64,000 nucleotides of DNA from Bdellovibrionales bacterium (lineage in GTDB: Bacteria; Bdellovibrionota; Bdellovibrionia; Bdellovibrionales; JAGQZY01). The DNA is taken from NCBI GenBank assembly GCA_964230645.1, contig CAXRHT010000003.1, positions 459,108 through 523,107 on the forward strand. Reading direction: 5' to 3'. A model generated the notes under the pieces. It was given only the letters and a program-made list of their open reading frames with translations. It was not told the origin of the DNA and did no database searches. The first letter of the stretch is position 1, and every line of letters starts with the position of its first letter. The translations under genes were made by a program, and so were the position numbers. Below are positions 1 through 64,000 of the stretch, one piece after another.

Positions 1-726
1 ACTGACTCTTTTGTAGAAGTGATGGCGATAAAAGTGCTTGAACGCGGCGCCGGGAATTCTCAAAATGTTGCTAATGGTATTCGTTGGGCTGTTAGAAATG
101 GTGCTGATATTATTAATTTAAGTATTGAGGCTCGCGGGCAGAATCTTCAAATAGAAGACGCCATTAGAGAGGCTGTGGCTGCCGGCGTTTTTATCACTGC
201 GGCTGCGGGGAATCAGTCTGAGCAAATTACCACATCAAACCTTTTTGCTCCCGCTTACCTCGGTCCACAACTAAACGGAGTGATGTCTGTGGGCTCAATT
301 GATGTTACCGATAATCTTCTCTCACTTTTTTCAAACTTTAGTTCGACATTCGTTGAAATCGCAGCCCCTGGAGCTGAAACCTCTAGTAATGCGACAAATG
401 CTGGAGGCATTCTTTCTTTAAACACCGATGGCGGTCTTGCTCGAATTCAAGGAACTTCTCAGTCGACGCCGATGGTTTCAGCGGCCGCCGCCATGATCAT
501 TGGCTTTTTAAAAACCAACAACATTCCCTATAGCCCTGCCGGTGTGGAAAGCTTTATTAAATCGGATGGTTCGATGCTCAATGGTAGTTTAGCTTCTCAA
601 ATTGCCAGTGGTCGAATCCTTCAAATGGGTTTTCTTGCCGAGAACCTTAATGAATATATTAACTCCACCGACAAGCCTAACTTCAACGAAGAGGTCACGA
701 CCGGGAATCTTTGTCGTTTAAACTAA
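1..726 (+). CDS. Subtilisin-like serine protease (peptidase S8), C-terminal part; truncated by the window start
   Basis: The frame is open back to position 1 (TDSFVEV-MAIKVL). Motifs include IINLS, oxyanion-hole AAAGN, 'IAAPG' and catalytic-Ser motif GTSQSTPMVS (canonical GTSMATP). Confidence 0.9.
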   Translation, partial: TDSFVEVMAIKVLERGAGNSQNVANGIRWAVRNGADIINLSIEARGQNLQIEDAIREAVAAGVFITAAAGNQSEQITTSNLFAPAYLGPQLNGVMSVGSIDVTDNLLSLFSNFSSTFVEIAAPGAETSSNATNAGGILSLNTDGGLARIQGTSQSTPMVSAAAAMIIGFLKTNNIPYSPAGVESFIKSDGSMLNGSLASQIASGRILQMGFLAENLNEYINSTDKPNFNEEVTTGNLCRLN

Positions 727-845
727 ATCACAAAAAACCCTTCTATATAGTGAACCAATAAAAAGTTGCTATTTTACGCAAGCTATAAAGTTCACTTGGT
801 TGACAAGGCTTTTGGTGAAGAGCTAACAGTGCTTTAACAAGATGA

Positions 846-927
846 ACTCAAGGGGTGGTTTTTTAAACCTGAGATCCTAACGGAAACCCTATGAACCTGA
901 TGCGGTTTGTACCGCCGGAGGGATGAG
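846..927 (+). ncRNA. TPP (thi-box) riboswitch
   Basis: Conserved thi-box motifs occur in order: GGGG (852-855), CTGAGA (869-874), ACCC (886-889), GAACCTGAT (893-901), CGG...ACCG (903-905/911-914) and AGGGA (919-923). P1 is CTCA (847-850)/TGAG (924-927). Confidence 0.92.
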
Positions 928-2883
928 ATGCTAAAGCTTTTTCTATTATTGTTTTCCGTAACCCACATATATAGTATCGAGAAAATTGAAGTCTTAAGAG
1001 GACAGATCGAAAAGAATGAGCCCTCTTGGTTTTTGAGGACTCAGGCTGAGGATCAGTTTTTACAGACACCTAATTTAAACTTCTCAAGTGGCGGCAATCG
1101 CAGCCGTTTTTTCCAAATAAGAGGAATTGGTGCCCACAGTCAGTACGACACTTTTAATTCTTCCGAAGTAGGCTATTTCTATGAAGGTATTGATCTATCT
1201 GAAAACCCACAAGCCAGCTTCCTTGGGTTTGGCCAAGACTTTTTTATTCATAAAACTTCCCAGACAAGCGATTGGGGTGGGGGAGCAATGGGTGGCATGG
1301 CGGAGCTTTCTCATTGCTCGCCGGAGTATTGTCCAAGGCTAAGAAGCTCCATCCTTATCAATAATAGCCCCGGGGCAAGCCTTGTGCTTTCCGTTCCCTT
1401 AGAGATTTCAGAAAACTGGTGGGTGAGTTTTCAGGGAGCAAGGAGAATTGAGGAGGGATTCCAATTTAATAATTTTTTAAGTGATAAAACAGGAGGAAGG
1501 GATGAGAGCTTTTATGAAATCCATCAATATTTTGCTTTGGAAAAATTGGCTATCGAAACTCACCACCTTCACAGTGATTTAAACAATGGCTATGACCATT
1601 TTTCTCACAACAACAATCGCATCACCCATTCCGACCGGCCAGGGAAAGAAAGTTTAGACATATGGGGCCATTCGTTAAGACTTACACGCAACTGGCAGAG
1701 TGTCGCGGTTAGTTTTCTCACAAGCTTGAGTCAGTCCGATTTCAATCAGTCTTTTGATGAAGATTGGCGCAATGATGAGTACTGGCAGACTCTTCCCGGT
1801 TGGAATCAGAATTACGATTACCACAGTGAAAATCAGTTTAAGAAAACGAAATGGCACAACAAACTAGAGCTTGATGCAAAAAGTTGGAAGCTTGGCATCC
1901 ATGCCTACCAATTTGAAGACGAACTTGAAAATGAAGGCTTTGAAGATGTGGCCTCACGCGGCTTAACAAGAGGAGAAATGCTGCGCCAAGGGCTGGCCCT
2001 TTTCTCTGAGGTGAGTTTACTTTCAAACTCTTCGAAACGTATGAGTCTTAAGGCAAGGGGAGACTGGCAGGAAACCCAACTTATAAGTCCTCAAGAAAAA
2101 TTAGATCAAAACTTTTTTTACTCTTTTGAAACCTCCTACCGGCAGAATCTTAGCTTTACAGAGATGAATTGGACCTTAGGACGCTCTTACCGAGGAGGGG
2201 GGTACAACCTTGAGGCCTCAGCCGTTGGGGAGAGGAGAAGCTTTGAGCCTGAGACTTTTTATTTTATCCAGTCTGAATTCAATGAGCTCTTTGGGTTCAA
2301 TAATGAGCAGTGGACCTTGTTTTATCATTTTAGAGAAAACCAGCAATTGCGAACCTCCTTTCAAGACGATCTTAACGACCCCTCAAGTTTTACCACAATC
2401 ACTCAAAACTCTGGAAACTCTGAAGCCTTTGGTATTGAGTGGGAGAAATCAGTAGAGGTTGATCCCTTCTTGTTTCAAATCTCACTCGGTGGTCTTTTTT
2501 CTCATTTTAAAGAGTATCAGTCTCCATCGGGATCACTAAAAGGGAGGCAAACGCCTTATGCGCCACTTTATAGTTTTAGGCTCTTAAGCCGCTATCAGTT
2601 CACTCAAAATTTCAATCTGGAAATGCTTTTTTACGGAAAAGATGAGTTTTACTTTTCCAATAGTCACAATCAGAAATCCACCGCTTTTGAATTACTTGAT
2701 TTGTCTTTCAATTATCAAATGGGTGCTTTTAGTACTTCCATCTTTGTTAAGAACTTGCTGGATCGTACTTACGCACAAAGGGGCTTTTATTTTAGTAATG
2801 AACCACCTACCTGGCGGACTGAGCTTTATACTCAGCCAGAGCCACCTAGAATTTTTGGGGTGCAGATTTCTTATTTCTTGTAA
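928..2883 (+). CDS. TonB-dependent receptor, probable thiamine uptake
   Basis: ATG at 928 follows GGAGGG and gives a signal peptide (MLKLFLLLFSV); the ORF track start at 907 lies inside the riboswitch. Plug motif PNLNFSSGGNRSRFFQIRGIG, barrel motifs 'VKNLLDRTY' and a C-terminal 'PRIFGVQISYF'. Substrate is inferred from the TPP riboswitch. Confidence 0.88.
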   Translation: MLKLFLLLFSVTHIYSIEKIEVLRGQIEKNEPSWFLRTQAEDQFLQTPNLNFSSGGNRSRFFQIRGIGAHSQYDTFNSSEVGYFYEGIDLSENPQASFLGFGQDFFIHKTSQTSDWGGGAMGGMAELSHCSPEYCPRLRSSILINNSPGASLVLSVPLEISENWWVSFQGARRIEEGFQFNNFLSDKTGGRDESFYEIHQYFALEKLAIETHHLHSDLNNGYDHFSHNNNRITHSDRPGKESLDIWGHSLRLTRNWQSVAVSFLTSLSQSDFNQSFDEDWRNDEYWQTLPGWNQNYDYHSENQFKKTKWHNKLELDAKSWKLGIHAYQFEDELENEGFEDVASRGLTRGEMLRQGLALFSEVSLLSNSSKRMSLKARGDWQETQLISPQEKLDQNFFYSFETSYRQNLSFTEMNWTLGRSYRGGGYNLEASAVGERRSFEPETFYFIQSEFNELFGFNNEQWTLFYHFRENQQLRTSFQDDLNDPSSFTTITQNSGNSEAFGIEWEKSVEVDPFLFQISLGGLFSHFKEYQSPSGSLKGRQTPYAPLYSFRLLSRYQFTQNFNLEMLFYGKDEFYFSNSHNQKSTAFELLDLSFNYQMGAFSTSIFVKNLLDRTYAQRGFYFSNEPPTWRTELYTQPEPPRIFGVQISYFL

Positions 2884-3717
2884 TTAGCCTAGAAGCTTTA
2901 GAGCCATATTTTTGATTTGATTGGCTTGCCCGAGAACCGAAGCCCCTGACTGCATCAAGATATTTTGCTTCGCCAGTTCTGCGGTTTCCTCCGCCACATC
3001 TGTATCTCGTATTCGACTGTTAGCAGCCGATAGATTCTCGTGAGCTACGGCGAGATTGTTCATGGTTGAAATCAGTCGATTCTGAAGAGCACCGAAATTG
3101 GCTCTCATTTTATTCACTCGAAGCATCGCTTCATCAATCACACCCAAAGTGTTCTGAGCTCCTTGTTTTGAAGAGATCGCTTCAGCGGCAATGCCAAGAC
3201 TAGTGAGGCCTGCATTAGCCTCGCCAGAGTCAAAGCTTATGCGGTCATTAAACGGGTTATTATGGACACCCACTTGAAAATCAAGAAGTCCACCGGTTCC
3301 GTTTAAAAGATTTGTGCTGTTAAATTGAGTGACTTCAGAAACACGTTCAATTTCATTTTTTAACTGTTGAAATTCCACATCGGTAAATGACCTCTCACGG
3401 TCACCAACAGTGTCAGAAGAGGATTGGATGGCAAGCTCACGCATACGAATAAGCATATTACTAATTTCAGAGAGTCCACCTTCAGCCACCTGCACCATAG
3501 AGACACCATCTTGGGCGTTACGGTTGGCCTGTTTGAGCCCACGAATTTGAGCGCGAAGATTTTCGGAGATGGCAAGCCCTGCGGCATCGTCAGCAGCACG
3601 GTTGATCCTATATCCAGAGCTTAAACGCTCAAGAGACTTCATCATTTTCAAGTTCGTATTGAAAAGTTGCCTTTGTGCATTGATGGATGGAATATTAGTC
3701 GCTATCCGTAATGACAT
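2884..3717 (-). CDS. fliC: Flagellin (277 aa)
   Basis: N-terminal SSGYRINRAADDAAGLAISE and QVAEGGL; C-terminal RANFGALQNRL and SRIRDTDVAEETAELAKQNIL. Confidence 0.97.
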   Translation of the reverse strand: MSLRIATNIPSINAQRQLFNTNLKMMKSLERLSSGYRINRAADDAAGLAISENLRAQIRGLKQANRNAQDGVSMVQVAEGGLSEISNMLIRMRELAIQSSSDTVGDRERSFTDVEFQQLKNEIERVSEVTQFNSTNLLNGTGGLLDFQVGVHNNPFNDRISFDSGEANAGLTSLGIAAEAISSKQGAQNTLGVIDEAMLRVNKMRANFGALQNRLISTMNNLAVAHENLSAANSRIRDTDVAEETAELAKQNILMQSGASVLGQANQIKNMALKLLG

Positions 3718-3899
3718 TTAAAAAATCCCCTCAACCCTTAAGTCCAGTCCTTAAACTTCAGAGTCCATTGTTTATAAATGATATTCATTTCATTCTTATC
3801 AAAAGTATTCGTCTAACTTTTAATCGGAGCCTGACCCGTATTGATAAAGTCTAGTTTTCAGATTTGCGTCTAGTGAGGTATAGTACTAAGAATAGGTAA

Positions 3900-4421
3900 T
3901 TGGTTTTTATGTTCGATTTAAGAGAAACGTTAGAGAAAGCAGCAAAAGCTCTGCAATCAAAAAACATCCCGTTTGCCCTAATAGGCGGATTCGCTTTAGG
4001 CTCTCATGGAATTCATCGAGCCACTCAAGATGTCGATTTCCTTGTTGCAGGTGAGCATAAGGAAGAGGCAAAGCAATCGCTATTAGAAATTGGTTTTAAG
4101 GTTGTCTATCAGTCTAATGAGGTTTTACAACTTGAGGGGCCTGGTTACTTAGATATTCTTTTTGCTAATAGACCTCTTTCATTAGAAATGCTTTCTCAAG
4201 CAGTCGATTCATCGATCTCAGGGATAAAAGTGGTTTCACCTGAAGGTATAATCGGATTAAAAATTCAAGCCTATATGAATGATGAAGATAGGAAGCTACA
4301 AGATCTTGCCGATATTCAAAATTTAATCAATCTGGACCAAATTGATTTAGCCAATGTAAAAAAATATGCTGATTTATTTAATCAATGGGATGTCGTGAAA
4401 GCACTAAGGAAAGACAAATGA
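3900..4421 (+). CDS. Pol-beta-superfamily nucleotidyltransferase (DUF6036/AbiEii-like)
   Basis: Motif ALIGGFALGSHGIHRATQDVDFLV (GG...R.T.DxD) and C-terminal 'LKIQA...R..QDLADI'. The start may be ATG 3909. Confidence 0.78.
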   Translation: MVFMFDLRETLEKAAKALQSKNIPFALIGGFALGSHGIHRATQDVDFLVAGEHKEEAKQSLLEIGFKVVYQSNEVLQLEGPGYLDILFANRPLSLEMLSQAVDSSISGIKVVSPEGIIGLKIQAYMNDEDRKLQDLADIQNLINLDQIDLANVKKYADLFNQWDVVKALRKDK

Positions 4422-4522
4422 AATTACAACAATATCTTGATTTTATCGAAGAATATTGGCGTCTTTTTCCCAAGCCAAAACCCAGAAAAAAAATAGATAA
4501 AATGGAGAACATGCTTCTTTAA
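4418..4522 (+). CDS. 34-aa small protein absent from the ORF track (MKLQQYLDFIEEYWRLFPKPKPRKKIDKMENMLL)
   Basis: Translated by hand. Its ATG overlaps the nucleotidyltransferase stop (ATGA, 4418-4421), suggesting translational coupling; stop TAA at 4520-4522. Confidence 0.6.
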   Translation: MKLQQYLDFIEEYWRLFPKPKPRKKIDKMENMLL

Positions 4523-4666
4523 AACAGAGGCCAGGTCGTGTTGCTTGGCCCCTGAAGAGCAGGTTCCTGTACTGTGTGAGTACAGGATTATGAGATCAAT
4601 GCGGACTCCGGCAGGGGAGGCGTGTGGTCTACACGCCTTACCTAAGAGACCGTCGTTCTTTCTTTA

Positions 4667-5512
4667 TTAAGAGAAAGAACTGTTCAAGAGTTGTAATGAA
4701 GCTTTAGCTGTTTGGTTCGCTTGTGCTAACACCGAGGTACCGGCTTGAAGCAGAATGTTTTGCTTCGTTAGGTTGGCGGTTTCTTCAGCCACATCCACAT
4801 CGCGGATTCGACTGTTAGCAGCAGCCATGTTTTCAAGCGAGATGGCCAAGTTATTGATCGTGGACATCAGCCTGTTTTGCATAGCTCCAAAGTCCGCTCT
4901 CATTGCTGATGTTGCCACAATGGCCTCATCAATCGCAGCGAGCGAGTTTTGTGCGGATGCCTTGTCAGACACGGAAGTTAAATTCACTCCCAGGGCTGCA
5001 CTGTTGGCGTCGGCTTTTGAAGCGTCAAAGCTGAGTCGGTCAATATTGGGATCGTTTCTTGTTCCTACTTGGAAATCAAGGATCGCTCCTGTTCCACTCA
5101 GTAGGGGTGTCCCGTTAAATTCTGTACTATCAGCAATTCGGTCAACTTCATCAACCAATTGTTGGTATTCTACATCAAGAAGTTGTCTTTCGACAGGGCC
5201 AATGGTGTCCGAGGCCGCCTGAACTCCGAGCTCTCTTAATCGAATCAGGATGTTTGAAATTTCCTGCATTCCACCTTCAGCTACTTGTAGCATAGACACA
5301 CCATCTTGGGCGTTTCTCCAGGCCACTTTGAGTCCGCGAATTTGACCTCGCAAGTTTTCAGAGATTGCTAAGCCTGCCGCATCATCACCGGCACGGTTAA
5401 TTCTGTAACCAGAACTTAACTTCTCCAAGCTTTTATCCATGGCTATCTTAGTACCGTACAAATTCCTTTGTGCGTTTAAAGACGCCGTGTTCGTATTAAT
5501 TCGTAGGCCCAT
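4667..5512 (-). CDS. fliC: Flagellin (281 aa)
   Basis: MGLRINTN, SSGYRINRAGDDAAGLAISE and SRIRDVDVAEETANLTKQNIL; RBS AAGGAGG upstream. Confidence 0.97.
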   Translation of the reverse strand: MGLRINTNTASLNAQRNLYGTKIAMDKSLEKLSSGYRINRAGDDAAGLAISENLRGQIRGLKVAWRNAQDGVSMLQVAEGGMQEISNILIRLRELGVQAASDTIGPVERQLLDVEYQQLVDEVDRIADSTEFNGTPLLSGTGAILDFQVGTRNDPNIDRLSFDASKADANSAALGVNLTSVSDKASAQNSLAAIDEAIVATSAMRADFGAMQNRLMSTINNLAISLENMAAANSRIRDVDVAEETANLTKQNILLQAGTSVLAQANQTAKASLQLLNSSFS

Positions 5513-5597
5513 GACTTCCTCCTTGAAAGTATGAATGCATCAGTTCCTTCGATGCAGGAGTACTTAAACTCCAAGGGCGATTTAACTATCACCTGGC

Positions 5598-5624
5598 TAT
5601 TCGGTGTTTCAGTCTGGGACTTTA
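5598..5624 (-). promoter_or_regulatory. Putative sigma28 (FliA) promoter of flagellin 4667-5512
   Basis: Minus strand TAAA-N15-ACCGAATA versus consensus TAAA-N15-GCCGATAA. Confidence 0.6.
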
Positions 5625-5779
5625 AGAAATATTCTCATTTTTAGGCATTTCTGGGCTAAAGGACTGTAAAAAGGCTAATCAAATCGAAAATAAGATTTTT
5701 AGAGGTTGGTTGGTAATTAATGAAAAAGATTATTAGAAGGGATTCCAGTAAAATTGGGAGATCCCTTCTTAATATAAGG

Positions 5780-6463
5780 TTACATAGAAATGTAGGATTC
5801 TGTGGGCTGTTGATAATTACGATAGCTCTTAGTTTCTTCTAAATACTCAAGCACTCGCCGAGTTTCAGCGCCACTGGTTCTATCTTCACTTCTATCGTCG
5901 TTGTCTGCGTCAGCAATGGGTGTCGTCGGCTCTGGACTTTCATCTTCTGAATCTGCTACAACATTAGGTTCTTCCTCCGAATCGTCGTCGCCTTGATCGT
6001 CTGCGATTTCGCCTGCGATATCAGAAAAGTGGTTTTCAGGATTCTCTTCTTCTTCCTGCCGAATCTGGGCGTCATCGGGTAGTGCATTGGAAACCTCAGC
6101 AACCTGAAGTAAGGTCAAACCATTAAGATCAGAACAATTAAATGTGGCATTGTTGTTGATAGCTAGACCTTGGCAGTTTTGGTTACACTGCATGAGAGTC
6201 GTTTGAACTCGACGAACATAAGTATGCACTCGGCTTCCCGGCTCGTAGTCTCCATCGGTGAGACGAAAGGTTGATAAAGGTTGATTGAGCGGGTTACGAA
6301 ACTCTCCTAATATATCGTTAAACAGAAAAGCATTTGTTCTTAGCTCCATTAAGGGCGAGAGAAACTCTTTGCATTGAGCTCCATTGGTGACCTCTGCATT
6401 GGAAAAACTAGAACCAAGGCAAATAAATGCGAGGAGTATGAGTTTCAACTGAAATTTAAACAT
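5780..6463 (-). CDS. Secreted hypothetical protein with Cys-containing N-domain and acidic low-complexity tail
   Basis: Signal peptide ending SNA/E, several Cys residues, a D/E-rich C-terminal half, and RBS GGAGGA. Confidence 0.8.
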   Translation of the reverse strand: MFKFQLKLILLAFICLGSSFSNAEVTNGAQCKEFLSPLMELRTNAFLFNDILGEFRNPLNQPLSTFRLTDGDYEPGSRVHTYVRRVQTTLMQCNQNCQGLAINNNATFNCSDLNGLTLLQVAEVSNALPDDAQIRQEEEENPENHFSDIAGEIADDQGDDDSEEEPNVVADSEDESPEPTTPIADADNDDRSEDRTSGAETRRVLEYLEETKSYRNYQQPTESYISM

Positions 6464-6498
6464 GGAAATCCTCCAAATTTCGTTACAACCTATGAAAT

Positions 6499-6514
6499 TG
6501 CAAAGCCCAGGCCA
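6499..6514 (-). promoter_or_regulatory. Putative sigma54 promoter of 5780-6463
   Basis: Minus strand TGGCCTGGGCTTTGCA has GG-N10-GC spacing and TTGCA at -12, about 35 nt upstream of the start. Confidence 0.5.
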
Positions 6515-6768
6515 CGTCAGACTGGATTTGTTTGTATTTGAGACAGAAATGACATTTTACGTTCGCTAAGCGTCGAATTTCTAAACAGTCATGCTAATAG
6601 TGGTGGGCCCATTCTGCTGAAATTGCCTTGGGACAAAGCTGCCAAGCAAGCTTGTCAAAGGTCTAGTTTTGTTAAATCTCCTGTTTCAAAGGCCATGCCG
6701 TCCTACAAATTTTCTTATAAGTGTGGATAATTGAAGATGGAGATATTTGAAATATTGGAGATGCCATA

Positions 6769-9021
6769 ATGAATGGAATAAAAAGATTGAGTGTAATTGT
6801 TCTTTGTTTATTCTTTGTTTCCTGTACCAATAACAAAGATAAAGCAGAGGTAAGTCAAAAGAATTCCCAAACTCGAAGTATCGCATCTACGAAACAAGGC
6901 CGTTTGAAACTGCAATTGATTAAGAGAAAAAGGGCCAAGTTATTAGGGGAAATTAAACGAGCCACAAAAGGATTTAGAGTTCCTCAAGTTTACTTGAATC
7001 GTTTGCCTTTAAATCGTCAGCAAGCCTATATCGAAATGTTTGTTAAAAATGCTCGTGATTTGCAAGAGATCGTTCACAAGAAAGGGAAAGTTGCCCTTAA
7101 TGAAAGAAAGGTGGAAGAAGAGCTCAACCATCTCTTTTTTCCGAAGGCCTATGCTCAGTCGGAAGGTGTTGTTTGTCCGAACGCGGCTTGGGTGATCAGA
7201 ATCAGAGCGAATTCCTGTAATCGATCGACATGGGGATTTGACCCAGCCCAAGAACCTGGAGTGACGGAATACATTCCTGAGCGACCGATCTGGAATGATA
7301 GTGTTCTTCGTTGCGCCAGAGTGCAAGGTGTAGTTTGTCCTGCTGCCGGGTGGGAGATTGTTGAAGGCGAAGCAAGACTAATGTGTACGACCAGTGGTTC
7401 AACCCAATCTTGTCTGAATTCTTATGGCTCCAATAGAAACCGAATTGATGACATGAGAGAAGCATGCCGTCCTAACAACCCTGACCAAACACTTTCCATT
7501 GCAAGTAACATGGATTGTAATCAGTTCAGAGAAGCGGAACAAAACTATATAAGAATGTTTGAGGACAACTGTAGAGGTGCTTCCGGTGTCGTTGAGCGAA
7601 TGTGTGATAATATCGCAGGTGCCGTTGAAGCCATCCAACAAGAAGTTGTTAATGCTACAGAGCCAGATCCGGAAGATACATTACCAGACACAGAATCTTG
7701 TCGAATGATTTCTGGGCGCCATATGCAGGATGCCGTAGAAGGTGAGGGAATGTCAGAGCATTGGTCTGCACTAATGCACATAAGCCGCAATGCCTGCGGA
7801 CATAGAGAGGGACCAGATGCGTTGGCTCAGAACCGTTACGGAACTTGTTCGCAAGCTTTCCCGAGTCCTCGTGGAAACTATGATATAAACAATTTGACGA
7901 CAGACTTTGATACCAACAACCCAACCGCGATCATGAACTTTGTTCAGCAGTTCGGGTACACGCCAAGTCAATATGAAGCTCTACTTTGTAGAAATCAAAA
8001 TGGCCATGTTGATAGTCCGGGTGAGTTTAGAGCTCGTCTAGATAACCGATTGGATCAATATGCCACTCAATCAAAACTTGAGCTTATCCGTCGAATTTCA
8101 AGAATGAGCGATTTCAATGGTGTTAATCTTCATACTTACTTTTCGGGGCAAAATCGATCCAAATACCGTCCCATGGCCGAGTGGTTTGGGGACCTTTATG
8201 GCAGAGTGTCTCGACGTATCCAAACAGATGGAGATGATCCTGCGACTCTAGAAAGAGAAATTAATAACAATTCAACAATGGTTCAAGACGCTCGAGATTT
8301 TATTTCGGGTTTAAGATCTCAAATTGCTGGTAACACTCCCATTGGAAATTTTGATCGCTTGCTAAGTGCATTTATGAACAATCAAGGGGATCGCTATTCG
8401 GGTTCCACAGCCAATCGATTTCGCTATGCCGTTTTATTGCAAATGAGAGATATGATGGTTCCAACCGATCTAAACAATCAGGTAGAGGCTGCGGAAAACT
8501 GGTTTGCTAGCTGTAAAAATGAGATCGGTACAGAAAATGATCCAGGATATAGTGAAGCTACTGGCGAGCGTCGTGTGACTCTTGATTCCAACGCTAGATG
8601 TGAATACCGAAGAGTGGAAGATCCAGAGTCTTTTGGTTATTTCCACAACGGTGACGACCCTTATATCATTATGAGTAATTCCAATAATCAGTGTTTGCAG
8701 GCTGTTACTGTGCAAAGAAATGCAAGTGGCGACTGTACAGGAACAACTCCGGGGTATGGGATAGAACAGCAAACTCAAACGGACCCTCGTTCTGGTCAGA
8801 CGGACACAGGTTATATGGTGACTGTTCAACCTCCAGGGCGGACCGACTGCTCGACATCTAATACTTTAGATCTTACCAGTCGTGCGAATTTTCCTGCGGG
8901 AGGAAACCGAGGCTTTTCGATTTTCCAATATGATTGTGGTCTTGAGTGGAATGCTCAAAACAGAGAAGATGAGGAAGACACCCGTCAGCCAACGGAGCCT
9001 GCAGGTGGCATCTCGATTTAA
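6769..9021 (+). CDS. Cys-rich hypothetical lipoprotein (750 aa)
   Basis: Lipobox-like FVSC at residue 19, a repeated GVVCPxAxW motif, and many Cys residues. No family was recognised. Confidence 0.8.
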   Translation: MNGIKRLSVIVLCLFFVSCTNNKDKAEVSQKNSQTRSIASTKQGRLKLQLIKRKRAKLLGEIKRATKGFRVPQVYLNRLPLNRQQAYIEMFVKNARDLQEIVHKKGKVALNERKVEEELNHLFFPKAYAQSEGVVCPNAAWVIRIRANSCNRSTWGFDPAQEPGVTEYIPERPIWNDSVLRCARVQGVVCPAAGWEIVEGEARLMCTTSGSTQSCLNSYGSNRNRIDDMREACRPNNPDQTLSIASNMDCNQFREAEQNYIRMFEDNCRGASGVVERMCDNIAGAVEAIQQEVVNATEPDPEDTLPDTESCRMISGRHMQDAVEGEGMSEHWSALMHISRNACGHREGPDALAQNRYGTCSQAFPSPRGNYDINNLTTDFDTNNPTAIMNFVQQFGYTPSQYEALLCRNQNGHVDSPGEFRARLDNRLDQYATQSKLELIRRISRMSDFNGVNLHTYFSGQNRSKYRPMAEWFGDLYGRVSRRIQTDGDDPATLEREINNNSTMVQDARDFISGLRSQIAGNTPIGNFDRLLSAFMNNQGDRYSGSTANRFRYAVLLQMRDMMVPTDLNNQVEAAENWFASCKNEIGTENDPGYSEATGERRVTLDSNARCEYRRVEDPESFGYFHNGDDPYIIMSNSNNQCLQAVTVQRNASGDCTGTTPGYGIEQQTQTDPRSGQTDTGYMVTVQPPGRTDCSTSNTLDLTSRANFPAGGNRGFSIFQYDCGLEWNAQNREDEEDTRQPTEPAGGISI

Positions 9022-10697
9022 AGGCCGTTTTCGTTGAGATAGTCGGAGTTTTGTTGAAGATTCATATAAATCTCCGTCTTCTCAGGGAAGTAAGAAGCCT
9101 TCATAAAGACGGCTTTTCTTTGAGCCGCATTATTTAAATTTCTTTGAAGGGCCGAGTTCAAGGCCCTTTCGTTTGCCTTCTCCTGATTTTTAGCGATTTG
9201 TTTTTTAAGTCTAGGACTAATTCTTCGCTCAATTTCCTGGGGAGCGTTGTTCGCACCCCCCTTAGCACCATCAGCACTAAGAAAGCGATTGGTTCCAAGA
9301 CCGTCGGCAATGGCTTTTAAGCGTTGATTCACTCGTACGCCACCACGGTTGCCACCTTTTGCCGGAGCACCACCGCCGCCGCCTCCACCTGAGCCAACAC
9401 CACCGCCACCACCTGAGGCGCCACCTCCAGCGCCACCAGCAGGTCTTCCACCTTGCTTAGCTGTACCTCCGGGTCTTCCCGGGGGCGAACCTACTGGCAT
9501 ACCCGCTAAGGGTAAATTCGGGTTTAGCCTTGGAGCTGAAACACCTCGCCCATCAGATACGGAATCAAAGCTAGCGGAACTTACTGATTGTCCCTCCATA
9601 CTTACATCCGGAGCTTCAATACTTCCACTAGGATTACCTCTTTGGAAATTCTGCATTTGCCCCGAGCCAAACATCTGTTGGGCTAATCGGTCGGCTGTAT
9701 CTTCGAGGTCTTCCTGAGTTTGAGTGGCATCCGTATCTTCGTTTCCGTTACCATCGGAATTGGGATCACCGTTGCCTCCGGTAGGTGGAACAGAGGCTGT
9801 CGAAACATCGTCTTCATCACCTGGAGGGTCAGTTGCTGGATCAGTCTCCCCAGTGGGGCTAACAGGTGTTTCCGGAGAATCGGGAGAGGCGTCTGGGGTA
9901 TGGGTTGCGACACCGTCCCTGCATATATCTGCAGGAGTCTCATTCAGGCCAGGTGTGTTACATGCAGGATCATTCTCGTCGGCTGCACAGGCTCTAGCCG
10001 CCTGTGCAAGGTCACCGAAAACTCCTTGAGTTCTATTAGGGTCGTTTTGTAGAGTGTAACAACTATCTTCATGCCCCTCGGCACATGCCTTTGCACAGAC
10101 AAGAGCGTTTGCCTCGCACCCACCACAGGCAATCGCGTTTGGAGTGGTAGAGCCCTCCGAAGAAGGCTGCTGATAAACCGGATCAATTTCGGCCAGGTCG
10201 CTGACTTTTAGACAAAGATTAGCGAACTCTTCGACATCTCTCTCAGGACTTGATGGGTCTTGTTGCCAGCTTTGAACATCACTATCTCTTTGCCAATTGG
10301 CTCTAATTGTATCAGCCCAATTTTTAATGAGTATAAGCTGATCATAGTCATGTGTTTCATTGGTAACTCGAGAGGTATAGTGACCAAGTTCAAGATTGTG
10401 AATGATAGTCCGGATGTTTCGCCTGTTCTCCGCAATATTATCTTTAGCTAAAATATCACGATGACTTAATTCCACATAACGCTCGGCGAGTTCAGGAAGA
10501 CATGAATTAATATAGTTAATAATATCTCGTCGGTTGTAAATTGAATGATTGGTATGGATTGTTTGTAAAGTGAATTTTTCAGAGACTTGCTCCTCACAAC
10601 CAGCATAGACATAACTAGGTGAGAGTAAAAAGAGGAGAACAAGACCGAGAGAGACAACCTGAATGTGGTGGCTCAAACATTTCATTCTTTCCTTCAT
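9018..10697 (-). CDS. Secreted hypothetical protein: Cys-rich N-domain, Pro/Asp/Thr linker, Gly-rich segment, basic C-terminus (559 aa)
   Basis: Signal peptide ending VYA/G and a CGGCEANALVCAKAC cluster. It overlaps the convergent upstream gene on a shared TTAA (9018-9021). Confidence 0.8.
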   Translation of the reverse strand: MKERMKCLSHHIQVVSLGLVLLFLLSPSYVYAGCEEQVSEKFTLQTIHTNHSIYNRRDIINYINSCLPELAERYVELSHRDILAKDNIAENRRNIRTIIHNLELGHYTSRVTNETHDYDQLILIKNWADTIRANWQRDSDVQSWQQDPSSPERDVEEFANLCLKVSDLAEIDPVYQQPSSEGSTTPNAIACGGCEANALVCAKACAEGHEDSCYTLQNDPNRTQGVFGDLAQAARACAADENDPACNTPGLNETPADICRDGVATHTPDASPDSPETPVSPTGETDPATDPPGDEDDVSTASVPPTGGNGDPNSDGNGNEDTDATQTQEDLEDTADRLAQQMFGSGQMQNFQRGNPSGSIEAPDVSMEGQSVSSASFDSVSDGRGVSAPRLNPNLPLAGMPVGSPPGRPGGTAKQGGRPAGGAGGGASGGGGGVGSGGGGGGGAPAKGGNRGGVRVNQRLKAIADGLGTNRFLSADGAKGGANNAPQEIERRISPRLKKQIAKNQEKANERALNSALQRNLNNAAQRKAVFMKASYFPEKTEIYMNLQQNSDYLNENGL

Positions 10698-10922
10698 TTT
10701 TCCCCCTGAAGTTTATAGTCTCATTTTATCACACAAGCTTGTTGTCCCAGTGGAAAAGCTTTGCGTGGTCTCATAATGAGACATCAAGAGATAAAAAATC
10801 TCTTTCCATAGGTATCTATCGGAAATATTTTAGGATTGTTGAGGATGGAGCACTACAGTCCGGTGGGTTTTCCTCTGCTGGCGTGACATGTGGTTTTGAA
10901 CGAAATGTCGTCTTGAGCCAAA

Positions 10923-10977
10923 GGTCGTCTTGAGCGAAGCGAAAGACCTAAGATCCTTCGCTGCGCTCAGGATGACC
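10923..10977. repeat. REP-like imperfect palindrome (GTCATCCTGAGC...CTCAGGATGAC type)
   Basis: Arms GTCGTCTTGAGCGAAGCGAAAGACCT (10924-10949) and AGATCCTTCGCTGCGCTCAGGATGAC (10951-10976) give 21 Watson-Crick pairs, 2 G-U pairs and 3 mismatches. A partial extra copy GTCGTCTTGAGC is at 10907-10918. Confidence 0.75.
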
Positions 10978-11033
10978 ATATGTTCAGGATGATCTTGGGC
11001 AATGGAGGGAGTTTTGTCTCGCTTAAAAGTTGG

Positions 11034-11528
11034 TTAGTGAGATTTCTTTTTGAAGACACAAAAAGAGAACTTTTGAGGCTCAAAATGATCCTCTTTTTCA
11101 AACAAGACAAAGTCCTTTTCATAGTCAGGAAATTTAGCGTCCCCTTCGTACTCTTGATCGATAAGAGTAAGGTAGAGTCTGTCGGCCTTAGTGAGAGTTT
11201 GTTTATAAATCTCGCCACCACCGATAATAAAGACTTCATCACTCCATTTTGGGGTTTGGCTCTTACAGAATTCAAGGGCTTTATCTATGTCATTAAAAAC
11301 GTGAACCCCTTCAGGGACCTCGTAGTTTTCCTGCCTTGTCACAACCACATGAAGGCGGTTTTTTAAAGGCTTTGGGAAAGAATCAAAAGTCTTTCTTCCC
11401 ATTAAAATAATATGACCCGAAGTTTTCTCGCGAAAATACTTCATGTCTTTGGGGATATCCCAGGGGAGATCGCCATCAACACCGATGACTTTATTTTTTG
11501 CAATAGCTGCGATTTGAGAAAGGATCAA
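11034..11528 (-). CDS. folA: Dihydrofolate reductase
   Basis: [35 protein letters not shown] and IIGGGEIY motifs. The TTG start overlaps the thyA stop. Confidence 0.97.
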
Positions 11529-12316
11529 ACCGAAACCTCAGCTTTAATGCGAGGGTGTGGATCGTACTCTTCTAATTTAAAGTCTTCGTATTTAAAATCA
11601 AAGATGCTTTTTACATCAGGATTGATTTTCATAATAGGAGGAGTTTTTGGTTCTCTTGAGAGCTGCAACTTAATTTGATCGATATGGTTATTATAAATGT
11701 GAGCATCCCCGAGGGTGTGAATAAATTCGTGGGCTTTGAGACCACAAACTTGCGCGATCATCATAGTAAGTAGTGCGTAGCTTGCGATATTAAAAGGAAC
11801 TCCCAAAAAGATGTCGGCACTTCTTTGATAAAGTTGGCAGGAGAGTTTGCCGTCATTCACATAAAATTGAAAGAAGGCATGACAAGGAGGAAGAGCCATC
11901 TTCTCTACATCTCCAGGATTGTAGGCCACAACAAGGTGACGTCTGGAGTGGGGATTGGTTCTGATTTGCTCCACCACCTGGCTAATTTGATCCAAAGTTT
12001 TACCGTCCGCGGTTTTCCAAGATCTCCACTGCACGCCGTAAACGGGACCGAGATCCCCTTTTTCATCGGCCCACTCATCCCAAATACGCACTTTATTTTC
12101 TTTGAGGTACTGAATGTTAGAGTCGCCGGAGAGAAACCAAAGAAGCTCGTGAATGATCGACTTTAAATGAACCTTTTTTGTCGTCAGTAAAGGAAAGCGG
12201 TCTAAGCTGTAGCGCGCCTGGTATCCAAAAAGGCTAATAGTTCCCGTTCCCGTGCGGTCGGCTTTCGGGCTTCCGTTCTCAAGGACGTGCTTGGCCATAT
12301 CAAGATAGGTTTTCAT
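11525..12316 (-). CDS. thyA: Thymidylate synthase
   Basis: [31 protein letters not shown] and [18 protein letters not shown] motifs. Confidence 0.98.
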
Positions 12317-12586
12317 TAGAGGCTCCTTTGAGGCTGCTCACTCTTTCAAATTGAGGAAATTTGGAATCTTTAATCCAAAGATGACTCCCAATTAATACCA
12401 CCGCCTCCGGGCCTTTCACAATACGGCTTTCACGGCTTGCTTTCTAGGCAAAGATAAAAGCCTAGTAAAATTGAGAGGTTAAATTATTTGCCAGCTTCTT
12501 AAAAAAGCTTATTGCCAAGGGGTGACATTTAGAACTTAGGGAAATATATAGAGGAGGACTAATATTTAAGCAAAAGGGGAGAGCTT

Positions 12587-13900
12587 TTGGAGATTCGTGA
12601 CCCCATTCATGGAACCCTCGCTATTTCAAAAAATGAAACCAAAGTCCTTGATTCGCCGGCCTTTCAGCGCCTGCGTATGATCAAGCAGTTGGGCTTTTCG
12701 GAATTTAGCTTTCCAGGAGCCACACACTCTCGCTACATACACTCCCTTGGGGTGTCCTATTTAGCCGGCATTGCCTTTGATTTTATTTTTCAAGATTTCC
12801 AGTTTAGTTCAGAAGAGAAAAAGAAAAACTTTCGTCAGATTTTAAGACTTGCGGCCCTTCTTCACGACATCGGTCATGGGCCGTTGAGCCACACCACTGA
12901 AGAGGTCATGCCCCAGCTTAAAGAGTTGGATGTTAAAGCCTACCAGTTTAAAAAAACGGATACTTCCCAAAAGCCTTTAGAAATCCCTGACAGAAAAGCC
13001 AATCATGAGGACTACTCGATCAAGCTAATTACAGATTCTCATTTAACCGAGATACTAAGAGAGGCCTTTCACGATTTTGATCCTTACCATATTGCTTGCC
13101 TGGTTGATAAAGGCCTTGCTGCCAAAGATGATTTTTTTATGGAGCAGGGATTAAACTTCCGTGTGATTCTTTCACAAATTGTGAGCTCAGAAGTGGATGT
13201 GGACCGTATGGATTACCTCGTGCGTGACGCTTATTTCTGTGGAACCAGTTACGGTAAGGTGGAACTCAATTGGCTCCTGGGAAATTTTAAATATCATATC
13301 CATAACGACCAAGTGCACTTAGCTCTTGATCGAAGGGCTATTTACACCTTTGATGATTTTCTTTTGTCACGCCATCATATGTATTTGATGGTTTATTTCC
13401 ATCATAAAAGTATTATTTATGAAGAGATGCTCTATCGTTACCTGACCTCAGAGGATTGTGAGTACAAGCTCCCCTCAGAGATTGAAAACTATATGACGTG
13501 TACAGACTTTTCCTTGTATCAAAGTATGGCTAATTCGGAGAATCCTTGGGCCAAAAGAATAAGTGAAAGACGGTCATTTAAAGTACTGTTTGAAAGTCAT
13601 GACTCTAAACAATCTCTACGGACCGAAAAAATTAAGGGAATTTTAAAAGAGGCAGGGATTGAAACAATCACTGCGAGCTCAAAATCAAGACTGTCTAAAT
13701 ACCATGGGCTTTCCCCCCAAGAAGATTCCTTAAATATATTTGTGGTCGATCCTTATGACCCCCATGGATCACCTGTAGGGATTGATGAATGCACTGAGAT
13801 TTTTCAAAAGTACGAGGGCACCAGAATTATTGAGCGTGTTTACGTTTCCCCCGAAAACATAGAAATGGCTCGCGCCCTTCTTAAGAAGTTGAAGTTTTAA
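12587..13900 (+). CDS. HD-superfamily phosphohydrolase (COG1078/SAMHD1-like dNTP triphosphohydrolase family)
   Basis: IRDPIHG, FQRLRMIKQLG, HSRYIHSLGV, LLHDIGHGPLSH and DVDRMDYLVRD motifs. Confidence 0.9.
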   Translation: MEIRDPIHGTLAISKNETKVLDSPAFQRLRMIKQLGFSEFSFPGATHSRYIHSLGVSYLAGIAFDFIFQDFQFSSEEKKKNFRQILRLAALLHDIGHGPLSHTTEEVMPQLKELDVKAYQFKKTDTSQKPLEIPDRKANHEDYSIKLITDSHLTEILREAFHDFDPYHIACLVDKGLAAKDDFFMEQGLNFRVILSQIVSSEVDVDRMDYLVRDAYFCGTSYGKVELNWLLGNFKYHIHNDQVHLALDRRAIYTFDDFLLSRHHMYLMVYFHHKSIIYEEMLYRYLTSEDCEYKLPSEIENYMTCTDFSLYQSMANSENPWAKRISERRSFKVLFESHDSKQSLRTEKIKGILKEAGIETITASSKSRLSKYHGLSPQEDSLNIFVVDPYDPHGSPVGIDECTEIFQKYEGTRIIERVYVSPENIEMARALLKKLKF

Positions 13901-13915
13901 GGCTGCGAGATAAAG

Positions 13916-14329
13916 TCAGGGGACTTCGAGCCAGAGTCCCTCACTTTCAAACTCGGCATCGGCAAATTCGATCACACATTTAAGATAACCCTCAGAATCT
14001 GGTTGAAAGAAGTCAAAAGGAACGCTCGCTTGCTTTGAGGGAAAGCTTTTTGTTTCAATACGCTCACCCTCAAATTCTATGAAAACAGGAATATCATCAT
14101 TATGTTCAATTAAAAGTGTGTTGAGGCGGCAACGAACCTTCGTTCCTCTTTTGTTGGAATTAATTTTCTCTATAAAGACAGCTTCCTCGTACTCAGGCTC
14201 TGGCTTTTTGGGGGTAACAGGCTCTTCGTTGATGGATTCAGAGAGCACACCACAAGCAGACAGACTGACTAAAAAGAAAGAGCCAAGCCAAACTTTGGAT
14301 AAAAAACGAATCAATTTATTCACAAACAC
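13916..14329 (-). CDS. Hypothetical lipoprotein
   Basis: Hydrophobic N-terminus with lipobox LSAC; GTG start with upstream GGGG. Confidence 0.7.
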   Translation of the reverse strand: MFVNKLIRFLSKVWLGSFFLVSLSACGVLSESINEEPVTPKKPEPEYEEAVFIEKINSNKRGTKVRCRLNTLLIEHNDDIPVFIEFEGERIETKSFPSKQASVPFDFFQPDSEGYLKCVIEFADAEFESEGLWLEVP

Positions 14330-14348
14330 GCATACCCCGTAGCTATCC

Positions 14349-14375
14349 TTATCGGACGAATGTCTGTATTCTTTT
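14349..14375 (-). promoter_or_regulatory. Putative sigma28 promoter of lipoprotein 13916-14329
   Basis: Minus strand AAAA-N15-TCCGATAA; the -10 is identical to that upstream of flaG. Confidence 0.45.
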
Positions 14376-14563
14376 GCGCTAATTTGAGAAAGTAAACATT
14401 TTTTATGCTCTCTTTAAAAATAGGATTTTTCTAGGATCGGAGGTGGTGATGGGGGAGCTTTGGGACTCCAGAAGGGGGTGACACAGATACGGTCTAATGT
14501 GAGGCGCTTTTTGTCCTAAATTGATAAAGTGCTAAAGATTTTTCCGAAAATGAAAAAAAACAC

Positions 14564-14590
14564 TAAAGTTCTATTCGAAAACCCCGATCA
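14564..14590 (+). promoter_or_regulatory. Putative sigma28 promoter of flagellin 14733-15560
   Basis: TAAAGTTC-N11-CCCGATCA versus consensus TAAAGTTT-N11-GCCGATAA. Confidence 0.65.
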
Positions 14591-14732
14591 AAGTCTTGAA
14601 GGATCGATCGATCATCTAAAGAAAACTCTCCCCTTCGAAAACAAACATAAATCAACAGCTTTATAGACACATGGAAGTGTAGCTCACGTCATCTGAACTA
14701 ATGGAAGAGTAGGCTGTAAGTAGGAGGTTATA

Positions 14733-15560
14733 ATGAGTCTGCGTATCAACACTAATCTGGCGTCTATAAACGCTCAAAGGCAATTGGCGAACCAAGAATC
14801 CAGAAAAGTAGAATCCATGAAATCACTAGCATCGGGAAGTCGAATCAATTCGGCAGCCGACGATGCAGCTGGGCTAGCCATTTCAGAAAATCTGAAGGCA
14901 CACAATCGAGGAAACCGTGTAGCGAAGCGAAATGCTGAGGATGCGACTTCCCTCATTCAAGTGGCCGAAGGTGGCTTGAACGAAATTAATAACATTATGA
15001 TTCGATTAAGAGAGCTTGGTGTCCAGAGTGCGAGTGACACTCTCGGGGATCAAGAGCGAGAATTCCTTAATCAAGAGGCGGAACAACTATTAGAAGAGGT
15101 GGACCGAATTTCAGCAAGTACCAAGTTCGGAGATAAAAACCTCCTTGATGGGACCGGGAACGATCTTGAGTTTCAGATTGGTGTGGATGGATCGGAGAAT
15201 TCGATCATGCGTTTCAGCTCCGATGCGGATGCAACCACCGGTGGCTTAGGAGTGTCAGGGCTAGATCTATCGGATAAGGGAAGTGCCAGAGATGCACTCT
15301 CTACCTTGGATGAAGCACTAAATACTGTGGGTGCGATGCGCTCAAAGTTTGGTGCCGTTCAAAACAGACTAGACTCAACAATTGCCAATCTCGACACCTC
15401 CTACGAGAACTTATCCGCTGCGAATTCAAGGATTCGCGATGCTGACATCGCTGAGGAGTCTGCGGAGTTTACTTCTTCCCAGATTCTTCAACAGGCATCG
15501 GTTTCAATGCTTGCGCAAGCGAACCAATCCCAGGCCAATGCTCTTAGCCTGCTTGGATAA
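14733..15560 (+). CDS. fliC: Flagellin (275 aa)
   Basis: MSLRINTN, ASGSRINSAADDAAGLAISE and SRIRDADIAEESAEFTSSQIL; RBS AGGAGG. Confidence 0.97.
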   Translation: MSLRINTNLASINAQRQLANQESRKVESMKSLASGSRINSAADDAAGLAISENLKAHNRGNRVAKRNAEDATSLIQVAEGGLNEINNIMIRLRELGVQSASDTLGDQEREFLNQEAEQLLEEVDRISASTKFGDKNLLDGTGNDLEFQIGVDGSENSIMRFSSDADATTGGLGVSGLDLSDKGSARDALSTLDEALNTVGAMRSKFGAVQNRLDSTIANLDTSYENLSAANSRIRDADIAEESAEFTSSQILQQASVSMLAQANQSQANALSLLG

Positions 15561-15573
15561 CACTTAAAAAGTC

Positions 15574-15605
15574 AGGTCGGTGCCTTTAAAACACCGACCT
15601 TTTTT
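15574..15605 (+). terminator. Rho-independent terminator
   Basis: Perfect 9-bp stem AGGTCGGTG/CACCGACCT followed by a T-tract. Confidence 0.88.
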
Positions 15606-15985
15606 ATTTTTACTAAACCAAAAGCACAAATATACGGCTTTTAAAGTTCCTTTTTTTGTTGATCTTTTTGACATCTGTTTTTTCGACAATTTTTTCCAAA
15701 TTTTTTTAAGTTATTTAAATCTCTAATAAATACACCCAATACGTTTCAGTTCGTTACAATACTGAGGTCTAGTTTTCAGGACTTTCTGCGTGCCAGACTT
15801 TAGTGATTCCTCGACCCGCCGAAAGGGTAGTTGTTAGCGCCGGGGGAATTAGGTCATCTAACACTTCATAAGATTATCAATCCCTCGACATTAACAAAAA
15901 CACAAGAGACCAACAGTTGGTTTCAGCAATCAAATCACATTTGTGGTTTGTAGATTTAGCAACCTTGAACGCATAGGAGGAAGAA

Positions 15986-16819
15986 ATGGCACTAAGGATT
16001 GCAACTAATATACCGTCGATCGCGGCACAAAACTCGCTCAACGGGACACAAAGAAGTCAGAACAAGGCGATGGCTCAATTATCGTCAGGTTCAAGAATCA
16101 CCAAAGCAGCAGACGATGCCGCTGGGCTTTCAATCTCTGAAGGATTAAAGTCTGATATTCGCTCGCTCAAACAAGCGGGCCGAAACGCAGAAGATGGAAT
16201 CTCTTTTGTACAAGTGGCTGAGGGTGGACTCTCAGAGGTAGGAAACATCCTAACTCGTTTTAGAGAGCTTTCTATCCAAGCTGCTTCGGACACTATTGGT
16301 GATCAAGAAAGAGGATTCATTCAAAAAGAAGTCGAACAGCTACAGTCAGAGATTGATCGTATTGCTGAGTCCACGAAGTTTGGATCGAAACAACTACTTA
16401 ACGGATCTGGGGACACTTTCGATTTTCAAGTGGGAATTGATTCTGACCCTGAATCAAATGCTATTCAGTTTGATAGCTCCCAAACAGATGTCACCACAGG
16501 AAGTCTTGGGGTGAGCGGTTTGGATATGTCAGACAAAGGCAGTGCACAAGCGGCTATTGAGGACATTGATAATGCTCTCAATCAGGTGAACGGCTACCGA
16601 GCTAACCTTGGAGCTCTTCAAAACCGACTTACGGTGACCACTGAAAACATTGCGACCTCTGTTGAGAACAACTCTGCAGCAAATTCGCGAATTGCTGATG
16701 CCGATTTGGCTGAAGCCAGTGCGGAAATGACAAAAAGTAATATTTTATTAAATGCGACGACCTCTGTGCTTGGACAAGCCAATGCCAACCCACAGCAGGC
16801 GTTAAGATTAATTGGATAA
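15986..16819 (+). CDS. fliC: Flagellin (277 aa)
   Basis: MALRIATN, SSGSRITKAADDAAGLSISE and SRIADADLAEASAEMTKSNIL; RBS AGGAGG. Confidence 0.97.
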   Translation: MALRIATNIPSIAAQNSLNGTQRSQNKAMAQLSSGSRITKAADDAAGLSISEGLKSDIRSLKQAGRNAEDGISFVQVAEGGLSEVGNILTRFRELSIQAASDTIGDQERGFIQKEVEQLQSEIDRIAESTKFGSKQLLNGSGDTFDFQVGIDSDPESNAIQFDSSQTDVTTGSLGVSGLDMSDKGSAQAAIEDIDNALNQVNGYRANLGALQNRLTVTTENIATSVENNSAANSRIADADLAEASAEMTKSNILLNATTSVLGQANANPQQALRLIG

Positions 16820-16839
16820 ACGTGCCATTCTTCCAACTT

Positions 16840-16867
16840 AACGGGAGGGGAAACCCTCTCGTTTTTT
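16840..16867 (+). terminator. Rho-independent terminator
   Basis: AACGGGAGGG-GAAA-CCCTCTCGTT stem (one G-U pair) with a GNRA loop and a following T-tract. Confidence 0.88.
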
Positions 16868-16882
16868 GAGGAAGGTGTGTTT

Positions 16883-16909
16883 TAAAGTATTATTTTTAGA
16901 TTCCGATAA
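16883..16909 (+). promoter_or_regulatory. Putative sigma28 promoter of flaG
   Basis: TAAAGTAT-N11-TCCGATAA. Confidence 0.65.
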
Positions 16910-16914
16910 GTACA

Positions 16915-17286
16915 TTGATGAATATTCGGTCAGTATCAAACCCAGCCGTTGTGCCGGGTAAAGAAAATATCGAGTCTTCCAAAGGTATCAAATCGGGAGA
17001 GACGGACGAACGAGAAGGCAATGGTCAGCAGCCCTACGGGGATGGTGAGTCTTATCGTGAGTTAACCGAAGAGGAAACCGAGCAGATTCTTGAAAAGCTT
17101 AAGAGCCATGATGGGATTCAAAAACACGGATTGATTGTAAAACTCAGTCAAGAGAACGATCAAAAAGTGGTAAAGATTGAAACCCCCGATGGCAAAGTGG
17201 TAAAAAGAATCATTGAGCGGGACCTATATTTTTTCTTATTTCAGGAGAGCGAGGACGATATACACCTCGTGAATAAGACGGCTTAA
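16915..17286 (+). CDS. flaG: FlaG-like flagellar protein
   Basis: Position between a flagellin and fliD; C-terminal 'KVVKIETPDGKVVKRI' resembles the FlaG 'VkvvD..tgevIRqIP' motif. Confidence 0.55.
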   Translation: MMNIRSVSNPAVVPGKENIESSKGIKSGETDEREGNGQQPYGDGESYRELTEEETEQILEKLKSHDGIQKHGLIVKLSQENDQKVVKIETPDGKVVKRIIERDLYFFLFQESEDDIHLVNKTA

Positions 17287-17301
17287 AACTATAGTCCGAT
17301 C

Positions 17302-18033
17302 TTAAAAACTGTATCCAATATCAAGAACGGCATAGTTAAACCACGAAAAGGTGAAAACCTCATCATTATCCGCTCCACCTTCAAGTACGCGGTAGCCAAG
17401 ACTTCCTATCCATTGCTCATTAAAATTGTGACGAATTTTTAAGGCCACATCAAAAGCCCTTCCCGGTCCACCAGCAAGACCATCCATTTGAAAATTAAAA
17501 AGCCAATCCTCGGCGAGCTTTTTTTGATACTCAAAATAAATTAAGGGAACAAAGCCCAAGTTGGTATAACTTTCCACTTGATTGCCCTGGCGTACTTGGA
17601 TTTTTGCCTCACGAATTTTTGCCGTGATCCCAAGATTCAGTCGATCTTCTCCATGCCCCCAAAAAGCGTAGAAATAGGTGCCTCGATAAGAGTTAAAGGT
17701 GTAATCGAACTCATAACCCGAGGGGCCACCGTTAAATTGGGTGCCGTTAAAAAGAATGGGGGACTGGTTATCACTATTAAGAGTCACGGAGAAAGGAGCC
17801 CATAAAAGCCTAAAGCCATGATTTTTAGAGGGAAGATAAAAAACTTCACTTCTGTAGTGGAAAAAAGGACCCTCATCAAACCGATCCAATTCCACACGTG
17901 TAGCCGGAGCCTCGGGGGGAATTTGAAAATCATTACGATTTTGCCAAATAGCCCCCGATTCTACGTAAAGATCGAAGTTTGCATAAAGCGTTGGGGAAGA
18001 AAATAATAAGCTTAAAAAGAAGAGAAGTTTCAT
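17302..18033 (-). CDS. Outer-membrane beta-barrel protein
   Basis: Signal peptide from the second Met (MKLLFFLSLLFSSPTLYA), amphipathic aromatic strands and a C-terminal Phe (LDIGYSF). The ORF track start is 18075. Confidence 0.75.
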   Translation of the reverse strand: MKLLFFLSLLFSSPTLYANFDLYVESGAIWQNRNDFQIPPEAPATRVELDRFDEGPFFHYRSEVFYLPSKNHGFRLLWAPFSVTLNSDNQSPILFNGTQFNGGPSGYEFDYTFNSYRGTYFYAFWGHGEDRLNLGITAKIREAKIQVRQGNQVESYTNLGFVPLIYFEYQKKLAEDWLFNFQMDGLAGGPGRAFDVALKIRHNFNEQWIGSLGYRVLEGGADNDEVFTFSWFNYAVLDIGYSF

Positions 18034-18310
18034 AAAGCATGGATTAGCAGGGAAAAAAGGCTGAGGCAATCTCAATAAGAATCTTCCAATCCGCGCAAAG
18101 ACCTAGTGGTAGAGCCCTTCTAGGGCTTAAGATCCTAGACTCTCTTAAGGTAGAGGATTTTTTGTTCGTCAATGCTTTGGCACCCACAAAACCACTCAAG
18201 TAAAATAAGTACCTTGCACAGTCTTCTTTAGCTTTCGTCTATGACATATTAATGACTCACAGAAATCCCCGCAAATGGTGCATAATAAAGGAAAGCATCA
18301 AGGAGGATCT

Positions 18311-19696
18311 TTGCCACCTATTCGTTTTGGAGGATTAGCATCGGGGTTACCCCCCAATATCGTTGAGCAGATTATGGCCAGCGAACGCTTACCTATTCAA
18401 AATATGGAATCCAAGAAAGAAAACATCAACGCAAAAATGCAGTTGGTGGGTGATCTTGAATCAAGGCTTCGTAAAGTGGGGGATTCCCTCAAAGAAGTTA
18501 TTGGTGTGGGAGGCTTTAAAGATTACTCTTTAGATCTTTCAAGAGAAGGGGTTATTAAGGGAACTGTTGATCCAAAAACCGCTCAAAAAGGTTCTTGGTC
18601 CCTTGAAGTTTTAAAGCTTCCGAAAAGCTCGGGGAGAATGACCAATGGATTTCCTGATGCCAACAAAACACAGGTCGGTGTTGGTTACCTAACTTTTGAA
18701 ACTCCCGAAGGGGAGCATGAGATTTATATCAACGACACCAATAATACATTACAGGGTGTGGCTCGAGCGGTGAATGACGCCGGCATCGGTATTCAGGCAA
18801 ATGTAGTAAAAGATGCTGATGATTCCGATTATCCACATAAATTAATCTTTAGCAGTCAGGAGTATGGAAGTGATAACGATATTGTTTTTCCAACTGTCTA
18901 CCTTCTTGATGGGGACCATGATCTTTATTTCGACAAAGAACGAAAAGCAGAAAATGGTAAAATCAAGCTCAACGGTTTCGAAGTAGAAGTCGACGCCAAA
19001 GAACTCAATGACATAGTCCCTGGGGTCAATCTTGACCTTATGAGTGCAGAGCCTGGAAAAGAAGTGACTGTCACTGTTAACGAGGACTATGAGACCATTA
19101 AAGGTAAAATGAGCGAGTTCGTAAATTCTATGAATAGCGTTCTGGGATTTATCCAGTCTCAAAACCGTATGGATGAAAACACCGACACTTCAAAAACATT
19201 GGGTGGGGACTCAATGCTAAGAAGTGTGGAGATGAGAGTACGCTCACTTTTACAATCAGGATCTTACTCAACTGGGAATCAAATCTCACGACTCTCGCAA
19301 TTGGGAGTCGAGTACAACAGAAACGGAACCCTTGATTTTGATGAGGCGAAATTTAATCAAGCCGTAGAGACTCGTCCCAAAGAAGTGGTGCGTTTTTTAC
19401 AAGGTGATGGTGGACCAAGCTCAGGTTTTATCAACCGAGTAAAAGAGTTCGTGCAGACGAGTGTGAACGGAGCCTTTGGGGTTATAGGTAATAGAAAACG
19501 TGGTTTAGAAAACCGGGTCAGAAGAATAGATCAAAGAATTGAGAATAAAGAGCGATTACTCGCACAGAAAGAAACGAATTTGCGTAGAAAGTTTTCTCGT
19601 CTGGAAGAAACAATGGGACGTTTGCAAGCTCAACAGGGTGCAGTCTCAGCGATCGGCGGCGGAGGCGGAGCACCAGCAGGACTACCATTGGGATAA
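18311..19696 (+). CDS. fliD: Flagellar filament cap protein
   Basis: IRFGGLASGL N-terminus, LGGDSMLR, and a C-terminal coiled coil (LRRKFSRLE). TTG 18311 follows AGGAGG and is preferred over the ORF track start 18275. Confidence 0.93.
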   Translation: MPPIRFGGLASGLPPNIVEQIMASERLPIQNMESKKENINAKMQLVGDLESRLRKVGDSLKEVIGVGGFKDYSLDLSREGVIKGTVDPKTAQKGSWSLEVLKLPKSSGRMTNGFPDANKTQVGVGYLTFETPEGEHEIYINDTNNTLQGVARAVNDAGIGIQANVVKDADDSDYPHKLIFSSQEYGSDNDIVFPTVYLLDGDHDLYFDKERKAENGKIKLNGFEVEVDAKELNDIVPGVNLDLMSAEPGKEVTVTVNEDYETIKGKMSEFVNSMNSVLGFIQSQNRMDENTDTSKTLGGDSMLRSVEMRVRSLLQSGSYSTGNQISRLSQLGVEYNRNGTLDFDEAKFNQAVETRPKEVVRFLQGDGGPSSGFINRVKEFVQTSVNGAFGVIGNRKRGLENRVRRIDQRIENKERLLAQKETNLRRKFSRLEETMGRLQAQQGAVSAIGGGGGAPAGLPLG

Positions 19697-19710
19697 GCGG
19701 AGGCTAAGTA

Positions 19711-20097
19711 GTGGGTTATAACAAGTACAAGCAGACAGCAGTAGAGAGTGCAAGCCAAGAGAAGCTTTTGTTGATGCTCTATGAGGGAGCGATAAAGTTT
19801 ACCAAAAGAGCGATCATCGCTGCCGACAATAAAAAAGTGGCCGAGAGATGTGAGAACATCACCAAAGCCTACGACATCGTTTTAGAGCTAATGAACACCC
19901 TTGATTTTGAAGTGGGTGGGGAAGTGGCCGTTAATCTTGAGCAACTTTATATGTTCATCACCGATGAACTCTCTCGAGCGAATCTAACCGGAAAAACCGA
20001 GCATCTAAGAAATGTTCTTAAAATTTTAGAAACACTATATGAGGGCTGGAAAGAAGCCGTCGAACTTTTAAAGAAAAAAGAAGCAAAGGGCGCATAA
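19711..20097 (+). CDS. fliS: Flagellin export chaperone
   Basis: YNKYKQTAVESASQEKLLLMLYEGAIKF, LDFEVGGEVAVNLEQLY and LYEGWKE motifs. Confidence 0.95.
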   Translation: MGYNKYKQTAVESASQEKLLLMLYEGAIKFTKRAIIAADNKKVAERCENITKAYDIVLELMNTLDFEVGGEVAVNLEQLYMFITDELSRANLTGKTEHLRNVLKILETLYEGWKEAVELLKKKEAKGA

Positions 20098-20110
20098 GGG
20101 GGGCAACATC

Positions 20111-20503
20111 ATGAGTAAAGTATTAGATCTTTTAAAGGAAAAAAACTTCTATTTAGAGCGTTTTCTAGAGGAATCTCAAAAAGAAAGAACACGCTTTAAA
20201 GCCAGACGTTTTGGTAACTTAGATTCTCTCTACAATAAAAGAGAGCAGATTCTACTAAACATCCAAAGTATTGATCGCCGAATCAACACCATCTGCGAAG
20301 AAGAGGGCGAAGATCTTTTAAAGGCTCCAAAGAAAGACGAAATGAACAAGCTTTTAAACACCATTAAAACCAACGTTCAGTCGATCATGGAAGAGGACCT
20401 TGAAATCATTTCGTTTATAGAAAATGAAAAAACTAAGATCATTCAAGAAATTGGAAAAACCAAAGAAGGCCGCAAAGTCCTAAAAGGCTATAAAGCCCTC
20501 TAA
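20111..20503 (+). CDS. Helical flagellar protein, FliT/FlgN-like
   Basis: Follows fliD-fliS; predicted all-helical, 130 aa. The family call is positional. Confidence 0.55.
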   Translation: MSKVLDLLKEKNFYLERFLEESQKERTRFKARRFGNLDSLYNKREQILLNIQSIDRRINTICEEEGEDLLKAPKKDEMNKLLNTIKTNVQSIMEEDLEIISFIENEKTKIIQEIGKTKEGRKVLKGYKAL

Positions 20504-21949
20504 AAGGTACCCGGTTCTTTTTTCGTAAGCACAATGTCAAAATTCCAAGAAAGTCACCTGGTACAACAGTGTTACCAGGTTTCTTTTTCATATATTTGCA
20601 GTCAAAGTCCCATAGGTCACTTCGACAACTTTTAAGGGCCAAGTTCAATTCAAATTTATTTTAAGTGAGACATGTGAATTTCGATCCCTAATGACATAGC
20701 TCAATCTTATTTATCCGAAAAATAAACCAAATATACTGATTCTCCATTCCCCAGTGTTTTTCATCTGAGCTCTTTTAGAGGGTTTCAACGCTGAGCATCC
20801 GAAAAAAGAACCTGGTACTTTTCTGTGGTGGTATCTATTAGTAGGGGTAATACATCCGGGGGGATATATGGGATCTAAGAAGGTTTTTCTTTTTCTATTT
20901 TTCTGTGCGCACAGTGCTGCGGCTTTAATGGCTCCAAATCTGAAAATTGATGTTCGAGAGTCGAATCTGGAATTTTCATATCATCAGAGACTTTCAATGG
21001 TCGCTGAGGTCGATGAAAAATTTGGAGCGAGATCATTGTGTAAGGAGAGTGCTAAAAAGGAGACGATGTTAAAAGAGCTCCCTCAGCTTTCTCAGTTTGG
21101 ACTATTTGGAGGAATTTACCTCAATACTTATCAGCAATTAAAAACCTTTAGAGATCAGTTCTTAATTTGGGAGAGAAGTAATTCTTCACTCAATGTTGAC
21201 GTTTTTTATTATATGAAAGCGTTTGAACAGGGTTTGCCCTGTTCTGAATCTCCTTACATCCAGCAAAAAGGTAATAAAGTGGCTCGCTGGTCGGGGCGGC
21301 TGAAAAAAGAAATCGATCATGTCGATGTGTGTGTGGCTTGGTATGACTATTTTCGTTTTTATCAAGAGCAGAGTCAGAAGAATCAAATGAATAGGCGAGC
21401 CTTACAAAGAAAAATGTGGAGAGCTCATTCCTATAGTCTTTTTCATGTCTGGGTGTTGAACTACGACGACTATTACGACTCATTAACCAAAGAAAAAGTA
21501 CCTTCCTGGGAGTTTTACCAATGGAATGCCTGGAATCGATTTGTCGCCGCCTTTACTCCGAGTCTGAATTTAAATTCCTGTGCCCATACGATGTGGCCCT
21601 TTCTTGGAACGGCGATGCCTGAGTGTAGCTTTCCTGATTCCGGTGAAGTTTCTCGGTTTCGGCAATGCGAAGAATCCACTGACTTGAATTCACCCAAGCA
21701 CTACTTGCAGTGGCTTGGACTAAAGTATCTCACAGGTTTTTATGCTGAGTTCAGTGAGCTGGATGATTCCATCGACGCGATCGCCTCGGAAATCAATTGA
21801 AATGCATAAACTTTGATTCTCTTTTGGGGGATTCAACATACCGCCTCCGAAATAGGAATCAGGTACTTTGTCTTTGTCTGGATGATTCCATCGATGCCAT
21901 CGCCCCGCATCCGAAAAAAGAACCAGGTACTTTGTAAACCTGGTACTTT
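20503..21949. repeat. Cluster of 7 copies of a REP-like motif (CATCC)GAAAAAAGAACC(A/T/G)GGTACTTT
   Basis: Copies at 20503-20525 (-), 20556-20564 (+, core), 20573-20589 (-), 20795-20821 (+), 21845-21870 (+, degenerate), 21907-21933 (+) and 21937-21949 (+, core). Confidence 0.75.
20868..21800 (+). CDS. Secreted hypothetical protein, aromatic-rich (310 aa)
   Basis: N-terminal signal-like segment (VFLFLFFCAHSAAA); high W/Y/F content; no recognised family. Confidence 0.75.
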   Translation: MGSKKVFLFLFFCAHSAAALMAPNLKIDVRESNLEFSYHQRLSMVAEVDEKFGARSLCKESAKKETMLKELPQLSQFGLFGGIYLNTYQQLKTFRDQFLIWERSNSSLNVDVFYYMKAFEQGLPCSESPYIQQKGNKVARWSGRLKKEIDHVDVCVAWYDYFRFYQEQSQKNQMNRRALQRKMWRAHSYSLFHVWVLNYDDYYDSLTKEKVPSWEFYQWNAWNRFVAAFTPSLNLNSCAHTMWPFLGTAMPECSFPDSGEVSRFRQCEESTDLNSPKHYLQWLGLKYLTGFYAEFSELDDSIDAIASEIN

Positions 21950-22072
21950 ATCGAAGTCAAAAAACTGACTTGCCGGTTCTAATTCTTTGGCGCTATTTAA
22001 TCACCTTTGTCTGGGGTTTTTATTTCATCTTTGATTTGTTGAGTCTCACTGAAATTGTGCGGAGAATCATTT

Positions 22073-22088
22073 TGGCACTTTCCTTGCT
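22073..22088 (+). promoter_or_regulatory. sigma54 (-24/-12) promoter
   Basis: TGGCAC-TTTCC-TTGCT matches TGGCAC-N5-TTGC(A/T), about 35 nt upstream of the 22123 start. Confidence 0.8.
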
Positions 22089-22122
22089 TCATTAAGAGCT
22101 TGAAAAGGAAAGGGATCAAAAA

Positions 22123-22842
22123 ATGGATGCAGTTTACGACAAACATCAAGAGATGGAAGAGTTCACTTCAATTAACTTCGAAAAAAGCGATCAGCTTTTA
22201 AAAATGAAGAAGTATATTACAGAGAAAAATTGGAGCCGAGCTTCCATGCTGGCTGAAGAAATCAAGGAAATGGAAGCTAATAATCCTGAGTTTCTTTTCG
22301 GTATGGCCGAAATTAAAACGGAGAGCCAAGACTACCCAGGAGCACTGAACATCTATCATGAAATGCTCGATATTCTCGAAGGTCAGGACCCCATGTGTTT
22401 CGATATTTATAAGAATATGGGGAACATTTATCTTAAGTGTGGAGATATTGACGCGGCTGAGGAAAAGTATAATCAAGCGCATGCGATCAACTCACAAGAT
22501 GAGAGCCTTTCGATCAACTACGGTGTCCTTTATATACAAAAAGGTGAGTATTCAAACGCTAAAAACCGTTTCGCAGACGTCCTTACAAAAAACAATGAAT
22601 CGGATTTTGCTTGGGTAGGAATGGGGTTAGTACACAGAGCCCATGCCGATCATGAGTTAGCAAGAGCTTGCCTGCTCCGTGGTCTGGATGAAAATCCTTA
22701 CAATAAATTAGCCATAACTAACTACTACACATGGTGTGATCAGGACGGTAAAGAAGCCTCTATAGAGCACATTAATAATTTTCTACAACAATATCCACAG
22801 GACCAGGAGATCAAAAGACTTCAGCAAGGATTGTCACAGTAA
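22123..22842 (+). CDS. Tetratricopeptide-repeat protein
   Basis: Tandem 34-aa helical repeats (IYKNMGNIYLKCGDIDAAEEKYNQAHAINS; INYGVLY; AWVGMGLVH). Confidence 0.85.
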   Translation: MDAVYDKHQEMEEFTSINFEKSDQLLKMKKYITEKNWSRASMLAEEIKEMEANNPEFLFGMAEIKTESQDYPGALNIYHEMLDILEGQDPMCFDIYKNMGNIYLKCGDIDAAEEKYNQAHAINSQDESLSINYGVLYIQKGEYSNAKNRFADVLTKNNESDFAWVGMGLVHRAHADHELARACLLRGLDENPYNKLAITNYYTWCDQDGKEASIEHINNFLQQYPQDQEIKRLQQGLSQ

Positions 22843-22843
22843 G

Positions 22844-24199
22844 ATGAAGTCCGTTATTCCTCAGGTTCATTTATTTCTTTGTCTCGATCCTAGGGTCTCA
22901 CCTGGTGTGATTCTTCACCTTTTGGATTTGGCTCGCGCTCAAGATTGGCGCGAGGAAACCATACTGATTTGTGATGAAATTTGGAAGCCCCTTGTGAACG
23001 TGGATCAACCGGTGTTGTTTCTTAATCGTGAGAAGTTTTTTGAGAAAAAACAGGGGCAAACGGAACCCTTTAATCTTGAGTACCTTGAAGAGGTCCTCGA
23101 TCATCTTGATCACTTTGAAATTAAAAAAGTCACCCAAATTGGACAATTGCAGTGGGGACGATGGCTTAAAGCCTACCTTGATCAAGAAGACGGGGTGGAT
23201 CACAAAGTTATCAGTTGGGGAAAGAAAAACCTCTCGGCTCTACAAATTTTAAATGATGTTGCTGATGAGTTGGCTATAGATATTAGCTCTCTTGGTTCAA
23301 AAGCCACCAAAGGCAATGAAGTCCTTATTGATCCCTACGACAATGAGGGGATCGCTCAAGAGTTTTTAAGTCTTATTGACAATATTGATGAGAAATATTG
23401 GCCAGAATGGCTCACTATTATCGTTAAAGAGCAAGATGAAGAAATGTTTAAAGGAAAAAGCCTTGAAGAGCAGGTCGTTCTTGAAACGGATGTTGTTGCC
23501 AATCACAACAATCAATCTGTGCTTTGTTTTTCTTCACAGTCTCCTTTTTTACAGACAAGTCGAAATTTCAATGTGGCACTTTACAACAGTGGCGGCAAAG
23601 ACAACCTCTTTTTACAAGGTGATATTTCTATACAATCAAAAGAGATCGAGCATATCTCTGAAATTATAAATATTCTCACTTACTGGAAATCGGGGCGCCT
23701 AAAGGAGCTCTCCTATCAGTGGCTTAATATGGGGATTGTTATTTATCATCTTGAGGTTTTTCACTCACGAGTGGTGCAACGTAATCTGCTCAATTACTCC
23801 CAAGATCTTTTTCACTGCCAGGCACTGATTCATCATTTTCTGCAAAGTAAAGGTCGTATTGGGCCTCCGTTTTTACAGCAGATCGTAAATGAAATGAGAG
23901 ATGAAATTGATAATGATCCGTTTTCTTTATCTTTTTCTCTAAAAATCCTCAATATGATCGTTGATCGTATGCTATCCTCAGCCCAAACGGGAGAGAGATT
24001 ATTTCAACGACTTGGCAGTGATTATCACCGCATTGTGATTGCGGAGTCTTTGGTTGAAGGACTCATCGATACTCATGCTGACGACCTCACTAAACTAGAT
24101 TTAAAAGCAAAACTTCAGGAATTTAAACAATTCCTCATGCTTGTTGACCGATGGAATGACGATATAGAACAGATAAAACAATTAAAGGGCCCACAATGA
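22844..24199 (+). CDS. Hypothetical protein, possibly a degenerate GT-B (GT9-like) fold
   Basis: Long ORF in an operon-like arrangement. The beta-alpha pattern at the N-terminus only loosely recalls GT9 enzymes; function is uncertain. Confidence 0.55.
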   Translation: MKSVIPQVHLFLCLDPRVSPGVILHLLDLARAQDWREETILICDEIWKPLVNVDQPVLFLNREKFFEKKQGQTEPFNLEYLEEVLDHLDHFEIKKVTQIGQLQWGRWLKAYLDQEDGVDHKVISWGKKNLSALQILNDVADELAIDISSLGSKATKGNEVLIDPYDNEGIAQEFLSLIDNIDEKYWPEWLTIIVKEQDEEMFKGKSLEEQVVLETDVVANHNNQSVLCFSSQSPFLQTSRNFNVALYNSGGKDNLFLQGDISIQSKEIEHISEIINILTYWKSGRLKELSYQWLNMGIVIYHLEVFHSRVVQRNLLNYSQDLFHCQALIHHFLQSKGRIGPPFLQQIVNEMRDEIDNDPFSLSFSLKILNMIVDRMLSSAQTGERLFQRLGSDYHRIVIAESLVEGLIDTHADDLTKLDLKAKLQEFKQFLMLVDRWNDDIEQIKQLKGPQ

Positions 24200-24867
24200 C
24201 GAAAAGACGTATCGACAGAAAGAATCATCCAGCAACCTTCCGTACCTGTAAAAACTTGGGTCAATTGATTGCATTAGTTGAGCAAGAAGGGGAGCAAGAT
24301 AAAAAATTTCTCACCAAAATCTCGCTCAATGGTAAAAAGATGGACCAGGATGAAGAGTGCCTGCTCGAAAATATGTCTATTAATGAGGTGGATTTCATTG
24401 AGGTAGAGATGCAAAGCCTTAATGAAATCATTGCCCATTCCCTAACGGATATTATCTCCACACTCCAGCATATCCAAATGAGGGCTATTCAATTTGCTAG
24501 AGAAATTCGTAAAGCCAATATTATTGATAAAGAAAAGATCAATTTCTCTTTGATTGAGTGCCGCACTTTTATTCAGAGTTTAGAAGAGGTATTCATTGCC
24601 AATCAGCAAGGCAAGTTTCGTATTCGCCACCTTCCTTTATGGAATGAGGCCGAAAAAGAGCTCACTAATATTTTGCAGTGTATTTTGCAGAGCCGAGAGG
24701 TGGCAGCACCAGATTTTATCGCCGATTTGATGGAGTATGATCTGATTCAAGCCCTAGACCAATGGGAAGACACTCTTGATAAAGAGCTCACAGAGAACCC
24801 AGCGCTGACGGGAATTTTTAATTTGAAATCTGGACGTCATAAAAGCGATAATGAGGTGGATGCCTAA
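24196..24867 (+). CDS. Conserved hypothetical protein of flagellar loci
   Basis: ATGA overlap with the previous gene. 'ISLNG' near the N-terminus and C-terminal 'FIADLMEYDL...LDQW' resemble proteins found beside flagellin-modification genes (recalled, not searched). Confidence 0.65.
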   Translation: MTKRRIDRKNHPATFRTCKNLGQLIALVEQEGEQDKKFLTKISLNGKKMDQDEECLLENMSINEVDFIEVEMQSLNEIIAHSLTDIISTLQHIQMRAIQFAREIRKANIIDKEKINFSLIECRTFIQSLEEVFIANQQGKFRIRHLPLWNEAEKELTNILQCILQSREVAAPDFIADLMEYDLIQALDQWEDTLDKELTENPALTGIFNLKSGRHKSDNEVDA

Positions 24868-26857
24868 GCAATCCAAAATTAAAGAGAGTGGAGCCGACCT
24901 TAATTTTTTAAGGCTCGACTCGGGCTTATTTAAAGAAATTTCCCAACGCCTTGAAAAAACCGATATTTCGATCGAGAACCTCGATGGTGAAGTTCCAGTT
25001 GGGTCAAACCCCATGAAGGTGCTGGGTCTTTCCGTTTCTCAAAAAAACTTTAAAGAACAAACCGAATTGCTAGAAACTCTACTAGAAAATGATGAGACTC
25101 TCTCAGTGCTGATTTTAGATGAGGGACTTGAAACCCAGGAAATTATAGCACTGGGTGAAAGTCCACGGGTTTTTGCGGTCGTTGAATTTCCTAGTCTTAG
25201 CGAAGAGCTTATTAAAAAAGCGGTTGAGCATCATATATTTCTGAAAAGCCAGTCCCTTCAAAGGCAAGAGCTCAAAGAACAAAATAAGAAGTTAGAAACT
25301 CTTAATGAAAATTTGGAAAATCTTGTCCACGAGAGAACGAAAAAAGAGTTTCAAGCCAGTCAGGCGACCGAAGCATCGTTGAAGAAAATTCAGTCAATTT
25401 TTAGTTTTATAAAAAATGTATCAAAATGCCAGAGTATCGAAGAGCTTTTGATTCAACTTCGAGAGGAATTTAAAAAGATCTCAGGATTGATGCCTCCTAT
25501 TTTAATCCTTGATGAGGGTGTCATTAGTTTTCGGGTTTTTTATTTTCAGGGAAAACAACTCATAGAAAAATACTCCGATATGGCCCCTGATCATTCTGGT
25601 TTTTATGGCGAGGATGAAAAAGAGATGAAGTCAGCCTTGAGTAATTACTTTGGGCGTCCCTTTGGACCCTTGATGACTCAAGACTTAAATTTTCGCTCCA
25701 ACGAGCTAAGAGGGGTAAAGGCGCGGGTGATCTTTGAACACTCCCTTGAAAATCAAGATTCCGCCGACATTCTCGACGGGCATGATGAGCGGTGGACGAT
25801 TCTAACCATGGCGGTAGAGAACCTTTTATTAAAAGAGGGTATGCAGAATATCGCGAAACAGTGGTCGAAAACTTTTAATAAAATGGAAGACCCGATCCTT
25901 ATTCTTGATGAAAACTTTCAAATGAGTTTATCAAACTCAAATTACCACCGAAGAGAAAACCGCACCTGTTATGAAGCTTTTGCCGATCAAGAAAAGCCTT
26001 GTAAAGATTGTCCGCTTTCAAAAACATTTCAAACGGGTAAACCCCAAACGTCCGATGTCCATATGGGAAATAAGGTCTACCGAGTTCACTCCTATCCTAT
26101 TCGCATGGAAGAGGAGGGAAGAGTGACCCACGCGATCAATCAATATGTAGATGTGACTCAGACCATTGATTTAAGAAGTCGCGTTATTCAAGGGGAAAAA
26201 ATGGCGGCGGTCGGTCTGTTGGCTGGAAACATTGCTCACGAACTCAATAATCCTTTAACAGGTATTTATTCTTTAGCGGACTTACTCCTTGAAGACTTCG
26301 ATCAAGAGGGTAATACCTATAAAGATATGCTTGAGATTAAAGATGCGGCCAGGCGTTGCCAAAGGATAATTAAAGACCTGCTTGATTTCTCAAGTGTGGA
26401 AAACCAATCGAAACCTGTTGATATCGACGTAAACGCAATTATTAGTAAAACCCTTCCGTTACTAAAAATGGCCATGCGTGAGATGAATTCCAATGTAAAT
26501 CTTCACGAAGAGCCTCTTAATGTGAATTGCAATCCTCAGCTTCTCCAGCAAGTGATTTTTAATTTAATCAACAACGCTTGTCAGGCCATGGAACCTGGAG
26601 GAGAGCTGGGTGTTTTCACAGAGAAAGGAGGGGAACAAGTTTTTATTTATATTCGCGATACTGGGCCTGGGATTCCCGATGACATTAGGGAATTTATTTT
26701 TGATCCTTTTTTTACCACAAAAGATGAGGGCAAAGGCACAGGACTTGGTCTTAGTATGTCAAGAAGTGTTGTGCAGAGAGCGGGTGGGGAACTTTCGTTG
26801 AATGATGCTTACCCAGGTGGTACTGAATTCATTATACAACTACCCTTGGTGGATTAA
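24851..26857 (+). CDS. Sensor histidine kinase (PAS-HisKA-HATPase)
   Basis: H-box AHELNNPLTGI, N-box NLINNACQAM, G1 DTGPGIP, F-box FDPFFTTK and G2 GKGTGLGLS; PAS-like segment with CYEAF...PCKDCPL. Confidence 0.95.
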   Translation: MRWMPKQSKIKESGADLNFLRLDSGLFKEISQRLEKTDISIENLDGEVPVGSNPMKVLGLSVSQKNFKEQTELLETLLENDETLSVLILDEGLETQEIIALGESPRVFAVVEFPSLSEELIKKAVEHHIFLKSQSLQRQELKEQNKKLETLNENLENLVHERTKKEFQASQATEASLKKIQSIFSFIKNVSKCQSIEELLIQLREEFKKISGLMPPILILDEGVISFRVFYFQGKQLIEKYSDMAPDHSGFYGEDEKEMKSALSNYFGRPFGPLMTQDLNFRSNELRGVKARVIFEHSLENQDSADILDGHDERWTILTMAVENLLLKEGMQNIAKQWSKTFNKMEDPILILDENFQMSLSNSNYHRRENRTCYEAFADQEKPCKDCPLSKTFQTGKPQTSDVHMGNKVYRVHSYPIRMEEEGRVTHAINQYVDVTQTIDLRSRVIQGEKMAAVGLLAGNIAHELNNPLTGIYSLADLLLEDFDQEGNTYKDMLEIKDAARRCQRIIKDLLDFSSVENQSKPVDIDVNAIISKTLPLLKMAMREMNSNVNLHEEPLNVNCNPQLLQQVIFNLINNACQAMEPGGELGVFTEKGGEQVFIYIRDTGPGIPDDIREFIFDPFFTTKDEGKGTGLGLSMSRSVVQRAGGELSLNDAYPGGTEFIIQLPLVD

Positions 26858-27222
26858 TGAAAGTATTGATTGTCGATGATGAACCTTTGGTTCGTCGCTC
26901 ATTAGAAAAAATTTTCACAAAAACAGGACACGACGTGATAACGGCCTCCGACGGCGAAGAGGGTGTAAAGCTGTGGAAAAGTGAAAACCCTCAAGGTGTC
27001 GTAATCGACGTGCTTATGCCAGGGCTAACTGGGCCTGAGGTGATCTCTGAAGTGAACCCCGATGAGAAAACAGCGGTCGCTTTGATCTCGGCTTACTCGG
27101 GGGACTACAATCCTGAGTCAGTAAAAAATCTTGGAGCCGACATATTTATTGAGAAACCCTTTGAGAATATTCAAGACATCGTTTTGCAAATCGAAAAGAT
27201 TTGGGAAGTGAAGAATAAATGA
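26857..27222 (+). CDS. Single-domain response regulator
   Basis: VLIVDDEP, phospho-acceptor VIDVLMPG and IEKPF motifs. Confidence 0.93.
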   Translation: MKVLIVDDEPLVRRSLEKIFTKTGHDVITASDGEEGVKLWKSENPQGVVIDVLMPGLTGPEVISEVNPDEKTAVALISAYSGDYNPESVKNLGADIFIEKPFENIQDIVLQIEKIWEVKNK

Positions 27223-27761
27223 GAGTGATCGCTGGTAAATATGGAGGCCGAAAGCTTGTCTCTTTTAGAGCGGATCATATAAGACCCACCACCGACCGGG
27301 TGAAAGAGGCAATTTTTAGCAAAATCCAGTTTGAAATCGCCGGAGCCGAAGTTCTTGACCTTTTTTCGGGTACGGGGAGCCTCGCGTTTGAAGCTCTCTC
27401 AAGAGGCGCGATTCATGTGGACGCTGTTGAGATGAGCTCAAAGTCTGTTCAAATTATTAATAAGAACAGAAAATCTCTCGGTATAGGCGATGAACTCAAA
27501 ATTTTTTCAACCGATGTCTTAAAGTTCTTAAAAACCTGTAAGAAAAGTTACGACTATATTTTTGTCGATCCTCCGTTCACAAAAAAAATGGCATCTGAAG
27601 TCATGCAAACTCTTTCAGAAGTGAATACTTTCGAAAAGGGCTGCGAACTTTTTATAGAATCCTCAAGTCACGAAGAAATGAAAGACACCTACGGAAGTTG
27701 GGAAGCTAAGTCCCAAAAAAGCTACGGCGACAAGTGGCTCTCCCATTTTATAAAAAAATAA
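27219..27761 (+). CDS. rsmD: 16S rRNA m2G966 methyltransferase
   Basis: MRVIAGKYGGRKL, RPTTDRVKEAIF, DLFSGTGSLAFEALSRGA and DPPF motifs. Confidence 0.95.
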   Translation: MRVIAGKYGGRKLVSFRADHIRPTTDRVKEAIFSKIQFEIAGAEVLDLFSGTGSLAFEALSRGAIHVDAVEMSSKSVQIINKNRKSLGIGDELKIFSTDVLKFLKTCKKSYDYIFVDPPFTKKMASEVMQTLSEVNTFEKGCELFIESSSHEEMKDTYGSWEAKSQKSYGDKWLSHFIKK

Positions 27762-27782
27762 GTTATAGATAGAGTATGCAAG

Positions 27783-28001
27783 CGAACCACTGTCGCTGTC
27801 GTGGAGAATTTCGGACCCTTGGGGCCGAAGCACGCACCCGGGTGCATTTCGTCTCCCGGATTGCACCACTTCGTGGCGCAACCCAAGATACGCAACGGGC
27901 CACGGCATGCTTTTGCTGTACAGCTAAAGCATGTGGCCGTCTCGTTGCTCGAGCTTCGACCCCAAGGGTTCGAAATTCTCCGCGGCAGCGACAGTGGTTC
28001 G
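27783..28001 (+). repeat. 219-nt branched palindromic element (MITE-like or structured RNA)
   Basis: Arms 27783-27831 and 27953-28001 pair over 49 nt (45 Watson-Crick, 3 G-U, 1 mismatch). Internal hairpins are at 27861-27881 and 27892-27948. GC is 131/219, about 60%. Confidence 0.8.
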
Positions 28002-28026
28002 GAAACTATATATATAAGGGGTCCTC

Positions 28027-29223
28027 ATGCTTTCTAAAAGAATGTCCGAATTAAAACCTTCTCCAACTCTGGCTCTTGCGGCTAAAGCCAAGAAACTTAT
28101 GAGTGAAGGGCATGATGTTATTTCTCTCACAGTGGGTGAGCCGGACTGGACGACTTATGACAAAGCCAAAGAAGCGGGTAAGAAGGCCATTGATGAGAAT
28201 AAAACTACTTATACGCCAGCCTCTGGAATTGGTGAGCTGAAAGAGCAAGTTGCGGGTTTAATTGGGCCTCAAATTGGTCGCGATGTGAAGCCTTCGGAAG
28301 TGACTGTTGGATCTGGGGCTAAGTTTATTATTTATGCTGCACTAGCAGCGATTTTAGATCCGGATGAGGAAGTGATTGTTCCCTCGCCTTATTGGGTGAG
28401 TTATCCGACAATGGTCGAGCTGGCTGGTGGGAAACCTAACATTGTGACTTGCGGAGGAGAGACGGATTTTAAATTAACTCCTGCCCTTTTGGAAAAAGCC
28501 ATCACTCCAAAAACGAAAGCTCTTTTGTTGAACTCTCCGAGTAATCCAACTGGGGCTGAGTACTCTAAGGCTGAGCTTGCTGATATTGCTAAGGTTTTAA
28601 AAAACTATCCCAATATCGTGATCATTAGTGATGATATTTATAACCAACTTTCTTTCTGTAAAGAAGCCTTAAGTCCTCACATCCTTAATGTTGAACCCAC
28701 ATTTTTTGATCGCACCATTTGTATTAATGGAATGTCGAAAGCTTACGCTATGACCGGTTGGAGAATCGGTTGGGCTGTGGGCCCAGAAGAAGTGATTAAA
28801 GCAATGGCTAGTTTTCAGTCGCAAACTACGGGGGCTCCATGTTCTATCTCTCAGTGGGCTTCGGTCACCGCGATCAAAGACTGTCATAACCGAGTGGAAG
28901 ATGCACTGACAGCACTTAAAGAAAGAAAAGCTGATTTTGTGGGGCAGCTTGAGTCTGTACCAGGTATGAAACCCTTTGATCCGCAAGGGGCTTTTTATCT
29001 TTGGGTGAACGTGGAAGAATGGCTTGGAAAATCCTACGGGTCAGAAAAGTTATCGGACTCCCGTCAAATTGCCGCCTTCTTACTAGAAAATGAAATGTTG
29101 GCTGTTGTTCCCGGTATTGAGTTTGGACTCGAGGGTTATTTGCGCTTAAGTTTTGCGGCAAGCCCTAAGGACCTTAAGCGAGCCACTGAGCGCTTTAAAT
29201 CCTTTCAGTCCTCTCTTTCTTAA
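28027..29223 (+). CDS. aspC: PLP-dependent class I aminotransferase (aspartate aminotransferase-like)
   Basis: VGEPD, NSPSNPTG, SDDIY and PLP-lysine motif SKAYAMTGWRIG, plus 'YLRLSFA'. The substrate is not provable from sequence. Confidence 0.9.
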   Translation: MLSKRMSELKPSPTLALAAKAKKLMSEGHDVISLTVGEPDWTTYDKAKEAGKKAIDENKTTYTPASGIGELKEQVAGLIGPQIGRDVKPSEVTVGSGAKFIIYAALAAILDPDEEVIVPSPYWVSYPTMVELAGGKPNIVTCGGETDFKLTPALLEKAITPKTKALLLNSPSNPTGAEYSKAELADIAKVLKNYPNIVIISDDIYNQLSFCKEALSPHILNVEPTFFDRTICINGMSKAYAMTGWRIGWAVGPEEVIKAMASFQSQTTGAPCSISQWASVTAIKDCHNRVEDALTALKERKADFVGQLESVPGMKPFDPQGAFYLWVNVEEWLGKSYGSEKLSDSRQIAAFLLENEMLAVVPGIEFGLEGYLRLSFAASPKDLKRATERFKSFQSSLS

Positions 29224-29342
29224 AAATTTGATCCGGACCAAGACCATGGTCCTAGTCTGGTCAAAAAAACTCTCAGAGACTAAAGTCAGTTTACATAGAC
29301 ATGATGCATCATATCCCCTAAACTATTTAAAGTAGAGGGGTA

Positions 29343-29999
29343 ATGACTGTGTCCATTTGGATTTTAATACAAATCGTAGTGAATATATTTTTGGTGGGTG
29401 GTGTTTCCATTTGTCTTGTTCGAGTGTTCAGAAACCAAGAAGACGATTCAAGACTCACTCAAGGATTAAGACTTTTACAAAGTAAGATTTCGATCTTAGA
29501 AGATCTTTCCGATCACACCGAAAACCAAGTAAAACAGTTAATGACCTTACTTGATAAAAAATTAGTGGACGTTAGAGGCACACTCCAACAGGTCGATGCC
29601 TATATGGGTGAGGTGGACCGCTCTATTGAAAAAGGTCGCAAGATGGCCGAAGAAATTCAAAACGAAATCGCTCACGACCAGATTGTTGAAAAAAAATTAG
29701 AGAATAAATACATTCAAGCCGCACAACTAGCGCACCAAGGGCGGACAGTCGATGAGATCGTTCAGGCTCTAAATCTTCCCAAGGCGGAAGTGGAATTGAT
29801 CACAAAAATTAATAAAAAGAAATGTGTTTACGATACCAAGCAAAACAACATTAGCGAGAAACTCTTTTCACAGAGTTTAGAAATGCCAAAAATTCAATCC
29901 TCTGGACAGGCGGAGCTGGATTTTAAAGAAGCGATCAGCCAGCACGAAGAGCGTCAAAATGCTCGCACCAGTGGATTTCATTCTATAAAACTGGGGTGA
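29343..29999 (+). CDS. DUF2802-like membrane-anchored coiled-coil protein
   Basis: N-terminal TM helix, a coiled coil, and motif YIQAAQLAHQGRTVDEIVQALNLPKAEVELI. Confidence 0.7.
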   Translation: MTVSIWILIQIVVNIFLVGGVSICLVRVFRNQEDDSRLTQGLRLLQSKISILEDLSDHTENQVKQLMTLLDKKLVDVRGTLQQVDAYMGEVDRSIEKGRKMAEEIQNEIAHDQIVEKKLENKYIQAAQLAHQGRTVDEIVQALNLPKAEVELITKINKKKCVYDTKQNNISEKLFSQSLEMPKIQSSGQAELDFKEAISQHEERQNARTSGFHSIKLG

Positions 30000-30003
30000 G
30001 TGG

Positions 30004-30222
30004 GTGCTGGTTAAAGGGCAGTTTATTAAAGCTAAATTAATCGAAGCGGTTGAGGAAAATCGCTGGATCGTTAGTTTTGAAGGTGATCTCTTGCAAGTGC
30101 AGAATTCCACTCCCATTGTTTTTGAGGAAGGGAAGACGCTGACCCTTAAGGTGCAGTCGCTAAATCCATTCAAACTTCAAGTCGTTTCCAAAGCTCGAAC
30201 CTCATTTGATCGAACAGTGTAA
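30004..30222 (+). CDS. Small hypothetical beta-rich protein
   Basis: 72-aa ORF directly after the previous gene, with plausible globular composition. Confidence 0.6.
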   Translation: MLVKGQFIKAKLIEAVEENRWIVSFEGDLLQVQNSTPIVFEEGKTLTLKVQSLNPFKLQVVSKARTSFDRTV

Positions 30223-30341
30223 TTGCTTCTCACCTTTTTTCATCAAAAAGAGCTTTTTGTCTCTGTTTTGTTAGAAATGGATCAACAATGAGAAAAGTCT
30301 AAGCCTTTATGGTAAAACCCATTTTCTATTGAGGGTGTTGC

Positions 30342-32024
30342 ATGGGGCGCGTGATTTTATTGTTAGCGATGACTGTCTTTCCCGTATTTGGTTTCGGCCA
30401 GACCGGAATCTTGCAGTGGACGGATGCCCATTCCACTTTGGAGACTTTCACCCGTCAAATGGCCGCTATTGATAGTGTTGCCCAAGATTACTACCAACGA
30501 AATCCTCAAGGTGAGTTTATCATTCATGTAATTGGTGACTTCACTTCGATCACCCCTTTGAGTTCAGAAGATGCTGGATGGTCTTTTTTTCGTGGATTAC
30601 GTCTTTTAAAAGAGCGCGGGCACCGGGTGATATTTACCCCTGGCAATCACGATGCCTTTGATTGGTCAGTCAAAGTGGACGGAGCCAAACTTTTTGAAGA
30701 GCAAATGCTTTTTTTGCACCAGACGGGAATAGAAGTGGTGGTTGGTAACCTAAAGGGAGTAAACCCGCAACTTTCCGAGGTGATCAAACCCTTTGTGAAA
30801 CTAGAAAACTTTGAAGCACCCACTTTTTTGTTCGGTTTAACTCTGCCAAACTTAATGACCAAATCCAATTTGAATGAAAACTCAGCTCGCACAATTTTTT
30901 CAGGCCTCATGTCTTACGAAGAATCTATTGAGATGATTCTTGCGGAAAGCAAAAAGCTTGGAGCGGAAAACATAATTCTTGGTGTACATGATGGTCATGT
31001 ACGATTGGAGAAAAAAGTCACTGACTTAAAGCAGTCCATGGCCGAAAAAGATTTGAGCATAAAAATTCCTTTAGCCATGGGCGCTCACGATCATCAAAGT
31101 GTGTCACGAGTACAAGGTGGCACTCATTTTTCTAACAGTGGCTCTCACGGTTCTTTTAGTTTTATTGAACTTAGCCCGCAAGCAGAAGTGAAACCAGAGC
31201 GGCTCGTTCATATTCGTTTCCAACAGGCGACGGGACGAGAAATGGACTGGAGTCTTTTTGAAGTGGGTGAGGTTGTCGAAAACGATATCACGCAAGCGGA
31301 CATTAAAGAGGTGTCGTGGCTTAATGAGTTTGATCGTGAACTCAGTGAGATGATATCAGAGCGAAAGAAAGTTTTATTACAAGAATTAGCTCATCTCACC
31401 TTCAGTATTCCAGAAGACAAAATGGATATGAAAAAAGGAGTGACTCGGCTTGGAACTCTCATTGCTGATTCCATGGTGCAGTGGGGGGAGTCTCTCAAAT
31501 CTCTCGAGCAAAAAGACATTCCTGTTCTGGCTATGACTAATTCTAGTTCCTATAAATTAGAAGAGTCGATTGAAGAGGGTCCGTTAACAGAGATGACTCT
31601 TCGACAAATGTATCCTTTTTTAAACGAAGCGAGTCTGCATCTTCTAGATGGACACAGCATTGAAATTCTATTTTTAAGTTTGAGGCAATTTTATTCCCAA
31701 TCCAATCCTGAACTTTATAGCCCCCAGATCAGTTCTCTTTTACGAGAGTCTGAAACGGGTGGCCTGCAAGTCCGCTCTAGAAATGGGTTGTGGGAGAATA
31801 TTGATCCCAACCGCGAGTATTTTTTAGTGATAGACGGATGGCTTTCTGATCATCGTTTTGGACAGAGTTACCGTATCGATAGTTGGCTAGAGATCTTTCA
31901 GAATCATGAGCCCCTGGCACAACTTTCTCATCAAGAGATATTGGTGCGCGAGTTTCCTGGTGTGATCACCGCTCACCAACAGGAAATAAATCCAAAAACA
32001 CTAACATGCCGTCGAGTTTTCTAA
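30342..32024 (+). CDS. Secreted 5'-nucleotidase-like metallophosphoesterase
   Basis: Signal peptide; metal motifs DAH, GD, GNHD, VHDG and GAHDH; C-terminal 5'-NT-like segment (NSSS..IEEGPLT...MYPFLN). Confidence 0.85.
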   Translation: MGRVILLLAMTVFPVFGFGQTGILQWTDAHSTLETFTRQMAAIDSVAQDYYQRNPQGEFIIHVIGDFTSITPLSSEDAGWSFFRGLRLLKERGHRVIFTPGNHDAFDWSVKVDGAKLFEEQMLFLHQTGIEVVVGNLKGVNPQLSEVIKPFVKLENFEAPTFLFGLTLPNLMTKSNLNENSARTIFSGLMSYEESIEMILAESKKLGAENIILGVHDGHVRLEKKVTDLKQSMAEKDLSIKIPLAMGAHDHQSVSRVQGGTHFSNSGSHGSFSFIELSPQAEVKPERLVHIRFQQATGREMDWSLFEVGEVVENDITQADIKEVSWLNEFDRELSEMISERKKVLLQELAHLTFSIPEDKMDMKKGVTRLGTLIADSMVQWGESLKSLEQKDIPVLAMTNSSSYKLEESIEEGPLTEMTLRQMYPFLNEASLHLLDGHSIEILFLSLRQFYSQSNPELYSPQISSLLRESETGGLQVRSRNGLWENIDPNREYFLVIDGWLSDHRFGQSYRIDSWLEIFQNHEPLAQLSHQEILVREFPGVITAHQQEINPKTLTCRRVF

Positions 32025-32172
32025 AGCCTTTATAAGCTGTTTCAGATCGAATCAAAAAAGCCATTCGGGTACAGTGGTCTTGAACTGTCAAAATCATGAC
32101 TCACTCTGAAACAAACCTTTTTGTGATTTCTTAAAATTTTGTAAAAAAATCAGTCTTTTAAAGCGATATTAC

Positions 32173-32200
32173 TAAACTAAGACCCTAATTAAGCCGATAG
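32173..32200 (+). promoter_or_regulatory. Putative sigma28 promoter of the giant adhesin
   Basis: TAAA-N16-GCCGATAG: near-perfect -10, with a spacer one nt longer than consensus. Confidence 0.45.
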
Positions 32201-32302
32201 GCTAGTCAAAGGTTCAACACGCATAAGGTTTAAATTATCAACAGGAGGGGAAACCTTTTAAAAAAACGGGTGTAAAATAAAGGGGATAGAGTAGAGGAGT
32301 AT

Positions 32303-35300
32303 TTGATACTACGCTTAAGTTTGGCGAAAGCCCGTAATTTTATACTGAGCTGTTTAACTGTGCCGTTCATGGTGGCTTGTATTGCCGATATCAATGAACC
32401 GCTGAGCAGTAATAATGGGCTACTTGTATTTTCAACATCCACTTCTCCCAGTGATCAAATCAATCAACTCGATTTCGGCGCTACAGCTGCGGCTCCTGGC
32501 CGATCCTTTGAAACCATTTTTCTAATTAATACCGGTGGCAAAGCCATTGATAGTATTAAAACCACTTTAACCGAATCAGAATTTGTTTTTGAAGGTGGTA
32601 ATTATCCAGGGATCGGTGGTGATTGTGCAAAAGACCTTTCGCCTGGTGAAGCTTGCTCTATCGTTTTAAGGTTTAATCCTCCAACGACCACGTCGTACAC
32701 GGGTGAATTAAATATCACCTACGGTGACTCGGCTGAATTAGTGGCTGCACGCCTTGATCTTAAAGGGCAGGGGACTAATCCCGCTCTACTCACTGTGAGT
32801 GAAACCGATCCTTACGATTATGGACAACAGCCACTGAATACTTCTGGCGAGCATGTGTTTACCATTTCCAATGTTCCTGATGGAGCGATTGCAAAAAGAA
32901 TTACCGAAGTGGCACTGAACCCTCCCTATGAGCTTAAAGGCGGAGAGTGGCCAGGCCTTGGTGGAACCTGTACTGATAAACTTCTCCCAGGGAATACCTG
33001 TTCGTTTGTTGTGACATTCACACCAACTGTTGTGGGTCCGAATTTGGGTGAAATTAACGTTCAGTATGACAACGGAATAACACAAGTCAGTGCGGACCGT
33101 GATTTAACAGGTGTAGGAGTGATCCCAGCTAACCTCGTAATCGACATGGCTCCTGTTTATGATTTTGGAACTTTAATTATATCTCAAAATGCCACCTTTA
33201 CTTTTACGGTAACAAACGCGGGTGGCCTTGATGCTACCTCAATGACAGGGGCGGGATTGGTTTTTCCTTTTAACTTCACTGGCGGATCTTATCCGGGCGC
33301 TGGTGGAGATTGTGGTACCACCCTCACTCCTTCTGCGACTTGTACGATTGAAGTGCAGTTTGCTCCAATTAATCCAGGCTCTTTTACTAGCACACTTGAG
33401 ATTCCTTATAATAACGGCGCTGTTTTAGATACTGCCACTCGTGATATCCAAGGGGCGGCAGTGACCCCGGCTCTTCTTACCATCAGTGACGGACCGACTC
33501 TCGATTTTGGCGTCACCGCTATTGGAAGCTCGCTGACTCATGCTTTTACTGTGACTAACTCGGGTGGTTCACAAGCCACAGCCATTCTTGATACAGGTGC
33601 TTTAGCCGCACCCTTTGATTACTCCGGTGTGGGGTATCCTGGTATTGGAGGCGACTGTAACGTGACTCTTGCTCCGGGGGCAAGTTGTACACTAGTGCTT
33701 GAGTTTGCTCCAACAGTGGCCAACATCTATAACGATCAATTAGAAATTTCATATAATGATGGACTCAGTGGACAGCTCGCTCAAAGGGACATTCAGGGAA
33801 CAGGGGTGATTCCTGCTACCTTAACAATTACGGAAACGGATCCTTACAACTATGGGTCTATCCCTACGGGTGGATTTATTACCCATACTTTCACCGTTGC
33901 AAATACGGGTGGTTTTTCAGCTAGTAGTATAGCTGAAGTGGGGCTTGCGGCACCTTTCGAATTCTCTGGTGGAGCTTTTCCAGGAGCCGGCGGGGACTGC
34001 ACAGCGACTTTACTTCCTGGAGACTCTTGTACATTAGAAATTAACTTTTCACCCACAGTCACTGGATTACAACAAGATACGATCGCTCTGAATTACTTTG
34101 ATGGGGCTACCAACCAAACAGTGAATAGAGATGTTGAAGGCTCGGGTGTGACACCCGCTTCTTTGAGTATTAATGAAGCACCTCTTTTTGATTATGGGTC
34201 TCCTGTTTTAGGGTCACAAACCGACCATACCTTCAATGTTAGTAACACTGGTGGATTCGCCGCTTCTAGTATCGTTGGCGGAGGACTTCTTCCTCCTTAC
34301 GAATATAAAGACGGAAGTTATCCAGGAACGGGAGGAAGTTGTACTAATACAATTGCTGCCGGTTCTACTTGTTCGATTGTGGTGACTTATTCTCCGACCG
34401 TGGTGGGAGTTGATAATGATACTATCGAGATTGATTATTTTGACGGAGTGAACTCGCAAACCGCCACTCGCGATATAACTGGAACGGGTGTGGTTCCAGC
34501 CTTTCTGACTTTAACAGAAGCGCCACTTTATGATTACGGAACAAGAGCTGTGGGTTCAAGCAATCTTCATATTTTCACAGTCAATAACGTGGGGGGTGCT
34601 CCTGCGACAAGCCTTGCTGAAATTGGCCTAGCCGCTCCCTATCAGTTTGTTGGAAGCGCTTATCCAGGAACCGGTGGGGATTGTGGTACCACCCTCGGTG
34701 CTGGCGCAAGCTGTACTCTCTATATTGAGTTTGCACCCACTGTGATTGGAAATTACAACGATCAAATACAGCTTGATTATTTTGATGGTGCAGCTTTGCA
34801 ACAAGTCACTCGTGATGTAACGGGGAATGGAGCCGCTCCCGCGAGTCTTTCGATTTCAGAGGCACCGACTTATGATTTTGGAAATGTTGCAATTGGTGGG
34901 CAAGACACACACTCTTTGGTTATTACAAATAGTGGTGGAGTTCCCGCGGTTTCACTCTCTGGTTCCACACTGACGCTTCCCTTTGATTATGAAGGCAGTA
35001 CTTATCCTGGATTGAGTGGTGATTGTACTGCTACTTTGGCTCCGGGTGCCACCTGTAGTATTTCCCTAAGTTTTTCTCCGACGGCATTAACAACATCCAA
35101 TGACACTTTCACTTTGAGTTATAACGATGGTGTAGGTGGTCAAAGCGTTCCTCGCGATGTCACGGGCACGGGGGTGAACCCTGCGCAATTAGCGATCGAT
35201 CAGGGACCGACTTTTGATTACGGGACTCTAGCCACTGGAAGTGCCCAGGTAAATCTGTTTACAGTTTCAAACTCTGGTGATGTCACAGCCAATAATATAG

Positions 35301-38300
35301 CTGTCGTGAATCCTCTCGGTCTTCCTTTTCAGTATGAGGGGGGAACTTATCCAGGAACGTCAGGAAATTGTGGAACAAGTCTTGCCTCCGGTGCCACTTG
35401 TAGTATTGCCGTTGAATATGCACCTACGGCCACAGGCAGTCACTCGGATACGATCGATATTCAGTATGATAATGGTGCCATTGTTACAAATACGACAAGA
35501 GATGTGCAAGGGAATGGGGTTAATCCGGCACTACTAGTGATCGATCAGTCTCCTCTTTACAATTTTGGTTCCGTTCCAACAGGAGCCACTCGTACATTTA
35601 TTTTCACAATGACTAATACCGGAAGCTTTTTAGCCAGTGGGCTTTCAGGAGCGGGTCTAACTCCACCGTTCACCTATTCCGGTGGCTCCTTCCCTGGTAC
35701 TGGTGGGGATTGCGCGGCTACTTTGGCGGCGAGTAGTAGTTGTCAGATCGAAGTGCTTTATTCACCGACGAATGTTGCTACCCACACAGCGACTATGGAT
35801 GTGAACTATTTTGATGGAGCCAATAATCAAAATAGTCTGCGGGATTTACAAGGAACAGGAGTGGCTCCAGCACTCCTAGAAATTTCTAATGCTCCAAGCT
35901 TTAACTTTGGAACAGTAGCAACCGGTTCTATTAACACCCAAGTACTAACCGTGAGTAACTCTGGTGGGTTTCAAGCCACTGCGATTGCTGATAATCTGGG
36001 GCTCGCAGCTCCATTTAGTTTTTCAGGGGGAACATTCCCTGGAGTCGGTGGAGATTGTGCGGCCACACTTGCTGCTGGAAGTACATGTCTTATTGAAGTT
36101 AGTTATAACCCCGTTGCACCAGCTTCTGATAGCGACACCATCGATATTGCCTACAATAACGGAGTCTCTGCTCAAAACGCTCTAAGAGATTTATTAGGTG
36201 TGGCTGTGAACCCCGCCGTCATTGATATTACGGAAACAGATCCCTATGACTTCGGTACAATAGCGACAGGTGGAATTCGCACTCATATTTTTACATTATC
36301 AAATTCCGGTGGAATCACTGCTACGGGAGTAGCAGAAGTTGGACTGGCGGCTCCTTTTGCTTTTACGGGCGGAGCTTTTCCTGGAACCAACGGAGATTGT
36401 ACTAGTAGTATCGCCAACGGTGCTTCTTGTGATATCGAGATTGCCTACCAGCCGACTGTGACCGGGACGCAAACAGACTCAATTGAAATTCAGTACAATG
36501 ATGGCTCAGGAAGTGTAAGCTCACTAAGACAAATTCAAGGAACGGGTGCTGCCCCAGCTTCCATTACAATCACCGAAACCGATCCTTATGATTATGGAAC
36601 TTTGGCTCAAGGGGGCTCAGCCACTCATACCTTTACTCTTACCAACGCGGGTGGTGTTGATGCCACAGTGATGAGTGGTGGAGGATTAGGAGCTCCTTTT
36701 AGTTTCACTGGTGGTTCCTACCCAGGTGCCGGTGGTGATTGTGGAGCGACCCTTGTTCCCGCTGCAACTTGTTTGATCGAAGTGCAATTTGCACCGACCA
36801 CCGCTGCTGTTTTTAACGACACGATTGATATCAATTATTTTGATGGGGCTAACAACGTCACTTCCGCTCGTGATATCACGGGAACTGGTGCAGCTCCCGC
36901 TCTTCTAACGATCAGTGAATCCAATCCCTATAACTTTGGACTCATCGCCAATGGCGGAAGTGTCTCCCATAGTTTTACAATTTCAAATGCCGGTGGTGTT
37001 CCAGCGACGGCTGTTGCCGAGGTGGGCTTAAGTGCTCCGTTTAATTATTTAGGAGGAAGCTTCCCAGGAACCGGTGGTGATTGTGGTGCAACGATTGGAG
37101 TGGGTGCGAGTTGTACGATTCGCGTGGCCTTTCAACCAACAGCGACCGGGGTTTTCCCAGATACCATTGATTTTACCTATAACAATGGTTCTGCGGTGGT
37201 GAATTCCACACGCGATGTTCAGGGAACAGCGACCGCTCCTGCTAGTATAGCCATTAGTGAGACCGATCCTTATAATTACGGTACAAGAGCTGTCGGTTCT
37301 GTGACCTCTCATATTTTTAGTTTAACAAACTCCGGGGGTGTTTCTGCCACGGCGATTGCCGATGCTGGTGGACTTGCCGCTCCTTTTTCCTATGTGGGAG
37401 GAAGTTTTCCTGGAACAGGCGGGGACTGTGGAGCGACACTAGCCGCTCTAGCTAGCTGTAATATTGAAGTTATTTATAGTCCAACAGCCGCTGTTACAGA
37501 CACCGATACCATCGATGTTAATTATAATGATGGAACGGGTGCTACCAACACCACAAGAGATGTGACTGGAACAGGAGCTCTACCCGCCAACCTCTCAATC
37601 ACTGAAACCGATCCTTTTGATTTTGGCTCGGTCACCGTGGGCTCTAGTCAAACCCATATCTTTACCATTTCCAATGGTGGTGGTGTGGCTGCAACGACGA
37701 TCAGTGAAGTTGGTTTAGCGCCACCTTTTGCCTTTGCTGGTGGTGGAGGGTTTCCAGGAGCTGGTGGTACATGTACTGCGACCCTTGGTGCGAGTGCGTC
37801 TTGTGATGTGGTTGTTGAATTCACTCCAGCGGGTTCTGGATTTGTTTCCGATACGATCGATTTTAGCTATTTTGATGGAGTTAACACTCAAAATGTTACT
37901 CGAAATATTCAAGCCACAGGCCTTGTGCCAGCGACCTTAAGTATTTCAGAGCTTGATCCCTATGATTACGGAACAAGGCCCACAGGAAGCATCAATCAAC
38001 ATGTTTTTGTTGTTACCAACACTGGTGGAACTCAGGCTTCAGGAATGGCCGGTGCGGGACTCAATGCACCTTTCCGATTTGAGGGGGGCTCTTACCCTGG
38101 AACCTCTGGAAGTTGTGCTGCTACGTTGGCTGTTGGAGCCAGTTGTAATCTTGTTGTAGAATATGCTCCCGTGGCTGTGAGCCCTAGTGACACAGATACC
38201 ATCGACATGAACTACTTTGATGGAGCTAATTCTCAGGTCAGCTCAAGAGACCTTGTCGGAGTGGCTGTGACTCCAGCCCTACTCACTATTAGTGAATCCG

Positions 38301-41300
38301 ATCCTTATAGTTACGGAACACTAGCGACAGGTGCTTCTCGGGCCCATAGTTTTACAATATCAAATACGGGCGGAAGCCAGGCGACAGCGATTGCTGAGAG
38401 CACTGTAGCAGCGCCTTTCCGTTACACCGGAGCTGGAAATACTTTTCCAGGAGCTGCGGGTGATTGTGGCACGACTCTAGCCGCTGGTGCGACTTGTACG
38501 ATTGAAGTGGAGTATGCTCCCACAGTTGTGAATGCCAGTGACGCTGGAACGATTACTTTTGGTTACAACAATGGTGTTTCTGTACAAGGTGTGGCGAGGA
38601 CTCTCAGTGGTGTTGCAGTAACACCAGCGAGCATCACCATGGATCAAGGCGATCCCTACAATTATGGAACAGTGGCTCAGGGAGCCAGTCGCAATGTTGT
38701 TATCACCCTTACAAATGGTGGTGGATTTAATGCGACAAGCTTAACGGAAATCACTCTCGGAGGAGATTTTGATTTTACCGGTGCTGGCTTTCCGGGTACA
38801 GGTGGCAACTGTACAGCGACTTTAACAAGTGGTGCGACTTGCACAATTGAAGTGGCTTTTTCTCCTTCAAGCACAGGGGCATTGGCTGGAACCTTGAGCC
38901 TGCAATACAACAATGGGGTTTCCGTTGTTACGGAAACAAAAGCTTTGAGTGGAACCGGTGCTGCCCCCGCACTTATTACAATCAGTGGGACGGATCCCGT
39001 GGATTTTGGAACTGTCACCCAGGGCTCGAACACAACAATACTTTTAACAGTGAATAATACGGGAGCGGTGAATGCCACAGGAATCAGTGGTGGTGGACTT
39101 GCGGCTCCTTTTGGCTTTACCGGTGGAACCTATCCGGGCCTCGGTGGAACTTGTGGAGATCCCATTCTTCCCTCCACTCCTTGTAATATTGAAATTCAAT
39201 TCTCTCCCACAACGGCTGTGGTAAGTAATGGCCAAGTAGATATAAATTACAATAATGGTGTGGGACCACAAACCACCACAAGAACTCTTGTTGGTGAGGG
39301 TGTGGCGCCAGCCCTTCTCACCATCTCTGGTGTTGATCCTTATGATTTCGGAACGATCGCTAACGGGGGAGGGATAGCCTCCGTTGCTTTCACAATTAAT
39401 AATATCGGTTCTAGTAGTGCCACGGCAATCAATGAAACCACCCTTGGTGGTGACTTTGATTTCTATTTAGCGGGTTACCCTGGAAGCGGTGGAACTTGTG
39501 GAGCCAGTTTACCGGCGGGTGGAAGTTGTAATGTCGTTCTCGAATTTACACCGACAAGCCTTGGACCCCTCTCTTCTACTTTTACTCTACAATATAATGA
39601 TGGAGCGGCAGTACAAACGGAAAGTAAAGATCTGCAAGGTGTGGGTGGCGCGCCCGCTCTTCTCGATATAGCAAGCAGTGATCCTCATGATTTTGGAACT
39701 GCGGCTATTGGCTCGACCAATACGGTTATATTAACAATATCTAATGGTGGTGCTGTTTCTGCTACTGGCATGGCTGCTGTGGCGAGCTTAAGTCCTCCCT
39801 TTAATTACACAGGTGTTGGGTATCCTGGAACAAATGGAACTTGCGGGACCTCACTTGCGACAAGTGCCACATGTGATATTGAAGTTCAGTGGGTGCCAGC
39901 AGCACTTGGACCGCAAACCCAAAATATAAGCATTAACTACAATGATGGAACTGGAGCTACCAATTTCACCCACGGCGTTCAAGGAACAGGAGCGAATCCT
40001 GCGCAACTTGCTATTCAAGGCGTTGATCCGGCTGATTTCGGTAATGTAACTCAAGGTGATACTCAAACCCTGATTCTTACGGTGGAAAATACTGGAGATG
40101 TGAATGCCACTGGAATTACTGAGACTGGCTTAGCGGGAGACTACGCTTTTACAGCTCCGGGTACTTTCCCTGGGGGTGCTGGAACTTGCACAACAACGAT
40201 CACCAATGGAAGTACGTGTACGATCGAAGTGCAAGTGACTCCTTCGAGCACTGGAATAATTCCAGGAACAATCACCTTTGATTATAATAACGGTGCAAAC
40301 AACACATCCTACTCCCACGGGTTGACGACCAATGGGTTGGCTCCGGCCGTTCTTGCTATCACACCAGGGCCTGGAAACTATGATTTTGGTACAAGACCTG
40401 TAGGTTCTACGAACTCAAACACTTTCACGTTAACAAATAGTGGAGGAAGTGCGGCCACACTTATTGTGGGTGGCGGATTAAGCGCACCTTTTACCTACAG
40501 TGGCGGAAGTTTCCCTGGTGGAGGAACTTGTACAGGAACTCTTGCTTCTGGAAGTTCATGTACCTTTGTGGCTGACTATCTTCCGGTGGCTGCCAATGGT
40601 GCAGAGTCCGATACAATTACTATTGATTACAATGATGGCGCGGCCGCTCAACAGATTACTTTAGGCCTTGATGCTGTTTCGCAAACTCGTGCTACCCTCA
40701 CAATCAGTGAAAGTGACCCTTATAATTATGGAACTCTAGCCACTGGGGCTACAAGAGCTCACAGTTTTACGATTTCTAACACAGGTGAATTTCAAGCAGG
40801 AGCTATCACAGAAACCACAGTGGCGGCTCCTTTTAGATACACTGGAGCTGGCAACACCTATCCTGGAGCGGCGGGAGATTGTGGAGCAACCCTTGCTGGT
40901 GGCGCAACTTGTACGATTGAAGTGGAATACGCTCCTACATTAGTGAGTGCCGGAGATTCTGGGACTATTACTTTTGGGTACAATGACGGTGTTGCCGTTC
41001 AAAGTGTTGCGCGCACACTTAGTGGTGTTGCGGTCACACCCGCTAGTATTACCATGGATCAGGGCGACCCTTATAATTTCGGAACAGTGGCACAAGGTGC
41101 TTCTCGTAATGTATTGATCACTCTGACTAACGGAGGCGGATTTGGTGCAACCAGCATTACAGAGACCACTTTGGGTGGTGATTTTGATTTTACCGGCGCT
41201 GGTTTTCCTGGAACCGGTGGTAACTGTACGACTTCTTTATTAAGTGGTGCAAGTTGTACGATCGAAGTGCAATTTGCGCCAGCAAGTACGGGTGCTTTAG

Positions 41301-44300
41301 CTGGAACTTTATCAATACAATATAATAACGGTGTTACCACGGTGACAGAAACTAAAGCCCTGAGTGGATCAGGTGCTGCTCCTGCATTGATCACAATCAG
41401 TGGAACAGATCCTGTGGATCTTGGTAATGTAACCCAAGGTTCAAATTCTACGGTTATATTAACAGTCAACAACACCGGAGCGGTCAACGCTACGGGAATT
41501 AGTGGTGGAGGCCTTTCTGCTCCCTTTGGATTTACGGGTGGGTCTTATCCTGGAACTGGTGGAACTTGTGGAGATCCGATTCTCCCTTCCACCCCTTGTA
41601 CCATCGAATTACAATTCTCTCCTACGACGGCTGTTGTTAGTAACGGACAAGTCGATATTAACTATAACAACGGCGTTGGACCACAAACGACGACTAGAAC
41701 TCTCGTAGGTACCGGTGTGGCTCCAGCCCTTCTTACACTCTCTGGTGTTGATCCTTACGATTTTGGAACTCTTGCTAATGGCGGTGGAATTGCCGCGGTG
41801 ACAGTAACGGTTGATAACATTGGATCAAGCAGTGCAACTGCCATGAGTGAGACAACTCTTGGTGGAGATTTCGATTTTTATCTTTCCGGTTATCCAGGAA
41901 ATGGTGGAACTTGTGGAGCGAGCCTTCCTGCAGGATCGAACTGTACAGTGGTGTTGGAATTTACCCCTACAAGTCTTGGACCTCTCTCTTCTACGTTCAC
42001 TCTGCAATATAATGATGGTGCCGCGGTTCAGACAGAGAGCAAAGCTTTACAAGGTGTGGGTGGCGCGCCAGCGCTACTTGATATAGCCACCAGTGATCCT
42101 CATGACTTTGGAACCAGAGCGATTGGATCTACCAATACTGTTATTTTAACAGTAACCAATGGCGGAGCCGTGGCTGCTACCACAATCGCTGATGCAGCCA
42201 CACTCAGTCCTCCATTTAATTACACAGGGACGGGATATCCTGGAACCAATGGAACTTGTGGAGTGAGTTTAAATAGTGGAGCCAGTTGTGATCTTGAAGT
42301 GCAATGGGTTCCGGCTTCAACAGGTGTGCAGAATCAGAATATCACTCTCAATTATAATGACGGAACGGGAGCGACCAGTTTTGTTCACGGTCTGCAAGGA
42401 ACGGGAGCGAATCCAGCTCAGCTAGCCATTCAAGGAGTTGATCCAGCCGATTTTGGAAACGTCACTCAAGGGGATACTCAAATTCTTATTTTAACAGTTG
42501 AGAACACAGGCTCTGTTAATGCCACAGGCATCGCGGAAACAGGATTGGCCGGAGACTATGCTTTCACAGCTCCTGGTACTTTCCCAGGTGGTGCTGGAAC
42601 TTGTACAACAACCATAACCAATGGAAGTACTTGTACTATTGAAGTTCAAGTGACGCCTTCTAGTACTGGTATTATTCCAGGAACGATCACCTTTGATTAT
42701 AATAACGGCGCTAATAACACTTCTTACTCTCACGGTTTAACAACTAACGGTCTGGCACCTGCTGTTCTTGCCATTACGCCAGGGCCTGGCAATTATAATT
42801 TTGGAACAAGACCTGTTGGCTCAACAAACTCAAATACTTTTACCTTAACAAATAGTGGTGGAAGTGCCGCTTCATTAATTATAGGTGGAGGCTTAAGTGC
42901 TCCTTTTACCTATAGTGGTGGAAGTTTTCCCGGCGGAGGAACTTGTACAGGAACATTAGCTTCGGGAAGCTCATGTACCTTTATAGTTGATTATTTACCG
43001 ACTGTAGCTAATGGAGCAGAAACAGACACGATCACAGTGGATTACAATGACGGCGCGGCCGCTCAGCAAATTACTTTAGGACTTGATGCTGTTTCACAAA
43101 CTCGCGCCACACTCACAATCAGTGAAAGTGATCCTTACAATTACGGAACCTTGGCCACCGGAGCCACGAGAGCTCACAGTTTTACAATTTCAAATACTGG
43201 TGAATTTCAAGCCAGTGCCATTGGTGAAAGCACTGTCGCCGCTCCTTTTAGATACACAGGAGCCGGCAATATTTATCCTGGAGCGGCTGGAGATTGTGGC
43301 GCCACGCTTGCTGGTGGTGCGACATGTACCATTGAAGTGGAATACGCTCCAACACTAGTCAGTGCGGGAGATGCTGGAACAATTACTTTTGGATACAATG
43401 ATGGTGTCGCGGTTCAAAGTGTTGCGCGCACTCTCAGTGGAGTGGCTGTCACCCCTGCTAGTATTACAATGGATCAGGGAGACCCCTACAATTTCGGAAC
43501 GGTGGCACAAGGCGCTTCTCGCCCCGTTATAATTACGCTGACAAATGGTGGTGGCTTTGGTGCCACAAGCATTACCGAGACCACCCTTGGGGGTGACTTT
43601 GATTTTACAGGCGCTGGTTTCCCTGGAACGGGTGGAAATTGTACGGCTTCTTTACTAAGTGGTGCTAGTTGTACTATCGAAGTGGAATTTGCTCCAACGG
43701 TTACAGGAGCCTTGGCAGGCACTTTAACTGTTCAATATAACAATGGTGTTTCAACGGTAACAGAAACGAAAGCTTTAAGTGGTAATGGTGCCGCGCCGGC
43801 TCTTATCACGATTAGTGGTACAGACCCTGTCGATTTTGGAAGTGTCACTCAGGGCGCCAGCAACACCTTACTTCTAACAGTAAACAATACGGGCGCTGTC
43901 AATGCCACAGGAATTAGTGGCGGAGGACTGGCTGCTCCTTTTGGATTTACTGGAGGCTCTTATCCTGGAAGTGGTGGAACCTGTGGAGATCCCATTCTCC
44001 CATCCACTCCATGTACTATCGAATTACAATTTTCTCCCACAACGGCTGTTGTCAGTAACGGCCAAGTGGACATTAACTATAATAACGGTGTAGGACCGCA
44101 AACAACCACAAGAACTCTTGTGGGTACTGGTGTTGCGCCTGCTTTACTCACTTTCTCAGGTACTGATCCCTATGATTTTGGCACTATTGCCAACGGCGGT
44201 GGAATTGCTTCGGTGACAGTGACCGTTGATAATATTGGGGCCAGCAGTGCTACGGCTATGAATGAAACCACTCTTAGTGGTGATTTTGATTTTTATCTTT

Positions 44301-47300
44301 CTGGTTACCCAGGTAACGGTGGAACTTGTGGAGCAAGTCTTCCTGCGGGATCTAACTGTACGGTGGTTCTTGAATTTACACCCACAAGTTTAGGACCATT
44401 ATCCTCCACATTCACGATCCAATATAATGATGGTGCCGCCGTCCAAACCGAAGCCAAAGATTTACAAGGTGTGGGTGGAGCGCCAGCGCTACTTGATATC
44501 GCTACCAGTGATCCTCATAATTTTGGAACGCGTGCGATTGGCTCAAACAATACTGTGATTTTAACGGTGACTAACGGTGGTGCTGTGGCGGCAACCACAA
44601 TAGCCGATGGGCTTAGTCTCACTCCTCCTTTTGACTTTACGGGTGGAAGTTACCCTGGTTCGAATGGAACCTGTGGTGCTAGTCTCGCGACAGGCGCTAA
44701 TTGCGATATCGAGGTGCAATGGATTCCAGCGGCTACGGGCTTGCAGAGTCAAAACATTACATTAAATTACAATGACGGAACAGGAGCTGCGACATTCACT
44801 CATGGCTTACAGGGAACAGGAGCCAATCCGGCTCTTCTTTCCATTCAAGGAGCCGACCCAGCTGATTTTGGCAATGTCACACTAGCTGACACTCAAACAC
44901 TTCTGCTAACTGTTGAAAACACAGGTGGAGTGGCAGCCACTGCTGTTGTTGAGAGTGGACTGGCTGGGGATTATGCTTTTACTGCTCCAGGAACCTTTCC
45001 TGGTGGTGGAGGATCTTGTCCCACGACTATTAGTAGTGGCTCCACATGTACTATTGAAGTTCAGGTCACACCTTCTAGTACAGGCGTTATCTCTGGCAAC
45101 GTGACTCTTGATTACAACAATGGTGCAACCAATACGTCTTATACTCACGGGTTGACCACCAATGGGTTATCGCCAGCGACTCTTGCGATAACCCCCGGGC
45201 CTGCTAACTACGATTTTGGAACGCGTCCAATTAACTCTGTTAACACCAACACCTTTACACTCACCAATGGTGGTGGAAGTCCTGCCACAGGAATTGTGGG
45301 CGGGGGCCTTGCATCTCCTTTCGTATATAGTGGCGGAAGTTTTCCTGGTGGGGGCACCTGTACCGGAACTCTTGCTGCGGGAAGTTCTTGTACTTTTGTG
45401 GTGGATTACCTTCCAACAGTGGCCAATGGCGCAGAGACCGACACAATAACAATCGATTATAATGATGGAACTGTAGCCCAGCAAACAACTCTTGGTCTTG
45501 ATGCTGTTTCTCAAACGAGATCTTTACTTACAATTAGTGAAAGTAATCCCTATAACTACGGAACTCTTGCTACAGGTGCCACAAGAGCTAATACCTTTAC
45601 AATTACAAATACCGGAGAGTATCAGGCCACAGCAATATCTGAAACAACAATTGCCAATCCTTTCCGTTACACAGGAGCTGGAAATACTTTTCCTGGAGCA
45701 GCCGGTGATTGTGGTACGACACTCAATGGAGGTGCCAGCTGTACGATTGAGGTAGAATATGCTCCGACAGTCGTGAGTGGTGCTGATTCTGGAACTATTA
45801 CTTTTGGTTACAATGATGGTGTCGCGGTACAGAGTGTGGCGCGCACTCTTAGTGGTGTGGCTGTCACTCCTGCTAGTATTACAATGAATCAAGGTGACCC
45901 CTATAACTTCGGGACGGTGGCACAGGGTGCCTCTCGTAATGTTCTGATCACTCTTACAAATGGTGGTGGTCACGGAGCCTCTGCCATTACCGAAACGACT
46001 CTTGGTGGAGATTTCGATTTCAGTGGAGCTGGTTTTCCAGGAACCGGTGGAAATTGTACAGCCACTTTATTGAGTGGTGCGAGCTGTAATATCGAAGTGG
46101 CTTTTGCCCCGGGTAGCACTGGAGCTTTAGCCGGTACTCTTAGCATTCAATACAATAACGGTGTTTCCGTCGTCACAGAAACAAAAGCTCTGAACGGAAC
46201 TGGGGCCTCTCCAGCACTTATTACCATTAGTGGCACAGACCCGGTGGATTTTGGAAATGTCACTCAAGGCTCCAGTACGACGACTCTTTTAACTGTTAAC
46301 AACACAGGCTCAGTCAATGCCACTGGAATTAGTGGGGGGGGACTTGGTGCTCCTTTTAGTTTCACCGGAGGATCCTACCCTGGACTAGGTGGAGATTGTG
46401 GTGATCCTATTTTGCCAGCCACTCCATGTACAATTGAAGTGCGTTTTGCACCGACGGCAGCTGTGGTGAGTAACTCCCAAGTGGATATCAATTACCACAA
46501 TGGTGTGAGTCCTCAAACGACAACAAGAACTCTTGTCGGTACAGGAATCGCTCCGGCTCTTCTAACTTTTTCAGGAGTAGACCCTTATGATTTCGGAACC
46601 ATTGCCAATGGTGGTGGGATTGCGTCGGTCACAGTCACTGTCGACAATATTGGTTCAAGTAGTGCGACAGGCATTAATGAAACAACACTCGGTGGTGACT
46701 TTGATTTTTATCTATCAGGGTTTCCTGGTAACGGTGGAACTTGTGGGGCGAGCCTTCCCGCCGGATCGAACTGTACGGTGGTGCTTGAATTTACACCAAC
46801 AAGTTTAGGTCCACTAGCTTCGACTTTTACTCTACAATATAATGATGGTGCGGCTGTTCAAACCGAAGCTAAAGATCTACAAGGTGTCGGTGGAGCACCA
46901 GCGCTCCTTGATATCGCCACCAGTGATCCGCATGATTTCGGTACCAGGGCTATAGGTTCTACCAATGTCGTGGTTTTAACCATTACCAATGGTGGTGCTG
47001 TGGCTGCGACAGCGATTGCTGATGCTGCCACTTTAACTTCTCCTTTCAGTTATACGGGTGCGGGTTATCCTGGAAGCAACGGAACTTGTGGAGCCTCTCT
47101 TGCTAGCGGTGCTTCTTGTGATATTGAAGTAAGCTGGGTGCCGGCAGCCACCGGATTACAGAATCAAACAGTCACCCTTAACTATAATGATGGCTCTGGT
47201 GCCACTTCATTTACTCACGGTTTACAAGGAACAGGGGCTAACCCCGCTCTACTCTCTATTCAAGGGGCTGATCCCGCCGATTTTGGAAATGTCACTCTGG

Positions 47301-50300
47301 CTGACACACAATCTCTTCTTCTTACTGTGGAAAACACTGGGGATGTTGCAGCGACCTCGGTTTCTGAAAGTGCATTGGCTGGAGACTATGCTTTCACGGC
47401 GCCTGGAACTTTCCCTGGAGGGGGAGGTTCATGTACAGCGACTATCGGTGGAGGAGCCACATGTACCATTGAAGTACAAGTGACCCCCAGCAGTACAGGG
47501 GTCATTTCCGGTAATGTGACTCTTGATTATAACAATGGCGCTACCAACACCTCTTACACTCATGGGTTGACCACCAACGGTTTATCACCGGCAACTCTTG
47601 CGATAACACCAGGTCCGGCTAACTACGATTTTGGAACGCGTCCAATTAACTCTGTTAACACCAACACCTTTACACTCACCAATGGTGGAGGAAGTCCTGC
47701 CACAGGAATTGTCGGTGGTGGTCTTGCATCTCCGTTTGTATACAGCGGCGGAAGTTTTCCAGGTGGCGGAACTTGTACAGGAACTCTTGCAGCCGGAAGC
47801 TCTTGTACTTTTGTAGTTGATTATCTTCCGACCGTCGCTAATGGCGCAGAAACTGATACGATTACGATTGATTACAACGATGGAACGGTCGCACAGCAGA
47901 CAACTTTAGGGCTTGATGCTGTTTCTCAAACAAGATCTTTACTTACAATTAGCGAGAGCAGTCCTTACAATTACGGAACTCTTGCGACGGGTGCCACGAG
48001 AGCTCACACATTTACCATCGCTAATACGGGAGAGTATCAGGCTACAGCAATTTCTGAAACAACGGTCACTAACCCTTTCCGTTACACAGGAGCCGGAAAC
48101 ACTTATCCCGGAGCGGCTGGAGATTGTGGGGCGACTCTCAACGGAGGCGCAAGCTGTACGATTGAAGTTGAATACGCTCCGACTGTAGTGAGTGGAGCTG
48201 ATTCGGGAACTATTACTTTTGGTTACAATGATGGTGTCGCGGTACAAAGTGTGGCGCGCACTCTCAGTGGTGTGGCGGTGACACCAGCGAGTATTACCAT
48301 GAATCAAGCCGATCCTTACAATTTTGGAACAGTTGCTCAAGGTGCTTCCCGCAATGTATTGATCACTTTGACAAATGGTGGTGGTCATAGTGCGACCAGT
48401 CTTACTGAAATCACACTTGGTGGAGATTTTGACTTTACCGGGGCTGGATTTCCTGGAACGGGTGGAAACTGTACCGCTTCTCTTTTAAGTGGAGCGAGCT
48501 GTAATATCGAAGTCACTTTTGCACCAGGAAGTACAGGGGCTTTAGCGGGCACTTTAACTTTACAATATAATAATGGAGTGACCACAGTCACAGAAACGAA
48601 AGATCTCAGTGGTGCGGGTGCCGCTCCGGCATTGATCACAATTAGTGGTACGGATCCAGTGGATTTCGGAAATGTGACTCAAGGATCAAATAACACACTT
48701 CTGTTGACTGTTAACAACACAGGGGCTGTCAATGCCACAGGAATTAGCGGTGGTGGATTGAGTGCCCCATTTGGTTTTACCGGAGGAGCTTATCCAGGAT
48801 CAGCGGGAACCTGTGGTGATCCCATTCTACCATCAACGCCTTGTACAATTGAAGTGCGCTTTTCTCCAACAACCGCAGTCGTAAGCAACGGGCAAGTTGA
48901 TATTAACTACAATAACGGCGTTGGACCACAGACGACCACAAGAACTCTAGTAGGAACAGGAATCGCTCCAGCCTTACTGACTTTCACAGGGGCTGACCCC
49001 TACGATTTTGGAACTGTGGCTAATGGCGGAGGCCTTGCCTCTGTGACTGTTACAGTCAATAACGTGGGTTCTAGTAGTGCAACCGCTATGAATGAAACCA
49101 CACTCGGAGGTGATTTTGATTTCTACTTAACAAGTTACCCCGGAAACGGTGGAACTTGTGGAGCGAGTCTCCCAGCTGGCGGAAGTTGTGATGTTGTGCT
49201 TGAGTTCACACCAACAAGCCTTGGGCCTCTAGCCTCAACTTTTACCATCCAGTATAATGACGGGGCCGCAGTACAGACAGAGGCCAAAGCTCTTCAAGGT
49301 GTGGGTGGTGCTCCCGCTTTACTGGATATTGCTACCAGTGATCCTCATAATTTTGGAACAAGAGCCATTGGCTCCAATAACACTGTTATACTTACGATTA
49401 CAAACGGCGGAGCCGTGGCGGCCACAGGTATTGCAGACGCAGCCACACTTAGCGCTCCTTTTGATTACACAGGAACAGGTTATCCTGGAACCAATGGAGA
49501 CTGTGGAGCGAGTTTAGCAAGCTCTGCGAGTTGTGATATTGAAGTGCAATGGATCCCATCATCCACTGGTTTGCAAACTCAAGACATTACTTTGAATTAC
49601 AATAATGGAACAGGAGCCACTGCTTTTGTTCATGGTCTACAGGGAACCGGTGCTAACCCCGCTCTCCTTTCCATTCAAGGAGCCGATCCGGCGGACTTCG
49701 GAAATGTCACGCAAGGAAACCCTCGCGTTCTTCTTTTAACAGTTGAAAACACAGGAGATGTTAACGCTACAGGCATTACCGAATCAGGACTTGCTGGGGA
49801 TTATGCCTTCACTGCTCCTGGAACCTTCCCTGGTGGTGGTGGAAATTGTACAACTACGATTAGTAGTGGTGGAACTTGTACTATCGAAGTGCGCGTGATT
49901 CCTAGTAGTACTGGAGCCGTCACCGGTAATGTAACGCTCAATTATAACAATGGTGCGACGAACACTTCCTATACCCATGGTCTAACAACAAATGCTATTA
50001 GCCCAGCGATCTTAGCGATCACTCCAGGACCGGCGAACTACGACTATGGAACAAGACCTATTAATTCAACCAATACAAATACCTTCACTCTTTCAAACAG
50101 TGGGGGAAGCCCTGCTACAAGTATTGTCGGTGGTGGTTTAGCCTCTCCTTTCATTTATAGTGGTGGGAGTTTTCCTGGTGGAGGAACCTGTACGGGAACT
50201 CTGGCGGCGGGTAGCTCTTGTACTTTCATAGTCGATTACTTACCGACAACAGCCAACGGAGCGGAAACCGATACTATCACCATCGACTTCAATGATGGTG

Positions 50301-53300
50301 TGGCCTTACAGCAAACCACTCTAGGGCTAGATGCTGTTTCACAAACAAGAGCGAACTTAACAATTTCAGAAAGCAATCCTTATGGATACGGCACTCTAGC
50401 GACAGGAGCCACAAGGGCTCATACGTTTACAATTTCCAACACTGGTGAGTTCCAAGCCACAGCTATAGCAGAAACCACAGTAGCCGCTCCTTTTAGATAC
50501 ACTGGAGCAGGAAACGTTTTTCCTGGGGCCGCTGGCGATTGTGGGACCTCTTTAAATGGAGGAGCCACTTGTATTATCGAAGTGGAGTACGCTCCAACTG
50601 TTGCTCCATCCGCTGATTCAGGTACTATTACATTTGGCTACAATGATGGCGTAGCCGTTCAAAGTGTTGCCAGAACAGTTGCTGGTACCGCTGTAACACC
50701 TGCGTCGATCACTATGAATCAAGGCGACCCCTACAACTTTGGAACTATTGCACAGGGATCTTCTACAAATGTTGTTATAACTCTAACAAATGGTGGGGGA
50801 GCTACGGCTACTTCTGTGAGTGAAACCACCCTGGGTGGCGATTTCCGATTCACTGGTGCCGGTAACACATTCCCTGGTGGCGCTGGAAACTGTACGGCCA
50901 CTTTAACAAGTGGAGCTAGTTGTACCATTGAAGTCGAGTTCGCACCGAGTAGCACAGGGGCCTTGGCCGGAACCTTAACGATTCAATATGGGAATGGAGT
51001 CACCACTGTTACGGAAACAAAAGCTCTCTCAGGAACGGGGGCCGCTCCAGCGCTTATTACCATAAGCGGTTCTGATCCTGTGGATTTGGGCAGTGTCACT
51101 CAAGGCGCAAGTACGACCACATTATTGACAGTTAATAATACGGGAGCTGTGAACGCGACCGGAATTAGTGGTGGTGGTTTAGCAGCCCCGTTTGGATTTG
51201 TAGGTGGATCTTATCCTGGAACAGGTGGAAGTTGTGGTGACCCCATTCTTCCGTCCACCCCTTGTACAATTGAAATTCAATTCTCTCCAACTGCGGCTAC
51301 TGTGAGTAACGGTCAGGTCGACATTAACTATAATAACGGAGTAACTCCGCAAACGACTACGAGAACTCTTGTCGGAACAGGTGTTGCCCCGGCGCAGTTA
51401 ACAATCACTGGGGCTGATCCCTATGATTTTGGAACTATTGCTAGTGGCGGTGGAGTGCAGTCTGTAACTTTCACAGTGCAAAACGTTGGTGCTAGTAGTG
51501 CAACTGCAATTACTGAGACCACATTAGCCGGTGATTTCGATTTTTACTTAACCACCTTCCCTGGAACGGGGGGAACTTGTGGAGCCAGTCTTGCTGCTGG
51601 TGCTAGTTGTGATGTGGTGTTAGAGTTTACTCCAACAGCCCTTGGGCCTTTAGCTGAAACCTTTACCCTTCAGTACAATGATGGCGCGGCCACTCAAAGT
51701 ATCAATAAAGATTTACAAGGTGTGGGTGGATCACCGGCTCTTCTTGATATCGCTACCAGTGATCCGCATGATTTTGGTACACGTGCTATTGGTTCAACCA
51801 ACACTGTTATCTTGACGGTTACAAACGGTGGTTCTGTTGCGGCCACAGGAATGGCTGATGGAGCCACCTTAAGTTCACCTTTTGCTTTCACCGGGGCAGG
51901 GTATCCAGGAACCAACGGAGATTGTGGAGCTAGCCTGGCCAGTGGAGCTTCCTGTGATGTGGAAGTGCAATGGGTGCCTGCGGGAACAGGTTTGCAAGCT
52001 CAAACAATGACCATTAATTATAATGACGGTACAGGCGCGACAAACTTCACTCATGGTCTTCAGGGGACGGGTGCAAACCCTGCCTTACTTTCTATACAAG
52101 GGGCGGATCCTGTTAACTTTGGTAGTGTCACTCAAGGGGACACTCAAAGCCTGATCTTAACTGTTGAGAATACCGGTGATGTGTCGGCCACCACAATCAC
52201 AGAAAGTGGTCTTTCAGGTGATTACTCTTTCACGGCTCCAGGAACTTTCCCTGGAGGAGCTGGAAACTGTACGGCCACTCTAACGAGTGGAAGCACTTGT
52301 ACCATTGAAGTTCAGGTGAGTCCGACGAGTACAGGTGCGATTTCTGGCACAATCACATTAAATTATTACAACGGGGCGAACAATTCCTCTTACAACCATG
52401 GCACGTTAACCAATGGTATTGCGCCAGCCGTGCTTGCAATCACTCCGGGACCAGGTAATTACAATTACGGTACACGTCCGATCAATTCGACAAACACCAA
52501 CACCTTCACACTGACAAATAGTGGAGGGAGTCCTGCTACCGGAATAGTGGGTGGTGGACTTGTCGCTCCTTTTGTTCACAGCGGGGGAAGTTTCCCTGGT
52601 GGTGGAACTTGTACAGGAACTTTGGCTTCAGGAAGTTCTTGTACCTTCGTTGTCGATTATTTACCGACAGTGGCCAACGGAGCTGAGACCGATACAATCA
52701 CAATTGATTACAATGACGGAGCTGTTGTCCAGCAAGCCACTCTGGGACTTGATGGTGTTTCTCAAACAAGAGCGAACTTAACAATTAGTGAAACCGATCC
52801 GTACAACTTTGGCGTGCTCGCTAACGGTGCCACTCGCTCTCATATATTTACAATAGCAAATACTGGTGAATTTCAGGCCACTGCTATTAGTGAAAGTACA
52901 CTTGTGGCTCCTTTCCGTTTTACCGGGGCTGGTAATACCTTTCCGGGTGCCGGCGGAGACTGTGGAGCTCTGTTAGCTGGTGGAGCTAGTTGTAGCATTG
53001 AAGTGGAATATGCTCCTTCCGCAGCTCCTGCAGCTGATAGTGGAACAATCACACTTGGCTACAATGATGGTGTTGCTGTTCAAAGTGTTGCAAGGACTCT
53101 TTCTGGAACGGCAGTGACTCCCGCTAATATTACAATGGATCAAGCCGATCCTTATAATTTTGGAACACTCGCCCAAGGCGCTAGTCGAAACGTTTTAATT
53201 ACTTTAAGTAATGGCGGTGGCCATGGTGCGACTGCACTGAGTGAAACCACACTTTCTGGTGATTTTGATTTTACGGGAGCGGGCTTCCCCGGGGCCAATG

Positions 53301-56300
53301 GTACTTGTACAGGAACATTAGCCAGTGGTTCAAGCTGTACTGTGGAAGTGGCCTTTTCTCCAACAGCGACAGGGGCTCTTTCTTCGACTCTGACTTTTCA
53401 ATATAACAATGGGGCTTCCACTGTTACCGAGACAAAAGTTCTTAACGGTACCGGAGCGACTCCGGCTCTTGTGACAATCAGCGGTTCTGACCCTGTGGAT
53501 TTTGGAAGTGTGACTCAAGGATCAAGTACAAGTTTAACTCTCACTCTGAATAACACTGGAACGGTCAATGCTACAGGAATCAGTGGTGGTGGATTAACCG
53601 CTCCTTTTGCTTTTACTGGAGGATCCTATCCTGGATCGGCCGGAACTTGTGGTGATCCCATTTTACCGGCCACTCCTTGTACCATTGAGTTACAATTTTC
53701 CCCAACATCTCCTGTAGTTAGCACTTCGCAAGTGGATATCAACTACAACAATGGGGCGGGCGCTCAAACGAGTACCCGTACATTAACAGGTGAAGGTATC
53801 GCTCCAGCTCTACTAACAATGAGTTTAGGCGATCCTTACGATTTTGGAACGGTAGCCAATGGCGGTGGTATCCGAAGTCAAAGTTTTACAATCACGAATA
53901 TTGGGTCAAGTTCTGCCACAGGTATGAATGAAATTGGTATGGGAGGAGACTTTGACTTCTACCTCACCACTTATCCAGGAAACGGTGGAAACTGTGGGGC
54001 CTCACTGCCTCCAGCTGGAACTTGTACGGTCGTTTTAGAGTTTACACCAACAAGTCTTGGACCTGCTGCCAGTACTTTTGATTTACAGTACAACGATGGT
54101 GTTAATACACAAAATTTAACTAAAGATGTGCAAGGTGTGGGTGGGAATCCTGCGGTTCTCTCTATTTCTGATGGACCGACTTACAATTACCTAAGTAAAG
54201 CGATTGGGTCATCAACTTCTCACTTGTTTACTGTCACAAATACCGGGGCGGTGACGGCGATCTCTATGGCTGACGCCGGTACGCTCAATCCTCCATTTGT
54301 CTTTACCGGTAGTGGATATCCTGGGGACAACGGAGACTGTGGAGCGACTTTGGCTTCGAGTGCGACCTGTACTATTGAGGTGGCTTATGAACCGACAAGC
54401 CCAGGGTCTTCTACAGAAACTGTCACCTTAAGTTACAATGATTCCATCAACAATCAGACAGCTTCAGTGGGTGTCACTGGAACAGCGACGACAGCTGCCA
54501 ACTTGAGTATTACTGGTGTAGACCCTGTCGATTTTGGCAGTGTCACTCAAGGGGCCTCCAGCAATGTGGTGTTTACTCTAAATAACTCCGGAGGAGTGGC
54601 CGCCACAGCAATCACTGAAGTTGGTATGAGTCTACCGTTCCGCTTTCGTGGAGGAAGTTATCCGGGAACCTCTGGAACATGTGGTACCAGTTTAAGTTCC
54701 GGTCTTTCTTGTGATATTGATGTCGAATTTTTACCAACGACATCTGGCTTTGTTTCACAGACAATAGATATCAATTATTTCAACGGACAGTCCACTCAGA
54801 GTGTGACTCGCGACGTGCAAGGAACAGGACTCGATCCCGCTATACTTGGTATTTCTGAAGTGAATCCTTATAGTTTCGGCACAAGACCTATTGGCTCTTC
54901 AACACTTCACGTGTTTACAGTCACTAACACAGGTGGTTCTGAGGCCACCGGTATGGCCGGTGGACCACTGTCATCTCCTTACCGATTTGAGGGCGGAACT
55001 TATCCTGGAACTTCAGGAGATTGTGGAACCAATTTAATTGCTGCAGCTTCCTGTACTATTGCTGTTGAGTTTTTACCAGTAACGACAAATCCAAGTTACA
55101 CCGACACAATTACGATCAACTATACGGATGGAGCCAGCGGACAAGTGTCCACTCGCGACATCGTCGGTGTTGCGGTGAATCCGGCGCAGTTAAGTATTTC
55201 TGAATCGGATCCTTACAATTTTGGCTCTCATCCCACCGGAGACAATGTTACTCATATATTTACTATCTCTAATACAGGTGGAGTGACAGCAACGGGAATT
55301 GTAGAGAATGGTCTTGCCGCTCCTTTTACTTATGTTGGTGGAACTTATCCAGGGACTGGTGGAGACTGTAGTCCGAACCTCGCTGCTGGAGACTCTTGTA
55401 CAATAGAAGTTCAGTACACTCCTGCGACTGTGGCTACTCATCCTGATACAATCAGTTTTGATTACAATAATGGTGTGAATCCTCGGACGGAAACTCGGGA
55501 TGTGACTGGAACAGGTGTAACACCAGCCATTATCGATATCTCTGAATCCGACCCATATGACTTTGGATCGGTCGCCGAGATGAGCTCTAGAACCCACTTT
55601 TTCACATTAACCAATAACGGAAGTGTCAACGCCACATCCATTACAGAATCAACTTTATCAGCCCCTTACCAGTTTGCTGGAGGCGGCGGATTCCCTGGTG
55701 CTGGTGGAGACTGTACGGCGACTCTGGCACCAGCTGCGAGCTGTACTATTGAAGTCGAGTTTGCTCCCACTACAACAGGTGTGTTCAATGACTCAATCAC
55801 TATCCAATATAACAATGGAGCCAGTACCACATCTCGAATAAGAACGATCACTGGGACTGGTACATCAACGGCTAACCTTGTGATTACGGAGTCACCTTCT
55901 TACGACTTTGGAAACGTCACAAGTGGTGGCGGAACAAGAACTCATATCTTCTCGATCACTAACACAGGTGGAGTGGACGCCACGGGCGTGCTCGGTGGTG
56001 GATTGTCTTCACCATTTAGTTATACAGGAGGTTCGTTCCCTGGTAGCGGTGGAAACTGTGCCGATCCAATCCCTGCTTCAAGCACTTGTCAGATTGAAGT
56101 GAGTTTTACACCTGTGGCTAATGTTCTGACTTCCGATTCCATTGAAGTAGACTACAATGATGGTGTGGCTCCAAGACAAGTGACAAGACTTGTGCAAGGA
56201 ACAGGTGTGGCTCCGGCTCTATTGACGATCTCTGAATCCGATCCTTATAGTTACGGCATCGTACCGATTTCTGGTGGTTTTAGAGATCATCTCTTCACTG

Positions 56301-59300
56301 TTACGAATAGCGGAAACTCTGTGGCGACTGGTATTTCTGAAATTGGTTTGGCAGCGCCTTTTGATTTTGCCGATGGCTCTTTCCCTGGAACGGGGGGAGA
56401 TTGTGGTACTTCACTCGGAGTGGGGGCAAGTTGTGATATCGTGATTCGCTACACGGCTTCAGCCATTGGAGCTCAAGCCGATACCATCAGTTTACAATAT
56501 AACAATGGAGCTTCAAGCTCGACTTCCAATCGCGACGTTCAAGGAACAGGCGGACAACCCGCCACCTTAAGTATTACAGGAGCTGATCCTTACAATTACG
56601 GCACAGTTTCCGTTGGTGCTACTGTAACTCAAACATTCACGGTACAAAACACCGGAGCTGTGGCAGCAACCAGTATTTCTGATGCTGGTACAATGGCCGC
56701 TCCTTACACCTACCGTGGTGGATCGGGCTTTCCTGGAACGAGTGGAACCTGTACCGCCACAATCGCTCCGGGGGGCAGTTGCACCATTGTTGTCGATTAC
56801 ACTCCGAGTGCACTCGGTGCTCAAGCCGACGATATAGAATTACAATTTGATAATGGTGTGATCACAACCAGTTTCACTCACGGTGTGACTGGAACAGGAG
56901 CCAGTGTTGCCAACTTAACCATCTCTGAGACGGAACCCTACGATTTTGGAACTGTTCCAGTTGGTGGAAATCTCGATCATATATTCACTATCAATAACAC
57001 CGGTGGGGTACCTGCTACAGGAATTACTGGAGTTGGGTTATCCGCTCCTTTTAGTTTCAGTGGCGGCGCTTTCCCTGGAACCAACGGAACTTGTGGAACA
57101 ACCATCAACAACGGCGTTCCATGTACCATTGAGGTTCGCTATAGCCCTGCTGCAACAGGAACTTTAAGTAGCAATATTAACTTACAATACAATAACGGAA
57201 CTTCAGTGGTGAACTCCATTCGCGGGGTCCAAGGAACCGGAGCCGCTCCAGCTTCTTTGACGATTTCTGATGGACCTGGAAACTATAATTATGGCGTAGT
57301 CACCATTGGAAACTCGCCCACGCGCACATTTACCATTACAAACAATGGTGGTGTGGATGCCACAGCCATGTCCGGTTCGGGCTTGAGTGCTCCTTTCACA
57401 TTTGCTGGTGGTAGTGGTTATCCCGGTGGAGGAACTTGTGGAGCGACCTTATTACCAACAGCCTCTTGTACTGTGGTTGTGGAATACGCTCCTTCGGCGA
57501 CCGGAACACTCAATGACACGATTGAAATCTCTTTCAATGATGGAGTCGGTGTACAAACAGCGACAAGAGGTGTACAGGGTACCGGTCAAAACCCTGGACT
57601 CTTAACGATCAGCGATGGTCCTACTCATAGTTTTGGTACAGTGACAGTTGGTAACTCAAGAGACTATACTTTCACAGTTCAATACACAGGCGACGCTTCG
57701 GCCACATCGGTGGCTGATGGTGCAGGCTTAGCGGCTCCTTTTGATTGGAAAGATGGTGTTTATCCTGGAACGGGTGGAACTTGTGGTACTTCAATTAGTG
57801 CGGACTGTACAATCGTTGTTACCTATGCTCCAACTCTTGCCAGTGCCGGGGATAACGACCAAATCGTGATCAATTACAACAATGGTGCCAATGCAGTGAA
57901 TGCCACTCGTGATATTACGGGTGTGGCTGCCGATCCAGCTCTTCTTACAATTTCAGAAACCGATGGTTACAGCTTAGGAAATGTTGTAACCAATGCCACC
58001 ACCTCCCATGTCTTTATCGTAACGAACACAGGGAACACGGATGCAACAAGTGTGTCAGAAATCGGAATCGGAGCTCCTTACAGATACCGTGGTGGCTCTT
58101 ACCCAGGAACCAGTGGTAACTGTGGCGGCACATTAACAGCGGGTAACAACTGTAGCCTTGATATCGAATTTGCTCCAGTGGCCACGGGTGCTGCTCCAGA
58201 AACAATCAATGTGAGTTATAACAATGGTGTGAGCACTCAAAGTGTGCAGAGAAATATTACTGCCACCGGTATTGCTCCTGCTAACATCACAATTTCAGAA
58301 ACCGACCCTTATGATTTTGCAACGGTCGCCATTGGTAGTTCAAGAGCTCGATTGTTAACTCTAGAAAACACAGGCGCAGCAACAGCCACTGGAATGACAG
58401 GGGCGGGGCTTGCCGGACAATTCTCTTTTAGAGGAGGCGGAGGTTATCCTGGTGCTGGTGGAGACTGTGATGCTGATCTAACGCCTGGCGAGACTTGTTT
58501 GATCGAGGTGGCCTTTGCACCAACGGCCACTGGTCTTGATAGTGATACAATTGATATTAACTACAACGATGGCGCTGCGGCCCAAACTTCAAGCCGTGAT
58601 GTACAAGGAACTGGAGCCAACCCCGCTCTCCTTACTATCAGTGAATCCGATCCGTTCAACTTTGGAACACATGCGACAGGCTCAACTGCTGAATACACTT
58701 TCACAGTGACAAACTCGGGAGGAGTCAATGCAACAGCCGTAGCCGATGGACTTGGTTTAGCCGCTCCTTACGACTGGAAAAATGGAACCTATCCTGGAAC
58801 TGGTGGTACCTGTGGTACCACTATTACAACAAGCACACCATGTACCGTGGTCGTGACTTTCTCGCCTACAATTGCCGGAACACAAAATGATGCCATCGTG
58901 ATCAACTATAATAACGGTGTGGGTGTTGTGAACACTCAAAGGCAAGTAGAGGGTGTTGGAGCTGATGCCGCTAATCTGACAATATCTGACGGTCCTACCT
59001 TCGATTGGAATATTGTGACTGTTGGTTTTAGTGCTCAATACACTTTCACCATTACCAATACAGGTGATATTTCTGCCACTTCAGTGGGAGGAACCGGTCT
59101 TGGTTCTCCTTATTCTTTCTTTGGTGGCAGTGGCTATCCCGGTGGCGGAACTTGTTTAACCAGTATTGCCCCAGGAGCTTCTTGTACTGTAATTGTTGAA
59201 TTTACGCCGACGGGCTCGGGTACTGCTAATGATACCATGCAAATCACATACAATGATGGTGTGACGTCGCAAATTTCCAATCGTGATATGACAGCCACGG

Positions 59301-61189
59301 GCTATGAAAATAACGCCGTTGTTTCACTGCAAAACCCTGCAACGAGTCCTAACAATGTTTCAACACCTACGATTCGTATCAACAACTTGGTGGCTGGTGT
59401 GACTTCAAGACTATATAGTGATGCGGGTTGTGCCAACGAAGTGAGTACAGACGTCGCTGTCAGTGCCACAACCGATGCCACCTCTTCCATCTTGACGGAC
59501 AACACTTACGAGTTCCATGTCAGAGTAGAAGACTCCTATGGAAACATCACCGCGTGTTCAACAAGTAGTGTGGATTATATCCTGGACACAGGAACTCCAG
59601 ATCCTTCATTGTGGACATGGCTCATGAACAGTCCCAATGATGGGACGACTTCCTCTGATCCTACGCCTCAAATTAATATGAGTAGTGCCACCGGAGAGAA
59701 TGGAACTTCTGTACAGCTTTACGATGAGGCGACCTGTACGAACAACGTAGGTTCACCCAGAACTGTGGCTTCGCAAGCCGCGAGTTTTACAGATATCAGC
59801 TATCTTACCAATGGTACTCAAGACGGGCAGAAGACCTACTTCGCCATCGCTTCAGACATAGCCGGTAATATTTCAGGTTGTACACCAGTAGGACTTGATT
59901 ACTTCCTTGATCAAGTGAATCCGAACGCGGCCTCTGGACTTGCAACTGCAAGCGTTTGGCACACTCCCGATACCGCTTCAGCTCCACAATTTTCTTGGGC
60001 CGCCGTATCTGATCCAGCTCCATCAAGTGGGGTGGACAGAATTGAAGTGGCAATTTCTACCCAAGTCGGTGGTGGAAACGAAGCTGGAGGCTGGACAGCG
60101 CTTGCACCGGGAGCGACATCTCACACCTACTCTTCGGGCTTAGCACTAACAGAGTGTTCACCTTATTACCCAAGCATTCGAGTGGTTGATAACGCACAGA
60201 ACGTTTCAAATACCGTTACAGCCCCGTCATTTAGAGTGGACATCACCAACCCGACCGATCCTGTGATCTCTAGAGGTACAAATCAAAATACCACTCAATC
60301 ACCTACAATTAATATTGATACGGCGAGTACCGATAATTGTTCTTTCAGTCAGTACCAAGCTCTTGTTTCTAGAGACACCAACGACAATGGTTCTTTAGAT
60401 CCAGGTGAAGAAGGAAACGTTCAAGCTTGGACCAATATTGGTAATGTGGCGACTTATCAATACTCGGGTGCTCTTGCTCCAGGAAGTCGTTACATTGTTT
60501 CTATCCGGGGAGTGGACGCTGCTGGTAGAACAAGTAACACGGTTAGCACTGATGCTTGGGGAATTCCAATCGAGTATATCGGTAGTTGGCAGCAAGGTCT
60601 CACCCATGTACCAACAGCTGGATCCAGTCGAATGCTGTTCGTAACAATGGCGATGGATGTTGAAAACAGTGATTCCGACCTTATCGCGATGACCTATGGT
60701 GGACAGGCGATGTTCCAAGTGGGAGAAGCAAATGCGACAGCCACCAACAACTGGACCACGCGTACTGAAATTTGGGCTTGTAATGAGGCTTGTATTTCTG
60801 CTGCGACAAACAATAACATCAACCCAACTTTTGCGAATGGTGCTGCAAAACATCCAAATTATGCGAGCGCGATGTTCCAATATGTTAATCAAGCTTCGCC
60901 AGTTTTTGATACAGCCAATAATCAGTCAACCAGTGCGCAAAACCTGACGACTCCGCTACTCAATGAAAATGAGACGGGCTTAAATGTGGCTTCTGTGGGT
61001 CATGGTAACACGGCTGTTTTCCTCGCTGTACCTCCTGGTTATACCGAATCAGGCGGTCAGACAAGTGCCCAATCTGAGCACAACTCTGGGCATCTGGTCA
61101 TTCAGACGGATGGAGCCAACACATATTTCTTTAACTCTAACAGCACACAACGTATGGCTGCGGTTGTTGTCCATATTAACCCTCAGTAG
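32303..61189 (+). CDS. Giant (9,628 aa) repetitive surface lipoprotein/adhesin with 78 ASH/HYDIN-like (choice-of-anchor D-like) Ig repeats
   Basis: Uninterrupted ORF with RBS GAGGAG and TTG start; lipobox-like MVAC at Cys26. The ~115-aa repeats carry 'P.dFG...g....ftitN.G...at......l..pF...gg.fPG.gG.C...L..g.sC.i.v.f.P...g.....i.Y.nG......l.G.g', typical of ASPM-SPD2-Hydin/choice-of-anchor D domains. Confidence 0.93.
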   Translation: MILRLSLAKARNFILSCLTVPFMVACIADINEPLSSNNGLLVFSTSTSPSDQINQLDFGATAAAPGRSFETIFLINTGGKAIDSIKTTLTESEFVFEGGNYPGIGGDCAKDLSPGEACSIVLRFNPPTTTSYTGELNITYGDSAELVAARLDLKGQGTNPALLTVSETDPYDYGQQPLNTSGEHVFTISNVPDGAIAKRITEVALNPPYELKGGEWPGLGGTCTDKLLPGNTCSFVVTFTPTVVGPNLGEINVQYDNGITQVSADRDLTGVGVIPANLVIDMAPVYDFGTLIISQNATFTFTVTNAGGLDATSMTGAGLVFPFNFTGGSYPGAGGDCGTTLTPSATCTIEVQFAPINPGSFTSTLEIPYNNGAVLDTATRDIQGAAVTPALLTISDGPTLDFGVTAIGSSLTHAFTVTNSGGSQATAILDTGALAAPFDYSGVGYPGIGGDCNVTLAPGASCTLVLEFAPTVANIYNDQLEISYNDGLSGQLAQRDIQGTGVIPATLTITETDPYNYGSIPTGGFITHTFTVANTGGFSASSIAEVGLAAPFEFSGGAFPGAGGDCTATLLPGDSCTLEINFSPTVTGLQQDTIALNYFDGATNQTVNRDVEGSGVTPASLSINEAPLFDYGSPVLGSQTDHTFNVSNTGGFAASSIVGGGLLPPYEYKDGSYPGTGGSCTNTIAAGSTCSIVVTYSPTVVGVDNDTIEIDYFDGVNSQTATRDITGTGVVPAFLTLTEAPLYDYGTRAVGSSNLHIFTVNNVGGAPATSLAEIGLAAPYQFVGSAYPGTGGDCGTTLGAGASCTLYIEFAPTVIGNYNDQIQLDYFDGAALQQVTRDVTGNGAAPASLSISEAPTYDFGNVAIGGQDTHSLVITNSGGVPAVSLSGSTLTLPFDYEGSTYPGLSGDCTATLAPGATCSISLSFSPTALTTSNDTFTLSYNDGVGGQSVPRDVTGTGVNPAQLAIDQGPTFDYGTLATGSAQVNLFTVSNSGDVTANNIAVVNPLGLPFQYEGGTYPGTSGNCGTSLASGATCSIAVEYAPTATGSHSDTIDIQYDNGAIVTNTTRDVQGNGVNPALLVIDQSPLYNFGSVPTGATRTFIFTMTNTGSFLASGLSGAGLTPPFTYSGGSFPGTGGDCAATLAASSSCQIEVLYSPTNVATHTATMDVNYFDGANNQNSLRDLQGTGVAPALLEISNAPSFNFGTVATGSINTQVLTVSNSGGFQATAIADNLGLAAPFSFSGGTFPGVGGDCAATLAAGSTCLIEVSYNPVAPASDSDTIDIAYNNGVSAQNALRDLLGVAVNPAVIDITETDPYDFGTIATGGIRTHIFTLSNSGGITATGVAEVGLAAPFAFTGGAFPGTNGDCTSSIANGASCDIEIAYQPTVTGTQTDSIEIQYNDGSGSVSSLRQIQGTGAAPASITITETDPYDYGTLAQGGSATHTFTLTNAGGVDATVMSGGGLGAPFSFTGGSYPGAGGDCGATLVPAATCLIEVQFAPTTAAVFNDTIDINYFDGANNVTSARDITGTGAAPALLTISESNPYNFGLIANGGSVSHSFTISNAGGVPATAVAEVGLSAPFNYLGGSFPGTGGDCGATIGVGASCTIRVAFQPTATGVFPDTIDFTYNNGSAVVNSTRDVQGTATAPASIAISETDPYNYGTRAVGSVTSHIFSLTNSGGVSATAIADAGGLAAPFSYVGGSFPGTGGDCGATLAALASCNIEVIYSPTAAVTDTDTIDVNYNDGTGATNTTRDVTGTGALPANLSITETDPFDFGSVTVGSSQTHIFTISNGGGVAATTISEVGLAPPFAFAGGGGFPGAGGTCTATLGASASCDVVVEFTPAGSGFVSDTIDFSYFDGVNTQNVTRNIQATGLVPATLSISELDPYDYGTRPTGSINQHVFVVTNTGGTQASGMAGAGLNAPFRFEGGSYPGTSGSCAATLAVGASCNLVVEYAPVAVSPSDTDTIDMNYFDGANSQVSSRDLVGVAVTPALLTISESDPYSYGTLATGASRAHSFTISNTGGSQATAIAESTVAAPFRYTGAGNTFPGAAGDCGTTLAAGATCTIEVEYAPTVVNASDAGTITFGYNNGVSVQGVARTLSGVAVTPASITMDQGDPYNYGTVAQGASRNVVITLTNGGGFNATSLTEITLGGDFDFTGAGFPGTGGNCTATLTSGATCTIEVAFSPSSTGALAGTLSLQYNNGVSVVTETKALSGTGAAPALITISGTDPVDFGTVTQGSNTTILLTVNNTGAVNATGISGGGLAAPFGFTGGTYPGLGGTCGDPILPSTPCNIEIQFSPTTAVVSNGQVDINYNNGVGPQTTTRTLVGEGVAPALLTISGVDPYDFGTIANGGGIASVAFTINNIGSSSATAINETTLGGDFDFYLAGYPGSGGTCGASLPAGGSCNVVLEFTPTSLGPLSSTFTLQYNDGAAVQTESKDLQGVGGAPALLDIASSDPHDFGTAAIGSTNTVILTISNGGAVSATGMAAVASLSPPFNYTGVGYPGTNGTCGTSLATSATCDIEVQWVPAALGPQTQNISINYNDGTGATNFTHGVQGTGANPAQLAIQGVDPADFGNVTQGDTQTLILTVENTGDVNATGITETGLAGDYAFTAPGTFPGGAGTCTTTITNGSTCTIEVQVTPSSTGIIPGTITFDYNNGANNTSYSHGLTTNGLAPAVLAITPGPGNYDFGTRPVGSTNSNTFTLTNSGGSAATLIVGGGLSAPFTYSGGSFPGGGTCTGTLASGSSCTFVADYLPVAANGAESDTITIDYNDGAAAQQITLGLDAVSQTRATLTISESDPYNYGTLATGATRAHSFTISNTGEFQAGAITETTVAAPFRYTGAGNTYPGAAGDCGATLAGGATCTIEVEYAPTLVSAGDSGTITFGYNDGVAVQSVARTLSGVAVTPASITMDQGDPYNFGTVAQGASRNVLITLTNGGGFGATSITETTLGGDFDFTGAGFPGTGGNCTTSLLSGASCTIEVQFAPASTGALAGTLSIQYNNGVTTVTETKALSGSGAAPALITISGTDPVDLGNVTQGSNSTVILTVNNTGAVNATGISGGGLSAPFGFTGGSYPGTGGTCGDPILPSTPCTIELQFSPTTAVVSNGQVDINYNNGVGPQTTTRTLVGTGVAPALLTLSGVDPYDFGTLANGGGIAAVTVTVDNIGSSSATAMSETTLGGDFDFYLSGYPGNGGTCGASLPAGSNCTVVLEFTPTSLGPLSSTFTLQYNDGAAVQTESKALQGVGGAPALLDIATSDPHDFGTRAIGSTNTVILTVTNGGAVAATTIADAATLSPPFNYTGTGYPGTNGTCGVSLNSGASCDLEVQWVPASTGVQNQNITLNYNDGTGATSFVHGLQGTGANPAQLAIQGVDPADFGNVTQGDTQILILTVENTGSVNATGIAETGLAGDYAFTAPGTFPGGAGTCTTTITNGSTCTIEVQVTPSSTGIIPGTITFDYNNGANNTSYSHGLTTNGLAPAVLAITPGPGNYNFGTRPVGSTNSNTFTLTNSGGSAASLIIGGGLSAPFTYSGGSFPGGGTCTGTLASGSSCTFIVDYLPTVANGAETDTITVDYNDGAAAQQITLGLDAVSQTRATLTISESDPYNYGTLATGATRAHSFTISNTGEFQASAIGESTVAAPFRYTGAGNIYPGAAGDCGATLAGGATCTIEVEYAPTLVSAGDAGTITFGYNDGVAVQSVARTLSGVAVTPASITMDQGDPYNFGTVAQGASRPVIITLTNGGGFGATSITETTLGGDFDFTGAGFPGTGGNCTASLLSGASCTIEVEFAPTVTGALAGTLTVQYNNGVSTVTETKALSGNGAAPALITISGTDPVDFGSVTQGASNTLLLTVNNTGAVNATGISGGGLAAPFGFTGGSYPGSGGTCGDPILPSTPCTIELQFSPTTAVVSNGQVDINYNNGVGPQTTTRTLVGTGVAPALLTFSGTDPYDFGTIANGGGIASVTVTVDNIGASSATAMNETTLSGDFDFYLSGYPGNGGTCGASLPAGSNCTVVLEFTPTSLGPLSSTFTIQYNDGAAVQTEAKDLQGVGGAPALLDIATSDPHNFGTRAIGSNNTVILTVTNGGAVAATTIADGLSLTPPFDFTGGSYPGSNGTCGASLATGANCDIEVQWIPAATGLQSQNITLNYNDGTGAATFTHGLQGTGANPALLSIQGADPADFGNVTLADTQTLLLTVENTGGVAATAVVESGLAGDYAFTAPGTFPGGGGSCPTTISSGSTCTIEVQVTPSSTGVISGNVTLDYNNGATNTSYTHGLTTNGLSPATLAITPGPANYDFGTRPINSVNTNTFTLTNGGGSPATGIVGGGLASPFVYSGGSFPGGGTCTGTLAAGSSCTFVVDYLPTVANGAETDTITIDYNDGTVAQQTTLGLDAVSQTRSLLTISESNPYNYGTLATGATRANTFTITNTGEYQATAISETTIANPFRYTGAGNTFPGAAGDCGTTLNGGASCTIEVEYAPTVVSGADSGTITFGYNDGVAVQSVARTLSGVAVTPASITMNQGDPYNFGTVAQGASRNVLITLTNGGGHGASAITETTLGGDFDFSGAGFPGTGGNCTATLLSGASCNIEVAFAPGSTGALAGTLSIQYNNGVSVVTETKALNGTGASPALITISGTDPVDFGNVTQGSSTTTLLTVNNTGSVNATGISGGGLGAPFSFTGGSYPGLGGDCGDPILPATPCTIEVRFAPTAAVVSNSQVDINYHNGVSPQTTTRTLVGTGIAPALLTFSGVDPYDFGTIANGGGIASVTVTVDNIGSSSATGINETTLGGDFDFYLSGFPGNGGTCGASLPAGSNCTVVLEFTPTSLGPLASTFTLQYNDGAAVQTEAKDLQGVGGAPALLDIATSDPHDFGTRAIGSTNVVVLTITNGGAVAATAIADAATLTSPFSYTGAGYPGSNGTCGASLASGASCDIEVSWVPAATGLQNQTVTLNYNDGSGATSFTHGLQGTGANPALLSIQGADPADFGNVTLADTQSLLLTVENTGDVAATSVSESALAGDYAFTAPGTFPGGGGSCTATIGGGATCTIEVQVTPSSTGVISGNVTLDYNNGATNTSYTHGLTTNGLSPATLAITPGPANYDFGTRPINSVNTNTFTLTNGGGSPATGIVGGGLASPFVYSGGSFPGGGTCTGTLAAGSSCTFVVDYLPTVANGAETDTITIDYNDGTVAQQTTLGLDAVSQTRSLLTISESSPYNYGTLATGATRAHTFTIANTGEYQATAISETTVTNPFRYTGAGNTYPGAAGDCGATLNGGASCTIEVEYAPTVVSGADSGTITFGYNDGVAVQSVARTLSGVAVTPASITMNQADPYNFGTVAQGASRNVLITLTNGGGHSATSLTEITLGGDFDFTGAGFPGTGGNCTASLLSGASCNIEVTFAPGSTGALAGTLTLQYNNGVTTVTETKDLSGAGAAPALITISGTDPVDFGNVTQGSNNTLLLTVNNTGAVNATGISGGGLSAPFGFTGGAYPGSAGTCGDPILPSTPCTIEVRFSPTTAVVSNGQVDINYNNGVGPQTTTRTLVGTGIAPALLTFTGADPYDFGTVANGGGLASVTVTVNNVGSSSATAMNETTLGGDFDFYLTSYPGNGGTCGASLPAGGSCDVVLEFTPTSLGPLASTFTIQYNDGAAVQTEAKALQGVGGAPALLDIATSDPHNFGTRAIGSNNTVILTITNGGAVAATGIADAATLSAPFDYTGTGYPGTNGDCGASLASSASCDIEVQWIPSSTGLQTQDITLNYNNGTGATAFVHGLQGTGANPALLSIQGADPADFGNVTQGNPRVLLLTVENTGDVNATGITESGLAGDYAFTAPGTFPGGGGNCTTTISSGGTCTIEVRVIPSSTGAVTGNVTLNYNNGATNTSYTHGLTTNAISPAILAITPGPANYDYGTRPINSTNTNTFTLSNSGGSPATSIVGGGLASPFIYSGGSFPGGGTCTGTLAAGSSCTFIVDYLPTTANGAETDTITIDFNDGVALQQTTLGLDAVSQTRANLTISESNPYGYGTLATGATRAHTFTISNTGEFQATAIAETTVAAPFRYTGAGNVFPGAAGDCGTSLNGGATCIIEVEYAPTVAPSADSGTITFGYNDGVAVQSVARTVAGTAVTPASITMNQGDPYNFGTIAQGSSTNVVITLTNGGGATATSVSETTLGGDFRFTGAGNTFPGGAGNCTATLTSGASCTIEVEFAPSSTGALAGTLTIQYGNGVTTVTETKALSGTGAAPALITISGSDPVDLGSVTQGASTTTLLTVNNTGAVNATGISGGGLAAPFGFVGGSYPGTGGSCGDPILPSTPCTIEIQFSPTAATVSNGQVDINYNNGVTPQTTTRTLVGTGVAPAQLTITGADPYDFGTIASGGGVQSVTFTVQNVGASSATAITETTLAGDFDFYLTTFPGTGGTCGASLAAGASCDVVLEFTPTALGPLAETFTLQYNDGAATQSINKDLQGVGGSPALLDIATSDPHDFGTRAIGSTNTVILTVTNGGSVAATGMADGATLSSPFAFTGAGYPGTNGDCGASLASGASCDVEVQWVPAGTGLQAQTMTINYNDGTGATNFTHGLQGTGANPALLSIQGADPVNFGSVTQGDTQSLILTVENTGDVSATTITESGLSGDYSFTAPGTFPGGAGNCTATLTSGSTCTIEVQVSPTSTGAISGTITLNYYNGANNSSYNHGTLTNGIAPAVLAITPGPGNYNYGTRPINSTNTNTFTLTNSGGSPATGIVGGGLVAPFVHSGGSFPGGGTCTGTLASGSSCTFVVDYLPTVANGAETDTITIDYNDGAVVQQATLGLDGVSQTRANLTISETDPYNFGVLANGATRSHIFTIANTGEFQATAISESTLVAPFRFTGAGNTFPGAGGDCGALLAGGASCSIEVEYAPSAAPAADSGTITLGYNDGVAVQSVARTLSGTAVTPANITMDQADPYNFGTLAQGASRNVLITLSNGGGHGATALSETTLSGDFDFTGAGFPGANGTCTGTLASGSSCTVEVAFSPTATGALSSTLTFQYNNGASTVTETKVLNGTGATPALVTISGSDPVDFGSVTQGSSTSLTLTLNNTGTVNATGISGGGLTAPFAFTGGSYPGSAGTCGDPILPATPCTIELQFSPTSPVVSTSQVDINYNNGAGAQTSTRTLTGEGIAPALLTMSLGDPYDFGTVANGGGIRSQSFTITNIGSSSATGMNEIGMGGDFDFYLTTYPGNGGNCGASLPPAGTCTVVLEFTPTSLGPAASTFDLQYNDGVNTQNLTKDVQGVGGNPAVLSISDGPTYNYLSKAIGSSTSHLFTVTNTGAVTAISMADAGTLNPPFVFTGSGYPGDNGDCGATLASSATCTIEVAYEPTSPGSSTETVTLSYNDSINNQTASVGVTGTATTAANLSITGVDPVDFGSVTQGASSNVVFTLNNSGGVAATAITEVGMSLPFRFRGGSYPGTSGTCGTSLSSGLSCDIDVEFLPTTSGFVSQTIDINYFNGQSTQSVTRDVQGTGLDPAILGISEVNPYSFGTRPIGSSTLHVFTVTNTGGSEATGMAGGPLSSPYRFEGGTYPGTSGDCGTNLIAAASCTIAVEFLPVTTNPSYTDTITINYTDGASGQVSTRDIVGVAVNPAQLSISESDPYNFGSHPTGDNVTHIFTISNTGGVTATGIVENGLAAPFTYVGGTYPGTGGDCSPNLAAGDSCTIEVQYTPATVATHPDTISFDYNNGVNPRTETRDVTGTGVTPAIIDISESDPYDFGSVAEMSSRTHFFTLTNNGSVNATSITESTLSAPYQFAGGGGFPGAGGDCTATLAPAASCTIEVEFAPTTTGVFNDSITIQYNNGASTTSRIRTITGTGTSTANLVITESPSYDFGNVTSGGGTRTHIFSITNTGGVDATGVLGGGLSSPFSYTGGSFPGSGGNCADPIPASSTCQIEVSFTPVANVLTSDSIEVDYNDGVAPRQVTRLVQGTGVAPALLTISESDPYSYGIVPISGGFRDHLFTVTNSGNSVATGISEIGLAAPFDFADGSFPGTGGDCGTSLGVGASCDIVIRYTASAIGAQADTISLQYNNGASSSTSNRDVQGTGGQPATLSITGADPYNYGTVSVGATVTQTFTVQNTGAVAATSISDAGTMAAPYTYRGGSGFPGTSGTCTATIAPGGSCTIVVDYTPSALGAQADDIELQFDNGVITTSFTHGVTGTGASVANLTISETEPYDFGTVPVGGNLDHIFTINNTGGVPATGITGVGLSAPFSFSGGAFPGTNGTCGTTINNGVPCTIEVRYSPAATGTLSSNINLQYNNGTSVVNSIRGVQGTGAAPASLTISDGPGNYNYGVVTIGNSPTRTFTITNNGGVDATAMSGSGLSAPFTFAGGSGYPGGGTCGATLLPTASCTVVVEYAPSATGTLNDTIEISFNDGVGVQTATRGVQGTGQNPGLLTISDGPTHSFGTVTVGNSRDYTFTVQYTGDASATSVADGAGLAAPFDWKDGVYPGTGGTCGTSISADCTIVVTYAPTLASAGDNDQIVINYNNGANAVNATRDITGVAADPALLTISETDGYSLGNVVTNATTSHVFIVTNTGNTDATSVSEIGIGAPYRYRGGSYPGTSGNCGGTLTAGNNCSLDIEFAPVATGAAPETINVSYNNGVSTQSVQRNITATGIAPANITISETDPYDFATVAIGSSRARLLTLENTGAATATGMTGAGLAGQFSFRGGGGYPGAGGDCDADLTPGETCLIEVAFAPTATGLDSDTIDINYNDGAAAQTSSRDVQGTGANPALLTISESDPFNFGTHATGSTAEYTFTVTNSGGVNATAVADGLGLAAPYDWKNGTYPGTGGTCGTTITTSTPCTVVVTFSPTIAGTQNDAIVINYNNGVGVVNTQRQVEGVGADAANLTISDGPTFDWNIVTVGFSAQYTFTITNTGDISATSVGGTGLGSPYSFFGGSGYPGGGTCLTSIAPGASCTVIVEFTPTGSGTANDTMQITYNDGVTSQISNRDMTATGYENNAVVSLQNPATSPNNVSTPTIRINNLVAGVTSRLYSDAGCANEVSTDVAVSATTDATSSILTDNTYEFHVRVEDSYGNITACSTSSVDYILDTGTPDPSLWTWLMNSPNDGTTSSDPTPQINMSSATGENGTSVQLYDEATCTNNVGSPRTVASQAASFTDISYLTNGTQDGQKTYFAIASDIAGNISGCTPVGLDYFLDQVNPNAASGLATASVWHTPDTASAPQFSWAAVSDPAPSSGVDRIEVAISTQVGGGNEAGGWTALAPGATSHTYSSGLALTECSPYYPSIRVVDNAQNVSNTVTAPSFRVDITNPTDPVISRGTNQNTTQSPTINIDTASTDNCSFSQYQALVSRDTNDNGSLDPGEEGNVQAWTNIGNVATYQYSGALAPGSRYIVSIRGVDAAGRTSNTVSTDAWGIPIEYIGSWQQGLTHVPTAGSSRMLFVTMAMDVENSDSDLIAMTYGGQAMFQVGEANATATNNWTTRTEIWACNEACISAATNNNINPTFANGAAKHPNYASAMFQYVNQASPVFDTANNQSTSAQNLTTPLLNENETGLNVASVGHGNTAVFLAVPPGYTESGGQTSAQSEHNSGHLVIQTDGANTYFFNSNSTQRMAAVVVHINPQ
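38279..54154 (+). repeat. Seven-domain super-repeat (2,415 nt / 805 aa), 6 complete copies plus 4 domains
   Basis: The homologous TPGP codon lies at 40361, 42776, 45191, 47606, 50021 and 52442 (spacing 2415 four times, then 2421). Domain order A-G is conserved. Confidence 0.93.
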
Positions 61190-61198
61190 GAGAGTGCA

Positions 61199-61654
61199 AT
61201 GAAGATGGTTGTTATCTTATTAACATTTCTAAGCATACAGGCCCAGGTTGAGCCCGAAGGCTCCTACACCCAAGAAGAATTGGCGGAAGTGACCGACTAT
61301 CTAACCCTGCTTCAATCTATCCCTTTTCCTTGTGACGAATTAGAGGGAGAAAAAAAATGTGAGAAAAATCTAATTTACGATAAAGCCACTGATCAGATTC
61401 ATGTAATAGTGAGTGATAATCGTAAAAAAGAAAATGGTGATTTAGACATCAATGAAGTTTTACGTGATCCCTCGTCTTACGGCGGAAATCTGAACTCTAT
61501 CAATCTCAGAGAAGAGTTCAATAACGAAGAACATCCCTTCAAATCGGTGCAAGCTCAATTCGTTAGGGATGAAAACGACAAAAAGAATCTCAACAAACAG
61601 AAAATTAAAATCCAGGTTCGCTTTGGTGATCAGGCTCTCCAAAAAGAGTTTTAA
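61199..61654 (+). CDS. Small secreted hypothetical protein
   Basis: Starts 9 nt after the giant gene's stop with RBS GGAG; signal peptide MKMVVILLTFLSIQAQ; one Cys pair. Confidence 0.75.
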   Translation: MKMVVILLTFLSIQAQVEPEGSYTQEELAEVTDYLTLLQSIPFPCDELEGEKKCEKNLIYDKATDQIHVIVSDNRKKENGDLDINEVLRDPSSYGGNLNSINLREEFNNEEHPFKSVQAQFVRDENDKKNLNKQKIKIQVRFGDQALQKEF

Positions 61655-61737
61655 AAAGTAAATTTCCCCCCAATCAATCATGACTCATCTTTGCATCATC
61701 TTTTGTTTTTTTAACGAGAATAAAGTTTAATTAAACC

Positions 61738-62913
61738 ATGACCTTAACAAATCTCTTAAAAATAATATTTCTGCTTCTACTAGTCAGTTGCTCTTGGTTT
61801 CAGTCAAAACCAAGCCCACAAAATAAAAATCAGCCCAAAATGGTTAAGGCTAAAGAGGAGTGGGGTGAGAAACCTCTTTTCGAATTGAAAGAACTGCGAG
61901 AAGACCTTCTTGCAAAATCGGGTCCCTTCGAATTGAGTAGGAAAGAAATCGAGCAGGACACTTACCTTATTGACCTGCAAAAACAACACAGAAAAGCTCT
62001 TGAGAGACAAAAAAGAGGAGAGCTCAGCGAAAAGCATTATTTGCCAGCTTCTTTAGAGTCCGAAATTTTTCGGAGAAAACTCTTTCTAATTGATCGAAAA
62101 ATTAAAAACAAAGCTCTTGTTGCCGAAGCGAAAAAAGTAGGGATGCCTCTAAGAGAATTCACTCAAAAGTACGTTTTTGTAAAAGTTCAGGAACAAGTCA
62201 GTGACACTCTCATTGAGAATTACAAGAACAGTCATAGTGTCCCTAATGTCACAAATCCCAATGAATGGATACGACAGCAAATCGTTGAAGACAACAAACA
62301 GCGCTCACAAGATTATTTTCTCGAAAAATTTGTGCTTAAGCTCCCTATTGAAGTGAATCTTAAAGCACCTAGTTTTCCTTTGGATGTGAAAACCGAATGG
62401 GTTCCAAGTGAGGGACCTAAAAACTCAAGTCTCCCGGTGCATCTATTTGCCGACTCCATTAGCTCCCCTAATATTAAAGCCACAAAAGCTTTGCTTGATG
62501 TGGCTTCTCGTTTTGAAAATCTTTATGTGGGAATTCATCCCATCATCAATGCGAAAGAGCCTTTCCGCTACATGGGAGCTATGATCCGATTTTGTGTCAA
62601 CGATACAAGTCCCAACGTTTATTTTGAATTTTTAGAAAAGTCTTTAGGAAATCACAAACAGGAAACGGAATCAGTTCTTCTCAATTTAGCCGATGAGATG
62701 GGCCTGCCAAGAAATGAAATTTTCGATTGTCTCAGAGAACAAAAATTCAAAGATGTTCTAGCTTATCATAGTGAGTTCAACCAGTATCTTGGGATTCAAG
62801 CCGGACCGATTCTTTACGTCGATGGGGAGATCCTGACCGGAGCTTTCGGGGAAAAGCAAATTGAGGCTATTTTTTGTCGCAAACTCAATTTGAACTGTTC
62901 AGCCATGTGGTAA
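61738..62913 (+). CDS. DsbA/thioredoxin-fold lipoprotein lacking the CxxC active site
   Basis: Lipobox LVSC, helical N-domain, then 'PSEGPKNSSLPVHLFADSISSPN' at the position of the DsbA-family 'P..G...A.VTIVEFSDFQCPFC', and 'GIQAGPILYVDG' at the position of 'GV.GTP.ffING'. Confidence 0.72.
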   Translation: MTLTNLLKIIFLLLLVSCSWFQSKPSPQNKNQPKMVKAKEEWGEKPLFELKELREDLLAKSGPFELSRKEIEQDTYLIDLQKQHRKALERQKRGELSEKHYLPASLESEIFRRKLFLIDRKIKNKALVAEAKKVGMPLREFTQKYVFVKVQEQVSDTLIENYKNSHSVPNVTNPNEWIRQQIVEDNKQRSQDYFLEKFVLKLPIEVNLKAPSFPLDVKTEWVPSEGPKNSSLPVHLFADSISSPNIKATKALLDVASRFENLYVGIHPIINAKEPFRYMGAMIRFCVNDTSPNVYFEFLEKSLGNHKQETESVLLNLADEMGLPRNEIFDCLREQKFKDVLAYHSEFNQYLGIQAGPILYVDGEILTGAFGEKQIEAIFCRKLNLNCSAMW

Positions 62914-63093
62914 AATTTATCAAATTTCTCAGCCGGCTATGTTTTTAAACAAAGCTTTCCCGAAGCTTGTGAACATTTTTCATTTAAGATTCATTTAAGA
63001 ATAAACCTACATAAATGGTGCTTAAATTCTTAAAGAGTTCTCGGACCGATAGTGGCAGATATCTCTTTCATTTAATTTTTATGGAGGATACCT

Positions 63094-63621
63094 ATGAAGA
63101 GGTTGTTGTTGTTCGTTGTCGTTAGTTTTTTTAGTTTTGGAGTCATGGCTCAAGAAGATTTAAAGCATGATGCTAATATTCGTTTAAATCCTGTCGGATT
63201 ACTTTTTGGGGTGGCCAATCTTGGGGCTGATTTTGCCGTGAACGAAAACTTCACTTTAGGAGGTAATGTCAGTTATTGGAATCTTGATGTTGGCAGCTCT
63301 GAGGCGGACGTTTTTGGATACGGAGTAAGAGGGCAGTTGTTTTTTGATGAGGTCTTTACGGACAGTTGGTACGCGGCCGCCTCTGTTTCTTTAAGTCAGG
63401 CTCGTGCTCGTAATACCAATTCTGGTAACGAAGCCTCTGTCGATGGGTTCACGATTAGTGGTATTATTGGTTATATGTGGATCTGGGACAATTTTAATAT
63501 GCAATTGGGCGGTGGAGTTCAGATTATTAACCTTGATGAGACGGCCAACTCCGATATCGATTTCGCTGGTCTCGGAGGAACCCTTCCCACGATCGAATAC
63601 AGTTTAGGTTGGGCGTTTTAA
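63094..63621 (+). CDS. Small outer-membrane beta-barrel protein (DUF3575-like)
   Basis: Signal peptide ending VMA/Q, 'NIRLNPVGLLFG', amphipathic strands and C-terminal YSLGWAF. Confidence 0.75.
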   Translation: MKRLLLFVVVSFFSFGVMAQEDLKHDANIRLNPVGLLFGVANLGADFAVNENFTLGGNVSYWNLDVGSSEADVFGYGVRGQLFFDEVFTDSWYAAASVSLSQARARNTNSGNEASVDGFTISGIIGYMWIWDNFNMQLGGGVQIINLDETANSDIDFAGLGGTLPTIEYSLGWAF

Positions 63622-63633
63622 AGCCGAACCCGT

Positions 63634-63662
63634 CTCTCCTATCAATCCTATCGATAGGAGAG
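63634..63662. terminator. Hairpin between convergent genes (probable bidirectional terminator)
   Basis: Perfect 10-bp stem CTCTCCTATC/GATAGGAGAG. Confidence 0.6.
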
Positions 63663-63676
63663 TTGTATTTATGGAT

Positions 63677-63973
63677 TTAATTCACACCAACGATGGCTTT
63701 GGCCTCGTCTTGATCCCATGAAGAAGTAAATACGTCTTCAATCATTTCGTGGAGCTTTTCACGGTCCTGAACGTAAGGGTGAAGTTTTCTCAAAGCGGTC
63801 ATTTGTTTATCGCTTGGAAAAAGATCCTCAAGAATGGTTTTTAGTTGTTCTGTCATGATCTCAGGATTTCCAGAGACTCCTTGGTAAGAAAGGATAAACT
63901 CATCAATAATTTCAAACTTCTCGTCATCGAACGAAGCGGAATCTATTTTATCGAGGAACTCCTGAGTACTCAT
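63677..63973 (-). CDS. DUF4476-like domain protein; may extend beyond the window end
   Basis: 'SASFDDEK...TEQLKTIL...PYVQDRE...VF.SS' resembles DUF4476. The frame stays open upstream of the ATG to position 64000. Confidence 0.6.
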   Translation of the reverse strand: MSTQEFLDKIDSASFDDEKFEIIDEFILSYQGVSGNPEIMTEQLKTILEDLFPSDKQMTALRKLHPYVQDREKLHEMIEDVFTSSWDQDEAKAIVGVN

Positions 63974-64000
63974 TGCAAAAAACTTTTTGGTTAGAAGTCT

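What the first reader, a model, noticed from the sequence alone, without database searches (positions are those of the whole stretch)
32303..61189. ~1-MDa lipid-anchored, disulfide-stitched 'beaded' adhesin with no recognisable secretion signal
Seen in sequence: one 28.9-kb ORF with an N-terminal lipoprotein-type signal (Cys26) and 78 tandem ~115-aa repeats, each with a conserved Cys pair (C-x9-C; x7 in one repeat). The composition is dominated by G/T/A/S/N/D. It has no RTX nonapeptides, no autotransporter barrel, no TPS domain and no T9SS-type C-terminus, and no T1SS or TpsB gene lies in the window. Established: most Gram-negative giant adhesins (LapA, SiiE, MpIBP via T1SS; FHA via TPS) are Cys-poor in their repeats. 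Inference: this protein goes through Sec/Lol, is oxidised in the periplasm, and must reach the surface by another route (surface-lipoprotein translocon, T2SS) or else span and tether the envelope. At ~4 nm per Ig domain it would extend roughly 300 nm. In a probable predator it could be a long-range prey-capture tether distinct from the trimeric MAT fibres described in Bdellovibrio.
Basis: partly seen in the sequence, partly recalled or inferred. Interest (0 to 1): 0.85.

Follow-up and report, generated by a model that had tools for sequence, protein, structure and literature searches.

The report
Giant lipid-anchored Ig-repeat adhesin family
A real 28.9-kb gene in an uncultured marine Bdellovibrio-like bacterium encodes a 955-kDa lipoprotein of 78 cysteine-paired Ig-like domains ending in a phage-tail-like binding head; it belongs to an unstudied family of giant 'fishing-line' surface proteins whose genes are always followed by a DsbA-like gene, nearly always one that has lost its redox motif.

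Summary
There is one 9,628-codon ORF, a PROSITE-type lipobox at Cys26, and 78 choice-of-anchor-D (ASH/HYDIN-type Ig) domains. Each domain has a Cys pair: 77 are C-x9-C and one is C-x7-C. No RTX, TPS, autotransporter or C-terminal sorting domain was found. It is not a misassembly: other public assemblies of this population hold the locus, and the one whose gene calls were shown,628 residues. Short-read contigs tile the repeat core at even depth.

New here:
- It is one member of a family. This genome has a second, 9,514-aa paralogue, and relatives of 5,500-11,200 aa occur in at least three Bdellovibrionota families. Wherever the N-terminus is complete it carries a lipobox.
- The architecture is lipid anchor, then 1 to about 92 domains, then a conserved four-domain neck, then an exchangeable head (phage-minor-tail-like here; LamG, RCC1, GLUG or FN3 with an IgGFc-binding-like domain elsewhere).
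- A DsbA-like gene lies downstream on the same strand in 7 of 7 loci examined.
- A small secreted protein goes with this head type.

Most likely it is a surface-displayed, long-reach adhesin. Lipidation, disulfides, surface exposure and ligand are all inferred, and the route across the outer membrane is unknown. It is a new variant of a known kind, of moderate to high interest.

The parts
32294..32299 (+). Shine-Dalgarno-like GAGGAG, 3 nt before the TTG start
   Evidence: sequence read directly
32303..32380 (+). Lipoprotein signal peptide (residues 1-25: n-region R4/K9/R11, h-region F13-A25, lipobox F-M-V-A-C) and the lipidated Cys26 (codon 32378-32380), followed by the conserved tether C-I-A-D-I-N-E-P
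   Evidence: the PS51257 core pattern matches only at C26; homologues align with LVSC / LLSC / IASC / LTAC
32423..59296 (+). Stalk: 78 tandem choice-of-anchor-D / ASH-HYDIN-type Ig domains (113-117 aa each), each with an invariant Cys pair
   Evidence: two-domain AF2 model pLDDT 97, best PDB matches are HYDIN/CFAP tandem ASH domains
38264..54136 (+). Higher-order array inside the stalk: about 6.5 copies of a 7-domain super-repeat (805 aa / 2,415 nt; domains 18-63). Corresponding domains are 62-100 % identical, others about 40 %
   Evidence: the same ~800-aa period is seen in all six homologous giants
57782..57808 (+). The single C-x7-C pair (residues 8494/8502, domain 74)
59297..60556 (+). Conserved 'neck' of about 420 aa: two Big_13-like Ig domains and two FN3/Ig-like domains, each with its own Cys pair
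   Evidence: Big_13, Ig_Rha78A_N, weak; conserved 42-57 % in giants with other heads
60557..61189 (+). C-terminal head (210 aa plus stop): all-beta sandwich with no Pfam or NCBIfam family; fold of phage 'minor tail proteins'
61199..61654 (+). 151-aa signal-peptide protein 10 nt after the giant's stop; single copy per genome; lies just 3' of a head of this type
61738..62913 (+). 391-aa DsbA-like (Thioredoxin_4) lipoprotein in which the CxxC site reads I-S-S-P; member of the only neighbour family conserved at all giant loci
63094..63621 (+). 175-aa small outer-membrane beta-barrel (DUF3575-like, ends ...GWAF); its only paralogue in the genome lies next to the second giant gene
   Evidence: adjacency not seen in other genomes

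Best explanation
The gene encodes an N-terminally lipid-anchored, rod-like cell-surface adhesin.

Proposed sequence of events:
1. The protein is exported through Sec.
2. It is lipidated at Cys26.
3. Each of the 78 Ig-like domains folds in the periplasm, and its C-x9-C pair is oxidised by the cell's DsbA / VKOR-DsbA system.
4. The redox-inactive DsbA-like protein encoded downstream probably acts as a dedicated holdase or escort.
5. The chain then reaches the cell surface by a route not yet known.

On the surface, the acidic, lysine-poor stalk (about 78 x 4 nm, so about 0.3 um) holds a four-domain neck and an exchangeable ligand-binding head away from the cell. Here the head has a phage minor-tail-protein-like beta-sandwich fold, so the cell could bind prey or particles at a distance. 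The 151-aa secreted protein encoded 10 nt downstream is a head-specific partner, most simply a periplasmic assembly factor analogous to phage tail-fibre chaperones.

Shown in silico: ORF integrity, lipobox, domain identity and fold, Cys invariance, head fold, modular family architecture and conserved gene neighbours.

Inferred: lipidation, disulfides, surface exposure, length, ligand, and the roles of the two accessory proteins.
For: - ORF and repeats.
- Not an artefact: plus six giant homologues of 8,489-11,203 aa in other genomes.
- Lipobox: present in ours, the paralogue and 5 of 5 fetched orthologues, with the conserved tether C-[IV]-A-[DNS]-[IV]-x-E-P. It matches the strict pattern in 8 of 15 database giants and is visible by eye in four more. 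All four proteins of this domain type in the genome (2, 3, 76 and 78 domains) have a lipobox.
- Domain: NF012200 at 310 bits. The two-domain model has pLDDT 97 and pTM 0.84, and its best PDB matches are tandem ASH domains of the ciliary central apparatus (E about 1e-12, TM 0.65), CEP192 and VesC.
- Both Cys are invariant in 77 of 77 aligned domain pairs. Oxidative folding genes are present: a CPFC DsbA and a VKOR-DsbA fusion.
- Head: 334 representative clusters, in extracellular-type architectures with FN3, RTX, Big_13 or metalloprotease domains. It matches phrog_2106 'minor tail protein' at E 6.5e-5 and BFVD models of phage minor tail proteins at E 8.5e-9 with TM 0.7-0.79.
- Heads are exchangeable on a conserved neck: Laminin_G_3, FN3 plus IgGFc-binding-like, GLUG, RCC1 and an LRR-like type read by eye only. 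The same head also occurs on a 377-aa lipoprotein with a single Ig domain.
- Precedent: the lipobox adhesin Bd0875 of B. bacteriovorus protrudes from the predator surface (PMC11003981).
- A DsbA-like gene lies downstream on the same strand in 7 of 7 loci, and all 3 genomic copies lie within 7 kb of the two giants.
- The small secreted partner lies just 3' of this head type in G002, G008 and G019, with weaker matches in G022 and G023.
Against: - There is no expression data: no RNA run holds the gene.
- No experimental localisation exists. No SignalP or LipoP tool was available.
- No known surface-lipoprotein exporter could be tied to it. The SlipAM/Slam search found nothing, but its positive controls found nothing either, so it is uninformative. 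Secretins are present but unlinked.
- How a 955-kDa chain of folded, oxidised domains anchored by its N-terminus crosses the outer membrane has no precedent.
- The head model is of only moderate confidence (pLDDT 78, from a 7-sequence alignment) and has no solved-structure match.
- The function of phage 'minor tail proteins' is itself mostly inferred.
- The roles of the DsbA-like protein and the small partner rest on gene linkage alone.
Confidence: 0.6

Rival explanations
1. Periplasm-retained envelope scaffold. The lipoprotein stays on the inner leaflet of the outer membrane, or on the inner membrane, and the 0.3-um rod lies within the periplasm. There it would act as a structural girdle, ruler or tether, with the head docking to an envelope component.
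For: - No outer-membrane translocation signal or dedicated translocon was recognised.
- Disulfide-rich domains and a DsbA-like partner are periplasmic features.
- The ~800-aa super-repeat period is conserved across genera, as might be expected of a ruler-like structural protein.
Against: - Choice-of-anchor-D domains and the head family occur in architectures typical of extracellular proteins: RTX, FN3, Big_13 and proteases.
- Heads vary between paralogues and orthologues (LamG, RCC1, GLUG, phage-tail-like). That is typical of ligand-binding tips under diversifying pressure, not of housekeeping scaffolds.
- Stalk length ranges from 1 to about 92 domains.
- The family is patchy even within one genus.
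- A lipobox adhesin is surface-exposed in B. bacteriovorus.
Confidence: 0.15
2. Shed or released product. The lipoprotein is made as above but is cleaved from its anchor, or leaves on outer-membrane vesicles. It would then act as an extracellular matrix or net component and not as a cell-bound tether.
For: - The extreme acidity, lysine depletion and disulfide stapling suit a long-lived extracellular polymer.
- The Bd0875 authors note possible proteolytic transfer of a lipobox adhesin.
Against: - The lipobox and the tether motif directly after the Cys are conserved in all family members, which argues that the anchor matters.
- No cleavage motif or dedicated protease gene is conserved at the loci.
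Confidence: 0.12
3. Polymorphic toxin or effector delivery. The variable C-terminal domain is a toxin carried on a long stalk, and the small gene directly downstream encodes its periplasmic immunity protein, as in CdiA-CT/CdiI.
For: - The C-terminal domains vary on a conserved neck.
- A small, head-type-specific, signal-peptide protein is encoded 10 nt downstream.
- Several polar residues are invariant in the head (H17, R25, D34, E71, Q112, S114).
Against: - No toxin family matched.
- The head has a phage receptor-binding-type beta-sandwich fold, and its family occurs at N-terminal, internal and C-terminal positions of very varied proteins.
- The other heads are lectin or propeller binding modules (LamG, RCC1).
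- LamG-headed giants are followed by a short lipoprotein carrying the same LamG head, not by an immunity-like gene.
- No VENN- or PxxxxDPxGL-type demarcation motif was seen by eye; none was searched for.
Confidence: 0.06
4. Assembly artefact or decaying pseudogene: the 28.9-kb frame comes from mis-joined repeats or is not expressed.
For: - The sequence is highly repetitive. Short-read graphs break at four places where exact repeats of at least 31 nt occur.
- No RNA data are available.
Against: - There are zero stops in 9,628 codons.
- Contigs from four samples tile the repeat core with 0 mismatches at single-copy depth.
- Another public assembly calls the same 9,628-aa product on a 1.10-Mb contig.
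- Super-repeat copies differ by 20-25 % in DNA.
- A paralogue and six homologues are equally long and intact.
Confidence: 0.01

Closest known systems
'Choice-of-anchor D domain-containing proteins' (NCBIfam NF012200; Pfam PF22544 HYDIN/CFA65/VesB-like Ig, PF15780 ASH)
   Same: The same repeat domain, matched far above cut-off. NCBI already names a 7,034-aa relative this way.
   Different: The family name reflects C-terminal sorting signals (own knowledge; not tested here). This protein has none and uses an N-terminal lipid anchor instead. The copy number (78) and the 7-domain super-repeat are extreme. My literature searches found no functional study.
Bd0875 / Bd1483, lipobox MIDAS adhesins of Bdellovibrio bacteriovorus (PMC11003981)
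   Same: The same phylum. An N-terminal lipobox with the C-terminal part protruding from the predator surface, and a role in prey handling.
   Different: Those are single-domain MIDAS/vWA proteins of ordinary size, with no Ig stalk, no Cys-pair repeats and no exchangeable head.
Leptospira LigA/LigB (lipobox plus 12-13 tandem Big_2 Ig-like domains plus a C-terminal domain); own knowledge, not tested here
   Same: The closest architectural analogue among described proteins: a surface lipoprotein, then a tandem Ig-like stalk, then a distal binding region.
   Different: A different Ig family (Big_2), about 6-fold fewer domains and a spirochaete envelope. This comparison rests on my own knowledge; no sequence was compared here.
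Giant T1SS RTX adhesins (LapA, SiiE, MpIBP)
   Same: A megadalton-scale rod of tandem Ig-like domains with a distal ligand-binding region, and an acidic composition.
   Different: Those lack a Sec signal and have RTX repeats, a C-terminal T1SS signal and adjacent ABC/MFP/TolC genes. They also have an N-terminal retention plug and largely Cys-free repeats. None of these features is found here. Here there is a Sec/lipoprotein signal and 156 paired Cys.
MAT (mosaic adhesive trimer) fibres of Bdellovibrio (PMC10769870)
   Same: Predator surface fibres with phage-tail-like, exchangeable tips and very variable stalk lengths. This genome also carries 7 MAT-like genes of 2,232-3,249 aa.
   Different: MAT proteins have an ordinary signal peptide and a conserved N-domain (FTYQGQIIKPNG...). 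They are trimeric fibres according to the source paper (own knowledge). They are not lipoproteins, have no ASH-type Ig repeats and have few Cys (7-18).
HYDIN and other ciliary ASH-domain giants (PDB 9ijj, 7som, 7sqc)
   Same: The best structural match for the tandem repeat (E about 1e-12, TM 0.65). HYDIN is also a multi-thousand-residue chain of ASH domains.
   Different: These are eukaryotic, cytoplasmic proteins that decorate microtubules. Sequence identity is only 13-20 %.
Pullulanase PulA of Klebsiella (a lipoprotein exported by the T2SS that stays on the surface); own knowledge
   Same: The only well-studied route by which a folded, disulfide-containing lipoprotein crosses a proteobacterial outer membrane. 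This genome has four secretin genes.
   Different: PulA is about 117 kDa and carries Asp at +2, whereas this protein has Ile at +2. No linkage between the giant genes and T2SS genes was seen.

Membership tests
Choice-of-anchor D domain proteins (NF012200) | HMM match above the curated cut-off (45 bits) | tested here: met
   310.7 bits over 9 stretches in the first 1,000 aa; 117 bits in the last 1,062 aa
Choice-of-anchor D domain proteins (NF012200) | A C-terminal sorting or anchor signal (PEP-CTERM, LPXTG, T9SS CTD, GlyGly-CTERM and the like), which gives the family its name (own knowledge) | tested here: not met
   NCBIfam and Pfam scans of the last 1,062 aa gave no such hit. The C-terminus ...AAVVVHINPQ has no hydrophobic tail. 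The anchor here is N-terminal.
Bacterial lipoproteins (signal peptidase II substrates) | Positive n-region, uncharged h-region, lipobox, and Cys at position 15-35 (PROSITE PS51257 pattern) | tested here: met
   The core pattern matches once, at C26 (SCLTVPFMVAC), with R4 in the first 7 residues. C17 fails because of K9/R11. The lipobox is conserved in all 7 family loci.
Bacterial lipoproteins (signal peptidase II substrates) | Prediction by a trained classifier (SignalP 6 / LipoP) and actual acylation | not testable with these tools
T1SS RTX giant adhesins (LapA/SiiE/MpIBP type) | RTX nonapeptide repeats and a C-terminal T1SS signal; no Sec signal | tested here: not met
   No PF00353 hit anywhere in 9,628 aa. 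An N-terminal lipoprotein signal is present.
T1SS RTX giant adhesins (LapA/SiiE/MpIBP type) | Adjacent ABC transporter, membrane fusion protein and TolC-like genes | tested here: not met
   None of the 27 window ORFs scanned gave such a hit. Several ORFs have no Pfam match at all.
Two-partner secretion (FHA/TpsA) | N-terminal TPS domain and a TpsB partner | tested here: not met
   No TPS or ShlB/POTRA hit
Autotransporters (T5SS) | C-terminal beta-barrel translocator in the same polypeptide | tested here: not met
   No PF03797 hit in the giant. A sub-threshold hit (20.2 bits against a 26-bit cut-off) occurs only in the separate 175-aa barrel gene.
T9SS cargo | C-terminal Por_Secre_tail domain | tested here: not met
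   No hit or 10
MAT fibres of Bdellovibrio | Conserved N-terminal anchor domain (FTYQGQIIKPNG...) followed by a fibre shaft | tested here: not met
   That motif is found in seven other ORFs of this genome but not in this protein
Polymorphic toxin systems (CdiA-like) | A recognisable toxin domain after a conserved demarcation motif, with a cognate immunity gene downstream | tested here: inconclusive
   A variable C-terminal domain and a small cognate downstream gene are present. No toxin family matched, the fold is phage-RBP-like, and no demarcation motif was seen by eye.
DsbA-family oxidoreductases (for the neighbour at 61738-62913) | Thioredoxin fold with a catalytic CxxC | tested here: not met
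   Thioredoxin_4 at 33.7 bits against a 23.2-bit cut-off, but the CxxC column reads I-S-S-P. It is non-Cys in 7 of 8 aligned locus-linked copies and in all 3 copies in this genome. The genome's true DsbA proteins carry CPFC and CPHC.

The most novel reading that the evidence does not exclude
These loci may encode a previously unrecognised system for displaying megadalton lipoproteins. In this reading, a redox-dead DsbA-like protein acts as a dedicated periplasmic escort for a chain of about 80 oxidised Ig domains. A head-specific secreted factor matures a phage-receptor-binding-like tip. The whole folded rod is then passed through the outer membrane by an unknown route, which would be a new kind of surface-lipoprotein export. 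The number of Ig domains (1 to about 92, added in 7-domain blocks) would set the capture radius of the predator. The heads would be swapped between loci as phages swap tail-fibre tips.
Probability: 0.2. Interest if true: 0.8.

Novelty: new variant of a known kind. Interest (0 to 1): 0.6.

Why it matters
Described giant adhesins of Gram-negative bacteria leave the cell unfolded through T1SS, T5SS or T9SS. This family instead combines a Sec/lipoprotein start, periplasmic disulfide stapling and no known outer-membrane export signal, at a size of about 1 MDa. If it is surface-exposed, it poses a sharp, testable question for the poorly understood field of surface-lipoprotein export. The naturally occurring short versions (2-3 domains in this genome; 1 domain, 377 aa, in a relative) make that question tractable.

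For predatory bacteria, it would add a second fibre system built differently from the MAT proteins: a monomeric Ig chain on a lipid anchor, with exchangeable, phage-like or lectin-like tips. The strict linkage to CxxC-less DsbA-like genes points to a possible new class of redox-inactive thioredoxin-fold chaperones in the bacterial periplasm.

The conserved 7-domain super-repeat is a bacterial parallel to titin-type higher-order periodicity.

Tried and rejected
- Tandem Repeats Finder found nothing because the period exceeds 500 nt. I used offset identity and a domain matrix instead.
- PDB sequence searches found nothing for a three-domain piece, the DsbA-like protein or the head profile.
- The PDB fold search of the head gave no significant match: best E 0.01, TM below 0.3.
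- The SlipAM/Slam (PF04575) search of the genome was empty, but its controls were empty too, so it shows nothing.
- The first related-loci scan, with a single protein, found nothing. The second, with the neck alignment, gave three loci and the lineage names.
- The search for homologous proteins with the DsbA-like protein returned only itself.
- No RNA runs hold the gene.
- The promoter and terminator scans were uninformative; no terminator was found between the giant and the next three genes.
- My crude genome-wide lipoprotein regex missed the giants themselves and was dropped.
- Literature searches found no paper on giant lipoprotein adhesins of Bdellovibrio or on choice-of-anchor D function. 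The 'giant genes' preprint has no mention of lipoproteins, HYDIN or Ig-like domains, and names Bdellovibrio only as an example predator.
- Outer-membrane barrel adjacency was not taken as a conserved feature. It is seen at both loci of this genome but not within the fetched flanks of five other giant loci.
- A flagellar link was rejected. Flagellin, FliD and FliS genes lie 12-29 kb upstream, but the paralogue's locus shows no recognisable flagellar genes; its ORFs were only read, not scanned against Pfam.
Full report

Yes. The window holds one frame open from the TTG at 32303 to the stop at 61187-61189, which is 9,628 codons. GAGGAG lies 3 nt upstream of the start.

Of the 166 cysteines, 156 form 78 evenly spaced pairs. 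Seventy-seven are C-x9-C. One, in domain 74 at residues 8494/8502, is C-x7-C. An HMM built from the repeats finds exactly 78 domains in this ORF.

The repeats match NCBIfam NF012200 (choice-of-anchor D, 310 bits against a cut-off of 45). They also match Pfam PF22544, PF15780 and PF22073, the HYDIN/ASH/Cep192 Ig families.

Nothing else matches along the whole protein except weak Big_13 and Ig_Rha78A_N hits in the C-terminal part. There are no RTX repeats, TPS domain, autotransporter barrel, T9SS CTD or other C-terminal sorting signal.

The mature protein is 9,603 aa and 954.7 kDa, with pI about 4.05. It has 691 Asp+Glu against 159 Lys+Arg. Lysine is 0.28 % of the stalk against 7.0 % in the genome's other long ORFs.

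**2. Is it an assembly artefact?**

No.
- The genome has 3 contigs and is 99.6 % complete.
- Logan contigs from four marine metagenome runs tile 37000-56999, the most repetitive part, with zero mismatches at single-copy depth. They break only at four short exact repeats. The flanking contigs run on from about 27.9 kb to beyond the window end.
- The same locus is held on other public contigs, two of them longer than 1 Mb. On the one shown (1.10 Mb, GCA_041252335.1) the gene is called with the same 9,628 residues.
- The repeat copies are not near-identical. The 2,415-nt super-repeat copies share about 75-80 % of bases.

The runs may include the source sample, so they are not fully independent. 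The homologues described below are independent.

**3. Internal anatomy**

- Residues 1-25: signal peptide. The PROSITE PS51257 core pattern matches only at Cys26.
- Residues 26-40: tether, C-I-A-D-I-N-E-P...
- Residues 41-8998: 78 Ig domains. Domains 18-63 form about 6.5 copies of a 7-domain, 805-aa super-repeat. Corresponding domains are 62-100 % identical, against about 40 % for all other pairs.
- Residues 8999-9418: a four-domain neck.
- Residues 9419-9628: a 210-aa head.

An AlphaFold model of two adjacent domains, using the protein's own 77 domain pairs as the alignment, is very confident (pLDDT 97, pTM 0.84). Its best solved-structure matches are tandem ASH domains of HYDIN-type proteins in the ciliary central apparatus (E about 1e-12, TM 0.65), then CEP192 and Vibrio VesC. 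In the model, the first Cys sits in the conserved PG-x-GG-x-C loop and the second at the start of the next strand. I could not measure the S-S distance.

**4. It is a family, not a singleton**

This genome has a second giant at C2:614093-642637. It has 9,514 aa and 76 domains, with the N-terminus ...FLVSC-IADVNEP and a different C-terminus.

Related genomes, which are uncultured Pseudobdellovibrionaceae or Bdellovibrionales MAGs, carry intact giants of 8,489, 10,112, 10,317, 10,891 and 11,203 aa, plus a further 9,152-aa open frame.

All seven loci examined have a lipobox followed by C-[IV]-A-[DNS]-[IV]-x-E-P.

A search restricted to giant-sized proteins found 15 more, of 5.5-7.9 k aa and 39-44 % identity. 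One is named by NCBI 'choice-of-anchor D domain-containing protein [Bdellovibrionaceae bacterium]'. Those with complete N-termini also begin with a lipobox.

In an even sample of 150 genomes of the phylum, 25 of the 151 searched (own genome included) have strong matches to the domain pair. Most are proteins of 600-1,500 aa. Giants were also seen in two other families, at 6,651 and 9,943 aa.

In this genome, all four proteins with this domain type (2, 3, 76 and 78 domains) are lipoproteins. So in this lineage the 'choice of anchor' for this domain is an N-terminal lipid.

**5. Neck and exchangeable heads**

The 420-aa neck is 42-57 % identical among giants that then diverge completely. Head types seen:
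- this 210-aa domain (ours, G008, G002, G019, G022, G023);
- Laminin_G_3 (G016, G017, G024);
- FN3 plus an IgGFc-binding-like domain (our paralogue; G003 is similar by eye);
- GLUG;
- an LRR-like region, read by eye only;
- RCC1 repeats.

G008's giant sits in the locus syntenic to our paralogue but carries our head type. Heads therefore move between loci.

Our head has no Pfam or NCBIfam family. It does have 334 representative relatives at E below 1e-3 among 1.84 billion clusters, in proteins with FN3, RTX, Big_13 or metalloprotease domains.

Its model (pLDDT 78) is an all-beta sandwich with no PDB match. It does match predicted structures of phage 'minor tail proteins' well (E 8.5e-9, TM 0.7-0.79). 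By sequence it matches phrog_2106, 'minor tail protein', at E 6.5e-5.

The same head occurs on a 377-aa lipoprotein with a single Ig domain (L010). LamG-headed giants are followed by a roughly 300-aa lipoprotein that carries the same LamG head. So the same tips are shown on stalks from none or one up to about 92 domains long.

**6. Neighbours**

An all-against-all comparison of ORFs within 12 kb of seven giant genes found one family present at all seven. It is always on the same strand and 0.4-6.1 kb downstream. It is a DsbA-like (Thioredoxin_4) protein of 390-480 aa.
- All three copies in this genome lie next to the two giants.
- Among the 41 genomes searched, the family is confined to 4 of the 6 sampled genera of this bacterial family.
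- In 7 of 8 aligned copies, and in all 3 copies in this genome, the CxxC position is non-Cys; here it reads I-S-S-P. Active relatives (CDNC, CEDC) also exist.
- The genome's true oxidants, a CPFC DsbA and a VKOR-DsbA fusion, lie elsewhere.

By analogy with redox-inactive thioredoxin-fold substrate binders (own knowledge: PDI b' domains, CnoX/YbbN), I infer an escort or holdase role for the cysteine-rich chain.

The 151-aa signal-peptide protein 10 nt after the stop is single-copy. It lies just 3' of this head type in G002, G008 and G019. Weaker matches occur in G022 and G023. A match in G005 lies on a short contig with unresolved context. This is the arrangement of phage tail-fibre genes and their assembly chaperones (own knowledge), or of toxin and immunity pairs.

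The 175-aa DUF3575-like barrel has one paralogue, beside the other giant. This adjacency is not seen in other genomes.

**7. Most likely mechanism, and what is shown versus inferred**

Shown: the intact gene, the lipobox, the domain fold, the invariant Cys pairs, the modular head, the linked genes and the presence of an oxidative-folding system.

Inferred:
- Sec export, acylation at C26 and sequential folding and oxidation;
- help from the DsbA-like protein;
- transfer to the cell surface;
- an extended rod of roughly 0.3 um, from 78 + 4 domains at about 4 nm each (own knowledge of Ig-domain size);
- the head binding a prey or particle ligand.

Surface exposure has a precedent. The lipobox adhesin Bd0875 of B. 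bacteriovorus protrudes from the predator (PMC11003981). The extracellular character of the domain families supports it too.

The outer-membrane route is unknown. The genome has four secretins, so a PulA-like T2SS route is possible, but nothing links them to the giants. I put 0.6 on the surface-adhesin reading. The rivals are periplasmic retention (0.15), a shed product (0.12), toxin delivery (0.06) and artefact (0.01).

**8. Comparison with what is known, and novelty**

The domain family is known and the gene type is already auto-annotated in NCBI. Giant Ig-repeat adhesins, lipobox adhesins and phage-tip-like predator fibres (MAT, PMC10769870) are each known.

What my searches found undescribed is the combination:
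- a megadalton lipoprotein with no other sorting signal and about 80 Cys-stapled ASH domains;
- a family-wide 7-domain periodicity;
- an exchangeable head on a conserved neck;
- obligate linkage to a DsbA-like gene that has usually lost its CxxC.

I class it as a new variant of a known kind, with interest 0.6. Its interpretation is partly supported and is extended here.

Noticed in passing
window 38264-54136; also L011-L024 giants and G000 C2:614093-642637: The ~800-aa (7-domain) super-repeat period is not peculiar to this gene. The best self-offsets are 799-805 aa, or twice that, in all seven giants from four genera. This suggests a structural constraint or block-wise amplification shared by the family.
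   Followed up: partly
window 32423-59296: Extreme lysine depletion: 25 Lys in 8,959 stalk residues (0.28 %), against 7.0 % in the genome's other long ORFs. The six homologous giants have 0.16-0.43 %. This might reflect resistance to trypsin-like proteases or avoidance of cross-linking; it is unexplained.
   Followed up: partly
window 61738-62913: The NCBI gene call for the DsbA-like protein starts at Met35 (357 aa) and so drops the N-terminal lipobox (LLLVSC). The longer 391-aa reading matches the hydrophobic N-termini of all orthologues.
   Followed up: partly
G000 C2:64763-66022: A VKOR-DsbA fusion protein (CPAC in the membrane part, CPHC in the thioredoxin part) seems to take the place of DsbB as the periplasmic oxidant in this genome. 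No DsbB search was run.
   Followed up: no
G000 C2:451824-453248 and G016 (L020/L021, ORF at 34761-36110 of the joined locus): Long-form DsbA-like paralogues that keep a CxxC (CEDC, CDNC) exist beside the CxxC-less ones. The inactive forms therefore look derived from an active long-form DsbA.
   Followed up: no
L010:1003-2136 (G005): A 377-aa 'mini' family member: lipobox, one choice-of-anchor-D domain with C-x9-C, and the same phage-minor-tail-like head. It is an obvious experimental handle.
   Followed up: partly
G024 (L014-L016, ORF 37913-38875) and G016 (L020-L021, ORF 31808-32704): Directly after LamG-headed giants lies a 298-320-aa lipoprotein made of a lipobox, a Gly-rich linker and the same LamG head. 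The two are 50 % identical to each other.
   Followed up: no
G000 C2:602618-605479 and C1:980508-981812: Two further lipobox proteins with this domain type (954-aa open frame with 3 domains; 435-aa open frame with 2 domains). The first lies about 9 kb from the second giant and shares the neck domains.
   Followed up: no
window 63094-63621 and G000 C2:643564-644214: The only two copies of a small DUF3575-like outer-membrane barrel in the genome each lie beside a giant gene, one downstream and one upstream. No copy was found within the fetched flanks of five other giant loci.
   Followed up: partly
window 2884-3717, 4667-5512, 14733-15560, 18275-20503: A flagellar filament cluster with three confirmed flagellin genes plus fliD, fliS and a flgN-like gene. 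An AbiEii-like nucleotidyltransferase fragment at 3900-4421 lies between two of the flagellin genes.
   Followed up: no
G000 C1, C2 (seven ORFs of 2,232-3,249 aa): Seven long ORFs share the MAT-fibre-type N-terminus FTYQGQIIKPNGQALE, so this genome carries two separate long-fibre repertoires.
   Followed up: no
window 32001-60000: The giant gene is 45-49 % G+C against 40-44 % in the flanks. Its Gly/Ala/Thr-rich composition may explain this without foreign origin; that was not tested.
   Followed up: no

Follow-up and report, generated by a model that had tools for sequence, protein, structure and literature searches.

A titin-like seven-domain super-repeat in a giant bacterial stalk protein and its probable origin by block duplication

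Can the stalk of a giant bacterial surface protein carry a super-repeat like those of muscle proteins, and if so, what keeps its order? The question is raised by one gene in a 64,000-nucleotide stretch of Bdellovibrionales DNA (hereafter the window), whose host is probably a predatory marine bacterium. Higher-order domain repeats are a textbook feature of muscle proteins; in bacteria they have, to our knowledge, barely been described. Full-text literature searches for super-repeats in bacterial adhesins and for giant choice-of-anchor D proteins returned no paper on either. We find that the array in the window is a real bacterial counterpart of the titin and nebulin super-repeats, and that block duplication is the most likely source of its growth.

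The gene (32303..61189, forward strand, as are all features below) encodes a 9,628-aa protein comprising a lipobox signal peptide, 78 Ig-like domains and a C-terminal head of ~626 aa. The signal peptide (32303..32380) ends in the lipobox ..PFMVAC (Cys26), and homologs carry LVSC, IASC, LTAC or LTGC at this position, with the cysteine conserved. Judged by this sequence motif only, the protein is a predicted surface lipoprotein with a lipid anchor at its N-terminus. The head (59309..61186) gave only weak Ig-like matches (Big_13-like and Rha78A-N-like) and no PDB or NCBIfam relative; its last ~206 aa matched no known family, and a search of the genome contigs for relatives of the head found none. 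In the C-terminal region, Pfam and NCBIfam scans returned no RTX family and, among the matches, no T1SS-signal family. Downstream lie a DsbA-like thioredoxin-fold gene (61738..62913), homologs of which are also found downstream of a paralogous giant gene, and a DUF3575-like small beta-barrel gene (63094..63621), a homolog of which also adjoins that paralog. A small downstream ORF has no PDB or NCBIfam relative. The named relatives of a neighbouring aminotransferase are distant, the best being Bdellovibrionaceae/Bdellovibrio MAGs at 48–50%.

A self-built HMM set the borders of the 78 domains, each of ~115 aa, between residues 48 and 9002. All 78 belong to the choice-of-anchor D (ASH/HYDIN-like Ig) family: NF012200 matched with 311 and 273 bits (cut-off 45) over 9 and 7 stretches, and PF22544 (HYDIN/VesB/CFA65 Ig) with 178 and 152 bits (cut-off 25.5). 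Every domain holds two invariant cysteines, and these pairs likely form disulfides. An AlphaFold2 (AF2) model of one seven-domain unit predicts eight strands per domain (pLDDT 91, pTM 0.41), with the single domains folded confidently and their mutual arrangement not. Foldseek places this model closest to ASH proteins of the ciliary central pair (E 6e-36 to 1e-28; best matches PDB 7sqc, 9ijj and 7som, 13–17% sequence identity). Titin I65–I70 appears at rank 17 with 9% identity, as a generic Ig array only.

The initial annotation had described seven types in fixed order across domains 18–63, and this is what we find: the stretch reads (ABCDEFG)x6 + ABCD. Unit starts lie 805 aa apart five times and 807 aa once, so that the annotated period of 2,415 nt for five intervals and 2,421 nt for the sixth agrees exactly; the two extra residues sit in the B domain of copy 6. 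Likewise, all seven motifs recur 6–7 times at exactly the annotated spacing, and the annotated span of 38279–54154 falls within 6 nt of ours (38273–54148). Six complete young units occupy 38273..52768 (starts at 38273, 40688, 43103, 45518, 47933 and 50348; 80–88% amino acid and 71–77% nucleotide identity). Unit 7 then begins with a young A B C D, domains 60–63 (52769..54148), which are 72–78% identical to the core copies. In the protein, autocorrelation has maxima at 805, 1610 and 2415 aa, and in the gene at 2415, 4830 and 7245 nt. Tandem Repeats Finder gave no output on the window: the copies are too diverged in DNA, and only protein comparison or autocorrelation brings out the periodicity.

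The types are sharply separated. Within domains 18–63, same-type identity ranges from 0.63 to 1.00 (mean 0.82) and different-type identity from 0.32 to 0.54 (mean 0.41), without overlap. In a maximum-likelihood tree of all 78 domains, every type forms one clade (SH-aLRT 99–100), and the type labels require six changes, the minimum possible (shuffled labels average 31.9, with 0/200 as low). The per-domain tree proposed by the initial annotation as a check thus recovers its seven types. Immediate neighbours share a mean identity of 0.42 and never exceed 0.56. Equivalent positions are thus more alike than neighbours and follow a fixed order, which bears out the proposed titin-like architecture. 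The type-by-type identity matrix holds no sub-structure inside the unit, such as a titin-like 3+4, except for B–D at 0.50. Type-specific columns (alignment columns 16–21, 42, 84, 87 and 113) cluster at the C-terminal pole and linker of the domain, as placed by the strand topology of the AF2 model.

How far does the periodicity extend? The repeats on either side of the core had been called non-periodic, and this did not hold, since domains 4–17 and 64–73 share its order and phase. We phased the flanks with family-wide type HMMs, leaving the N-terminal domains out of the training. Domains 1–3 (32444..33466) lie upstream of the periodic part. Domains 4–17 (33467..38272) form two old in-phase units, with 11–17 reading A–G and 4–10 reading A B. 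D. F G; the HMMs place 12 of the 14 in phase, where chance would give 1/7 for each. These 14 domains are one-to-one positional orthologs of domains 4–17 in giant G008 and in the paralog. Domains 64–66 (54149..55180) had been taken for decayed E, F and G; position and HMMs uphold the types, but the domains belong to an older lineage that completes unit 7 and are not decayed copies of the young core (domain 65 is nearest to 16, and 66 to 17). Domains 67–73 (55181..57592) are an old unit 8, in the same phase, for which the HMMs read A B C D E (B/F) G, and the tail repeats 74–78 (57593..59308) show no clear phase. Domains 4–73 therefore comprise about ten in-phase A–G units.

A paralog from this genome and giants of at least three genera show the same order and phase, with a unit length of 798–807 aa across the family (cross-genome comparisons are at the protein level; synonymous figures below refer to copies within the window gene). 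Identity peaks at lags 7 and 14 appear in 7/7 genome giants and in the database protein P0002, which maps cyclically onto A–G; in the more distant giants P0003, P0004 and P0008 the lag-7 periodicity could not be mapped onto A–G. On a tree of 340 domains from six proteins, the phase label changes 16 times (minimum 6; shuffled mean 230). The seven giants have 78, 92, 76, 83, 82, 68 and 75 domains, counts that fit 3 + 7n + a tail of 2–5. Relatives differ by indels of whole units: between G000p and G003 the difference is seven domains, with positional orthologs shifted by +7 (G000p domains 48–65 correspond to G003 55–72), and G017 and G016a differ by 14, with a shift of -7 and then -14. In none of the seven arrays did we see an indel of one domain that breaks the phase. 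The window protein differs in the kinship of its copies. They are monophyletic in every type and 0.82 identical within type; in the other proteins the copies interleave, and they are no more alike within G000p, G003, G017 and G016a (0.58–0.62) than between proteins. The six central units are thus a lineage-specific re-expansion from one unit.

This re-expansion is nonetheless old. DNA identity between copies is 0.66–0.77, with pS of 0.64–0.74 and dN/dS of 0.05–0.12; synonymous sites are saturated, and the copies are under strong purifying selection. Exact DNA matches mostly run to 15–29 nt. The only long one is a 71-nt repeat (45203..45273 and 47618..47688) in the G domains 38 and 45, whose identity is 100% at the protein level and 86% at the DNA level. 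Four metagenome runs, all from one study and compared at the contig level, contain short-read contigs of up to 17 kb that cover the array with 0–1 differences, represent the same allele and break only at the 71-nt repeat. No read-contig joint skips a multiple of 2,415 nt; all joints have sides of 20–30 nt at 90% likeness, and we took them to be cross-matches, either to repeats or to other organisms. The window protein is not a slippage-prone adhesin. The suggestion that length changes by whole super-repeats holds between species, but variation among strains on a short time scale is unlikely, given the diverged copies, the short exact matches and the one allele in four samples.

We favor, with a probability of roughly 60%, the view that a seven-domain unit was multiplied by block duplication and recombined in register, and that the periodicity is no ruler but a by-product of history and mechanics. 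One ancient duplication unit, seven ASH-type Ig domains long, would underlie the entire stalk, and the array would grow, shrink and be homogenized as domains of the same type undergo unequal recombination in register or gene conversion. Such recombination keeps order, phase and the seven-domain quantum automatically. Duplication by block rather than by single domain may be tolerated, perhaps even favored, because similar domains then stay seven apart and adjacent domains remain near 42% identity. Adjacent domains of large multidomain proteins are usually less than 50% identical, which has been proposed to limit misfolding (PMC8201768; PMC4660218), and multi-domain duplication units with mid-array expansion are common, nebulin expanding by seven (PMC1553488). 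Against misfolding as a universal constraint, many bacterial adhesins tolerate identical neighbouring domains (PMC8201768). Functionally, the array could serve as a long, acidic, probably disulfide-stapled spacer of an estimated ~0.3 um (78 domains x ~4 nm), which would hold the head away from the lipid-anchored N-terminus.

Some observations sit uneasily with a by-product. No indel breaks the phase and unit length stays within ~4 aa, though synonymous sites are saturated several times over; this constancy could reflect selection on the unit itself. The clustering of type-specific columns at the pole and linker would fit junction-specific geometry, and the persistence of 9–12 units even in the lineage with a re-expanded core hints at length selection. 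Together with the conservation across paralogs and genera, the low dN/dS and the protein-identical G pair, these points are what speaks for a structural ruler or periodic module, in which junction-specific geometry or a type-specific partner would preserve the seven types and set a ~28–30 nm period, with length in quanta. We consider this unlikely. Outside the window protein the types are weakly distinct (same-type identity 0.53–0.62 versus 0.43–0.51 for different types), and in the window protein the sixth type does not resemble the sixth domain of other proteins (0.41). Relatives do not conserve its periodic charge pattern, the AF2 model does not place the domains confidently relative to one another, no periodic partner is known, and in-register recombination alone predicts the conserved phase. 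The 30-nm ruler, kink or periodic binding site raised by the initial annotation is so far without support. Rather improbable, too, is the fuller version in which the unit is a selected module with seven fixed junction geometries and a ~28–30 nm axial or superhelical repeat, 9–12 quanta of which would set the reach of a prey- or surface-binding head, in convergence with titin and nebulin.

The remaining alternatives turn on the DNA of the copies. A length-variable adhesin of the periscope type, whose recent, recombination-prone expansion would let copy number vary among strains and tune reach, could draw on the whole-unit differences between species and on traces of gene conversion, namely the 71-nt match and a third-position identity locally raised to 0.60 between copies 3 and 4. 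We give it very little weight: diverged copies with saturated synonymous sites, an empty Tandem Repeats Finder result, short exact matches, and four samples with one allele and no whole-unit joint already contradict it for the short term. High protein identity with near-random third positions, most strikingly in domains 38 and 45, might instead suggest active codon scrambling, with synonymous divergence selected to suppress recombination and stabilize a required length. This highly improbable reading was rejected: identical residues use the same codon at a frequency of 0.43–0.50, above rather than below the random expectation of 0.37–0.38, as plain old age under purifying selection predicts. 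Finally, giant repetitive genes are often misassembled, and repeats may be collapsed or chimerically expanded. The chance that the array is such an artefact is negligible, because copies differing at 23–34% of bases let reads place uniquely, independent contigs from four runs match almost perfectly, the 28.9-kb frame is intact, and six other genes have homologous architectures.

The family offers a clean natural system: several paralogs and orthologs share the same seven-type order, and some arrays are ancient and positionally orthologous while one derives from the re-expansion of a single unit. Such a combination makes the mechanics of recombination separable from selection against misfolding or for geometry. 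The locus also demonstrates that a repetitive gene of 29 kb can be both stable and assembled from short reads, since its copies have diverged at synonymous sites, which matters for annotating giant genes in metagenomes. Proof that the unit is a structural quantum would make it a bacterial molecular ruler.

Several known systems share features with this protein. Like the periscope and fibrillar adhesins SasG, Rib and Sgo_0707 (PMC8201768), it has a long surface stalk of tandem Ig-like domains and a distal non-repeat region, and it possesses the stalk of a fibrillar adhesin in its 78 tandem domains and a predicted anchor in the conserved cysteine of its lipobox motif. Periscope adhesins, however, have near-identical DNA repeats, identical neighbours and strain-level length variation (PMC8201768), in contrast to the ~42% identical neighbours, 66–77% DNA-identical copies and single allele seen here. 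The giant T1SS/RTX adhesins MpIBP, SiiE and LapA are similar in their megadalton size, tens of Ig-like extenders and presumed C-terminal ligand-binding region. The window protein differs in its N-terminal lipobox, in lacking RTX repeats or a T1SS signal in Pfam and NCBIfam scans, in having paired invariant cysteines instead of calcium clamps, and in belonging to the choice-of-anchor D/ASH family. HYDIN, CFAP65 and CFAP74 of the ciliary central apparatus are its best structural matches in the AF2 unit and share PF22544, but are eukaryotic, intracellular and microtubule-associated; we know of no report of a seven-domain periodicity in their arrays.

The closest parallel is muscle. The A-band of titin contains super-repeats of seven domains in the D-zone and 11 in the C-zone, the titin period matches the 43-nm myosin repeat, and nebulin super-repeats comprise seven modules. 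The window protein is bacterial, extracytoplasmic and predicted to be lipid-anchored; it uses a single ASH-type Ig family where titin mixes Ig and FnIII, and it has no known periodic filament partner. No homology to titin Ig/FnIII domains or nebulin modules was found. What the systems share is a tandem series of types in fixed order, greater likeness between equivalent positions than between neighbours, old and individually conserved copies, and younger copies mid-array (PMC1553488). Lag peaks at 7 and 14 and mid-array expansion also recall the multi-domain duplication units surveyed by Bjorklund, Ekman and Elofsson (2006, PMC1553488), who found them mostly in eukaryotes. In contrast to those, unit, phase and length are here conserved across bacterial paralogs and genera, and the whole stalk follows one formula, 3 + 7n + tail.

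A giant open reading frame in the window, 9,628 codons long (32303–61189, + strand), encodes a protein whose N-terminal motif is that of a lipoprotein-type signal peptide. The peptide ends in ..PFMVAC at Cys26, and homologs carry LVSC, IASC, LTAC or LTGC at the equivalent site. An HMM made from the protein's own repeats delineates 78 contiguous domains (d1–d78) of 112–117 aa each across aa 48–9002. Their family is choice-of-anchor D (NF012200, 311 bits; cut-off 45), equivalent to the Ig-like domain of HYDIN/VesB/CFA65, also called ASH (PF22544). Two cysteines, at alignment columns 63 and 73, are invariant in all 78, and every domain also keeps N31, G33, P57, G58, G61 and G98. The ~626 C-terminal residues are non-repeat, and a search for their relatives returned nothing informative. 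We infer that the protein is a lipid-anchored stalk, roughly 0.3 μm long, bearing an uncharacterised head. The GC content of the gene is 48% overall but only 34% at third codon positions, compared with 42.9% for the genome; GC is raised at the first two codon positions because of the protein's Gly, Ala, Thr, Ser and Pro composition.

Domains d18–63 fall into seven types, A to G, in fixed order, as the initial annotation had proposed. Same-type identity in this core (0.63–1.00) does not overlap different-type identity (0.32–0.54). On a maximum-likelihood tree of all 78 domains every type forms one clade (SH-aLRT 99–100), so that domains group by type, and the type labels need six changes, the minimum possible, against 31.9 in shuffles. 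The proposed fixed period is equally clear: starts of successive A–G units lie 805 aa apart five times and then 807 aa, in agreement with autocorrelation maxima at 805, 1610 and 2415 aa in the protein and 2415, 4830 and 7245 nt in the DNA. All seven motifs described for the types recur at exactly unit spacing.

The same phase continues beyond the core, where the flanking repeats had been thought non-periodic. Type HMMs trained on the phase-labelled arrays from six proteins were applied to domains outside the training set. Across seven proteins, d4, d5, d7, d9 and d10 read as A, B, D, F and G, and d11–17 as A B C D E F G, placing 12 of 14 N-terminal domains in phase (chance 1/7 each). On the other side of the core of the window protein, d64–66 read as E F G and d67–73 as A B C D E (B) G. 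Compared in phase, these outer units are 0.45–0.52 identical to the core, above an out-of-phase baseline of 0.414 ± 0.019. Together, the HMM readings and in-phase identities make d4–d73 ten in-phase units. Six and a half of these are young and lie mid-array, with old units on either side. The reading of d64–66 as E/F/G thus stands, but not their proposed origin by decay: d65 is closest to d16 (0.59) and d66 to d17 (0.62), marking them as F and G of the old lineage. The young block (38273–54148) comprises 46 domains (6 × 7 + 4), the first an A and the last a D. Because it runs from A to D, the recombination breakpoints that created it lie inside units, at D/E rather than at the A/G boundary.

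The super-repeat is shared by related bacteria. One unit used as a query against 31 related genomes recovered giant genes of like build: a paralog in the same genome (C2:614096–642652, − strand; 9,519 aa, 76 domains), giants of 11,203 aa (G008) and 10,329 aa (G003) in other species of the genus, and three genes (G017, G016a, G016b) from a further two genera within the family. All have identity maxima at domain lags 7 and 14, a unit length of 798–807 aa and a type A domain at position 18. On a 340-domain tree of six proteins, labels for position modulo 7 require 16 changes, where 6 is the minimum and shuffles average 230; D and E are single clades. Domains d1–17 are one-to-one positional orthologs among the window protein, G008 and the paralog. 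Type F of the window protein resembles the domain at the sixth position in other proteins no more than unrelated types do (0.41). In the paralog, autocorrelation at 14 domains (1,603 aa) exceeds that at 7 (801 aa), which hints at a two-unit higher order.

P0002, a database protein of 7,382 aa, also maps onto A–G in cyclic order. Other giant choice-of-anchor D lipoproteins in the database set P0001–P0015 span 5.5–7.9 thousand aa, many with RCC1 domains. P0003, P0004 and P0008 have lag 7 and allow no mapping onto A–G; others have domain lags of their own (3, 10 and 13 in P0001 and P0015; 4 in P0005, P0009 and P0010; 10 in P0007 and P0011). For one distant giant homolog, the annotation reads choice-of-anchor D protein and the source is a Bdellovibrionaceae bacterium.

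Both paralogs are flanked by DsbA-like and DUF3575-like genes (tblastn, 27–43% identity). Near the window giant these are a DsbA-like thioredoxin-fold gene (61738–62913) and a DUF3575-like small beta-barrel gene (63094–63621); the paralog-side counterparts lie at C2:606634–607518, C2:610921–611814 and C2:643567–644115. They may form a module devoted to folding or anchoring the giant protein. Their proximity fits a protein that carries 156 conserved cysteines and must fold outside the cytoplasm. The best named relatives of one neighbouring gene are Bdellovibrionaceae/Bdellovibrio MAGs (48–50%). Giants seem to have exchanged their C-terminal heads. In its N-terminal domains G008 (L013:3–2606) is closest to G003 (L014), at 0.65–0.86, but the G008 head is of the window type (59309–61186), and that of G003 is of the paralog type (C2 near 614096).

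Arrays differ by whole units. G003 d55–72 match paralog d48–65 at an offset of exactly one unit (83 versus 76 domains), and G017 and G016a are offset by one unit and later by two (82 versus 68). Domain counts in all seven proteins follow 3 + 7n plus a tail of 2–5, with n from 9 to 12. In the paralog, G003, G017 and G016a, same-type identity within proteins (0.58–0.62) does not exceed that between proteins (0.46–0.62), and copies interleave across proteins on the tree; the multi-unit array is therefore older than these lineages. The core of the window protein, with copies monophyletic in every type and 0.82 identical, is by these comparisons a lineage-specific re-expansion from one unit, yet its total is still ten units.

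The core copies are themselves old and close to saturation. Their amino-acid identity is 0.72–0.88 and their DNA identity just 0.66–0.77, with synonymous differences saturated (proportion 0.64–0.74) and dN/dS of 0.05–0.12. The G domains d38 and d45 share 115 identical residues, encoded by DNA that is 86% identical overall and 60% at third positions. Identical residues of core copies use the same codon at a frequency of 0.43–0.50, versus 0.37–0.38 in random draws; nothing here indicates that dissimilar codons were selected. Stretches of exactly matching DNA among copies are mostly 15–29 nt, with a maximum of 71 nt, so frequent RecA-type slippage is not expected. The suggestion that length may vary by whole super-repeats holds between relatives; four metagenome samples carry one and the same allele.

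Logan short-read contigs from four runs, all marine metagenomes, cover the array with 0–1 differences, ruling out an assembly artefact as its source. They are interrupted solely at the 71-nt exact repeat (45203–45273 = 47618–47688), where contigs end and depth doubles. This repeat, the sole long exact match between copies, sits in the two protein-identical G domains and suggests a local gene-conversion patch.

The best-supported account of the periodicity is historical and mechanical. An ancestral block of seven domains would have duplicated in tandem, followed by gain, loss and homogenisation through in-register recombination between same-type domains. Such recombination would preserve order, phase and the seven-domain quantum, making selection on the period unnecessary. 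Expansion by multi-domain units, preferentially mid-array, is a documented general pattern (PMC1553488). Block duplication would also hold similar domains seven apart. Neighbouring domains here average 0.42 identity (maximum 0.56), which agrees with the generalisation that adjacent domains in large proteins are usually <50% identical, proposed to limit misfolding (PMC8201768; PMC4660218).

The structural period raised in the initial annotation, with the unit acting as a ruler, is in our judgement unlikely. It would fit the absence of phase-breaking indels over very long times, the tightly held unit length, the narrow range of unit numbers and the concentration of type-specific positions close to junctions. 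These positions occupy alignment columns 16–21, 35, 42, 84, 87 and 113, the strongest being 113, in the linker; judged from secondary structure rather than coordinates, most would lie at the C-terminal pole, toward the next domain. All domains are acidic, in the window protein most strongly D (−8.3) and F (−7.7) versus −4 to −5 in A–C, a periodic pattern that is not conserved in the relatives. An AF2 model of one unit, built from an alignment of 42 units, predicts seven eight-stranded beta-sandwiches (mean pLDDT 91.2), but the arrangement between domains is not predicted, since pTM is only 0.41.

Set against known systems, the AF2 unit most closely matches ASH-domain arrays of the ciliary central apparatus (Foldseek E 6e-36), with titin I65–I70 lower in the same list. 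The expansion unit of nebulin is likewise seven (PMC1553488). Unlike Periscope-type adhesins, whose variable length is driven by repeats of highly identical DNA (PMC8201768), the giant protein combines diverged DNA copies with a single allele.
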